This document shows positions 1-64,000 of a stretch of DNA of 64,000 bases, in pieces. Below the pieces are notes generated by a model that had not been told where the DNA came from, did no database searches, and was given only the letters and a program-made list of their open reading frames with translations. Positions within the stretch are counted from its first letter, which is position 1. Every line of letters starts with the position of its first letter. The stretch covers positions 755,797-819,796 of the forward strand of contig NC_090597.1 of NCBI RefSeq assembly GCF_000497125.1. Direction: 5' to 3'. Source of the stretch: Spironucleus salmonicida (taxonomy: Eukaryota). The translations under genes and the position numbers were made by a program.

Positions 1-779
1 TGGTAAAATTATGATAAAATAGTAGTAGATGCAATTATTAGGTGTAAAAGGGAATAAGATATCCTTATATTCAGTTTTACCATTTCATAGTGGTTAAAAT
101 GGTTCTAGCCAACTTATTCACGCGATTTTAGTTTTAGACTATTCTAGGGCGTTAAATCAGTAAGTTTTTACTGCAGTATGGCCATTTGCCTCTAAATATT
201 TTACTTTTATAAAATCCATACAGCAACGAAAACTAAGCACTTTGTAACAACATTATACAGATATTCTAATTATTAATTTGTATTTACGTAAATTTATCTA
301 ATTTTGTTTTTATTTTATTCTCATCACGCAACATATTTTGTATATAATTTATCTACTCTTTAATGTTAAACGACAAGTTTTTGTAATGTTAGTTATGTTA
401 AATGCTTCGGTTGGTGGATACATAGTACTTTCGTTGGATCTTCATTCCTTACGATTAACTATTAAGATGTGTACCAATAGTCATAATTTTGGTAAAATAC
501 TTGATATTTACCATTGATTTTTAAACTATCCGTTCCAAAATAAGCTATATCTTATCAGTTAATTGCATTTATTATCCACTCTTTAATAGCTCCACCCGAA
601 GGAGTTACAGTTTATTCTTCTGTGGAACCCTTTGTGTGACTGGATGATACTGTAATTCCATTTTAGACTATATATTAGCACTGAAAATATTTTAAAATAT
701 TATTCTTTGATACCTGGTATACTATATACCAATATGTTGTATGACGAGATTATTATTAAATTTTGATGAAAATTAGTAG

Positions 780-2110
780 GAGCCATATACCACCATCAAG
801 TGATGATAATATTTACTGCATCTTCTAGCTATATTAGTCTATGGGATGCGCATGTAACCGCTTGGGATAATCCTCCATCTTGCTAACACGTTTTCAGTCT
901 ATATCTAACTCAAAGCAGAATAATTGCTGATATTCTAATACCAATTACGCACTACACATGATAGTTTAGGACTAATTTAATTCATACTGGGGTATTAAAC
1001 GAATATGAAATAATAAGTATATAAAATTAGCCTATCGTTGTCGCTCATTAATTACGAGTCTACCATCATCTCTAATATTTGCATTCTTTCATCAATTGAA
1101 AGAAGGTAGCAAACTTATGGACCTTCTGCTGCAATTATCTACATCATTATAATAACATTTTTCCTGGACGTGCTTCTTCCACACAAGAATCCCACCACAC
1201 CCATCCAAAAATATTCTATTTCAATGAGGTCACATATCAACAAAGTTCCATAACTATCCTATATTTGTCACACCAGCTACATGGCCTACCGGAACAGATA
1301 CAAATATAGCTATACCGACAAAATAAATGAATAGATGTGCAATTCGCTGAAAAGTGATACAATACTGACTGTACCGCAGTATATGCAAGATTATCTCGAA
1401 GAAGCGATAGTTGCAGAATTATCAGAATTTGTGTTTTTGCAGATTAAAATTTGGTTCCATTGGTGTCATTTTGGTTGCCGTCGGTGCCGGCAGCTTCAAA
1501 TGCGACGTGGACAGCATTTGGCCGCTGGTATTTCGTCTGCGTACGTTTCAATGATTTCACTTCAGGTTTTTGACATGATACCGCAGGGTGGAGGTTTTGC
1601 AGGTGTTATGTATATGATACTGATTGGGCGTTTTGATAATTTTCCTGGTTATCAGCTTTGCTTCAGTCAGTGCGACCAGACCTCGGAACGCGGTAAGAAA
1701 TTGCGCATGACTCTGCAAATGTAGTTAATGGGATATGCTTCAGGTGGCAATGGCATCGATAAGGCATCGCTGGATGTGTTTTTAGGTGTAGATGGGGTAA
1801 GTATATTTAACGGGCAGGTAAATAGCCGTGAAGGGCGTTACGTGAAAATAGGAACCGGGAGTTGAGCAGTTGTGTGTTTTTTGTTATCAGTGTTTGAGTG
1901 GGGTTTTGTGTGGAGTGTTTTTGTGGGCATACGGTGAACTGTGAAGTTTTTCTTGGAATGTTTTCCAGCGTTTTAGGCTTGGACGGGTTGGTAGTGATTT
2001 TTTGTGAGCTAGATGCGCCCACAAGGTAATAACTTGTGATGGAAATATTCGCATTCAACCATCTTGTGGGAATGATGGTTATTGTGGGAACCAAGAAAGT
2101 TGTCATATAG
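780..2110 (-). pseudogene. possible highly decayed CRMP-like relic
   Basis: GC-elevated island with the same compositional layout as the clearer CRMP relics and a GGIWLLLIFIK-like end near 770-800. No continuous frame; weak call. Confidence 0.25.
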
Positions 2111-3142
2111 CCTAGGGGCCTTAAGGACCGTTCAGACCTATTTTTGCAGCATAATAATATTTTATTCTTCGAAATTTATACTCTATACTATGAATAAGTA
2201 AAATGTCACTGGATATCGTGAGCTAAATCATTACAGGCAACACGATAAAGCTTAACTGCTATACTAAGTACGCACCAGCTGTATAAATTTTTTACTATTA
2301 TACTTTACCTCCCTGTATACAGTACTCTACTATGTCGTACTAGTGGCTAGTCGATATGGACAATATCCTAGTATTAAGAATTTTAGAAAACACTTCTATT
2401 TACAAAATGCTATTATTTTTCATATAGTATCCAATATATAGTTTTAAAATGAATGGCGAAACAAGCTACGAATAAAGCGGGTTAGTCAGACGACTCTGTT
2501 GCTTGCAAAAATAAGAGCCTATCTTCATTAGTACTTGCTGAATGCTGCATTATCAGTATTTCTAGTTGCACCGACTAAACTTTAAGATGGAATAAAGTTT
2601 GTATATATCTTCAATTGAGAGTTTATATTTACTGCTGTTTAGATACAATATAATGTTATTTTGGAATAACTTGTTCATTGTATTTAACAAGATATAATAT
2701 AAAGATTCTTCTAAATTTATTAACGAAATTTTAGTTATGTAAATCTATATCCAGTTAAGGATGATATTTATTTAATTATGTAATTAAGAAATATTATTAA
2801 ATTTATGGTAGAGTAAGTGTGATTACAGCGATGCTATGTTTATTTAAAGGTAACATAAAAATTTAAAATCTATTTGAGATAAATGTACAACAATGTTTTA
2901 ACTTTAAAACCAGTTTTATTAACACGCCTAAGCTGATAATGTTCACAATATAGTAAACAATTTTCCACTTAACATTCCTTGTTATGAATCAATTTCTTGT
3001 GCCTTTTGAGGGGAAGTCTCCCATCTGCAGCAGGACCATTCACAAATTGCATGGCCACAGGTAAACAATTCTAATCTAATTAATTTTAGTACCAGTAGGA
3101 CCAACCATCTTACACATCTATAAACGCTACCAATAAAATATC

Positions 3143-4993
3143 TCATTCCTGTATGCCAGCAGACCCTTCAACAGACACCGATGTCTTCTTTTTCTGCCTC
3201 ATAAACCAGAATACCCCGCCACCTATCGCACCAGCAACAATCAAAACTGCAATTACAATGCCGGCAATAGCTCCACCGGAAAGGTTATTTTTAGACTTAT
3301 TACCAGAGATAAAGCAGAACGCACCAACAGCTTCAGCTCCCTCAGTGCACCCAGTGCAGACCTCGTCCGCAAGCTAGTATCCTGGAATGCAAGAATCGCA
3401 TTTTGTGCTATCAGTCCCGCTGCATTTGAAGCAGTTTAACGCACTTTAGCATTTGCATGCGACGGTCTAACTATCACTCCCACACGCCACTATTTAATCC
3501 CCTACGCAGACCATGCCATCAGTACCAGCATCTTTACAGTCTTTTTCGCATGTCTGGTTTATGCTCATCGTGTGCCCAGTAGCACAAGTATCGCACCTTT
3601 CGCCGTTACGTGAGCAGCTCTTGCATACTTCGTTGCATTTGGAGCACATATTTTAGCTCATGAAAAAGCCTTCCAAGCACTCGTCACAAGAACCCAAATC
3701 AGACTTCTTGTACCCAGTGAGGCAATTTTCGCATTTTTTCGTGTCCGCGGTCTCACAGGTTGCGCAGTTTACGGCTAAATCGCACTCGCACTGCTCAACG
3801 GTGTTGCCAGCGCAGGCTGTACAAGCACCAGCCTAGAGGAAAAAGTTAGGCTTGCACAACTGGCAGACTGCTTTATCCCCATCGCAATTGGCGCAGTTAT
3901 CGCCGCAATTAGCGCAGGAAGTTCCTTCCAAAATGAAGCCTGGAAGGCAGCTTTTGCACTTGTTAAGCATATTCTCGCAGGTAGCGCAGTTATTAGTACA
4001 GGTTTTGCAGGTCGTTTGACAAATTTCAGAAGAGGCGCATTCGGAATCTGTTGAGCAGTTTTTGACGCATTTGTCGCCTGCCACGGTAAATCCGGTTGTG
4101 CAGGCGGTGCAGACGTCCTTTCCGGCTTGGCAGGTCATGCAGTTCAAGTCTGTGCACTTCTCGCACTTGTTAGCCTCAACAAAGAAGCCGGAATCGCAAA
4201 CGGTACAGTTGGTGTCAGACGAGCAGGTTATGCAGTTCACTGAGCAGGCTATGCAGGTTTTCGGGTCCGTCGTTGTGTCCTCGAAAAATGTTGGCTTGCA
4301 GGTCAAGCAGGGTGTGTCAGCAGCTGGGTTGTAGTTTCCGATGCAGGTGGCGCATTTCGTGTTGTCGGTGACGCAGGTGGCGCAATTCGCAGCACCCGTG
4401 CATACACAGGGCTTCATCTGAGCAATTTCGCAAGGGGCGCAAGTGGAACCGGTCAAAACGTTGCCATTGGCGCAGGTCTTGCATTCGGTGGCAGACGTAC
4501 AGGTGAGGCAGGTGGCAGGACATGCTGTGCAGGTTTTTGGAGCGGTGGTGCTCTCAAAAAAGCCGGTTTTACAGGTAGAGCAGGGTGTGACGGCATCTTA
4601 ATTGTAGTTTCCGTTGCAGGTGGCACACTTCGTCTTATCGCTGGCGCAGGTGGTGCAATTAACGGCGGCTGTGCACACGCAGGGCTTCATCTGATTGGCA
4701 GTACATGTCTTGCATGTATTATCCTCTAAAAAGTTATCGTTTTCACAGACAGAACAGGTGGTTGCAGTAGTGCTACAGACTTTACATTTGGAGTCACAGG
4801 ATGAACATTTTATTCCATCAAGAAATTAGCCGTCTGCGCAAGTGGCGCACATTGTATCTTCTAAGGTGGTACCTGAGCAAGTAAGGCAACCTTCAGTGCA
4901 CTTAATGCAGACTGCTTCAGCGGTACCGGTTCCTGTTGGGCAATAATTGCCTTCATTGCAATTATTTTGGCTATCAGTACAGGTTCCGGACAT
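3143..4993 (-). CDS. cysteine-rich membrane protein (CRMP2-type, VSP-like), 616 aa
   Basis: Table 6 frame: ctaaaaATG MSGTCTDSQNNCNEGNYCP..., CXXC arrays, two 273-bp modules (ATGs at 4690 and 4417), TM GGAIAGIVIAVLIVAGAIGGGVFWFM, tail RQKKKTSVSVEGSAGIQE-TGA. Length 1851 = 617 codons, in frame with ORF 3833..4456. Confidence 0.9.
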
Positions 4994-7612
4994 TTTTAGT
5001 TAATGAAATTTTACGATAAGTGCTTTAATTCATAAATAATTAGGATTAAATAGTTTCGCTTTTTTGTAATAAGCGGTTAATGTGGATTAACTACTCTAAA
5101 ATTAATATTATAAAATAATAAAAACAGTAAAAAATAGTTCTTGATTTATATCGATGATAACTTAATATACTGTTAATTTTTATATTTTTTAAAAGTCAAA
5201 TAATACGTAAAATTATAAGTAATAAATATATTTCATTACAATAATGCTTGTCATATATTTTATTTATTTATTTATTATTAATCATGAGTTGTTATCAATA
5301 TTATGTAATAATATTATGTATTAAATATATAAATATAACTATTATTTTATATTTTTATTTATTTATTATGTTTATTATATTATTATTTCTCTATAGTGAT
5401 TTTTAATAATAAGTTATTTTATATAAATATATATAAAATATAAGAACAATATATATTATTAAAAGCAATATTTATACCTAAACCGATAATAGAATCAAGA
5501 TATCATACGATTATTATGTGTATACAAATATATTTTAATATTTAAATTTAATAATGTAAAATTTTTAAAATTTACAATTTAGTTCTCTATTGAATCGAGG
5601 TATGTATGCTGTTTAGGTTTTAACTATAATTTTAAGATGTTTATGACCAAATATGAATTTCATAGAAGTGTAGATTTCTTTATATTTGAAATAATTTTTA
5701 TTTGTAGTCAATCATTTTATATGATGATAAATTTTAATAAAATATATAAGTATTACAAATATATCGTTAGAATTTAAGCATATACTTTGCAGTCAAAGCT
5801 TATTCGATGAATGGTAGATTTATTATTATATTTAAATCGAATATATATTATGTGAGATTACTTATACCAAATATGTATTATCATTAAATATTATCAAACA
5901 GTAACATTTATTTCAAACATTCATCTGTTTTAATGTTAATATATTAATATTTGTAAATCATAACAGCAACTATCTTGATAACTTACAATTTAAAATTTAT
6001 ATCAATACGTTACAAATATTAGTTATTATAATCCTCATTCAACAATATTTGTTCTACACTAAATAAGTACAATAAATGTCCTTTTAAGGAAATGGAAATT
6101 ACTATTATTTTTAATTTAGATAATTGTAAAAATAGTTTGTTTTGGTTAATAAATAATTAAATCATTATCATAAACCATTTAATTTCATATTTAATTAATA
6201 AATTACATAACTAAAATATATTATAATATATAATTTAAGTAATATATAATAATCGTGCTTCAGATATTATTATATTCACTTTAATAAGCTAGTTTCTATT
6301 ATTAAGATTTAATTTTTCAATAATTTATTATTCTAGAATTAAGTAACTAGTACTAACAGCATGAACCCGTAGTCTCTAGTTTAAAACCGTCAAAGTCATT
6401 TTTTATGACCGTGTTGTGATCATAACCATGACTTGCCGTTTTTTTTAACCGAAATCGACTGAACCATACTTTTAGAACGTATTACTTACTACCCCATTAT
6501 ATGAATACGATCAAAGGCAAATTTGACTAATAAATGATCAACAAACATAGAGATTAAATTATAAAATAGAAACAGAATAACTTAACAAAATAACATTTCA
6601 ACCGGCCAGGGTGGAAAGCGATCGTTCTAGAGATTGTAAGAGGGCCGGGTAGCGTTAGGTCAGAATTCGAATTAAGCATCCTATGAGACAAACTAGATGT
6701 GTTTTTAATCAGATAAGCTCATAGAGTAAGATGTCAACAAGCTCAACAACATGGGATAACTTCTCAATATCAAATTTGACTTCATTCTTTATAGAGCATA
6801 ATTAAGATGTCACATTCAAGAAAGTAAATACATAAAATAGTAATTCTTGAAAACACTATTTTTATGTTTATAAAATGGAACACAACCACACAGCGTTTGT
6901 ATAATCAAACACTAAAGGTATTCTACAAAAATTGTAGCAAGTTATATAACAATACTTCAAGAGGGAGTTATCTCTTTAAGAGTACTACTAAAAATAATAG
7001 CAATAAAAGTTATAGCTTCATCATATTAAATTATTGAAAAATAAGCTATTTGAAATATCATAGGATGATTTAAATGATTCTTAAACTAAACTATTGAAAC
7101 AAAATATTAGTAAGATTAGAAAGATCAGATCGTAATAACAATCAGATAAAATTAAAATAGGTTAAGAGAATAAATATTAAAAAGATTACAAACATATATC
7201 TATTTTAAAAGATTAAATAAAGTAGAACAATAATTAAATATCACTCATACTAGAAAAATAAATCTCATCTGTATATAAAAACAAATAGATTAAATTATTA
7301 AAAACTAAAACATAAAAGTACAATGAGATGATCAACAATGTAAACGATAGGGCTTAATGAATCATCTCATAGGAAAGAATTAGATAGTTTAATGACATAA
7401 TTACTAAAATTAATTAATTAGACTCAAATGCTTTGGTCAATGAATAAGTAAATGACTATGAGTAATTTAATGTAGAAGATGTTACCTTTGCTGAAAGAAT
7501 TAATGGAGAGTTCAACTTACCATAGATGATGCTCCCTCGTATTGAAACGATAGAATACTTTCCACTCGAATCTCCACCTTACTGCCCATAAACCCTGATA
7601 CCAAGTAAATTA

Positions 7613-9628
7613 TCACTACCTGCTAAAATTCTACTTCTCTATTTCCTAATTAACCTTGGTCTTCTTCATGTACCAGAAAACACCACCGGCGACTCCTCCC
7701 ACCACAACCAGAACCGCGATAACAATGCCTGCAACTGCACCGCTAGAGAGGTTGGTACTGAGCGTCTCGTCCTATAATATGCACAACTTTCCAACAGCAG
7801 TGTACCCATCCGCGCAGCCATCGCACTGTTAATTCACAAATTTGTAGCCTGCCATGCAGGACTCGCATTTTTCCTTATCCGAACTATCGCATTTGAAGCA
7901 GTTTGCAGCATCTTTACATTTGCACGCAGTTATCTGATCATTACCTCCACATTCCACAACATTATCGGCCGTACAAACATTTCCATCATCCATTTCACCC
8001 GTGCAATCCTTCTCGCACGTCTAGTTGATGCTCATTGTGTACGAACTGGCGCATGTATCGCACTTTTCAACGCTTTTCGAGCACGTAGCGCAATTATTAT
8101 TGCATTTCGTGCACACCATTCCGACCATCAAATAGCCGTCGGCGCAGATCGCGCAAGTTTCGTCTTTAGCCTTTTCATAGCCAGTGATGCAGTTTCCGCA
8201 CTTTGCTGAATCGGAAGAATCGCAGGTAGCACAATTTTCTGCATTCCCGCACGTGCACTTTTCCGTTTTGTTTCCATCACAAGCAGTACAGGTTCCTTCT
8301 TTGGCGAAAAAACTGTTATTGCAAACTTTACAAATATTTTTGTCATCCGCGCAGTTCGCGCAGCCGCTGGGACAGGCAATACATTTTTAGTTTTCGATGA
8401 TAAAGCCAGATTTGCAGGTCGTGCATTTTTCAACAGTCTCCTTGCACGTGGCGCAGTTGTCAGAGCAGGTTTTGCAGATTTTGTCGCAGATTTGGTTGAA
8501 CTCGCATTCAGCAATGGCGGTGCAATGTTTTACGCATTTACCACTTTATACCGAAAATCCATCTTTGCACGCCGTGCAGGTGCTTATTTGAGATGGACAG
8601 GTATTGCAGTTTTCGTCTGCGCAGGATACGCAGTAATTTGATTCGAGCGAAAATCCATCAGCACAAGCTGTGCAATTGGAGCTTGAAGAGCAGGTTGTGC
8701 AGGGCGCATGGCAGGTTACACACTCGTGTGGGGTTTTAGAAGTGTCCTCGAAGAATTTGTCCTTGCATTTCGAGCAAGGGATGGGTCCGGAGGGGTCAAA
8801 ATTGCCGATGCATGTTTTGCATTTACTCATATTAGCATCGCATGCCTGGCAGTTTTTGGCGGTTGAACATGTGCAGGCGGTAGTTTAGGTTGATGTGCAG
8901 AGTACGCAATTTTTGTTTACAAGCGAAAATCCATCCTCGCAATCTGCACATTCGCCAGCTTCGTTTAATTTCCAATGCGGCAAACAGGTTTCGCACTAGT
9001 CCTAAGATTTATTACAAGAGGCACACTAGGAGGCATTGCCACATTTGCATTCTGACGTCAGGTCTGTAACGCAAAGCTTTGGAACACCATTTTCACAGTA
9101 ATTTCCGTTATCAATATTTTCACATTTCTTAGTACATTATCCTTCTACTGTAGTGACAAATTCATTAGGCTCGCAGAAATCGCAAATTGTTGTTGAAGAG
9201 CATAACACGCAATTATGAATGCAATATTAACACGTTAGTGTAGCTGGATTACAGAAACCTTGGTTGCTGGCGGCGCATGTATCTGAGTTTTGACAGGTTG
9301 TTTCACAAAGTTTGGTATCTGGATTCATTTTGTAGCCATTGGAGCACGTAATGCAAGAATTGGGGTCTGCACAGGTATCGCAGAAAAAAGGACAGTTTTC
9401 ACATTTGTTATTTTATAAAAATGTATTACGCACGCATGTAGAGCATTTTTTGTCAGTACATTCTTGGCAGTTGTCTATGGGTTTGCTGTCTTAGCAGTAA
9501 CAACTTTAACCATATTCCATATCTTCAGAGCATGGCTCACAATTTACGGTCGTTGAATCTTCTGCAGGGCAAAAATATCCAGCGTTGCAGTTGAGGACGG
9601 CATTTGAGCATGTACCAGTTTCGGTCAT
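7613..9628 (-). CDS. cysteine-rich membrane protein (CRMP2-type), 671 aa
   Basis: MTETGTCSNAVLNCNAGYFCP... to GGVAGGVFWYMKKTKVNQEIEKQNFSRQ-TGA. Length 2016 = 672 codons, in frame with ORF 8546..8830; ends TAGTGA. Confidence 0.9.
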
Positions 9629-10680
9629 TTTCTGAAAATAGAACTTCGAAATATTATATTAAACTTGATGTAAATGATGATATGGATTTTAGTTTTTAAA
9701 AAACAGTAATATTAATTTATAGTAGTAATATATAATTGTTAAAACACAAATTTGATATACTCATGCAAACATAGATTATATTAATATAAATGATTGTATT
9801 TATAGATACTTAATTATTACAGAAACTTCATAAATTAGCCTGCATCTATGTAATAATCTATTCCAGGTTAAGAGAGTTTTATTTAATAAATTGTTACTTA
9901 ATATGTAACTAACATTAATTTTAGAAAATATAATTTGTCATTTAGTTTTATAATTATTATATACATATGATAACTTAACAATTGGTTATAGTTATCTTAT
10001 TTATTATAATATATTTCTGTGAATTCTAAATAATGAACTAATTGTATATATGTTGATTGAATAATTTCTGGAACTTGGTTATAATTTTACTATCATTAAT
10101 AGCAGTACTTAACAAAACGAGTTAAACTGTCAATTTTCCAACAATTTAATAAATAGCTAGATTATATCCATTAAGAAAGCATAAATTACTTAAGATATAA
10201 ATTTCAAATATTATCAGAAATTCAATGAGCACAAAATATATTTCCCGCTGATTTCCTGTACATCTGGATGTAACTTGCTTACTTAGATGAATTTTATACG
10301 AATTAAGTAGGCTTTGGCTTTACATTGAATTTTAAGTATTAATTGTATTAATACATAATTGAGCACAAAATAGTTTAGTACAAATGACACAGAATAATTA
10401 TATAATACCTCTAAATTATCATATTATATTTACCGATTTGCGTAATTATTATTTAGTATATTTTATGAAAACAATTAGTAAATAGCTATAAGTTTTAATT
10501 AATAGCTGAAACCGTACAACCACATAGTAGGAAATCGAACAGAGAGAAGCAAAAAGTCCATGATCAATTTCAGTTTAATAAAACAACTATGAATAATTTA
10601 TTTTAACAAAACCAAAAGGTACACATCACTTTTCTCTTGTACCTTTTGCTGCTACAGAAATTTATGTTTTGCATGATTTT
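9629..10680 (+). repeat. ~1.05-kb duplicated upstream region, copy 1 (copy 2 at 53916-54970)
   Basis: Near-identical non-coding sequence starts immediately upstream of the MTETGTC start codons of both genes, e.g. ttcgaaatattatattaaacttgatgtaaatgatgatatgg. Confidence 0.95.
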
Positions 10681-11199
10681 AAAATTATTTTGTAAGACTG
10701 TTTTATTATACTTAAAAACTTCATTTCAAAGTTCGTTTAGGCTACAGCGGGTCGTGAGAAATATGACACGTATGAGATTGTGTTTGAATGACCCGCCGCA
10801 TTAAAAACAATTCGAGGGTATTAACTTTTAAATTCAATATTGCGTTTTATCTATTTAACTCATTTTTCATACCAATAGATGAAACTATAATATTTAGAAA
10901 CACTTGATAAAGCGAGAAACGCTATGAAAATAAATTGAATAAGAACTAAAATAATATAGCAAAAATATAATTATTAAAATGAAAGTACGATAACTGATAG
11001 TTAACCATATATCTTTAATAAAAGATAATACTTATTTCCTTAAATAACAAATAAAATAAATTTAAAATTTAAAACATAAAATAATATAATGGCATAAAAT
11101 AAAATATGGTTAATTTTAGCCTGAATCGTAGCATATTTAACTTATAGACGATAAAATATAATAAGCAAAATATTAACAAAGAATATTACAAGATAGAGA

Positions 11200-11730
11200 A
11201 GTAAGTAACCATCCAAAAAGAGTAAGACAGCATTTATCAGTGTCCGAAAGGCTTAGTTATTTCATGGGTCGTAACACGAATTATAAAATTGTTATGTGTT
11301 TTTGGAAACCCACAAATGATCTAGTACTCTTTTGTGATTGTGACTTAGTTTTGCAAGGTTATTTCTAAATGTAAACATGATAATTCCCCTACTAATGGGA
11401 TTTAACATTCACATATCACCATATGATGTTTGGGTATATTATTGGTGCAGTTATCAGAATACTAGGCAATATTGGTCTAATTGGAAGTTTTGTTGTTTAT
11501 ATGTTCATCGTCAAGAAAAAACAATCAACTGACAGTAACCAATATCAACGGTTCAATTATAAAAATGTATAGTTAACTTATAACGATTCCACTAAAATAT
11601 CTCTAGAAATAATACCTACTATTGTAGCCTTGTATATTATTTGGGGACTGATCGATATTATTATATTTAAAACGATAAAAACAACAATTCGTGAGGAATG
11701 TATTAGCTAAAATTGGTAAAAAGGTTTCGA
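11200..11730 (+). pseudogene. CRMP 3'-end remnants (two TM/tail fragments)
   Basis: FGYIIGAVIRILGNIGLIGSFVVYMFIVKKKQ near 11430-11525, followed by a copy of the TM/tail of the gene at 62606-63517. Confidence 0.5.
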
Positions 11731-12206
11731 ATACTAGATTTAGATTTCAGAATATATTGCTAATCAGATTTATAATTATATGAATGATACTAATTTTAGG
11801 TTTATAAATATTTAACTAGATCCTAAACTTTGCAATTTCATAATGTGGTCTAACGTAATATTACAATTATATGCGGGAAATTATACTACACTATATTGAC
11901 GGCATACACCCAGATCAAATAATAAACTTACGATAAATTGAGAATACTAGTCTTTAGATAAGGTGGCGTACCAGTAATAGTCAATGCCGTGTTAAATATT
12001 ATAATGGTGAGTTTTGTCATTTTTGATAAATGTAAGTAAATATTATCTGCTGAGGCAAAATCAATTGCTACAGGGTAAGCATTGAAGAGATTCATCAAGG
12101 TATGTTAATTATCGACTATCTAAAATAGATAGAGCATAGTCATGTATGATAGCTAAAACTAATAGTAGTAAGGTATATACTAGAAAAATGTATTTCACGA
12201 AGAATT
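11620..12206 (+). repeat. diverged duplicate of 63400-64000
   Basis: Shared blocks: tattatttgggga, tagatttcagaatat, gtaccagtaatagtcaatgccgtgttaaatattat, gaggcaaaatcaattgctacagggtaa, ttcacgaagaatt. Confidence 0.9.
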
Positions 12207-13199
12207 AGAATATGCTATTTAATACATGCATCTAGATAAAAACTAGACTTAAATTTGATATATACCAGTAAATTGATTAGAATATCAAGACTAATCTTAG
12301 ATATAGAAACTGCTAGTTAATTATTATGTTTTTCTTGTCTTATATAAAAATTAGCTACAATAAAATGACATATGCGCCAATAATCCTAAATAAGTCCTCT
12401 CTCAATTGTACTTAGAGCTATTTATACCATAACATGGCGCTTGTGTAAGATTGGGGATATAAAGATTGCGCTAAATGCAGTTAATAGCGTGCAATGTGTT
12501 CAGGTAACTACTATCATAAATTGATTGTGAAAGATAATATAATAGAGAATACTTATATTCCTACAATAATGTTGTCACTATTATATAAGCCTTTAGTAAT
12601 ATATTAACCCAGATCAAGCGTGCAGAGTATGCTAATATTGCTAATATGAGTCTATGGGATCATATAATATTTGTCTAAAAAGTAAAATCCAAGAATAATA
12701 CGATTGCAATTGCTATAACTCTAGATACTGCTAATTTGCAAATCAGTAAATATTAAATGACATTCATACTGACACCAATAACATAGTATCAACATACAGA
12801 TAATCTGCGCAGCCTGCCTCCCACGCTATTATTTCAAGCTAATTACGTTTAAAATTATTCCAAGGATTACTATCTTTTCTGTAAAGAGGATTCAATCTCC
12901 GATGATGTGTGCACCAGTTGGATATACAATTTTATTCACTCAGGAACTTCTTGGAAACCATTTTAGCTAGGTAATTGAGATACCTACTAATATTAGTGTT
13001 CTCAAAATTTCACACTTTGTGACGTTGAAAATAGCGATAGATGCTAAAATGATACAGTATCACCGGATAATGAACGCTATGTATGTTGAATCATCCAAAA
13101 TAAGGAGTAATATGCTAGATACAACATATATAATTATTAACCCTGATCAAATGATATGAGGATATGGAATAAATGCGAAAATGGTTTATTCTTTAAAAC

Positions 13200-13720
13200 G
13201 GGTACATACAAGATGTAAATCATGAACAATTACGATTCTACCTGAGGGTGTCGAAGAGCTGTACTAACTATGAGCTGAAAAATTAGATGAAATGCATACC
13301 AGGTTAGTAGGCTGCATGCTGTGCTTTTTTTAATGTGCGAAGAAGGACGGAAAATATGTTTCAACTGCAGTCAGGAGCTCAAGGAAGGTGAATTCTATCA
13401 TGGTGGAAGGCATATCAAGTGTGGCACCAAAGGTCGATTCTCTTTGTGCACATGTGGTAATCTTCACACCTGCTTGCTCCGTGATGGGAGGGCCTCCACC
13501 CAGTGAATGAGAGCCTTCCGTCTGTCTGATTGCGCATGCTACGGAGATGCTTCTGGATATTATCTAGAGCAAAATAGCTTCATAGTGTACTTTGCACTCT
13601 AAAGCAGCAAACCAGCAATATGATCACAGGAACTATTGGTCGAATAGTAGTCGATAGTAGCTATGTGGCTACCGGCTAGGGTATCTACTTTAAGAAAAAA
13701 AGCAAGGTTCTCAGCTATCC
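13200..13720 (+). pseudogene. decayed CRMP1-like 3' half
   Basis: CSQELKEGEFYHGGRHIKCGTKGRFSLCTCGNLHTC resembles the juxtamembrane CRMP domain. It is followed by an in-frame TGA at 13504 and a decayed GLxYY..KKA-like tail near 13675-13710. Confidence 0.55.
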
Positions 13721-14169
13721 CAGTACTGATAACAACATCTTGTAACCATGACCTATGAAATGACGATATTAATCCATTATATTTTATTTTAATTTGATTC
13801 ATGAAACAAGAAGTACCATATAATCTGTTATACCCTAGTATCACATATTAATCCGCTTTTGCAGTGTAGCTGTAATAGGAGTTTTAGTATTTTCATTTTT
13901 ATTCAAAATTTAGTATATACAATAATATATAATACGTACATAAATTTTTATAAATAATCGCCATCGACCGCTAGTTTACTAAAACCAGTGCTATGCTCAA
14001 AAATTATATTAGCAATATTTTCGATTACTATAGTGAGCCTAAGTATGGGGAATTATATGTATTTTTAGGATTGAAAACCCCCACCTACGCATGATTACAG
14101 TAGCATATAGTATGTTTTCTTGCCAAATATATTATATTTAAATTATATTGCGAAGTTAATATTAGGACA

Positions 14170-14920
14170 GCTATCGGTTCCTGCCTTCTTGACGGCATAT
14201 AAAGTAAGGTTGGCCCGAAGGCGCCCGCAACCACAATTCTTGCTACCAAACCTCCAGGGATGCTGTCAGCCACATCTATTGGTACAAAACATCAAGGTGC
14301 TGACTAGATAGAATCATCTTCACATTTTTAGCATTTTTTAGTTTCACATTTGTATTCAGGGAGATAATAACAGCATTTAGTCTTATCTTTGGCTCATGTA
14401 TGACGGTTAGCAGAGGTTATGCGCCTGCAAACAGTTGTTTTGGGTTCAATTCTGCAGGCCGCTGCAGCAGTCCCAATGCATGCTCCGCCCTCTGCTAATG
14501 ATGTGTCACAAGATGTTAACATCTTAGCTAATTATCATCTGGTGTGCAGCGAGGCTAGCATAGAACAAATCAACATTATATGATTAGAATTTCCACTTTC
14601 GACCTAATTTTCTCCAAATTTAGTTAATTACCGATACCAATCTGTACATACACCGCACAAATTCGCTATCTTCCTGTATCCTGCGACACAAATATCTCCA
14701 TACTTCAGGAAAAAGTCTCTCTAACATATTTAAATACTTTTCTATTATAGCTCCCACAGGCACACCTCAAAAACGCTTCTACTGCCCAAATGACCCGTAT
14801 TGGACTCACTGCACTTCTCTACACATCCATCTTATTTAGCACATGCTGCTTCAAGTATTCGCACTGAAATCCCAGGTCTTGCATTGCAGGTGGAACTTTT
14901 TCGCATTTTGCTGGTATTTT
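14170..14920 (-). pseudogene. decayed CRMP1-like gene
   Basis: IPGGLVARIVVAGAFG then, after a frameshift, LYAVKKAG resembles the [22 protein letters not shown] tail. Scattered Cys motifs lie upstream. Confidence 0.5.
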
Positions 14921-15473
14921 AAGAGTTTTTGATTTTATATACTATTATACAAGTTTTAGATTTAATCGGCTGAAACGCCTTTAGTAATTTAAAAAGTATA
15001 CAGCAGAAACTAACTTTGCACCTTAAATACACTAAATTATAGTATATTATATGGGTATAAAAACAATGATTTGTAACTGAAGATGCATATCAATAATATA
15101 TAGCTCAATACAATATATTAATAAATAATTTTAGTATAAGATACTTTGAATACAGTATATTGTATATATATTTTAATATAAAATAATAATCTGGTTAGTA
15201 TTTTACGTAAAAATTTAACATTACATGAAACTTTTTAATTCTGATTTATTATTTTGAGGATCTAGTGTTATTTTTATCTTCATATATTTATTATTTAATT
15301 AATAAAGGTAAAATTGAGATAGTACCATTTACATATAAATATATAATCTTTAAAAATTATTATTTTTACTTTCGTATAATAATAGTTATTATAAGTAAAA
15401 ACAAGGACGCAAATAATATCATTTATATTAATTTCTATATATAAGTGTAAATACAGTTTCTAGAGTTTATTAA

Positions 15474-17015
15474 ATGAATCCCTACATCTGCCCTACAAAA
15501 ACCTGTCCAGAAGGCACTGTTTGCCCAACCGCTGACAAAACAAATCCACAAATGTGTCAAGCGTGCGAAATATTCAACTGTAGGAAGTGTCAGTCGTATT
15601 CACGGGGCAAGTGTTAAGCATGCCGATATGGATACTACTTAGAGAGTAATACCTGCAAGGCATGTAAGGAAAACTGTGAAAATTGTGGCAGCCGCGGATG
15701 CTTCAATTGCATCCCAGGATACTTAGTTAAAGATGGTTAGTGTGTTAAATGCGTGTAGGATTGCAACATCTGTTTTGGGGAGTGGGCATGCAAAGAATGC
15801 AACCAGGGATTTTTTAAAGATAGATTCTATAATTGTTAGCCCTGCGCCCCAGGTTGCAGCGAATGCACTAGTAAATGGTCATGTAGCCGATGCTTACCTG
15901 ACCATAATTTTATAAATAAAGTGTGCCAGAAATGCCCAGAAAACTGTATAAACTGTGAAGATAATAAATGCTATGAGTGTGTAGACGGTTATAGAGCAAT
16001 AAAAGATGTATGCCTGCCCTGCCCAGAAAGCTGCAAAAAATGCTCCAGCCACTAAGAATGCTAAATTTGCAAAGATGGCTATTTACTTGATATGAAGTCT
16101 AATACGTGCACGCTCTGCAAAGCCAACTGCCGCGCATGTTCGTCGAAGGATGTATGCGGCCTCTGCAAAGACCACCACGATCTGGTTGGCGGTGAGTGCG
16201 TTCCGAGCGAATGCAACACAAATAACCTCTGCGGACCTACCTAGTTCTGTGATGCTAAGAGTACTGGTTCGACTTGCGTTAACTGCATGGAAGGGTGCGA
16301 TAGCTGCAAGACTTTAGAGGTTTGCAGTAGATGCTCAACTGGCTACTTGAAATAGGATGACCGCTGTTTGAAATGTGCTCCAAATTGCTAGCAATGCTCG
16401 GTAGTTGACACATGTAATTAGTGTTTGACAGGATATAGATTCACCAATGATTAATAGTGCGTAAAGGATTAGTGCGAAAATAAAAGAGGATGTTCTTAGG
16501 GTAAGAGCTGTAAAGAACTTGATTCTGGGAATATATGTATTTAATGTCCTGATTTATGTAAGGTTTGCTCTGACACAGACACTTGCACAGAATGTTTAAA
16601 GTATGCACGGTTTACATTGGATAAAAAGTGTGTAGAAGATTAATGCCAATAAAATATTAGCTAGTTCGCTGGATTTTACTGCAAGGTATAAGATAATGGT
16701 AATAGTTGGGAGTAGTGTCCTGCTAATTGCTTCACCTGTGATAGCAAAACTGTGTGCACCTAATGCAAAGATAATGCTCCTCCTGTAGACGGAGCATGTG
16801 TAATCTAAAACAACTAAATAAGTAATGGATCTATGATCGGAATCGTTGTTGGCATAATAGCTGTAGTTGGCATTGTTATAGGCGGAGTAGTATATGCTGT
16901 TTAAATGAAGAAAAAATCTAATTTAGTTTAAAAGAATAGTAATGTAAAACCTAATAAGTAAAACATATAATTTCAAATTGACGAATCAGTAAAAATACTG
17001 ACCAAAACTGAATGA
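15474..17015 (+). CDS. cysteine-rich membrane protein, divergent type, 513 aa
   Basis: MNPYICPTKTCPEGTVCP..., furin-like CXXC repeats, TM MIGIVVGIIAVVGIVIGGVVYAV, tail ...SVKILTKTE-TGA. Length 1542 = 514 codons. Confidence 0.9.
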
Positions 17016-17189
17016 TGAATTCCCTCCACTATATTTCAATATATATTTGATAGTTTTTAACTGAACTTCGACTTCTCTATCCTCTAAGTACAATCTGTCT
17101 CATACCCCCAAAACGCAAAAAGCAAATTTCTGAAATCCGAAGCAGCTACACTAAATTAATAAATATTTACATCCAACAACTCACTTTCA

Positions 17190-19016
17190 TCATTACTACC
17201 TCCACTTCATTACTGTTTTCCGCTTTGCGATTTTCGCCCTCCTAAGATACCAGAAAACTCCACCAGAAGCACCCAACACGACCGATTTAACGGCCAGCGA
17301 AATTCCTAATACTGCCCCAGAAGACAGACGATTACCTTCTTCCGCACTTGCAAAGCAAAAAGCTCCTACTTCAACAGCCCCGTCAACGCAATTAGCGCAC
17401 GCACCATCTTCAATTTTGTAGCCGTATAAGCAGTCCCCGCACTTGTTGCTGTCATCAGCTAAGCAAATTCTGCAGTTTATGCTATCCCCGCATTTGCATT
17501 CCGTGACCTGCCCGCGGCTCCCGCACTACACAGCCTTACAACCAATGCAAGCGTGCCCGTCTGTTAACATATCCGCACAAACGTCTGATGCACGTTCATC
17601 GCTTAGCCTTTAGTTCAGCTATCACACATTTTAGCGTTTTGCGAGCACGTACCGCATCTGGAATCGCACTTCGCACAGACGCCTCACAGCATAAAAAGCC
17701 TTACGCGCAGTTGCTGCATTCCAGGTTCTTGTCGATCGCGTACCCAGAAATGCAGGTCGCGCACCTTCATAGGTTTTTAAGCTTACAGCTCCAGCAGTTA
17801 ATTGACAGGTTCTATTAACACTGCTCTTTCTCGTTATCATCGCAGCTGAAGCAGTTACATTTTCTTTAAAAAGTATCTCTAGCAAATCATGTACATAACT
17901 GATCTGCGCAGCCCCTGCAGTCAGTGTTATCTTCCTTGCATACTGCGCAGTTATCAGTACAGTTTTTGCATATATTATCGCAGATTTAGTTTATATCGCA
18001 ACTGCCGTCATCTACTTTGCATTATTTTTAGCATTTACCACGTTATACAGAAAAATAATCTTTACAAACCGTGCAGTTATCGTTATTAGCTAAGCAGGAA
18101 TTGCACTTTTCATCTGCACATGTATCGCACTAGTTGCTTATGATAGAAACCCCATTCTTGCAAATCGTGCAAACCGAGCTAGATACGCAGCTTTCATAGC
18201 AGGAAGTACATTTTTCGCCTTCCCATCTAAACCCAGATTTGCACACCGCACATCTTCATGTACATTCTGTGCAGCTGATATAACAGATTGAGTTGGACCT
18301 GCAGTCACCAGTCCTGGTGCATTTTTTCGCATTTTTTTAGAAACGAAAATCAATTTTTGCACACCATCCATATCTCTTTATTATCTGACCAGGGCTTACA
18401 TTTCTCGTCTATTCAAGAAACGCAAATATTGTTTTCGATCAAAAATTCTTACTAAAAAGCTGTGCAAGCGGAGAAAGAACTTGCATTTTGCTTAGTTGCA
18501 GGGCGCAAAATTTTCTCTCGACGGCGCGAATCCGCTAAGACAGGATTTGCTGGTGCTGGCGTTATAACAATTTACTACAATTTTGGGATTGCCGGTCTTG
18601 AAAGTTACAGATTTTCAGGTCGTGAGAGTTCAAATGATGTGATTTTGAAGGATTTGAGTTAATTTAAATATTTAGCTTTTTGGAGATAATTTAGAGCAGT
18701 TAGTTGTTTTAGAAGAAATTCAGGGACTATCATTTTCCTGCATTTCTGACATTAATTTATGAGAAAAAATGGTATTATTATTTCAATTTTAGTACTTTTT
18801 AGCAGAAACTGAGTTTTTACTGCAATTTGCATAACAGTTATATCATGTATTACTTACAGTAACGAAGCGGTTTTCTGCGTAGAATGTGCAATGTGCAATT
18901 TTCGCGTTATTGTACGTTAAAAATGAGGTATTGTATGAGATGCAGATTGAAAAATAATAGGTAGTTGCATTTGCTGATGATTAGAAAGTTGGCCTGGGTG
19001 AGTTGGGGCGGTGCAT
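17190..19016 (-). pseudogene. full-length decayed CRMP2-type gene
   Basis: Recognisable 3' end (LSSGAVLGISLAV..GASGGVFWYLRRAK). The frame from ATG 19016 hits TGA near 18843-18845 and many Cys codons are lost. Confidence 0.75.
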
Positions 19017-20609
19017 TTTGCGTAATTTTGTTGATATTATATATAATATAGTATAATAAAAAAAATGTTATGGTGTTTTTAGATTTCGTGTTTCTTAAAT
19101 TGGGATATGATAATATAGGTATTAAATGTGAGATATCTAGAAAAATGTATGAATTGGAAATAATGGGGATAAAATATATTTGTGATAAAATTAAATAGAA
19201 TTATGTAATTAATAATATAATATTAATTTATGATTATTTCTTTTTATTTAGTTCGTATATGGTGGTAATAATACAGGTTCGAAATAAATGTACATTTTAA
19301 TTGATTAGTTTAGTAGAATTAGTTATGGAATATATAAAAATCAATAACTCAATGTGAGACACAATTTATATTATAAAAATTCAGAGTGAGTAGCATTACA
19401 AAGATTGTTTTAAGTTTTTATATTACGAATATATTAAATTAGGTTCTGAAATTTTATTTTAGAAATTATTCGTTACAAATTCTTTTATTATGTATAATTC
19501 TATTATATATTTTTAATATCAGAAATGCAATTAGTACCATTGCCTGGTAGATAATCTATTAACTTTAGTTCAGTAAGCAATACTAAATAAGAAAATAAAT
19601 AGTATTAAATTCTTTAAATAACATTAATTTTACTTAATAATTGCTTTTGTAAATAACAACCTAGCATAATTTTTTTTCTAAATATCATCTTTAAAGATGG
19701 ATTTAATATCATTATATAATAATTAAAAAGTAGAACAACATTTTTTAAAGATAATTAATACGCTAATTCCATTATTGAAATGATTTTTTAATATATTCTT
19801 AATCATAATATAAATTTATTTATTTCAGGTGATAATTTACTAGATTAATATTGAGGAGCTATATAAACCAATATCACATCATATTTTATGGATTATAGAT
19901 TCTACTTTAAAATAATGTCATGAGAAAACTATATTCTACATTATTCTAAAATTTGGAATCTAAATAAAATATATCACTCATAATACGATTTTAAAGATTT
20001 TTCAAAGAACTTTCGTAATTAAAAATGCAAATACTTACTATAGTATTTCTATTAAAACTACTATGTACATATTTAGATTATTTTTAGATCAATTTATTGT
20101 GGAATAAATACCAGCACTGGGTATTAGTTTTATGAGTACAAATAATTTAAAATTATGTTTCTTCATATGGTATTCAGTAAAAATTAGATTTATTTAAATT
20201 ATTTATAGATTTACTGTTATCAATAATATAACAAAATATAATATTTTATAAAACATTGTATTAATAGTTATTTTGATATATTTAAGTTATAATTAGGAAT
20301 AGATAATAAGTAACTAATCGTTAGTATAATAAATAAATTATTCACTGTTCTATTATTCATGTGTTATCTTAATTAATCTATTTTTAAAATATCGCTATTA
20401 TAGTTTTTCCTTTATAACAAAAAATTAACAAAATAAAATTATTTTAAGATCATACCTAAAATTTATCATAATATAAGGCTCTATATAAAATTTAATATTA
20501 TTGTTAAATAAATATGTAATAAAGTTTTGTATATATCTTATTATTAGTTAACGTATGCACATCATATATGATTTTAAAATAGTTAATATTAGATCCAATT
20601 AAACTTTAA

Positions 20610-21290
20610 AATGTATATTAGTGGTAAATCAACATTACCAATAAATAAATGCGAAGTCTATACTTTCTGTCCCTAGATGGCTGAAACGAAGTAAATAGCC
20701 TAGAATGTAACAAAACTCATATTAAAAAAGGATAATGTTGCGTTTGTTCTAAAAATACAACTATAAGAAATTATCAAATTTGTACTGATCATAACGTTGA
20801 GTTTGTACAGTCTATAGATAAATATTACTACAAAATTACTGAACTCGTTCACCTATCATATGAATTGTGAAACTTGCAATGATACTTTAAAAATATATAC
20901 AAAATACATCGAAGGTTTTATTTTAGACCAACTCAATTATATATAGACGGCAAGCTAATAAATAATGTTGATAATATAATAAAAGAGTTTCCTAGTATAA
21001 ATAACGTAAATTCTACAGAAAATAGTGTACCGGCCTCCATTATCTATGTTTTGCACATTATATAAAGGTATTAATGATACTAAAATTCTTATCATCCAAG
21101 GATAATATACAAAATTACATACAATTTCGTCAATGGTAAATACTGTCTAAATGGATTTATTACAGGTAGGGGTGAAGATTCTGCTTCGTAATATAAATGT
21201 GGACGCACTAGTTATTGCGTTACATTTAATCGTAAAATAATGGTGTGCAAAAATATCTTACAAGCATGACAAACGTAAAGTTGGTCTGAG
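20610..21290 (+). pseudogene. decayed short-type CRMP
   Basis: KCEVYTFCPQMAET...ECNKTHIKKGQCCVCSKNTTIRNYQIC parallels the N-termini of 36143-36997 and 62606-63517; frameshifted. Confidence 0.55.
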
Positions 21291-21349
21291 TATTAGTTAT
21301 TTTTAAATACCTATAAATATAGTTATTAATAACAATATAGTATAAAGGA

Positions 21350-21768
21350 AACTTATTACTAGTTCTAAAATAACTGCTATCTTATCTAATATATTGAAAA
21401 TTTTTCGTTTTTAGTTTTTATTATGTTATATTAGTATTATACAACTATAATTAAACTCGATTTAAAAATTTAACTGTTCTAAAGATTATAAGTTATTACG
21501 CATTTGGCATATATAATAAGTATTACAATCAATGCATATAATAATAAAAGCTGCTTCTTTTCTTTTGCCCAATCTACTGCTATTCATGTATAATTACCTT
21601 AAGTAAATTTTATTAAACTATGCTCTTTTGTACATCATCAATTCCACACCTATTACCAAATTTATCCAAAAAATATTTTACTTCCATTTCATAATTCAAA
21701 AACATGAAACTACTAATCCTCTTTAGTATTAGAACTTTCTACCATTTAATATTTAAATTTTTATCAAA
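21350..21768 (+). promoter_or_regulatory. upstream region homologous to 42360-42773
   Basis: Shared blocks tatattagtat, caactat, ttaaactc, taaagattataagttattac, atccaxaaaxatattt and cttcca upstream of two CRMPs with closely related N-termini. Confidence 0.7.
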
Positions 21769-23478
21769 ATGAGCAACATGTGTAGTTCTAGTAGTAAAAC
21801 TTCCTGCAGTTCAGGTTTCTTCTGTCCATCCAATGTATCATCTGATGACACAGCGTGTCTAGTCTGCAAATCAGAATGTGCAACCTGCACGGGAGACACC
21901 GCAGAAGCTGCAACATGTTTAACCTGTGCAGATGGAAAGTATCTAAACAGTGATTCCTGCACCACCTGCGACGCAAAATGCGCTACCTGCACAGCAGAAA
22001 GCACCTGTCAAACCTGTAAAAATGGTAACTTTTTAAATGGAACCACCTGCTCAGCCTGCGTTTCAGGATAAACCATAAACTGCACCTGCGGAACCTCTGA
22101 AAACTGCTCCACATGCGCGGCTGATATGAGCAAATGCGACGTCTGCACGAATGGCCATTTCATATCAGGAGCTAAATGCACGGTGTGCTAAACTAATTAA
22201 ATGACTGCCTGCACGTGCACGACGGCGAAAAACTGCTCAACATGCGATGCTAACGATGCGGGAAAATGCAAAACATGCATAAACAATTTTGACCCGTCTG
22301 GTGACACTGCTTGTGAGAATTGCTTGTCAGGATTTTTCAAGGAGACCAAAGATGGGAGTGAAACTTGCACAGCCTGCTCTGCTAACTGTATAACGTGCAC
22401 TTCTAGCTCGGTTTGCACCGGCTGTGAGAATGGGTTTTCTATCGACTCCAACAAGTGCGTATCCTGTGCAGACTAAAACTGCACTACCTGCACAACTAAC
22501 AAAAACACCTGCGCGATGTGCAAAGCTGACTTTTCGGTGTAAAGCGGTAAATGTGAGAAAATATGCACAGCAAATGACGGCATCTGTGCCATGAATCAAA
22601 TCTGTGATACGATCTGCAAAACCTGTACCGGCAACTGCGCTACGTGCAAGAGCTCTGTAGCTATGTGTGTGACTTGCGAACCCGGATTCATTTTAGCAGG
22701 AGACAAATGTGAAGCCTGTCCCAACGGCTGCGCGAACTGCGATGGTAATAAAACCATCTGCTAGCTTTGTAAGGACGATTTTTCCCTAAAAGATAAAACT
22801 TGCACTGCTTGTACTGCAAACACAACAGAACAGTGTACGTGCGGTGAAGCAACTAACTGTGCGACCTGCGATGCTTCCAATAAAGGAAAATGTGGAACCT
22901 GTATCACCGGTTACAAAAAGGCCACAGGAGACATCTGTTCTGCATGCAACGACGGTTATCTGATGGTCGGAATGGTATGCACGAAATGCGGACCAAACTG
23001 CGCAACGTGCTCCTAAAGTATTGAAAAGTGCGATACCTGCGTCAGTTCGCACACAATGAGCATCAACTAGACGTGCGAGAAGAATTGCACTAATGCAATG
23101 ACAGATGATAAGGTGTGCACAGACTAGAAGGATGTCGAATGCGGAGCCAGCAACCAGGTAACTGCATGTAAATGTGGCAATACTGGAAATTGCTTCAAAT
23201 GCGACGGTTCGGATAAGGAAAAATGCGAGTCCTGCATGACAGGCTACAAATTTGTAAATTAAAAGTGCGACAGCTGCGCGGACGGGTACACAGATCTGGG
23301 TACTTTCTGCTTCCCCTAGAGCGATACTCTAAGTACCAACCTCTCTGGTGGCGCTGTTACAGGCATTATCATCGCGGGTCTGGTCGTTGTGGGTGGAGTA
23401 GCCGGTGGCATTTTTTGGTACATGAAGAAGTCAAAGCTTAATTAGGAGATTGACGAGTAGAAGTTTGTCCTGAAGTGA
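21769..23478 (+). CDS. cysteine-rich membrane protein (CRMP2-type), 569 aa
   Basis: MSNMCSSSSKTSCSSGFFCP... to GGVAGGIFWYMKKSKLNQEIDEQKFVLK-TGA. Length 1710 = 570 codons; joins ORFs 21769 and 22201; ends AAGTGA. Confidence 0.92.
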
Positions 23479-24471
23479 TAATTCACGTTATATCATAGTT
23501 TATGGTTATTAATATGGAGGCATGCTGTGATCATGATTAATATAGGGACATAAATTTTTTAAAATAGGATTATTAAATATGAAGAAGAATTCGAGTTACT
23601 TAAATCTTACATACTACTTATTTCCTCACAATATTGAAATACTCTGTTTATCTCCATTATATCATTAAGTAAGCGAACATCTACTAAATATTATAACTAA
23701 TTTAGCAATCTTATCCATGCTATGCTAAACTTTATCATTACATAAGTATTTTGCGAAATTCAATTTTATGCTTTGCGTTGGATTGCAAAACTGGCTATGA
23801 AACTTGAAATGGTATGAAATAGATAATGATAGTTTTAGTATGAGATTAGTATTTAATTGGGTAAGCAAATGACTAGTTGAGCATGTGTTGAACTAAATTT
23901 TGCGGTTCTAATTTAATTTTTAAGTGTTAATATAACTTTCTAATTATCATATTATTTAAGATAATTATTTTAGGTTATGGGTATGATTTTTCTATTTGGT
24001 GAGTTGATTAGTAGTATAATTGTGAGGAAACTGTCGTAAAAGCAAGATATTTTATTGCACATATAAGAAGATAAAATAGTAGATTAAACTACTTTTGTAG
24101 TTTTTGAATACTTATATGTTGAATTTAATGATGACTACTTAGTGATTAATCATAATTGCCTTCTTCATTTCAATATATTGTGTATCTTCTACTATGGTAA
24201 TTTAATAAGCATATTAAGTAATTATTATAGTTCCATTTTATCAAAAAATATACTATGGATATTATATATTCGTATTATTATCTAAACTTCTCTTCTATAT
24301 AGGTTTTATGCATAGTATCACGGTATGGCAATCTGATGCCTAGTTAAAGTGAAAATTTTCTATTAAGGTATGCTATAACAATGCAGAGAAAATTCTGAAA
24401 CTAGTTATAATGTAATCGGTCTTGTAGTAGTTAATTCCATATGGTTCATGTAATTTATACAACAATTATTT

Positions 24472-26175
24472 AATATTACCCCTGCTCTGTCGAGTGCACT
24501 TTTTTGAAAAAGTATAAATGTGCCCAAAGAGGAAAAGTTGCAAACTTATTTAATGGAAAAGACTCATATTCTTTTTATTTTGTTTTTCTTGTTGTGTTTC
24601 TTAATATTCATTTTAATCGAATTCCGCTCCAGAATTGGAAAATCCACAAAATAACTCTTTGTCGAACAATCTTTAATTACTTGACCCAATAAATAATACA
24701 ATATATCTGTGAAAAGCAAATAAGCATATAAAACCAATTTAGGCCTAGCTAGGAGCCATTACAAAATTAGAATTCAAAACTTATAATCTAAATTATAGCC
24801 ATCAAATTATTTCCATATCATAATTAAGACATTATTTTAGTAAAAAAGTATTATTGTAAAATATTAGTAAAAATAGATTTATTCATCCAAATTTTAAATT
24901 CTATATTTTTTACAACAATAACAATTTACAGAATATACTAATATCTGATGAAGATGAACATTAGATGAGTGTGATATAGTTTATTTCCAGTAAATTAAGG
25001 AAAAATATTATTAGAATGATGATGATATTAAAAAAGTTAATAATTATACTTTGATAATTAGTAAAATTTTAATGTTACCACTAGAAATGTAGATTAAGAT
25101 TCCATTGAATGCTGTTTAAAGATAGTTTAGTATGAAATTGGAATAAATTCAGAAAAATAGAATATTTACCAATTGACGAGCCACTGTCCCCATTTAAAGG
25201 CAGATATACTAAAAAATATACATACCTTAGAATCTAAATAAATGTAGACATCTTTTAGGTCAGTATCAGTCCAAAAATGGTTACTGCTTTAAATTGTAAT
25301 CTTATTTTGATTTTGGGTCCAGTAAGGCTTAAAAGATATTATATAGTACCTTGTGTATATATTTCCATATAGTCAAAGAGGTGTGAGTTGTGAATATTTT
25401 ATAATTCTGAAAAGTTATCAAATATTGTTTAACTAATAAATTAAACTTTACTTACGATACGTAGCAACAGGTACAAAAGTAATACTTACCTAAAGAATTA
25501 AAAGTCAAGTAATCTAAAATTTTAACTTTTGAATATTTTCATGATTTAGAATGAAGATCAAAAACATAAAATTAACAAAGTTGTTTTTCTCAATGATCTT
25601 ATAGGTTAACTCTAATGAAAAGAAACACACATTTACTTATTCACGTACATCCATAGTAGATCTATATAATAAATTAATGGAAGGAGTAGATTTGTAGGAT
25701 TATAATATTCAACTCATAGGTTGCTAATAAAATTTAAATGAGGGGATATTAAATTTATTTCATAGACTCGATATCTGTTTAGTAAATTATTAGATTTACT
25801 TCAAAGAAATCAGCAATATTGAAAATCTTGAACTTAAACAATATTTAAAGGCCTAATGAGATAAATTTCTTTGGATATGCCGCCAAAGTATAGTAAATAT
25901 AATATAGGGCGATAAGCTACTTACTAGCGCTGTTCTAACATTCAATCTAATTAAAATAGTGTTATTTAATGATAATATCTTATCTGCTGTCTGTAGTAAA
26001 TGCTAGAACTGGAGAACACTCTATATGTGTAGTCAATGCGTTGATATAAGAAAACAAAGCAACTACAGAAAGCGATATTTGCAAATATTACTTTTTCGGA
26101 AATAGCTTTTAGCCCGTATTCCCAATAGCAGATAAAGTCATATACATAACGCTCCCATCAGTAGCGGGTAATATT
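24472..26175 (+). mobile_element. decayed piggyBac-like (PGBD / DDE_Tnp_1_7) transposon
   Basis: Motifs in piggyBac order: IDEPLSPFKGR (GAC at 25175), SCEYFYNSEKL (~25386), VATGT (~25461), IVDLYNKLMEGVDLQD (25653-25700), LFHRLDICLVNYQIY (~25755), CSKCQNWRTLYMCSQC (25992-26039). Frameshifts are present. The span is bounded by the inverted 10-mer AATATTACCC / GGGTAATATT; the termini are tentative. Confidence 0.75.
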
Positions 26176-26879
26176 TTTCGAAAGATTTTTCCTATAGCTT
26201 TGGTTGAATAACGGCCTCACCAGGAAACAGCTAATAAAGTTAATATTAGTATTATATTTGTTATACTTTTTATAATTTTAATTAGTAGTAATTATATTAT
26301 CTAATATAAGGATTATTTTTAGTTTTATTATATTATATAATATTACTCAATAAATAGTTAATTTTTGAACGAACTATTAAGATTTAGTTGTTTGAGCGAT
26401 AATAGCTTATCGTGTATTGACATTAATAATTATTATCTGTTATACGAAGATAATATGAAATTAGCGCCGTTACTTTTATATAAGGAACCTAATCATTTAA
26501 ACCTATTTCTTATAAAAAACTCTACAACTATATTCATGTATGATAATTATTTACCTTATTTTCACTCCTAATTGTCCTATTTTAAGTCATTAGATATATT
26601 TATAAACCAATTCACTATCCTTGAAGTGACCCAAAACATAAAACAATTAATCTTAGTCACTACTAAGGCTTATAACCTTTTTATACTTCTACTTATATAG
26701 AAAGTACTAAGTACTCCACATCTTCATTTTCAAGATCCTGAGTGAGTCTACTTTCCCCAACAAAACATAGCAGCTGATTCCACAGAACACCTCCTCTGCA
26801 TCACAAACATTATTTATCAAAACGGTAATAAGTGAAATACTTTAACTCGAAATCACTGATTTTCCTGCACCATAACTTA

Positions 26880-27793
26880 AATGGCTGCACTCATCTTTAA
26901 CACTACTAAAACCTACGTTTCCACTCGGATGAACGAGGAATAAACCTATACTAAGTGTTACAGTCTGTCCAGTATGATATATTGCGAAACCTGCAAAGCT
27001 TAGTTGCTCTATTATGGTTTCTGCAAGCTTCCGAAAGTTTACAGACTGTAAATCTGGTCATATTTTGAAAATGATAAATATACTGCACGCTTAGAGGGAG
27101 ACAACATTTAAGATAATAACAATATTAGATAAAAAATTTCCAAGGATACCTTTCAAATCAAATGGTAAGTATGCATTCTTTCTATACGAAGAGAACTTAA
27201 AATACTAACACGCTTCAGCTGTTAGCTGCATCACCTACAACACGGCAATCCAAAAAATGATCAACATGCATCACTAGCTGCAAACGGTACCGGCTTTAGC
27301 TGAGATAGCGGAGTTTGATGGTGGAAATTGCATGCACAATATCCAGGGAACTGTTGTAACCCTAGCCATGCACAATAGAGCTTTGCGATACGTGTGGTGA
27401 TGCTCATTAAATGGAAATTGATTAATTTGCGTTACCCTAATTGTAGTCATTAAATAACAGTTAGATAGCTTACATCCGTGGAGTTGCGCCTGATTATGAT
27501 AGAGTAGGTTAAAGTACTTTATACAGATATCAAGATGCCTAAACTTATTTTAAGTATGATGAAAGTAACAATAAAGAATGTCATAATTATATGCACTAAT
27601 ACAAATTCAAAATAAAGCATGTACAGGTTTGTTGATTCGTTTGTGTCAAGTGTATAGCGCTATTTATTACTAATCAAGTATCTGGAAGTCTATCTACTAT
27701 ATGGCGGCTTGAATTGTGATTCCAGTATTAGGTGCCGTATGTGCTATCGACGGCAGCCTGATTTCTTATGTTATCAAGAAAGGAAAGAAATGA
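26880..27793 (+). pseudogene. decayed CRMP1-type gene
   Basis: Ends IVIPVLGAVCAIDGSLISYVIKKGKK-TGA, with an in-frame TGA just before the TM. Remnant CETCK and DCKSG motifs lie upstream. Confidence 0.7.
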
Positions 27794-28475
27794 TGGTAAT
27801 AGTTCCCGAAAAATATATACGAAAAATGGTTTCGCAACGTAAAATGCGAAAATCAAATTTTACCCGAGGAGTAAATTATTATCTTCTATAATCGCTTTTA
27901 GAAGTAATATATGGGATAATGATGTCAGTAAAATGAATTTTTTTTGTTAGTAAGTTACATGTAGTTAGGTATGAAGCAATAGGTACTACATCATAGTTAG
28001 AGGTAGTTGATAGCACAATCTAAGGATGCATAACAGAAATTAGTATAATAGTCCCAACTTCTACTAGCTGTTAGTTCAATAGCATTATTAATACACTCGA
28101 TACTAATTGAAGTTAAATTTTAATATCGCAAATGCAAAATCATACATTCTGATACTCAACTTGTATTAGTAATATTATCTGATATTAAATTAATACTCGT
28201 TTATTGATAGACTAATTTTTGCAGATTCATAAAGTATTCAGTTTCAGCGTGAGATACATTAGGTATCTATACTGAGCTACTGCGTCTTAGTATATCCTAA
28301 TTTTTACGTTCAGTTACAAATTTGTTACTAATCATCCGATATACAATATGATTTTGATATTATATATTAATTCAAAAAATATTTTAGTATATATTTCCTA
28401 TATAATCAAAGTTACTGAAAAATATTTTGTATTATTACATACTCAGAATATTACTAAAAATAGAAACTGCTAAAA

Positions 28476-29444
28476 ATGAAAACCAAGTGCGACAACGGCT
28501 CTAAAACATGCCCCGCTATGTACGCATGTCCATCCGATGCCGCCTCCTCTAATGAGAAAAGCTGTGTCTAGTGCACTATTGTCGGTAACGATGGATGTAA
28601 TGCTTGCACAGCTGAAAATCCTGACATCTGCACTGAGTGCAACCCAAAATTTTACCTTGATTCCGGCACTACTTAATGCGTTGCATGCTCCTCCAACTGT
28701 TTTACTTGTGATAGTGGGGCTCAATGCACTGTCTGCGCTGCCGGCTTCGAACTAGATGGTGGCACGTGCGTAGCCTCTGATGTGATCGCGTGCGATGCAG
28801 ATAATCCTTGCTAAGACGGCCAATTCTGCGAGATAAAGATCTCTGGTAAGACCTGTATTTCTTGTCCTACTTCTTGTAAGAAATGTACTAGCTTGACAAA
28901 GTGCACAGAATGTATAAATACGCAGCAGATGAATACTGACTAGACATGCACGGAATAATGCGAAGATGATACAGAAGTATTATACGCATGCGTAAACAAA
29001 ATAAACATCCCTTGTGGTAGCTACAAGCAATAGACCTCCTGCAGGTGCGGTCCTGTTGCTTAGAACTGCCTCACTTGTTAGGCTGCTGCAGTACCAGAGG
29101 GTGGAACATGTACAGATGCTCGTTGTACATGTGGAAAAGATAGTCCTGACACTTGCACTGGTTGCATTGATCTGACTAACTATAGATTTGCGAATGAAAA
29201 ATGCATTGGTCTTGGTACTAATAAATGCTTAACTTGCCTTCCTGGTTATATCTTGAAGGATGATAATTGCACTGATTGTGCAGTAGGGGCTGAAAAAGTA
29301 GGGGAGTTCTGCTTCATCCCCAGAAAGGAGTCTGGGAACCTATCAGGCGGCGCTGCGGCGGGAATTGTATTAGGTGCAGTTGTGGTGGTAGGAGCTGTAG
29401 GCGGTGGTCTGGCGTATTACTTCATCAAGAAGGCGAAGAAGTGA
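28476..29444 (+). CDS. CRMP1: cysteine-rich membrane protein 1 type, 322 aa
   Basis: MKTKCDNGSKTCPAMYACP... reads without TGA to [20 protein letters not shown], a terminal [KR][KR]x[KR][KR] motif. Length 969 = 323 codons. Confidence 0.92.
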
Positions 29445-29499
29445 AAAGTATTTTAATTATTCACATTAACATTGATTATTATAATATTATAGAGACTTC

Positions 29500-30500
29500 C
29501 TAAATTTTTTTATATGCCTCAACTATCAACAACAATATCCAAATTAGTCGTTATAATACTAAATCCAGGTTTCTAGTAGGTTCCTAATCAAATGCTATAT
29601 ATCTGTGAAGTTTTCTCAACTTTTTCAAAGTATATTATAATGAATAATATTGTTTATAAGGTATACTTTACTAATTACGCTATTATTTTGATATTTTGAG
29701 ATTATAGAAATAGGGCCATTAGACGGTTTACAGTAGCGTGCCAGCATATAATACTCCATTTAACACAATAATCATGCCTTAAGGCGATCTTTGGGTATAG
29801 ATTTATACTATTCGAAACATTAAATTTATATAGTCTTCATTTTCAACTAATGGGTGAGAATATAAAACAATACTATTATATAAAATATCAGTCTCCAATA
29901 TTATATCCTATTCAACATGAACGTATTTAAAGGTTTAAGATTCTTCAATGTGAGAATGCTTAAGTAACCTTAATATGCATTATTAGTGTTGATTATTATT
30001 ATATTAAGTACCCTTCCTAAATTATTATTTTATCACACATCTAAACTATATCAACAAGACTCAGCTGGGTGGTTATAATCCAAATCCAGGCTTCTAGTAG
30101 GTTCCTAGTCAAATGCTAGACATCTGGGAAGTTTTCTAAAAAAATTAAAAATAAATTGTAATGAATATTATTACTTATAGGATATAGAGTTTACCAATTA
30201 TACTATTGTGTTAATATTTTGAGATTATAGAAATAGCACCATTGGACGGTTTAGCGTAACATGTATGAGTATAATACTCTTTTTAATACAATAATCACGC
30301 CTTAAGGTAATCTTTGGGTATACGTTTATATTATTCAAAACATTAAATCTATGGAATTTTCATTTTCAACTAATGGGTAGAGAATATATAATAATAATAT
30401 TATATAAAATATCATTTTCCAATATTTTATCTTATTCCAAATGAAAGTATTTAAAATTTTAAGTTTCATAAATACGAAATTTTTAACTTAATTTAATATT
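29500..30500 (+). repeat. diverged tandem duplication, period ~521 bp
   Basis: aaatccagg.ttctagtaggttccta at 29561 and 30082; gagattatagaaatag, atctttgggtata and cattttcaactaatgggt also occur twice. Confidence 0.85.
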
Positions 30501-30907
30501 AATTTAAGTTTTTAAACAGAAAAGCACAATTTATCAATCTTCAAATATTTCATTCATATAATCAGTAAAAATACTTCTATAATAGCTATAACCAATTAAA
30601 ATAAGTATATTTTTATGAAAATGCAAATACTTTCGTTTTCTCAAACTAGATATGCTAAATTTAGCAAATGTAAAAATATATTAAACTCTTGAATATTAAT
30701 TATAGCATATGTTTCAAAATCCTCAGAATTCTAAAACTTACTATTTATATATTATTTATCCTTATTCAAATCACACTATTGTATCTAAATTTAGACACTG
30801 ATACTTTAAGTATATATAACATAATAAGTTAATTGGAGAAACAAAATCTTACCAATGATCCATATAATCATTTATACCTGGCATAACGGAAAATCATATC
30901 GCTTAGA

Positions 30908-32791
30908 ATGCTAGGCACCTGCTCTAGCACTACTAACAACTGCACAGGAAAAAGTTTCTGCCCAGACTAAGCTGGTAAGCTCACTCAATGCTTGCCCTGC
31001 AAGGATGAATGTCTCACGTGTTCGGGAACTACGGCTGGTAACGCAATCTGCGAAACTTGCCGTCCTGGAATGTTCCTTACGGACCGCGATACTTGTGCCG
31101 ACTGCGATACGAAATGTCTCACCTGCGCAAGTTACAACAATGCATGTACAAGTTGCAGGGTAGGGGAGAAACTGAGCTCTGATGAGTGCTTTACGGCGTG
31201 TACATCTAATTCCGACTGCGCTAGCAACCAGTTTTGCGAGAATAAGCTGTGTTATACCTGCTTAAGTAATTGCGCTACGTGTGCAGACACGACATTCCAC
31301 TGTACGAGCTGTTCTAATGGAAGCGGTCTTGTACGTGGCTCCTGCAGGAAATGTACTGCTAGTAATTGCGATAACTGCGACGGATAACTTAACACCTGTA
31401 AAAAATGTAGTCCTGGTTTTAGACTATAAGGTACCTCCTGCTAGCCATGCTCAGTTACGAATTGTGCGAATTGCGCTGCAAAGAAAGATACCTGCGAGCT
31501 CTGCAAAAATAACTACCGTCTGAGCGGCAATACCTGTACTGCATGTGCTGAAAATCTTAACTAAAAGTGCTAGTGCGGTATGGCCGAGAATTGCACTACA
31601 TGCGGTGCTAGCAATTCTGGCATTTGCGGAAGCTGCTTGCCAGGATTTTTCAAGGGGACCGATACAGGGAGTGATACTTGCATTGCGTGCCCTGTCAACT
31701 GCACAACCTGTACTTCTAGCTCCGTTTGCACCGCTTGCGAGGATCGGTTTTCTATCGATGGCAATAACTGCGTAGCCTGCGCCGACGCAAACTGCAATAC
31801 CTGCTCAACTAACAAAAACACATGCACGGCATGCAAAGATGGCTTTGTATAATAAAGCGGCAAATGCGAAAAACTATGCAAACCAGATGACGGCATCTGC
31901 GCTATGGACCAAATCTGTGACAGTGTTTGCAAAACCTGCACCGGCAACTGCGCTACGTGTAAGGACTCTGTAGACAAGTGCGTGACCTGCAAATCTGGGT
32001 TTACTTTGGAAGACGATAAATGTGAAGCGTGCCCCGACGGCTGCGCGAACTGCGACGGCGGTTAAAATAGTTGTAAAATTTGCAAGGACGGTTGTTATAT
32101 GTAAGATGGAGATTGCAATAGCTGCGAAGGAAATATGACAAAACAGTGCAAGTGCGATGAAGCAGTTAACTGTGCTACCTGCGATACTTCCAATAAAGGA
32201 AAATGTGGAACCTGTATCACCGGTTACAAAAAGGCTACAGGAGACACCTGCTCTACTTGCTCCGACGGCTATTTGATGGTTGGAATTGCCTGTGCGAAAT
32301 GCAATAATAATTGTGCTACGTGCTCGAAAAGCCTCGAAAAGTGCGATACATGCGTCAGTTCTTACAACATTAGCATAAATTAAACGTGCGAGAAGGATTG
32401 TACGGAGGCACTGACAGATGACAAGGTGTGCGTCGCCGAAAAGATAGTGGATTGTGGAGGCACCGATCAGATAACTGCATGTAAATGTGGCACTACTGTA
32501 AACTGCTTCAAATGCGATAGTTCTGATAAGGAAAAATGCGAGTCCTGCATGACAGGCTACAAATTAGAAAATTAAAAGTGCGACAGCTGCGCGGACGGGT
32601 ACACAGATCTGGCTACTTTCTGCTTCATCTAGGGCGAAACTACCGATGTCAACCTCTCTAGTGGCGCAGTTACAGGCATTATCATCGCGGTTTTGCTCGT
32701 GGTGGGAGGAGTAGCAGGTGGCGTGTTCTGGTGCATGAAGAAGTCCAAGGTTAATTCGGAGATTGAGACATCGAACTCTAACATTAAGTGA
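30908..32791 (+). CDS. cysteine-rich membrane protein (CRMP2-type), 627 aa
   Basis: MLGTCSSTTNNCTGKSFCP... to GGVAGGVFWCMKKSKVNSEIETSNSNIK-TGA. Length 1884 = 628 codons; joins ORFs 30992, 31580 and 32135. Confidence 0.92.
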
Positions 32792-33110
32792 TAATTTACT
32801 TGATATCTGAGTTTAGGGGAAATATGGTGGTATTAAAGGTTAAAGTATTCTAGAGGGATAAATTACCAATCATTATTATATTTCTAAACCGATATAGATT
32901 TTGCTTGATACGACTGAACGTATGTTTCTATTGCTAATGAAGCACTGGGTGTGCAAACCTGATATTGTTAAACAAGAGATGTTAGTACTAGCCAATATAA
33001 TTAATTTTGTAAATTAAATAAACTTGAGTATTTTGCGCTAATATAAATCAAGATGGAAATAAATTGTGAACTTCTATTTCGTACTTAGTTAGGAGTTCTA
33101 GACCTGACCT
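32789..33110 (+). repeat. conserved 3' flank, homologous to the reverse complement of 50820-51140
   Basis: Shared blocks aatttacttgatatc, ttaaacaagagatgttagta, caatataattaattttgtaaatt and gaaataaattgtgaa. The first ~35 nt are also similar after the genes ending at 7613 and 23478. Confidence 0.85.
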
Positions 33111-33333
33111 TGTTGGGGGGGGGTATAGCCGATGTCAACTTTGGAAGAGTACGCTGATTGCTTCGATAAATTTGTGATTTGCATTTCTACTTGCAGTTCA
33201 GGTATAGCTGTTTATAATAGTATTTATTGATATATAATATTAACTTTAGATGTTCCTAACGTGAAAAGTCACCTCCTTAATGTATTAGTACATTAATATA
33301 CAGGAATAAATTTGCAACATCCTAAAACGCCAA

Positions 33334-33564
33334 TCACATGAAGTCAGACTTCTTCCCTAGCCCCAGTTGGCCGTCCAGCCGCTCATCCAGCTCGTTTAGT
33401 TTCACTTTCATCCTGGAGTCGGCCTCGAAGAACGGCTTGGCGATAGAAAACGGAATCACACGCCTTGTGGTGTGACTGACGTCATGACTTAAGTCTATGC
33501 ATGAACTGTGGTGCTACATGTTCATCTCGCGGTGTAGGTGCATTCCGGCCGCGTGGAACGTCAT
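33334..33564 (-). CDS. hypothetical small protein, 76 aa
   Basis: GC-rich island that coincides with an ATG..TGA frame: MTFHAAGMHLHREMNMQHHSSCIDLSHDVSHTTRRVIPFSIAKPFFEADSRMKVKLNELDERLDGQLGLGKKSDFM. Third positions are GC-rich. Confidence 0.4.
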
Positions 33565-34829
33565 TCTCGATAATCTCAATGAACTGATATTGTTAATTAT
33601 ATGAGTATGGCTGGTTTATGCTTTATTTTTTTCTTGATTAGTTTTGCTATTAAATTCACCTTGCTGAAGTAGAAAAAGAATTCAAGGAAATATACAAAGT
33701 AAAATATTATTATATATAAAAACATTATTGTTATATTTCCTAAATTAAACAACGTTTATCATCGTCGTGAGTTAGGCAGCTGCAACTGTAAACGTTATCC
33801 TATTTAAAATGTCAATATCTAGCATTGAAACTTAATTCGCTAGGCACCTCCAGGTAGAACTAAAGTTGGCTCCAAGCTACCAATTTAGCTAGTATGGCAG
33901 AGTCTGGACCCTATGACAAAGCACTACAGCATTATTACGCAACTTTCAGCAAATTATTACAGAAAAGTATATCTAAATTATTCTATCTCCATGCTCTAAG
34001 TGCGCATTCCTTCATACGAATTTTTGATATTATGTGCTGGTGGCTAGCGCTATCAATCTCGAAAGTTCAATAGAACAAGAGTATATTTTAGTATCCTCTT
34101 CTCCATCAGGTGCACCAATTAGCAGCCAAAGAACCCAAACATTACCTGATGGGATAGGCACTATTCACTTGTTTGACGATCTACCATATTTATTTCACTA
34201 TTGATACTAACTGAACTGCAAAGCTTTGCATACAATGGTAAGCAATATACGAAGTACATGATGGCAGGCAGGTTGCTTATGCAATATTTCGTAACAAACT
34301 AAATATCCATATAGGTATATGAATATAATAGCCAGAAAAATGAAAATTGCGTATTACTTGCCTGGGTGCGTGCTTGGCTATGGTAGGCTTGAACAACGAT
34401 TCTCTTACCGAGAGAGTCTACTAAAGCTATTTGATGGGACCAGCTTATTGATAATGCTTGGTAGAATCACGAGCGAATCAAATTTATCCACCTGAAGAGC
34501 CCACTGACATACAATTACTATCGTATTCATGTCTGGTCATGCCCAGCTGGTGCATATCCACTTAGTCTCGAATCTTGCGTCGACCTGTATGCATTCGGTA
34601 CAGTAGCTAGAAAACTAGCTCCCTGAGACGTTTACTATGTTAACCTAAGACAAGGAGAGCTTTCGGCTAGAATATTAAAGTAAGCGCATTCACCCCTACT
34701 TAAATCATCTAGTGCAATACCTACCACAACCCACCTACCTGTATTTTACGTGTTATTCCCAGACGCTAAATACGCTCACAGACTGCTAGCAAAGTTGTTC
34801 GTAACTCGTGAAATTTCTAACAAATATCG

Positions 34830-35640
34830 AGTCATTCACTGCATAACTGTTAATATAGCAGTACGCCAACCTTACCCAACAAATCCAATTACTCCCAACA
34901 CGCGAACCACACTGCCCGCAATCGCCCACGACCTATTAGATTCACCTAAGTATCCCTCTAAATCTTACAGCACAACCCCGCTAACGTCTCATGCTCCTCA
35001 GTACACTTCTCCTTATCTCCCTCAGAACATTCAACAACCATCCCTTACCGCCGTCCTGACCGTAGCTGCAGGAAATGCCTTTTCTGCGGCATCGCACTCA
35101 CATGCGGGGGAAATACCTTCCACTCAAGTGGTTGGAACGTCCTCCAGAAAATCGTTGCAGTTCGCGGTTCCGTTACCGAGTATGGTGGTAATGTAATAAT
35201 TCTCATCGCGGGAATTGCAAAATGCAGCAGACGAGAAAATATATCATTTTGACTCGCACAGGTGCAGCTGTTTGTTGGAGCGGAGCAACATGCCTTTGCA
35301 CTATTTGCTCAGCATTCTCTATACGTCGAACAATCGAATAGACTATTTTGGGCTCCCCTTCATTCCACCCGAAGGTATTTTGTGCAGGGTTGTGCGCATG
35401 CGGTGTACGGGATTTCGTCTAGAAAGGTATCAGGAGGGCCTTCAGCCCAAGAAGCGAATCCGTATTTCTTGCTGTCTACTGTCTTCCTGTCGTCGACATA
35501 CCATCCCAGGTCCAGCTTCGTGCCGTATGTGCACAGGACACAGTTCTCGGATCCTACGCTGGGGACTAGTAGACAGGATCGGCATAGCAGGGTTTCGCGG
35601 TGCCTTGCAGCTTGCGAGTGGTCTTCCGTTTCTCACTGAT
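34830..35640 (-). pseudogene. decayed paralog of the adjacent CRMP1 gene
   Basis: ENCVLCTYGTKLDLGWY...DTFLDEIPYTACAQPCTK aligns with [17 protein letters not shown]...[18 protein letters not shown] of 36143-36997. TM remnant AIAGSVVRVLGVIGFVG. Confidence 0.7.
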
Positions 35641-36142
35641 GTACTGTAGTATGATTCTCATAAATAGCGTAAATGGGTTTTCATGTTTTTCTATTTTGCT
35701 AAGTTCGGACTAGGTTGGGTATCCAGAGCTAAACTCAGGCTGGGCTGGTATCCTGCATATTATATAAACTAGATACCAAAATTAAACTTCCGCTCCAATT
35801 AATATTAGACACTAACGTATTATAATAATTATGAAACCCTATGACGACCACAGAAGTTCACTGGCGGCCAGCACTCGCCCTGCACGGCCAGCTATCCCAA
35901 TACTAGCATGCACAGAGTATGCAAAGCCACAGACAAGACAGTGGGTGATTGATACTTTGAGTTATCAGCCTGCATCTTCCAGCCAGCAGTAATTATTGCG
36001 CCTCTCCGGAGCACAGTTTTAGCCAATATTAAAATTTCCACTTTCCCTTATTCCCCGCATCTGCTGCTCAAATCCGCACGGCCTACGCTCCCGCACCGCT
36101 AGAGGGTACTGGGGTCATCTAGCCATATTATGCCAAATTCTA

Positions 36143-36997
36143 TCACTTCCTGGCCTTCTTGATGAAATAGTATGCCAAGCCGCCGCCAACTGCACCAGCA
36201 ACCACTAAAACCCCTATGATAATGCCGGCAATCGCACCACCACCTATTTTATTCTGCTAGTCTGCGTCCTACTTGGGCCAGCACAATCTTCCTCTAACTT
36301 CATACCCGTCCGTACATGCAGTGCACGCCCCTTGCTTCCCATTCACTGTATTGGGCAAACACGTATCACAGTCATTCTTAGCTTCATTGCAGGAGGCACA
36401 GTTTAAAGCATTTCCGCATTTGCAGGCCGAATCAAGCCCTTTCGCGCATGGAGTTGGACTGCCATCATTGCAGTATTAGCCATCTTGGAGGTTATTGCAG
36501 AAGGCCGTACACCTACCGTCTATGGTAGTAGTATAAGAGACTATACTACAAGCGTTGCACACTGTTTTTGAGGAGCAAAAAAGACACTTTGATTCACATT
36601 TCACGCAGCGATGTACTGACAAGTCACAGAAGGTAGAGAGTTCTTGTTCACAATCTTTTAAAGAATTGCAAACTCTAACGCATGTATCATTTTCCTTGAT
36701 GTAGCCCTCAGCGCAAGCCTCGCATGAATCAGGGCTCTTACACTTAGCGCACCCCTCTGAGCACGAGGTGCACTTCTCTCCATCTAGAAAACTTCCAGTA
36801 ATGCATCTTGAGCACGTATTATTTGTGCACTCTCTACAATGGGTATTAACTGTATTGTCCACACAGTAGCAGCCTTGGCCGAGTTTTATGTCACCGGAGC
36901 AAGGGAGGCAGATCACTTCCATGATGCTGGTCGCTGGGCAATAAAATCCTGCCTTGCAGCCGGTACTCGATCTACTACATTTTCCGGCGTCGTTCAT
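36143..36997 (-). CDS. CRMP1: cysteine-rich membrane protein 1 type, 284 aa
   Basis: [21 protein letters not shown]... to [20 protein letters not shown]. Length 855 = 285 codons; extends ORF 36476..37012 through TAA = Gln. Confidence 0.92.
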
Positions 36998-38869
36998 TTT
37001 GGATGGATACACGTATTATAATAGAGTATCTCCTGTATAGAATAACTTACCAGTTACGAATTTATTGAATATTGCTTGATATGGTATATAAGACAATATA
37101 TCCAGAAACTAAAAATGGAATAATGTATTTATATATATAAAGTTTATATTTGTGAGAACAGTTTTCCCAGTGTTTATTGCTTGTTTATGTAGATATGCTA
37201 CGTCTCCGAATGGACCCCTGGACCGGAACTGCATGAGGCTACCATGCGTACTGGTACCAGCGCGGTACACCGAGAGGGCCTTGGAGCAGGTAACTGGGAT
37301 ATGCAGGTACACCGCAATAACACCTCCCGAAAGCTCACTCTGCAAGGCAGCAAGCAGGCTTTGGGGGCTCTTACCACGCCCAACGATGTTAAGAAATAAG
37401 TGCGCTTCCCAGACAGCCTAGCATGCTCCTAAGAATTTACGCAAGGTATCCCCTCAAGGGCCTCATTGAGCTAGGCAACCTCCTGGAAGTTGGTCTGGGC
37501 CGCGCTGCAGTAGTTTTGCGACTAGCCTAGGCATCAGGTTGGTTCTAACCATCGTTATAAGCCGGTTTTCGCTCTCGGAATAATGAAATAGGGAAGTAAC
37601 CGAACTCAGTGCTAAGTATTCCAAGCAAAAATATGAAAATCCATATTGAAATACGAAACATCATTTTATTAAATTGAGAAACAATTTATATCATTCAATT
37701 ACATATTTCATAATCATATTTCATATATTTGCTAGTGTACCTACTACTCTACAAGCATATCAGTGTTTATATAATTTTCAAAAAATAAAGCTTCGATACT
37801 TAAAACAAGTCATTTTTAAAAATAGTTTGTGTCTTCCATATTAAATAATCTTGCTAACCACCCTCAGCGTGAGCAGGTCAAGGGAAATATGATCTCTTTA
37901 GAGATTGTATTTCCATTGGGTCGCCCAAATCGAATATATCAAATTCATAATTATATTTTAATTTTCAATATCGTATTTTTTAAAATACATAACTGGTGTT
38001 TTTATATTTAGAAGTTATTAACAAAGCTTGATCAGCCATGACAGAGAAGTAATATTCAAGCAAGATAAAATTATAAATACAAAAATTAAAATACTTAAAA
38101 CAAGATTTATTACAGATACTAGAAGAGGATCTTGATTTTATAAAAGTAAAGCTTTTAAAATACGAAATCTAAACAATAATGCAATGATCTGAATATGAAT
38201 ATTAAGCAATACAAAAACGAATATAGTTAGATATCCCTTATAGATAAATAACTCTAATAAAACAAATACTAAATAATTTATTCTAATAAATTAATTAGAT
38301 TAAACCAATTATAAAAGTTTTAACTGATATACAATACAATTAAATAGTAAAATTTACAATTAAATGAGTTCAAGGATAAATCTCATACCAGAGTCTTGAA
38401 TAATCTATCAAGCGATTTACTACAAAATATCACATTGCATAAATTCAATTACCAAAAGTAAAACAATTAATGATAGTATTAATTTAAATATAGACTACAA
38501 GTAAAATATGTTTGAAGAAAATAAATAGTAAGCAAGTAGTAAGTCACCCTCAAGAAGGTGCACACAGAATATTTGAATTTTTAAAATGGACTATTATTTT
38601 ATTACTCGCAATGCGAATGATAAAATCTGATATAGTAGATAGTATCCCAGAGAGGGGTCAAGAAAAAATATTTTTCCTATTTAAAAATTCAAAACGGTTA
38701 CTCACCAAGGGCGACCACTAAATTGGGTCAAAATAGTTAACTTTAAAATTTTCTAAAGCTACTAATTCTAATTATGTGGTTCATACAATGGGGATTTGTT
38801 AGTCTATGTATTATTCTGACTACAAACTATGAAATTTTGAATTTTAGCGTTAAATTAAAAGATACTCTG

Positions 38870-39720
38870 AGTACTGACACTCCTCGCCTTCTACTGCTAG
38901 GACCCCCTTATAACTTTGCCAACGTTTTTTTAAATGTAACCCTTGCAGAGTAGCATTTAATATCAGCAAAAAATACCATTTTCACCCTCTAGGTGATGCG
39001 CCAAACCAAATATCTGTTGCCAAATTATGACGAATTCACCATAGTCTCTGCTCTACCAGATACCTAATTTTATAAAATGATACCAGTAGAAGGTTGCAAT
39101 CGTGCGTTCCGCACCAGCAGTTCTGCCTCTTTCCGACCATCCTCTGCTCAAATATTCAACGTGGCGTGCACGCTAGGAATAGGTGCTACACATCGCTGCG
39201 TGCCTTCTGATTACGCAAAAACATTTCTTACCCTTTGGTGCATGCCCTGTTCCCGTCTTGCGCGCAGATGCTTCGCACGGGAGGTTGCAAATTTGGTTAT
39301 TTGGAAGTCTTTCAGCGGGAGTGGGGCAGAAAATTACCATTTTCATTAAATCTTGTTGTGCGCTATTTGAGGTAGAAATGAGTATTTGATAATAATTCTG
39401 CGAGGGCAGTTAGCATCACATAAGAGAGTTTACGGTGATAATTTAAGGAATAGGTTGATTGCGGTACTAAGTGCATTGCGCTCATGGTGATTAGGTGTGC
39501 TGAGTTTGCGCAGTTTTAATAGTTCTGGAATGAGAGATGTTGGGCGAGAAGGCGTCGTGAGCATTTTTGTGTTGCTACAATAAACTGCTATTTATCAGAT
39601 TATAACGTTTGGGCTGGTGTAGTTGTGGATTGGATTTGCTTATGTAGAGATAATTTATTGTATAGTAGTTGGAGTAAGTATAGTTTTGATGAATTTGAAA
39701 TATCGATATCTTACCATACG
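38870..39720 (+). pseudogene. probable decayed short-type CRMP
   Basis: GC island of CRMP size with remnant CNPCR, CMPCS and HRCVP motifs and a hydrophobic end. No continuous frame. Confidence 0.4.
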
Positions 39721-40291
39721 CAGGAGTACGAAATTCAACTTTAAGGTAATTTTAAAGTAATGGTACAATAACATGTCATACTGTTATATTTATCTATTAT
39801 GCTGTCCGAATTTGAAAATAATTAAAGTATGCAAAACTGAAACTGAAATATTTAATAATAGTACACCCCGCAGAATCACTCTAAAGATAGTAAGTTAAAT
39901 TTCATAAAATAGGCCATACACCAAATTTATGACTTAAAGTATTACTATCATTCATGCTACGTAATATCATGGAAAACATGCGTTTAGTTAATTTTTGCAG
40001 AACTTCTAAGGCTTTTGAACTAAAATATATTACTAATTACTCATATGGTGCTATTTGTATTACATGTGGTAAATCGATCTATCGATGCCTTGCTTTGACC
40101 TCATGCTAATTTTATCTCAGATTATCAAGTATTATCGTATTAGGTCTAGCAAATTGAAGTATATTGTGGTGGGCTCAAGTATTCCGTAACGAGCTGCTGT
40201 CAGCTAAGTATCGCGAAGAGTAATGCATCGCTAATTAACATTTAAGTTCACTTAGAATTTTTGGCCATGTATTCTTTCACAACTGGTACCA

Positions 40292-41163
40292 TCACTTCTT
40301 CTTTTTCTTGAGGAAGTAAATGCAAGTCCACCTTCGACTACACTTACTGTTAATATTCATATTATAACAATTCTGGATAATCTAACGTTATACATTTCAT
40401 CAAAAAACAGATATTTCCAAGTTTCTCAGCACATTCTATGCATTCTCAGCATTGTTAGTATTTGGGTAAATACCCCAGAAAGACTATAACTTCCACTAGA
40501 TTAACGATTTAGGGCTCATGAATGTCTAGAGAGCAGATAGTTCCTAGAGTCTATGCAGCCCGTGCATTCCCATTATCTTCATCAGAATATATGCATAATG
40601 GATCAGTACAGGGCCTATCTCTTATTTCTTAAATTGTTTGACAAATAAGGCAATTAGGTGCTCCTGGACCACACCTGCGTCGTGGTGTCTGGCCAGCGGA
40701 GCAGTAGTCAATAATAGGATTATTAGCATAGGCATAACGTTCAATACGGCGGCTACATCATGCTTACTTATGTATGATGCGTCACTTAGTTCGGATTTTT
40801 ACATTTGAGCACTACTCGACTGACTTCATGACTCGCATGTGCGAGAAAGTGCTCCAGGAATTCCCAGTGGCTTTAATTCGCAAAACTAGCAGCATTGAAA
40901 AAGTGTCTTGGACCACAAACGCCCAATAATTGCAGATTTTATTCAGTTGTCGTCTACAGCTTTAAATCTTGTGGCGAAAGCTGTGCATTTTGAGCACTAT
41001 CTCAGTATGCAGAATTACCAGAACATGCATACACTAGGCTGATACACGAACTAAACAATAATCTGATTTTGTTACTACATGCGCCATTACTACATCTGTT
41101 CAGGAAATTACACCAGGGTTATCTTCCGTGCTGTATTAAATGAAGACATTTAGTTTATTGCAT
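40292..41163 (-). pseudogene. decayed CRMP1-type gene
   Basis: VVEGGLA, a frameshift, then YFLKKKKK-TGA. The frame from ATG 41163 meets a TGA after about 53 codons. Confidence 0.65.
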
Positions 41164-42773
41164 TAGGATGTTGTTTGAATAGCTTTAGTTTTTAATAGTT
41201 ATATTTAACTAGCTATTTGGTATTTAGAAAATATTTACTACTCATTCAGAAGTAAATACTGATTAATATAATATATAGTACTGCTATAAAAATAAAAATA
41301 AATAACTGAAGGTTTGCTTATGGTAAAATTAAACTGCATTACTTATAAATTAATTAATTTATCGAGCTTCTATAAAATAGGGTAATACGTAATATGATAG
41401 AAAAATGTAAAATGTAAATGTAAATTATATGTATTATCAAAAATTTATCAGGTTTAATCCTTAAAAGTATTATGATAACTAATGAATATAATATTAACAT
41501 AAAAATATTTTTTCATCTAATTGAAGTTAGTCATTATCAGGTAAGGATATGACAGATTACAATGTATATTACTTAAATTTTACAAATTTAGTTAGTAAGC
41601 CTTAGATCAGAGCATAGATGGTACATAGATAGTAGAAAGTGAAAGTTCTTACCCAATAATGTAGTCAATGAACAAACCTATCTCTCTCACTACAGGTCAT
41701 AGAAATAATAAAATTTGTTCTATGTTAGTAGTGATACTTTAAGAAAGCATGTGATGGATAAACTAATGATAAATCAACGTTTAATAATATTATGAGAGAC
41801 TGTGTTGCAAGTTGAGTGCATTTATAGACTTAAATACTGATTAATGGGACAGATGGGATCTGAATAGAATTGGTGCCAAAACCTATCACTGCATCTTAAC
41901 TGAACATCAAGTAGAAATCTGCATATTAGCAGTAGGAAAATAGGACTTACGAAGCATCTGCGCAAATATCCAAACATAATAATATCGTACCAGCCAAACT
42001 TCTGATACCTCGGGAGTATCGGAGCATGGATACTAGCACGGGATCTGGTACGATTCCGAGTGACCGGCATGACCTATTTAGTGTCAGGCTAGCCGAGAAG
42101 AAGTAATTGAAACCATATTCGGCATTTTCAGCAATCTTTCAATTTAGCATATTAGAATGACATAAATATTTTTGAGTTTTGCATCTATATTAGTCTAAAT
42201 ACTATCCGAATATACCATTCACTGATAACGTGGTAATATGAATTATTTTATTATATTAGAATAATATTGCTAGCTTCGGCTAGCATAAAGTTGGCCTGAG
42301 TATTAATTATGTTGAAATACGTATAAGTCCAACTATCACCAGCAATCTGGTATTTAAGAAACTTACCAATAGTTCTACAATATGAAGTTTTCTATATAAT
42401 ATATGAATAATTTTTGGTTTTAGTTTTTGTTGTATTATATTAGTATGCACAACTATTATTAAACTCAATTTAAAGATTTGCGTGTTTTAAAGATTATAAG
42501 TTATTACATATTTTACTTAAACTATTATAGCACCACTCATGTATATAATAAAGGCATCGCCATTCCTTTTATTAAATCTACTGGGATTCATCTACAAGTA
42601 CTTTAAGTAAAACTTTACTAAATTAGACTTATTTGCACAATATGAATTTCACGCTTAATAATAAACGCTATCCATAAAATATTTCACTTCCACTTCAATA
42701 ACCAAAAACAAGAAACTGGAATCCTCGATAATATTAACAGTTATAATGTAGTCATGTTTTCACTTCTAACAAA

Positions 42774-45700
42774 ATGTAAAACTAGTGTACTTCTAGCGAT
42801 AACACTACCTGCGATGCAGGTTACTTCTGTCCATCAAACGCAGGAACTGAAGCAAAGGATTGCCTCGCCTGCAAATCAGATTGTGCCACCTGCACAGGAA
42901 CATCCGCAGAAGATGCAACATGTTTAACCTGCGCCGATGGAAAGTATCTTAGTGGGGGAGCCTGCACGGAATGCGACACCAAATGCGCAACCTGCTCAGG
43001 AAGTGAAGATACCGCCTGCCAAAGCTGCACTAACGGGAACTTTTTAAACGTAACCACCTGCGCCACCTGCGTTTCCGGAACCACCATGAACTGCACCTGC
43101 GGGACATCTCAGAACTGCTCGACTTGTTCGGATGATATGGCAAAATGCGCTACCTGTAGTGGTGAATATGATATGGCTGCGAATCCTCCTTGCTCAAAAT
43201 GCAAGGCAGGCTATTTTGAGACTTCTGAAACCCCAAAAACCTGCACAAAATGCGATGAAAAATGCGCAACGTGCACTGCGGCAGATTCCTGCCAAACCTG
43301 CGCAAACGGGAACGTACTAAACGGAAATACGTGCTCTGCCTGTGTTTCCGGGTAGACCATGAGCTGCACCTGCGGAACTTCTAAACACTGCTCGACGTGC
43401 GATTCTAATGAGATGACAAAATGCAAAACATGCATCAACGACTACGATCCAAATGGAGAAACCCCTTGCGAGAAATGCAAACCTAAATACTTCGAGGACA
43501 GTACTACAAGTCCTAGTAAATGCACAGCTTGTTCTTCGAACTGTATAACCTGCACTTCTAGCACCGTTTGTAACACCTGTGAAGATGGATTTTATATCAA
43601 AGATAATTAGTGCATAGCCTGCAATACAACCCAAATGACTGCCTGTACGTGCAAGGCTGCCAAAAACTGTTAAACATGTAAGTCTAGTGAGATGGGCAAA
43701 TGCGAAACGTGCATAGGAAACTTTGATGCTAAAGGCACCACTCCGTGTTAAAACTGTTTGGTAGGATTTTTCAAAGGGGGTGATTCTGGTACTGATACTT
43801 GCACAGCATGCGATGGTAAATGCGCAACCTGCACTGCATTAAACACCTGCTAAACATGTAAAGACGGAAACGTTTTAATCAACAGTACCTGCGTCCCATG
43901 CAGCACAAACCAAATGACTGCCTGCACGTGCCAGACTGCTAAAAACTGCTCAACATGCGAGACTGATACAAGTAAATGCAAAACGTGCATCAACAATTTT
44001 GACCCCTCTGGAGGCACTGCTTGCAAGAATTGCTTGCCAGCATTTTTCAAGCAGAACAAAGATGGTAATGAGACTTGCACAGCCTGCTCTGATAACTGCA
44101 CAAACTGTACGTCCGAATCCGCTTGCACAGCTTGCAAGGATGGGTTTTCGCTCGAAAGCAACTAGTGCGTATCCTGTGCAGATGAAAACTGCGCAGACTG
44201 CGCTTTAAACAAGAATAAATGCAAAAAGTGTGTGTATAACATGTATTTAAATTTCAGAACACAGTGTCAACAGTGTCTCAATGGCGATAGAATTCGATGT
44301 GATTGCGGTACGGTCGTTAACTGTGACACGTGCTCAACAGACACACCATAAACATGCGGAGATTGCCTACGTGGCTACGTAATTGACAAGTCCGGCTCCT
44401 GCACGATCTGCGCGCTGGATTTCGTCCAGATTGGCGATAAGTGCGTCAGGTGTCGGGCGAACTATTGCGAAAAATGCTCGGCAGACGCCTTAAAGTGCGA
44501 AAAGTGCAGAAATAATTTCGCTCCAAACCATGTTGGATGCGAAGCCTGCAGCTTAGACGGTCCCGAATGCGTCTGCTAGGCTGCGGTACACTGCGCCGTC
44601 TGCTCAGCAGATGGAGATAAATGCAAAAGCTGCGTGGCGGGTTATCAGATTGATGACAAAGAAACCTGCACGAACTGTGCAATTAATTACGTAAAAATTG
44701 GCGAGAAGTGCGTTAAGTGCTAAGTAGATAACTGCGATACCTGTTCGACTGACGCCTAAACATGCGTAAAGTGTAAAAATAACTTCGTTCCCAATGGTAA
44801 TAAATGTGATGCATGTCGCGATAACGGCCCCGAGTGCCTCTGCGGTACTGCGGTGAACTGCGCCACCTGCGCACCAAATGCAGACAAATGCAAAAGCTGC
44901 GTCGGGAACTTTGACCCCAAAGCGACCACCCCTTGCACAGACTGTCTGGATGGATTTTTCAAATCTGACGTCAGTGGAAAGAGCACCTGCACCGCTTGCT
45001 CGGATAAATGCACAAACTGCACATCAGCAGACACGTGCACGGCCTGCCAGGACGGGTTTAGTGTTGACGGCAATAAGTGCGTAACCTGCGAAGACACTAA
45101 CTGCAAGATCTGCTCTGCTAACAAGAATGTCTGCACTAAGTGCAACACTGGTTATCTAACTGTTGATGGGAAATGCGAGCGGTAGTGCTACCAGGGCTAA
45201 TCCGTCTGCGCCACCAACCAAATTTGCCTAACCACCTGCAAAACCTGCTCAGAGAACTGCATGACTTGCGAGGGGAGCATAGCCAGCTGCACCAGCTGCG
45301 CTCCTGGCTTTACTTTAGATCGCAGCTCATGCGCAGCGTGCTCTACAGGCTGCGCAGATTGCACTGGAAACAAGAACGTGTGCAATCTCTGTAAAGACGG
45401 CTATTTCGGTATCAGCGGGGTCTGCGCGCCATGCAAACAGAACGCTACCGCGCAGTGCGAATGCTCTGGGGCAGCTAACTGCGCGACCTGCAATAACGCT
45501 AAATCCGGCACCTGCGGCACCTGCATCGCCGGCTACAAAATGTCAGCTAGCAACACCTGCACGGAGTGCGCCGACGGTTATTTGATGGTGGACAGGGTCT
45601 GCACGAAATGCGAAAAGTCGTGCAAAATCTGCTACGAAAGCATCGATAAATGCAGCAGCTGCGCGGATTCGTACACGATGAGCATCAAACAGACGTGCGA

Positions 45701-46106
45701 AAAAGATTGCACCACTGTTCTAACGAATGGCAAAGCCTGTGTTGGCGGCAAAGTGGTCGAATGCGACGATGACTACGACCAAATAACGGCTTGCAAATGC
45801 GGAGCTGCCGTAAACTGCCAAGAATGCAACGAGCGTAACATGAACACCTGCGAGTCCTGCATGCCTGGCTATAAACTCATCGGCGGGTCGTGCGGACAGT
45901 GCGCTGTAGGGGCGACCACCGTTGGCCTTTTCTGCTTCGATCCCTCCATTGGGTCTTAAAACTTCCTTTCTGGAGGTGCCATAGCTGGTATTGTAATAGC
46001 AGTCTTGGTTGTAATTGGACTAGTTGCAGGCGGAGCTTTCTGGTACGTAAAGAGGTCTAAACATACACCTGCTGAAATCGGTCTTGTCGATAGACGTCTA
46101 TAATGA
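42774..46106 (+). CDS. large cysteine-rich membrane protein (CRMP2-type), 1110 aa
   Basis: MQNQCTSSDNTTCDAGYFCP...; ORFs 43086, 43359, 43914, 44853 and 45261 are all in one frame. Ends GLVAGGAFWYVKRSKHTPAEIGLVDRRLQ-TGA. Length 3333 = 1111 codons. Confidence 0.92.
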
Positions 46107-48640
46107 GAAATTTAATTTTTCATATAAATAAACATGGTGGGAAGATATAGTATAAATATAACAGAGATAGACTTATAAATTATTTTATGATAATTTTGGG
46201 GTAGATCGTCCGAATGAATATAATATGCTTAGAAGCTAATTTTAACAAAAATAGCCTATATATGAAAATATAGTCATAGAAAATTCTAATCATAGAAAGA
46301 GTAAAACGATATGCTAAAATAGAAATAATACCTAAGCTACACATTGCAATGAAAATTTTATTGGCTGAATACCTCCATATTGAGTAATTTTTTAAAGAGG
46401 ACCATAATAATAACAGATAGCCAGTTTAGCACAATCATGGTATTACTCTACGGTTCTCTATACTTTCAAAGCGCATGTTCTACTATTCTATCAGCAAGGT
46501 ACCTTTCAGTCTATCACACTTGAGTAGGATTTTGAATCTTCGTACATTCTTAATTAATCGCATTAGAGATAATTAATTTGCGTAGATTACATTATAAACC
46601 TCTAAAGTTATTTTGAACTTATATGAAAATATTATTTACAAAATATTATAATTGGAACATGCATGATGACAGAGTTACTATCACAATAATATGCTCAAGC
46701 AGCTATATTCAGCTAGCAATAGTAGCATATCAATTGCAAATTATTTTATATCTTAAATATACTTGGATTGCTAATGACGGAATCTGAGTATTCTCATGAT
46801 GGAATTATACAGAAATCGTGCTACAAACTATTTTAGCAGTTTGAACTCCATGCTATCATGTAACGAATTAGTGAGTAGCTATTTACGCATATAGTAACAC
46901 GTTACTAATAAAGTCAAACTTTTTAAAGTATGAGATTATTTCTTACCAGGACAATTATGGTAGAGAAAATCATTATAGGTAAATAGTTGAAATACTTACT
47001 GTTTCTACAGGATATCAATAATATTAGTTGCGTAGTACTTACTTACACTAAAATAGTCTGTTAGCGATAAATTACACAAATATTATTATTTGAAGCTCTT
47101 CTAGCAAAAGATCATTTTATCATGGCTAGGTATACTTGAGTAGTATGAAGTTCCAATTATCGATAAATGATGTTATAAATACACTATAACTTAGAAAGTA
47201 TCAGTTGAGTACTTTTATGTTGCTTCAAAGTATTAGCTTAACTAAAGTGTAGAAATACCAACATACAAGAATACATACGACAACAAATTTAAAAATCAAT
47301 CAGCACAAGTGCTTTAGCGACTGGAAGCATGGCATGTATATATTTTTGCAAATATTGAGTTTTGTTAGTAGACTACTACCGGATCTCATAAAGCTCTGAC
47401 TCTTATGACCCACAATGCTAAATTTCAGTGCCTAGCCTACGCAGCGTTGAAGGTGGCACGATTGATAATTTTGATACTCCAACATCATTTGGACAAATTT
47501 CAAAGCAGTCGCTCACGGCCATCCAGAAATAAATATTAGTGGTATGGAGCAGACTTATTTTCTGCCTACGCAATTAGTGAAGATAGGTTATCAGGCTGGC
47601 GCTGAATTAATTTCGCTATATAGTATCTTAATCAGTATTTAATGTATGCAGTATCAGTTAGATCACCATAGCCTACAATTTCGAACAACTTAGCTAATTT
47701 TATAGTTATTATTAAAATGATTGTGACATCTCCCAGTAAAATCAGCTTAACGGTGTAAATTTTGTATTTAATTATAATGATACTTTAGAGTCATATTTAT
47801 ATAAAATTAGTAAAAGTGTAATTAAATAGTAGATTTTTAATCAGAATTCAGCTACCTAATTGTAATGGAACCACGAGAATGAACTTGAAATAGAAAAGTA
47901 TAATATAATTAGCTTCGTTACTTTGTATGGTGTTTAAGGATATAAAGTACTAGATCCAATGTTGAATAATTTATTCAGTTTCGGGGATTTACAGTTACCC
48001 CTTTTCATATCATGCACTTGTAAACTAGCCTATTAATATAACTCAGCACTAACTGGAGAATTTTAATCTCATCCAGTAAGCACCTATTAACGCAAGCTAC
48101 CAGCTTTCAGGTTCAACATTTCTCATAGTAGAATATATTATCATATATAATATACTTTTACTATACATTAATAAATATATCCTATTATATAATAAAGCTA
48201 TAACATAAAACTGAAAAATACGAAATCCCCACATGACGTAGCAGCAGCAAAATCATTTCATCAAATTTACCAGTATCGGTAGAAAACTCCGCACTCGAGT
48301 ATGCAAATTTGCCAACCTCTGGACTCCAACCCGTCCTTGCGGAGGTCTAAAGTTTGCCGACCATCTCCTCTAAATTTCGCATTTAAAGCGCATCCGGATG
48401 TTCTATGACTGAACTGTTTTGGTTCGTAAAATGAAGGTCCTTACAATATGGTTATCCTGCATCCATGCAGGTACCTTGCATGCTTTGTTATTCTATGTTA
48501 GTCGTAATAGGAAATGGGAGCATTTAGCAATTTCGGGATTCGCGTTTTGGAACCAGTATTGTTAATGAGTTGCTTAGATTCACTAAGTAAACTGTTGGAG
48601 AATTGCGCAATTTCATATTAGTAGGGCTGCGCATAATCAT

Positions 48641-49941
48641 AAATTCAAGCCTAGCAAGGACTTCGAAGCTGTAAGTTTTAAATTTTATTCGGTAGAGTCA
48701 AGAAAACTCAGCTTGCTAGGTATAGAAGACGTGTGTTGCTGGACGTGGAATACTAGAATATGGACATTTTAAAATAGTCAAGAGTCTTAATAGGGTGCGG
48801 GCAGGATGGAAGTGAGTTTTCATTCAATATGATTGCGCTTTTTATATATAGGATGATTTAGGATATTTTGAGTAATATAAGAGTCAAAGTGTATTAGGTT
48901 TCATGGTAATGTTCATTTATTACTAGGCATGATATTCAAAGCTATTTCATTCTATATTTGATATTAGTTAATACTAGAGACACTCCATGCAAATGATACT
49001 TTTAATATTAATTATATATTATATTAAAATAACTTATTCTTAGTTTAGAAGAGAATAAAATCTACCTAATAGTAGAGCTACCTAAAAGGAATAGTATCCA
49101 TTAAGCAGGGAATATCAATAATGAAATTTCATGTCATTTAAAATAATTCAGCAACATAGAAATAATACATATTGCTTAATGGTATTTGCAGTCTCAATAT
49201 CGTTTTATTAAAGATTCGTAAACCATTTCTAGCTGAGTTTTGAAATTTTATTTAGAAAATAGCTTTAGTTCGCTAATAGCTAATAATATCAAATTCAAGC
49301 CTAGCAAGGACTTCAAATATGCAAGTTTAAGGGTCATTCGGTAGAGTCAAGAAACTCAGTTTGGTAGGTATAGAAGACGTATGTTGCTGGAAATTGAATG
49401 ATAGACTATGGGATATTCGAAATAGGTAAAAGACTTGCTAGGGCGCGGGCAGGATGGAAGTGGGTTTTGATACCGTGCGATTGTGCTTTTTATATAGGAT
49501 GATTTAGGATATTTTGCTTAGTGTGAGAGTCAAAGTGTATTAGGTGTCCTGGTAATGTTCACTTGTTACTAGACATGATATTAAAGGAATTCCATTCTAA
49601 AATACGATATTAGTTAGTATTTAGATATATTCCATTCAAATGATATTTTAATATTAACTATATATTATATTAAAATAACATATTGTTAGTTTAGAACAGA
49701 ATGAAATCTAACTAATAGTAGAGCTACCTAAGGAATAATATCCATTACGCAGTGAATGACAATAATGTAATTTCATGTCATTTAAAATAATTCAATAGCA
49801 TAGAAATAATACATATTGCTCAATGGTATTTGCAGTATCAATATAGTTTCATTAAAGCTTCGTAAACCATTTCTAGCCAAGTTTTGAAATTTTATTTAGA
49901 AAGTAGCTCTAGTTCGCTAATAGCTAATATTATCAAATTCA
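48641..49941 (+). repeat. diverged tandem duplication, period ~650 bp
   Basis: aaattcaagcctagcaaggacttc at 48641 and 49291. Colinear similarity continues to tagttcgctaatagctaat. Confidence 0.92.
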
Positions 49942-50068
49942 GTATATATCTAGCATAATTTAAATTGATAATGGGAACAATGATAGAATTGATTTCTGAA
50001 AAATCAACTCTTAAATTTCACATATACTAATAATACTAGAATATTCATGTGAAAAATTCAAATACTTT

Positions 50069-50550
50069 TCACTTCTTTGCCCTCTTGATGAAGTAATACG
50101 TTAGAACTCCACCGACGGCTCCCACCACCACCAATGAACCTATCACAATTCCCACCGCAACACCGCCTGAGAGGTTCCCAGACTCCTTTCTGGGGGCGAA
50201 GTAGAACGTTCCAATTTTAGAATAACCATCTTCGCAATTTTTACATTAATCAGACTCGAATTTATATCCAGGCAGACAGGAGCCACATTTTGTGCTGTCA
50301 TCGTTACAGTTGAGATAGTTAGTACCATTTGTACACTGACATTCAGTTATCTGTGCTTGGCCTCCGTAGACTGTAACAGCGCCACCAACGCAAGCATTTT
50401 CTTCTGCTTAATCTGTGCTGAAATCAACCTAGCATGTTCAGCGGGTGATCTTCTGATGTTTAGCGTAACACGTATCGCACAAATGAATCCTCTTGAAACA
50501 CGTAGCATATTAGTAAATCACCATTGTATAGCACATAAAAGAGCCAATGT
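50069..50550 (-). pseudogene. 5'-truncated CRMP1 fragment
   Basis: ...[44 protein letters not shown], close to the tail of 28476-29444. In-frame TGA near 50438-50440 and several Cys>Tyr/Phe changes. Confidence 0.8.
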
Positions 50551-51137
50551 GTGTGATTGAAAAGATATAATTAATCTATGATTCATATTCTGAAATAATA
50601 AATTCATCACCTCTTTTCAAAACTATTATAACTGTTTCATTACTCTTGAATGGGTACTTACCACTGAATTTTAACAAAATTACTGCATCTTGATGGAATG
50701 CTAACATGCGACGACACAAGCTTTTAGCTTGGTACTAATTGGGCCAACTTATACTAATAATATACGGAAAGCTCTATTTCAGTGTAGGATCTATCGATAA
50801 TGTTTCCAAAAATATTCAAACCAGGCATAGCGCTCCTAATTAAGCAAAATATAGAACTTCACAATTTATTTCTGGCCTGATACGTATTGACGCAAAGCAC
50901 ACAAGTTTATTGAATTTACAAAATTAATTATATTGACTTCTACTAACATCTCTTGTTTAATAATATCATGGTTGTTCATATAATGCTTCATCACCAATAG
51001 AAATATATGTACCGTCGCCCCAAACAAAGTCTAACTCAGTTGATAAATATAATACTGATTTATCATTTATCCTTCAAAAATAGCTTAAACTCTATTGTCC
51101 ATCTTACTACCCCTAAACCCTGATATCAAGTAAATTC

Positions 51138-53915
51138 TCACTTCAGGATAAAATTCAACCTTTCAATGTCCTAATTGGTCTTGGACTTCTTCATATACCA
51201 GAACACGCCACCGGCGACTCCTCCAACCACGGCTAGAACTGCGATGACAATGCCTGCAACGGTGCCACTGGAGATGTTGGTATTAGGCGTATCGCCTTGT
51301 AAGAAGCAGAGAGTACCAACGGCGGTGGCACCTTCCAAGCAGGTAGTGCACTGTTGATTTTCTAATTTGTAGCCTTTCATACAGGACTCGCACTTTCCCT
51401 TATCTTTATTATGGCATTTGAAGCAGTTTGCAGCATTGCTGCATTTGCACGCAGTTATCTGATTACTTGCTCCACACTCCACAATACTGTCAGCCGTACA
51501 CGCCTTTCCATCTGTCAGTGTACTCTTGCAGTCCTTCTCGCACGTCTAATTGATGCTCATTGTGTGCGAATTTGCGCAGGTGTCGCACTTTTTGATGGTT
51601 TTCGAGCACGTAGCACAATTATTATTGCATTTCACACAGGCAATTCCAACCATCAAATAGTCATCAGCACAGGCTGAACAGGTCTCATTATCAGCCTTTT
51701 TATATCCAGTGATGCAGTTTCCGCACTTTCCTTTATTAGAAGAATCGCAGGTAGCACAGTTAACTGCTTCCCCGCACCTGCACTGTTCCGTGTTATTTCC
51801 ATCACACTTAGTGCAGGTATTATCTTTAGCGAAAAAGCCTTCTTTACATATTTTACAATTATTTTTATCGCCTTCGCAGTTCGCGCAGTTGTTTGGGCAT
51901 GCTGAGCATTTATCGTTTTCTAAAGTAAAGCCAAATTCGCACGTCAGGCACGTGTCTACAGTATCTTAGCATATAGCGCAGTTTCCGGTGCAATCTTTGC
52001 AGATCGTATCGCAGATTTGGTTAGATCTGCATTCAGTACTGCTGGAGCACTATTTTACACATTTATTATTTTAAACCGAAAAACCATCTTTGCACACCGT
52101 GCAGGTGTCTTTATTACTTGGGCAGGTCTTGCAGTTTGCGTCAGTGCATACCACACAATTCTTGTTTTCGATCGAAAACCCGTCCTTACAAGCTGTGCAA
52201 ACTGATCCAGAGGTACACGTTGTGCAGTTAACAGGGCATACCGTGCAAGTATCGTTCCCAGAATCAGCTGACTTGAAAAATCCTGGCAAGCAATTTTAGC
52301 AAGGGGTGGATCCATCTGGGTCAAAATTGTTGATACAGGTTTTGCATTTTCCCATATCAGTAGAATCGCAGGTTTGACAGTTTTTAGCAGCTGTGCAAAT
52401 ACATACAGTAGCTTAAGTATTCGTGCAGGAAACACACGTATTTCCAGTTAAAACGTGCCCATTTTTGCAGGATGAACAGGTGTTTTCTTGGGTGCAGGTT
52501 GCGCATTTCTCATTGCAGGCTTTGCAAGTATCAGTTTCCAAATTATTTCCCTTGAAAAATCCTGGTAAGCATGTTTCGCAAACATTAGAATTTTTAGCAT
52601 CGCATGTTGCGCAATTCTCGGCCTTGCCGCAGTTGCACTTTTACGTCGAGTTTCCAATGCAGGTAATGCACCCTCCATCGAAGTTTAAAAATCCGTCCTT
52701 GCAAAGTTTACACTTACTTTTATCGCCGTCGCAGTTCAGGCAGTTGCTGCCGCACGCTGCACATTTATTGTTTTCTAAGATAAAGCCGGATTTGCAGGTC
52801 ACGCACTTGTCTACAGAACCCTTGCACGTGGCGCAGTTTCCGGTGCAATCTTTACAGATTTTGTCGCATATTTGGTTCGAGGCGCAGCTTCTGTCGCCGA
52901 TCTTACATGTTTTTTCGCATTTACCGCTTTAAAACAAAAATCCATTCTTGCAAATTGTGCAATTGGTATCTAAAGAGCAGATTAAGCAATTATCAATGCA
53001 AGGCACGCAAGTATCACCCACGGCAGAGTTTTCCTTATAAAATCCTGGTAAGCAGTTTTAACACGGAATCTCGCCTTTAAAATCAAAGTTTCTTAAACAT
53101 GTTTTACATGTTCCCGCAATAATATGGCAGGTAGAACAATTTTTCGCTGTTTTGCATGTGCAGGGATATAATTAGCTTCCAGTGCAGGGCATACACTGGC
53201 TACTTTCGAGCGAAAATCCGTCATAGCAAACTGCACATTCGCCATCTGAGTTAAAGTGCATATGTGGCAAACACTTTCCGCACTTCTGCGCATAGAAATC
53301 GCAAGAAGCACAATAGGAGGCATTGTAACATTTACATGCTGCCGTCAGATTTTTATCGCAATGCTTTGCAATACCGTTGTCACAGTACTACCCGTCTTGA
53401 ATATTATTGCATTTCTTAGTGCATTGACCTGTTAGTGTAATGACAAATCCCTTAGGGTCGCAAAAATCGCAAGTGGTGGTTGAAGAGCAAGACAAACAAT
53501 TCGCAATGCAAGGTATAGGCATTTATGTACCTGGATTACCGAAATATAATCCTACTGGCATACATCCATCTTCGCTTTTACAGGATAACTTACAAAGACC
53601 AGTCTATGGGTTCTTTTCGTAGCCTTCGGAGCACGTAATGCAAGAATTTGCGTCTGCACAGGTATCGCAGTCTAAAGGACACGTAATACATATGTTATTT
53701 TCTAAAAATGTCTTACGCCCGCATTTAGAGCACTGGTTCCCCGCACATTCTTGGCAGTTTCTTATTGGTTTGCCTTCTTCGCAGTAACAACTTTATCCAT
53801 AAACCATACCTTCAGAGCATGGCTGACAATCGACAACCGTTGATTGTTCTGTGGGGCAAAAATGTCCAACCTTGCAGTTGAATACTTTATTTGAGCATGT
53901 ACCAGTTTCTGTCAT
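51138..53915 (-). CDS. cysteine-rich membrane protein (CRMP2-type), 925 aa
   Basis: MTETGTCSNKVFNCKVGHFCP... to GGVAGGVFWYMKKSKTNQDIERLNFILK-TGA. Length 2778 = 926 codons, in frame with ORFs 52071 and 51171. Confidence 0.9.
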
Positions 53916-54970
53916 TTTCTGAAAATAGATATTCGAAATATTATATTAAACTTGATGTAAATGATGATATGGATTTTAGTTTTTGAGAAACAGTAATATT
54001 AATTTATAGTAGCAATACTTAATTATTAAAACACGAATTTGATATACTCATGCAAATATAGATTATATTAATATAAATGATTGTATTTATAAGTACTTAA
54101 TTATTACAGAAACTTCATAAATTAGCCTGCATCTATGTAATAATCTATTCCAGGTTAAGAGAGTTTTATTTAATAAATTGTTACTTAATATGTAACTAAC
54201 ATTAATTTTAGAAAATATAATTTGTCATTTAGTTTTATAATTATTATATACATACAATAACTTAACAATTGGTTGTACTTAGTTTATTTATCATAATATA
54301 TTTCTGTGAATTCTAAATAATTAAACAATTGGATATATGTTGATTCTATAATTTCTGGTGCTTGGTTATAATTTTACTATCATTAATAGCAGTACTTAAC
54401 AAAACGAGTTAAACTGTCAATTTTCCAACAATTTAATAAATAGCTAGATTATATCCATTAAGAAAGCATAAATTACTTAAGATATAAATTTCAAATATTA
54501 TCAGAAATTCAATGAGCACAAAATATATTTCCCGCTGATTTCCTGTACATCTGGATGTAACTTGCTTACTTAGATGAATTTTATACGAATAAACTAGGCT
54601 TTGGCTTTACATTGAATTTGCAGCATCTATTGTATTAATACATAATTGAGCACAAAATAGTCTAGTACAAATGACACAAATTAATTAAATAATATCTCTA
54701 AATTATCATATTCTGTTTACCTATTTATGAAATTATTATTTAATATATTTTATGAAAACAATTAAAAAAATATTTATAAGTTTTAAGTAATAGCTGAAAC
54801 CGTACAACCACATAGTAGGAAATCGAACAGAGAGAAGCAAGAATTCCATTATCAATTTCAGTTTAATAAAACAACTATGAATAATTTATTTTAACAAAAC
54901 CAAAAGGTACACATCACTTTTCACTTTTCTCTTGTACCTTTTGCTTCTACAGAAATTTATATTTTGCATA
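53916..54970 (+). repeat. duplicated upstream region, copy 2 (copy 1 at 9629-10680)
   Basis: Colinear near-identity ends where the 2.19-kb tandem array starts. Confidence 0.95.
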
Positions 54971-55262
54971 ATTTAAAAAAGGCAACTGAGAACTAATTAA
55001 TAGTAGCTAAATCACCAGAAATCTTAGTTAGTGTTAGATCTATGTGTTCTTCTTTATAAATATAAAATTTAGAATCAAATATTATTCCACCAATCTGAAT
55101 TTGAACCTTAACATTTTAATTTACAAAAATTTAGCATGATAGTTTATCAATTATACTAATAGATTTATCTTATAGCGCACTTAATGTAAGTTCTTCGGTC
55201 TGCGCACTATATACAACTACGGTATCTGTGAAGCAATTTAACGCTAAAATAAACAGTAGCAT
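54921..55262 (-). CDS. truncated chimeric copy of the tandem membrane protein, 113 aa, no TM
   Basis: MLLFILALNCFTDT...SVAFFKL, then flank-derived CKIQISVEAKGTREK-TGA (AAGTGA). Length 342 = 114 codons. May be a pseudogene. Confidence 0.5.
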
Positions 55263-55901
55263 TTTTTATATGTGACAATATCTTTAATATTTAAGTATAT
55301 TGAATTTTAATTTTTTGGTATTTTTATTAAAAAATCTACTCCAAACTCAATATATTTTAAGCTTAAACCGAAATTAATTTATAAAATTATTGCAATCGAT
55401 ATTATAATTAATTATATATTTGTGTCTAATATAAAATGTCGATACTAATAATACATTATCCTCACTAATTTTGATAATAATTTTGTAGAGATTTAGTAGT
55501 ATAATTTATTTTTTCATTTATACTTAATAAACCATCTTTATTTTTATATATGTGCAAACCATTATTTACACACTAAGTATTACGTAAACTTGTAAATGAC
55601 TTGCGGAAATGAATCATAGTATATAATATCAGATTGTAATCTGAGTGCAATATAAGTATTCATTTAAATTTTATTATTTAAAAACAGAGATATGTAATAT
55701 GATAAAGAAGTAACAGTTTAAACTTATAAATTTATCAATTATATTTAAGAACTTCAAAATTACTTATTTTTTGTAGAATACTTATAGGCTTTAGACTTAA
55801 TATTCTATTTTCAAATAAAATGATTAAAGAAAATTGTATATATTTATCACTAAATTCAACTCATACAATACTTTTCAGTATATATAAGTGTTATATTTAA
55901 A

Positions 55902-57449
55902 TCACTTCTAATGAACAATATTGAAATGCATAAGAAAGATTATCATAGTTACTAGCAGTGATGCTAATATGAACATAGTAATAATTCCATTTATGAATAT
56001 TCTAGGCTGTAAAAAGTTTAATATTTTGTTCACAAAAAGAGATTAACCTCCAATAGTAAGTTTTAATTCTGATGGATGTTCTTCAGTCAGATTACGAAGT
56101 TATTGCGGTGTCGCAATAAAGCAGTATAATTATTACTCATTTGGAAATTTAAATACGTTAATTAACCGCTACATCTGTCCGGATGTTTCCCATTCTAAGA
56201 TAAGTTCTATGCTATCTTCAGTTAGTATAAATCCATCGCGTATTTTTATATCTATGCATGCATGAGTTTGCATACATAATAATACGACTGGACTGTATTT
56301 ATTTCTTGGAACTTAAGAGTAATACTTAAATGATTCTACTGGTACATCGTCGAGAAATGTGTCGTAGTAAATTAGCCCTACCTAACTATCAGTGTATTTG
56401 CTAATCTCTAGCAGCTTATCGGTGCATTCTTAAATTGTTGTTTCTATTTATTCGTCACATCTATATACTAGTTTTTCAAGAGCTTAGAATTAATCTTAAA
56501 AAATCGTAAAACACTATATTTAAGATGAATTACTATTTTCTGTTGCTATACAAATATCTACTGAAACACTATCATGGTTCTAATTGACATTTAGTTTTTC
56601 AGTTGTCAATGTTTATTCAATTTCAATAGATTAATATAATGGACGAATTATGACATTGGAAATGGTACTAATTAATATCTCTGTTGTGAACTATGTTATT
56701 AGTTATCTTAGTACGAAATTCATAGTAAACTTAGTTTCTTGTTGGAATGTTGTACCATCTTGCTTAAATGCATTGGTTGTTTTCTTAAACGTCTGTTGTA
56801 TATTAACGTTATAATAACCAAGTGGAAATAATATTTATAGTAGTTCTGGAATATATTTTGCACATTTATTATCTTTGCAGGTATTATTAGTTTTGAACCA
56901 CTCGACATATGTATCTACGAGTTTTTCTTCGAATATCTAGTCTAGTTATGTGCCAAGGTTTATTTGCACATTAGATGTGATATCTCCGTCTGTATCAAAG
57001 CTACATAATACTTATGGAAACCTTTGTATGGTAATATCTGAAGTTACGGTATTATAGAATAATGAAATATTTTTAAAGCAATTACGCCTATCAAAAAAAT
57101 TAATGCTAAAGCGAATTATGGTTCCATCTTACATAATGTTATCATTCTTAGATTCTAATTTAAAAAAGGCAACTGAGAACTAATTAATAGTAGCTAAATC
57201 ACCAGAAATCTTAGTTAGTGTTAGATCTATGTGTTCTTCTTTATAAATATAAAATTTAGAATCAAATATTATTCCACCAATCTGAATTTGAACCTTAACA
57301 TTTTAATTTACAAAAATTTAGCATGATAGTTTATCAATTATACTAATAGATTTATCTTATAGCGCACTTAATGTAAGTTCTTCGGTCTGCGCACTATATA
57401 CAACTACGGTATCTGTGAAGCAATTTAACGCTAAAATAAACAGTAGCAT
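55902..57449 (-). CDS. uncharacterised type I membrane protein, copy A, 515 aa
   Basis: Translated in table 6 with no internal TGA: signal-like MLLFILALNCF, beta-rich Cys-sparse ectodomain, TM IFINGIITMFILASLLVTMIIFLM, tail HFNIVHQK-TGA (AAGTGA). Length 1548 = 516 codons. Confidence 0.9.
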
Positions 57450-58088
57450 TTTTTATATGTGACAATATCTTTAATATTTAAGTATATTGAATTTTAATTT
57501 TTTGGTATTTTTATTAAAAAATCTACTCCAAACTCAATATATTTTAAGCTTAAACCGAAATTAATTTATAAAATTATTGCAATCGATATTATAATTAATT
57601 ATATATTTGTGTCTAATATAAAATGTCGATACTAATAATATATTATCCTCACTAATTTTGATAATAATTTTGTAGAGATTTAGTAGTATAATTTATTTTT
57701 TCATTTATACTTAATAAACCATCTTTATTTTTATATATGTGCAAACCATTATTTACACACTAAGTATTACGTAAACTTGTAAATGACTTGCGGAAATGAA
57801 TCATAGTATATAATATCAGATTGTAATCTGAGTGCAATATAAGTATTCATTTAAATTTTATTATTTAAAAACAGAGATATGTAATATGATAAAGAAGTAA
57901 CAGTTTAAACTTATAAATTTATCAATTATATTTAAGAACTTCAAAATTACTTATTTTTTGTAGAATACTTATAGGCTTTAGACTTAATATTCTATTTTCA
58001 AATAAAATGATTAAAGAAAATTGTATATATTTATCACTAAATTCAACTCATACAATACTTTTCAGTATATATAAGTGTTATATTTAAA

Positions 58089-59636
58089 TCACTTCTAATG
58101 AACAATATTGAAATGCATAAGAAAGATTATCATAGTTACTAGCAGTGATGCTAATATGAACATAGTAATAATTCCATTTATGAATATTCTAGGCTGTAAA
58201 AAGTTTAATATTTTGTTCACAAAAAGAGATTAACCTCCAATAGTAAGTTTTAATTCTGATGGATGTTCTTCAGTCAGATTACGAAGTTATTGCGGTGTCG
58301 CAATAAAGCAGTATAATTATTACTCATTTGGAAATTTAAATACGTTAATTAACCGCTACATCTGTCCGGATGTTTCCCATTCTAAGATAAGTTCTATGCT
58401 ATCTTCAGTTAGTATAAATCCATCGCGTATTTTTATATCTATGCATGCATGAGTTTGCATACATAATAATACGACTGGACTGTATTTATTTCTTGGAACT
58501 TAAGAGTAATACTTAAATGATTCTACTGGTACATCGTCGAGAAATGTGTCGTAGTAAATTAGCCCTACCTAACTATCAGTGTATTTGCTAATCTCTAGCA
58601 GCTTATCGGTGCATTCTTAAATTGTTGTTTCTATTTATTCGTCACATCTATATACTAGTTTTTCAAGAGCTTAGAATTAATCTTAAAAAATCGTAAAACA
58701 CTATATTTAAGATGAATTACTATTTTCTGTTGCTATACAAATATCTACTGAAACACTATCATGCTTTTTGTCCACATTTGGTTTTTCAGTTGTCAATGTT
58801 TATTCAATTTCAATAGATTAATATAATGGACGAATTAAGACATTGGAAATGGTACTAATTAATATCTCTGTTGTGAACTATGTTATTAGCTATCTTAGTA
58901 CTAAATTCATAGTAAACTCAGTTTCTTGTTCGACTGTTGTACCATCTGGCTTAAATGCATTGGTTGTTTTCTTAAACGTCTGTTGTATATTAACGTTATA
59001 ATAACCAAGTGGAAATAATATTTCCACTAGTTCTATGATATATTTTGCACATTATTTATTTTTGCAAGTATTATTAGTTTGGAACCACTCGACATATGTA
59101 TCTACGAGTTTTTCTTCGAATATCTAGTCTAGTTATGTGCCAAGGTTTATTTGCACATTAGATGTGATATCTCCGTCTTTATCAAAGCTACATAATACTT
59201 ATGGAAACCTTTGTATGGTAATATCTGAAGTTACGGTATTATAGAATAATGAAATATTTTTAAAGCAATTACGCCTATCAAAAAAGTTAATGCTAAAGCG
59301 AATTATGGTTCCATCTTACATAATGTTATCATTCTTAGATTCTAATTTAAAAAAGGCAACTGAGAACTAATTAATAGTAGCTAAATCACCAGAAATCTTA
59401 GTTAGTGTTAGATCTATGTGTTCTTCTTTATAAATATAAAATTTAGAATCAAATATTATTCCACCAATCTGAATTTGAACCTTAACATTTTAATTTACAA
59501 AAATTTAGCATGATAGTTTATCAATTATACTAATAGATTTATCTTATAGCGCACTTAATGTAAGTTCTTCGGTCTGCGCACTATATACAACTACGGTATC
59601 TGTGAAGCAATTTAACGCTAAAATAAACAGTAGCAT
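58089..59636 (-). CDS. uncharacterised type I membrane protein, copy B (variant), 515 aa
   Basis: Same frame and length as copy A. Substitutions cluster at 58764-59286, with no indel or TGA seen. Confidence 0.9.
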
Positions 59637-60286
59637 TTTTTATATGTGACAATATCTTTAATATTTAAGTATATTGAATTTTAATTTTTTGGTATTTTTA
59701 TTAAAAAATCTACTCCAAACTCAATATATTTTAAGCTTAAACCGAAATTAATTTATAAAATTATTGCAATCGATATTATAATTAATTATATATTTATGTC
59801 TAGTATAAAAATAACATAAAATGTCGATACTAATAATACATTATCCTCACTAATTTTGATAATAATTTTGTAGAGATTTAGTAGTATAATTTATTTTTTC
59901 ATTTATACTTAATAAACCATCTTTATTTTTATATATGTGCAAACCATTATTTACACACTAAGTATTACGTAAACTTGTAAATGACTTGCGGAAATGAATC
60001 ATAGTATATAATATCAGATTGTAATCTGAGTGCAATATAAGTATTCATTTAAATTTTATTATTTAAAAACAGAGATATGTAATATGATAAAGAAGTAACA
60101 GTTTAAACTTATAAATTTATCAATTATATTTAAGAACTTCAAAATTACTTATTTTTTGTAGAATACTTATAGGCTTTAGACTTAATATTCTATTTTCAAA
60201 TAAAATGATTAAAGAAAATTGTATATATTTATCACTAAATTCAACTCATACAATACTTTTCAGTATATATAAGTGTTATATTTAAA

Positions 60287-61834
60287 TCACTTCTAATGAA
60301 CAATATTGAAATGCATAAGAAAGATTATCATAGTTACTAGCAGTGATGCTAATATGAACATAGTAATAATTCCATTTATGAATATTCTAGGCTGTAAAAA
60401 GTTTAATATTTTGTTCACAAAAAGAGATTAACCTCCAATAGTAAGTTTTAATTCTGATGGATGTTCTTCAGTCAGATTACGAAGTTATTGCGGTGTCGCA
60501 ATAAAGCAGTATAATTATTACTCATTTGGAAATTTAAATACGTTAATTAACCGCTACATCTGTCCGGATGTTTCCCATTCTAAGATAAGTTCTATGCTAT
60601 CTTCAGTTAGTATAAATCCATCGCGTATTTTTATATCTATGCATGCATGAGTTTGCATACATAATAATACGACTGGACTGTATTTATTTCTTGGAACTTA
60701 AGAGTAATACTTAAATGATTCTACTGGTACATCGTCGAGAAATGTGTCGTAGTAAATTAGCCCTACCTAACTATCAGTGTATTTGCTAATCTCTAGCAGC
60801 TTATCGGTGCATTCTTAAATTGTTGTTTCTATTTATTCGTCACATCTATATACTAGTTTTTCAAGAGCTTAGAATTAATCTTAAAAAATCGTAAAACACT
60901 ATATTTAAGATGAATTACTATTTTCTGTTGCTATACAAATATCTACTGAAACACTATCATGGTTCTAATTGACATTTAGTTTTTCAGTTGTCAATGTTTA
61001 TTCAATTTCAATAGATTAATATAATGGACGAATTATGACATTGGAAATGGTACTAATTAATATCTCTGTTGTGAACTATGTTATTAGTTATCTTAGTACG
61101 AAATTCATAGTAAACTTAGTTTCTTGTTGGAATGTTGTACCATCTTGCTTAAATGCATTGGTTGTTTTCTTAAACGTCTGTTGTATATTAACGTTATAAT
61201 AACCAAGTGGAAATAATATTTATAGTAGTTCTGGAATATATTTTGCACATTTATTATCTTTGCAGGTATTATTAGTTTTGAACCACTCGACATATGTATC
61301 TACGAGTTTTTCTTCGAATATCTAGTCTAGTTATGTGCCAAGGTTTATTTGCACATTAGATGTGATATCTCCGTCTGTATCAAAGCTACATAATACTTAT
61401 GGAAACCTTTGTATGGTAATATCTGAAGTTACGGTATTATAGAATAATGAAATATTTTTAAAGCAATTACGCCTATCAAAAAAATTAATGCTAAAGCGAA
61501 TTATGGTTCCATCTTACATAATGTTATCATTCTTAGATTCTAATTTAAAAAAGGCAACTGAGAACTAATTAATAGTAGCTAAATCACCAGAAATCTTAGT
61601 TAGTGTTAGATCTATGTGTTCTTCTTTATAAATATAAAATTTAGAATCAAATATTATTCCACCAATCTGAATTTGAACCTTAACATTTTAATTTACAAAA
61701 ATTTAGCATGATAGTTTATCAATTATACTAATAGATTTATCTTATAGCGCACTTAATGTAAGTTCTTCGGTCTGCGCACTATATACAACTACGGTATCTG
61801 TGAAGCAATTTAACGCTAAAACTAGCAATATCAT
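60287..61834 (-). CDS. uncharacterised type I membrane protein, copy C, 515 aa
   Basis: Body matches copy A, but the N-terminus is MILLVLALNCF and the upstream region is unique. Confidence 0.9.
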
Positions 61835-62605
61835 TTTATAAATAATCTGGAATAATATCATTTATATTGAATAATACTTAATTTTATTATAATGTTTTTA
61901 CTATAATGTATTTATTATTAAGACTACTATAATAATTAGTAAAACAGAAATATAGAACTATACATATTCAAATCTATAATATTTATTATTATATAATAAG
62001 TTTATTATAAATATATTTGATCATGAGTATAAGTATAAAAAACCTTAGTTTACCTTGATACTGACTTTATTAATTATTTATTGTATATAAATAATAATTT
62101 GAATATTATTTTCATAATATATTTATTTCTTATATTATAATTTATATTCTATGGTTCTAATTTTTTGAACTACGGTTATATTATATATAGAGACTAATAT
62201 TCTATAATGTAAAGGCTAATATTATATTTTATATCAAGATTTAAACTGAATATATTCATTATTTTGGATTATTAACAATAGTATGAAGAATAAATATAGA
62301 GATGATTATTATAATATTAATATATTACAGTTGAAAATTTCTATATGACTGTAAAAATATATACAAGTTAGATAAGATCTTAATATTATTATTAGACTAA
62401 CAGAATGAAAAATTTAATATAACAATACTATCTGTATAATAGTAATATAATATTTATTATCCAGTAATACTGAATAATATGAAAAAATAAGTGAACTTAG
62501 TTTAATATTATGAGTGATGATTTTAAAATTCTAATTCCGGTTCTACCTATTTAAAATTTATATAACAAAGTATGCATATTATTAGTATAGTCAGCTTCAT
62601 TAATA

Positions 62606-63517
62606 ATGACAGAAGTAAGAATTTGCTCAGTTTAAGATAACAATTGCTTGGTTGATTAATATTGTCCTTCACTGCAGACTACTAACCTGCAATGTTAAAC
62701 ATGTTCTAAGACAATAAGAGAGCATTATGGTTGTAACTGCGTAGACTTTAAAATGATTAAGAATTGTTTAAAATGTTAAAATGGAAGATGCGTAGAATGC
62801 ATAAATCAATATTCACTGCAACCTAATGGCACGTGCTTTAAATGTGTTTTAGATTGTTTACGCTGTGACAAAACGTAATGCTTTGAATGTATAGACGGTT
62901 ATAATCTGAATTTATGGACTAATTAATGTGGGTTTCCATGCGAAACTAATGCTGATTGTAAATATTACAATATAGGCTATTGCAATAAATGTTTAAAAAT
63001 CTGTGAATTTTGTGACTAATAATGTACTTAATGTTCTACAAAAGAATTCTGCACGAATTGCTATGTTGGAACAACTTTATTTAATGGAATTTGTACAAAA
63101 TAATGTATTAATCGTGTAGTGGACCATTACTGCTTAAATGGAACATTAGCACAATGTGATGAAAATATAACTTCCCAATGTTATTGTAATGAAGTTTAAA
63201 ACTGTAGAACTTGCAACGAATCTAAAAATGGGTGTGCATCTTGCATGCCAAATTTTGTAATGGTTGAAAATGATAGATGTACCTAGTGCGAATCTGGATT
63301 CGAGCTAGTAGGTAAAATTTGCAGTCCAGTAGAAGATTTAAATCCAATTTGTCCAATTCCAAGTAACGACACTATTGTTTTTAATATTTTGTTAGGAACA
63401 TTAGTAGCTTTATGTATTATTTGGGGAATGCTCGATATTATTTTATATAAAAAGATAAAAATAAAAAGTAGTGAGGAATTTGTTATTTTAAATAAACAAA
63501 AGCTTTCTAATACTTGA
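62606..63517 (+). CDS. AT-rich cysteine-rich membrane protein, short type, 303 aa
   Basis: MTEVRICSVQDNNCLVDQYCP... reads without TGA to TM IVFNILLGTLVALCIIWGMLDIILY and tail KKIKIKSSEEFVILNKQKLSNT-TGA. Length 912 = 304 codons. Confidence 0.88.
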
Positions 63518-64000
63518 TTTAGATTTCAGAATATGTTGTTAGTCAGATTTGAAATATCTAGATTTTTAATTGTATGAATGATACTAATTTTAGGTTTATA
63601 AATATTTAACTAGATCATAAATTTTGCAATTTCATAATATGGTTTAACATAATATTAAAATAACATGAGGATAATTATACTAGAGTATGCGAACAGCATA
63701 TACATAGATCAAATAGTACAATTATGATAAATTGAGAATACTAGTCTATAGATAACGCGGAGTACCAGTAATAGTCAATGCCGTGTTAAATATTATGATA
63801 GTCAGTTTTGTCATTTTTGATAACTATAAGTAAATATTATCTGCAGAGGCAAAATCAATTGCTACAGGGTAAACATTACAGAGATTCATTAAGGATTGTT
63901 AATTACTGATTATCTAAAATAGATAGAGCGTAGTCATGTATGATAGCTAAAACTAATAATAGTAAGGTATATACTAGAAAAATGCATTTCACGAAGAATT

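Follow-up and report, generated by a model that had tools for sequence, protein, structure and literature searches.

The cysteine-rich membrane protein (CRMP) genes of the salmon parasite Spironucleus salmonicida mix their front and back ends among family members, and the published CRMP1 and CRMP2 classes are swappable tails, so that this classification tracks a movable KKxKK tail, not gene ancestry. These conclusions come from a section of a CRMP array 64,000 nucleotides long (hereafter the window), which we compared with 60 further stretches of the genome. Most likely, ordinary off-target recombination, not a dedicated cassette machine, is behind the mixing of heads and tails.

CRMP genes of the window

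All genes were read with genetic code table 6 (TAA and TAG translated as Gln), which yields full frames with 3-27 in-frame TAA/TAG codons per gene; tables 1 and 11 were ruled out as the code, given that the genes fall into fragments. Close relatives of the window genes bear the database names CRMP1 or CRMP2 (S. salmonicida). The following CRMP genes and remnants are considered here.

3143..4993, minus strand: gene A (3143), CRMP2-type, 616 aa, class h4/t4
7613..9628, minus strand: gene B (7613), CRMP2-type, 671 aa, MTETGTC head (h1), common stalk and tail (t0)
17190..18481, strand not given: broken CRMP remnants; several duplication blocks end at 17452-17863
21769..23478, plus strand: gene D (21769), CRMP2-type, 569 aa, head h0, tail t0
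28476..29444, plus strand: gene E, CRMP1-type, 322 aa, IKKAKK tail, class t1
30908..32791, plus strand: gene F (30908), CRMP2-type, 627 aa, third head class (h3), tail t0
36143..36997, minus strand: gene G, CRMP1-type, 284 aa, short stand-alone architecture, h5/t3
42774..46106, plus strand: gene H (42774), CRMP2-type, 1110 aa, head h0, tail t10
50060..50511, minus strand: headless CRMP1-type tail remnant (t1), the far end of a block starting in gene H
51138..53915, minus strand: gene I (51138), CRMP2-type, 925 aa, h1 head, extra middle modules, t0 stalk and tail

The CRMP2-type proteins A, B, D, F, H and I contain 15.8-16.6% Cys and 35-77 CXXC motifs (at least 3 CXXC/CXC being the CRMP2 criterion), and all six show the single C-terminal TM of CRMP2, seen as one hydropathy peak of 2.3-2.8 in a simple window scan rather than with a TM predictor. 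The motif [KR][KR]x[KR][KR] after the TM is absent from these six proteins and present in the CRMP1-type E and G; gene B, for example, combines 15.8% Cys and 38 CXXC with one C-terminal TM and no KKxKK. The CRGKA tail of Giardia VSPs was found in none of the 9 window proteins, a hydrophobic N-terminal stretch corresponding to the VSP signal peptide was not seen in any of them, and the matches to PF03302 cover stretches of only 41-136 aa. None of the 10 non-CRMP ORFs of the window matched a recombinase, a transposase or any other Pfam family above the cut-off, in a search that divergent elements could escape.

Shared heads, tails and flanks

Within the window, head and tail blocks are shared with E <= 2e-140, and the flanking DNA involved is as follows.

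7572..7612, minus strand: 3' flank motif of the t0 tail, gene B (further t0 3' flank motifs at 23479-23519, 32792-32852 and 51089-51137)
9629..10684, minus strand: upstream DNA of gene B, common to gene I, 94% over 1 kb
21276..21768, plus strand: upstream DNA of gene D, common to gene H, ~70%
42286..42773, plus strand: upstream DNA of gene H, common to gene D
53916..54979, minus strand: upstream DNA of gene I, common to gene B, stopping at the edge of a 2.2-kb tandem array

Genes D and H have their upstream DNA and N-terminus in common, as the original prediction had it, from about -490 to +370 of the ATG (73.5% over 878 nt), the upstream part (~490 bp) being slightly longer than the ~400 bp claimed. 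The MTETGTC head and ~1-kb upstream region attributed to genes B and I are likewise recovered, from about -1060 to +779 (85.7% over 1845 nt). Genes B, D, F and I all end in the FW(Y/C)MKK(S/T)K.N..I tail, with 73-79% identity over the last 1.15-1.5 kb, and their predicted common 3' flank motif is 68-88% identical over 40 nt, compared with 28-38% against genes A and H; inside the window this flank similarity is short, ~30-60 nt for most pairs and ~315 nt for F and I. The tail of gene H is indeed different and ends in FWYVKRSKHTPAEIGLVDRRLQ. The upstream blocks extend further in comparisons with other loci: that of gene B, aligned with other h1 copies, to ~17478-17863, and that of gene H, aligned with the C2:974532, C2:1004980 and C9 copies, to more than 3 kb upstream; for gene D, the DNA upstream of 21276-21768 corresponds to C2:873511-878139, where the copy ends in a CRMP1-type tail.

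Head and tail combinations across the genome

With head type defined by upstream DNA plus N-terminus, and with head and tail classes that depend on the clustering thresholds chosen, 43 genes (40 intact) realize 14 of the 30 possible combinations of five head types with six tail types; a further six head types are always found with one tail. Tail t0 is the commonest partner of h0 heads (9 of 14, gene D among these), and tail t10 lies behind an h0 head in a single one of these 14 genes, gene H, being found otherwise behind a MEDIPG/MAETPG head. The h0/t0 pairing is seen nine times and h1/t0 seven times, at diverged loci on two contigs. Gene A, at which the range 3143..53915 of the original prediction begins, takes no part in the reassortment, each of its 4 paired copies having the same head and tail (h4/t4 in 4 of 4); gene G shows no reassortment either (h5/t3 in 4 of 4). 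Intact genes with their own upstream DNA account for 57 of the 61 sampled, and headless remnants are also present. The same head class is found in proteins named CRMP1 and CRMP2 in databases; movement of the KKxKK tail between heads would explain the intermixing of the two classes in a similarity network that is reported in the available text of PMC3916229 and PMC9509377.

Junctions, passengers and patches

The junctions of genes H and B, and the block that starts in gene H, are located as follows.

44181..44225, plus strand: in-frame switch zone of gene H (CDS nt ~1408-1452), CADENCADC...KCKKC motif
44187..50503, plus strand: duplicated block with an inverted copy at C2:743962-738288
8906..8950, minus strand: head-to-stalk junction of gene B (aa 227-241), CxxCxDG[FY]x6C

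Chimerism is clearest in gene H: its head is of the 21769 type, and what follows the junction is an inverted copy of a gene lying ~55 kb away. Before the switch zone it resembles stalk genes of the t0 class, and after it the sequence is 96% identical to C2:742043-745039 (minus strand), with identities of 96.3% for the coding part and 99.3% for 2.4 kb of 3' flanking DNA. Gene H thus matches a gene with an unrelated head at 96-99% over 4.3 kb including the flank, and in its upstream DNA shares 91% identity with a third locus. Both ends of the duplicated block lie in CRMP coding sequence, one in gene H and the other in the remnant 50060-50511. Gene H and its 3' partner differ at 70 positions in 1881 nt of coding sequence, and at 13 of the 70 both alleles occur in sampled third copies, which is at the chance level of 13-21%, so that the sampled donors do not explain the origin of these differences. 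The true 5' donor at this junction was not found among the sampled copies. No contig bridging this junction was present among the 32 listed of 587 pieces, holes in the cover being uninformative.

The head of genes B and I is the whole ectodomain of a short CRMP type of ~290 aa joined at CxxCxDG[FY], and gene G aligns with it Cys for Cys. At this motif, which occurs in the stalk as well, short h1 genes of ~298 aa proceed to a linker and TM, and long h1 genes to stalk modules. Every long h1 gene joins at the same motif, for which a single old fusion and a preferred site are equally good accounts. In gene I, where the head junction lies at ~53193-53237, short-read contigs from a second study bridge it, one covering the gene from 51744 to 53621 with zero differences; these contigs derive from bulk short-read runs (4 of the 8 listed), in which rare variants are lost. 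In the same data, a joint 52838 -> 51994 was observed in two runs of one sample, with no exact match in the 61 sequences compared.

Some genes move as passengers: gene A on the 3' block of gene B, and gene E on the 3' block of gene D (22192-29457), of which it also forms the far end. A patch that resembles a conversion tract lies in gene F at CDS nt ~1400-1550, with 96% identity to C2:974532/942989 and 81% to the close paralogues of gene F itself. The genes C2:942989 and C2:974532 themselves have different heads and are identical from CDS nt ~2290 of C2:942989 onward.

Recombination tests

Trees were built for three blocks, and the congruence across blocks named in the original prediction as its refutation was not seen, all six cross-block AU tests rejecting it (largest p 0.00078). 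The PHI test detects recombination in 19 stalks (z -24.6), in 11 heads (z -20.3) and in non-coding upstream DNA (z -7.7 and -11.0), with p <= 0.0005 in each case; it was not significant in 10 of 10 no-recombination simulations with rate variation (|z| <= 1.1). The swapped blocks reach lengths of 3-9 kb or more and take adjacent genes along. Among duplicated blocks of at least 2.5 kb and at least 85% identity, 110 of the 218 distinct non-edge ends fall in CRMP coding DNA (27.6% expected) and 108 outside it, an excess whose p-value is overstated because the ends are not independent and the first 30 loci were chosen by CRMP matches. Along the genes, homology ends are spread from nt ~110 to ~1430, in differing motifs; no fixed junction motif was found across head classes, and only the h1 head has a recurring end.

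The sites at which close paralogues differ lie in clusters (4 of 4 comparisons, p 0.0002), and third copies contain both alleles at 128 of 170 sites and at 89 of 101 (chance 27-41%). Coding DNA is less identical than the flanks in all five pairs measured for both, e.g., 78% vs 96%. Over the whole segment dN/dS is 0.25-0.44 in 6 of 6 pairs, by which positive selection is rejected at this level, and the cysteines are near-invariant (1 change in 6 pairs).

Mechanism and alternative explanations

The combination table together with the PHI and AU tests upholds the central claim of the original prediction, that recombination in the repeated middle modules re-pairs upstream DNA and N-terminus with stalk, tail and 3' flank. 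Its fixed 5', middle and 3' cassettes did not survive the analysis: block ends are scattered, multi-kb blocks carry neighbour genes, and non-coding upstream DNA is recombinant. We consider it probable that the family diversifies much as var and Giardia vsp genes do, with repeat modules anchored by cysteines as the sites of ectopic crossover or template switching and with short conversion tracts in addition. CRMPs appear to be type I membrane proteins with an N-terminal cap, a few CXXC/CXC module types and a transmembrane tail. As the same modules are present in many members of an array, homology-directed repair would often start or end inside a non-allelic CRMP CDS, with crossover, break-induced replication or template switching as candidate routes. 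The copied segment is several kilobases long, so that upstream DNA and upstream neighbours travel with the head, while the tail takes along its 3' flank and the genes downstream. Joins fall on conserved cysteine motifs, by which frame and cysteine register are preserved, broken products being probably also purged by selection, and short tracts (~100-300 nt) would later overwrite patches in coding and non-coding DNA. The head presumably forms the membrane-distal tip, the upstream block probably holds the promoter, and cysteine spacing suggests that the chimeric joins could fold. The process seems to have been spread over evolutionary time, not programmed.

Three other readings were weighed. If whole genes had been duplicated without exchange and gene parts had diverged at unequal rates, the many within-window identities of just 70-80% would be expected, and purifying selection with near-invariant cysteines could hold stalks alike; unequal rates, however, cannot yield the two-sided identities of gene H, simulated rate variation gives no PHI signal and the block trees reject each other, which contradicts this reading and makes it extremely unlikely. 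An assembler switching paths between similar repeats might have created chimeric genes, as the unbridged junction of gene H and the 99.98% identity of part of the 30.5-kb tandem duplication C2:944483-999460 would allow; this is very unlikely given that individual combinations are found repeatedly, at many diverged loci of two contigs, that partners differ by 1-27% rather than 0%, and that contigs of the second study cross the head junction of gene I, one of them continuing through its stalk without a difference. The third reading is dedicated, ongoing antigen switching, in which recombination is targeted to CRMP modules, brings promoter and tip into new pairings with stalk and tail within an infection, and replaces missing RNAi control (the available text of PMC3916229 describes a genome without Dicer, Argonaute and RdRP). 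The enrichment of block ends in CRMP coding DNA, coding sequences less identical than their flanks as if overwritten more often, the intactness of the mixing set and the identical 3' parts behind unlike heads in C2:942989 and C2:974532, which imply at least one recent event, all point this way. Nevertheless, the boundary is not fixed, non-coding DNA recombines as well, window junctions have accumulated tens to hundreds of later differences (gene H being a case in point), dN/dS is low, and heads with their own upstream DNA are many and dispersed, which speaks against a single expression site; furthermore, oxygen conditions elicit a response from 189 of 385 cysteine-rich genes in bulk culture according to the accessible part of PMC6397501, which itself calls CRMP antigenic variation untested. 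We therefore regard such switching as unlikely. It is similarly doubtful that CRMP-module recombination is frequent and ongoing, with swapped tails (dilysine CRMP1 vs non-dilysine CRMP2) and upstream DNA re-assigning the display of tips; if true, this would be a DNA-rearrangement route to surface variation in an RNAi-less diplomonad, unlike Giardia.

Comparison with known systems

Non-allelic homologous recombination and break-induced replication make chimeric genes at the ends of segmental duplications. CRMP arrays resemble such systems in their multi-kb duplications, direct and inverted, that end in dispersed repeats and fuse two paralogues, but differ in that the surface-protein family itself supplies these repeats, in the form of its coding modules. 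Programmed cassette systems (vlsE-, VSG- or MSG-like) use fixed boundaries or a recurring site and combine a single expression site with a silent archive; in CRMPs no such fixed boundary or recurring site is seen apart from the end of the h1 head.

A close likeness is to var genes of Plasmodium falciparum, as described in the available text of PMC4270465. In both families, crossovers join diverged non-allelic paralogues (mean identity 63% in var, ~70-85% in CRMP), giving chimeric genes in which frame is kept, along with domain order in var and the register of cysteine motifs in CRMPs (40 of 43 intact, survival bias being possible); flanking DNA is moved, several donors contribute, breakpoint motifs are not conserved and some gene groups do not participate. 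Unlike CRMP events, known from the end state of one assembly, var events were caught in clone trees (at most 0.2% per cycle); CRMP joins alter module number and tail type, whereas var crossovers retained domain architecture, and the immune role of CRMPs is only putative. Giardia intestinalis vsp genes and the VSP/pseudo-VSP genes of G. muris, both described as exchanging sequence in the accessible portions of PMC2996952 and PMC7641422, likewise encode CXXC-rich type I membrane proteins of a diplomonad; the parallels are GENECONV evidence for exchange, near-identical upstream DNA next to divergent coding regions, rearrangements anchored on large gene families and headless downstream members proposed as 'cassettes for recombination'. 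As far as these sources describe them, VSPs have one invariant tail, which makes tail swapping impossible, and a signal peptide, whereas CRMP tails differ and swap and no signal peptide was seen; most CRMP donors, moreover, are genes in intact form and do not make up a silent telomeric archive.

The original prediction of an undescribed system is therefore not sustained, given that recombination among surface-antigen paralogues is published for Giardia vsp and Plasmodium var (PMC2996952, PMC4270465) and gene conversion was already suggested for these very arrays (PMC9509377). The available text of PMC3916229 and PMC9509377 covers CRMP1/CRMP2 arrays, duplicated regions of large size and the possibility of gene conversion; beyond these, the head-tail table, the junctions and the recombination test come from the present analysis. 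No paper describing head-tail reassortment of Spironucleus CRMPs was found, subscription papers and supplements lying outside the search.

Implications

The mechanism of CRMP mixing belongs to a known kind, and CRMP recombination, seen here as an end state in one assembly, is a candidate generator of antigenic variants. Given that the CRMP1/CRMP2 class tracks a movable tail, the question raised in the accessible part of PMC3916229, whether the KKxKK tail is an ER-retention signal, becomes testable with natural gene pairs that have a head in common and differ in their tails, such as C2:392524 or C2:650041 compared with C2:620631 or gene B. Defined junctions are now on hand for gauging rearrangement rates between isolates, and the analysis makes concrete how a salmon pathogen diversifies its set of CRMPs, for which the genome papers offered only a suggestion.

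CRMP genes of the window share heads and tails in different combinations

The window covers C2:755797-819796. Its cysteine-rich reading frames open only with TAA and TAG read as glutamine, as in hexamitid diplomonads. Among the 15 proteins that a search with gene D returned, all 13 named ones are cysteine-rich (membrane) proteins of S. salmonicida. According to the definitions in PMC3916229, genes A, B, D, F, H and I are CRMP2 (no KKxKK after the TM), and E and G, which have KKxKK, are of the CRMP1 type.

Genes of the window (head, upstream DNA plus N-terminus; tail, C-terminal end)
window:3143, gene A, CRMP2
window:7613, gene B, CRMP2, head h1, tail t0
window:15474-17015, gene C, 513 aa, furin-like repeats only, no CXC
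window:21769, gene D, CRMP2, head h0, tail t0
window:28476, gene E, CRMP1
window:30908, gene F, CRMP2, tail t0
window:36143, gene G, CRMP1
window:42774, gene H, CRMP2, head h0, tail t10
window:51138, gene I, CRMP2, head h1, tail t0

The relations on which the original prediction was built were confirmed: D and H can be aligned between about -490 and +370 (73.5% identity), and B and I, with the MTETGTC N-terminus, between about -1060 and +779 (85.7%). The last 1.15-1.5 kb are common to B, D, F and I (73-79%), along with the tail and a short motif in the 3' flank; H has a different tail. The mixing predicted for 3143..53915 holds for B, D, F, H and I; gene A lies outside it.

Several other repeats were observed in the window. 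A tandem array of about three 2.19-kb units with 98% identity (window:54969-61886; a similar one lies at C2:1041130-1047999 of the same contig) encodes in each unit, on the minus strand, a 515-524-aa ORF with a hydrophobic stretch at its end and no Pfam match. Two tandem units of ~515 bp (window:29472-30499, 79% identity) separate E from F, and related units elsewhere follow CRMP1-type (t1) tails and precede F-type heads. A tandem ~650-bp duplication (85% identity) occupies window:48633-49941. Behind gene G, window:34000-36100 is GC-rich (41-47%) and contains ORFs without a Pfam match.

Head and tail classes across the genome

The genome was searched with tail and head probes, and 60 stretches of 10 kb were taken from the resulting places (30 around matches and 30 gap fillers), a sample biased toward the probed classes. 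Motif searches of 61 sequences found 62 heads and 84 tails, with 58 heads having a tail no more than 5 kb away; after merging one head class with truncated upstream DNA into h1, re-assigning one tail on inspection and adding three genes missed by the motifs, the table comprised 61 genes, in classes set by our BLAST thresholds. Five head classes and six tail classes mix, in 43 genes (40 intact) that realize 14 of the 30 combinations. The other six head classes (18 genes; one class a singleton) have one tail apiece.

Tails (number of genes) behind three head classes
h0 (head of D and H): t0 (9), t1 (2), t9 (2), t10 (1, gene H)
h1 (head of B and I): t0 (7), t5 (4), t1 (2)
head of F: t0 (4), t1 (1), t2 (1)

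The CRMP1 motif tracks the tail, being present in 10 of 10 t1 genes versus 0 of 21 t0 genes. The database names agree that it is a property of t1 and not of the head, since h1 genes are called both CRMP1 (P0006, P0012) and CRMP2 (P0008, P0009).

Two h1 genes (L001:5108-5950 and L010:3275-4936, in sampled stretches) lack the same 26-residue N-terminal cap and carry different tails, so this deletion was itself reassorted or is recurrent. Two short h1 genes (L006:3403-4338 and L001:5108-5950) have a proline-rich insert (PVPGPVP) that separates the ectodomain from the TM. Headless t2-type bodies are found ~0.8 kb behind intact or broken t1 genes in L008, L013, L031, L032 and L049, an arrangement that resembles the linear arrays of Giardia vsp genes; the same body has a head at C2:675403, 372891 and 388472.

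Joins and their boundaries

In its first ~1410 nt of CDS, gene H looks like t0-type stalk genes; from nt ~1452 it follows C2:742043-745039(-), a gene whose head is unrelated to that of H, with identities of 96.3% in 1881 coding bases and 99.3% in 2.4 kb of 3' flank. This partner head occurs in three further genes with a seventh tail, left out of the table. The reading frame is kept across the switch, which lies at a C-x-D-x-N-C-x-x-C motif. The 2 kb upstream of H are 91% identical to those upstream of C2:974532, and a duplicated block from H (44187-50503) terminates in what remains of a CRMP tail. As far as residue 241, the cysteines of the B/I head match one by one those of short ~290-aa CRMPs from three diverged classes, gene G included. 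Judged by this alignment, the 'MTETGTC cassette' is the entire ectodomain of a small CRMP of the stand-alone type. The most likely origin of B and I is the fusion of such an ectodomain with a stalk at CxxCxDG[FY], which is also found ahead of two module types within the stalk; the wide spread of the short form suggests this direction.

Part of gene H is present in eight sequencing runs from two studies, four of which were compared over 41000-54900. In X6, from the second study, a single contig covers 51744-53621 with zero differences and joins the I head to 650 nt of shared stalk; X5 also spans this head junction. For the H junction, no bridging piece was found among the 32 listed of 587, so this join rests on the assembly and on neither partner being identical to H. 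Depth in X5 and X6, two putative RNA runs, is highest in bins 47960-48887, where this analysis annotated no gene. A contig in X1 and X3 joins two internal repeat copies of gene I (window:52838 to 51994, 855-nt offset) at about single-copy depth, with no exact match in the sampled stretches; it is possibly an unsampled paralogue or allele.

Programmed cassette systems predict fixed boundaries and an expression site. Across classes, 5'-anchored homology ends at nt ~110-130, 205, 280-370, 565, 660-750, 930-1045 and 1330-1430, and the gene middles are a variable string of a few modules ahead of a common membrane-proximal string. These scattered ends do not support the fixed 5', middle and 3' cassettes of the original prediction, and they speak against a programmed cassette system.

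The swapped blocks are large: gene A as a whole moves with the 3' half of B, gene E with the 3' part of D, and some 8 kb of upstream DNA with the 5' part of B. The 127 chained duplications (>=2.5 kb, >=85% identity) have 218 distinct ends that are not at stretch edges, and 110 of them are in CRMP coding DNA versus 27.6% expected. Since the ends do not represent independent events and half are outside CRMP coding DNA, we take the excess for an approximately twofold enrichment and not for targeting. Through a 30.5-kb tandem duplication that begins within a CRMP, identical tails stand behind an h1 head in one case and an h0 head in the other; PMC9509377 describes a tandem repeat of similar size, possibly the same one. 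Gene C is carried along on a duplicated block of 5-6 kb and is found, nearly without change, at five or more other places. The tail and 3' flank of gene 62510 (63404-64000) are repeated at 11624-12206 (85%) without the rest of the gene, at a point where several duplication blocks end.

Recombination within the shared blocks

With 2000 permutations, our implementation of the PHI test yielded z = -24.6 on 19 t0 genes (last 1110 nt), -20.3 on 11 h1 heads, and -7.7 (12 sequences) and -11.0 (9 sequences) on non-coding upstream DNA, all with p <= 0.0005; with every second informative site, the real alignment scored -14.1 versus -0.55 to +1.1 in ten simulations without recombination. The t0 alignment was also divided into thirds for AU tests, and in all six cross-comparisons one third rejected the tree of another (largest p 0.00078), so that refutation of the predicted reassortment by congruent block trees fails.

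Smaller patches resemble gene conversion. At nt ~1400-1550, gene F has 96% identity to two differently headed genes versus 81% to its own close paralogues, and differences between close paralogues are clustered in all four comparisons. Third copies contain both alleles at 128 of 170 sites for F and 89 of 101 for C2:620631 versus C2:1011955 (chance, 27-41%); for H and its partner the count is 13 of 70, the chance level. Identity is lower in coding DNA than in the flanks in the five pairs with both measured, and paralogue pairs have dN/dS of 0.25-0.44 with almost invariant cysteines.

Mechanism and implications

Head-tail reassortment of CRMP genes is well supported. The simplest account would be ectopic homology-directed repair in a duplication-rich array. 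Copying would often begin or end in the shared cysteine modules because these are the most abundant homology, would bring along several kilobases of flank, and its products would stay in frame since the register is set by cysteine codons; short conversion tracts would come afterwards. For the repair pathway, for the tip-stalk topology and for promoters in the upstream blocks we rely on inference.

Such exchange would work like the ectopic recombination of Plasmodium var genes (PMC4270465) and like the exchange among Giardia vsp genes, for which both recombination and a cassette hypothesis have been published (PMC2996952, PMC7641422); unlike VSPs, the proteins of the window have no CRGKA and no signal peptide. 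Gene conversion in S. salmonicida arrays was already proposed (PMC9509377) and intermixing of CRMP1 and CRMP2 observed (PMC3916229); in the open-access main texts searched, we found no description of the head-tail pattern. PMC6397501 calls a CRMP role in antigenic variation untested and PMC11437800 reports CRMPs in numbers also in free-living diplomonads. That ongoing rearrangement re-routes antigens by tail exchange in this RNAi-less diplomonad seems to us quite improbable. What is new here and most useful is that the CRMP1 motif belongs to tail t1, which is found behind four of the five mixing heads.
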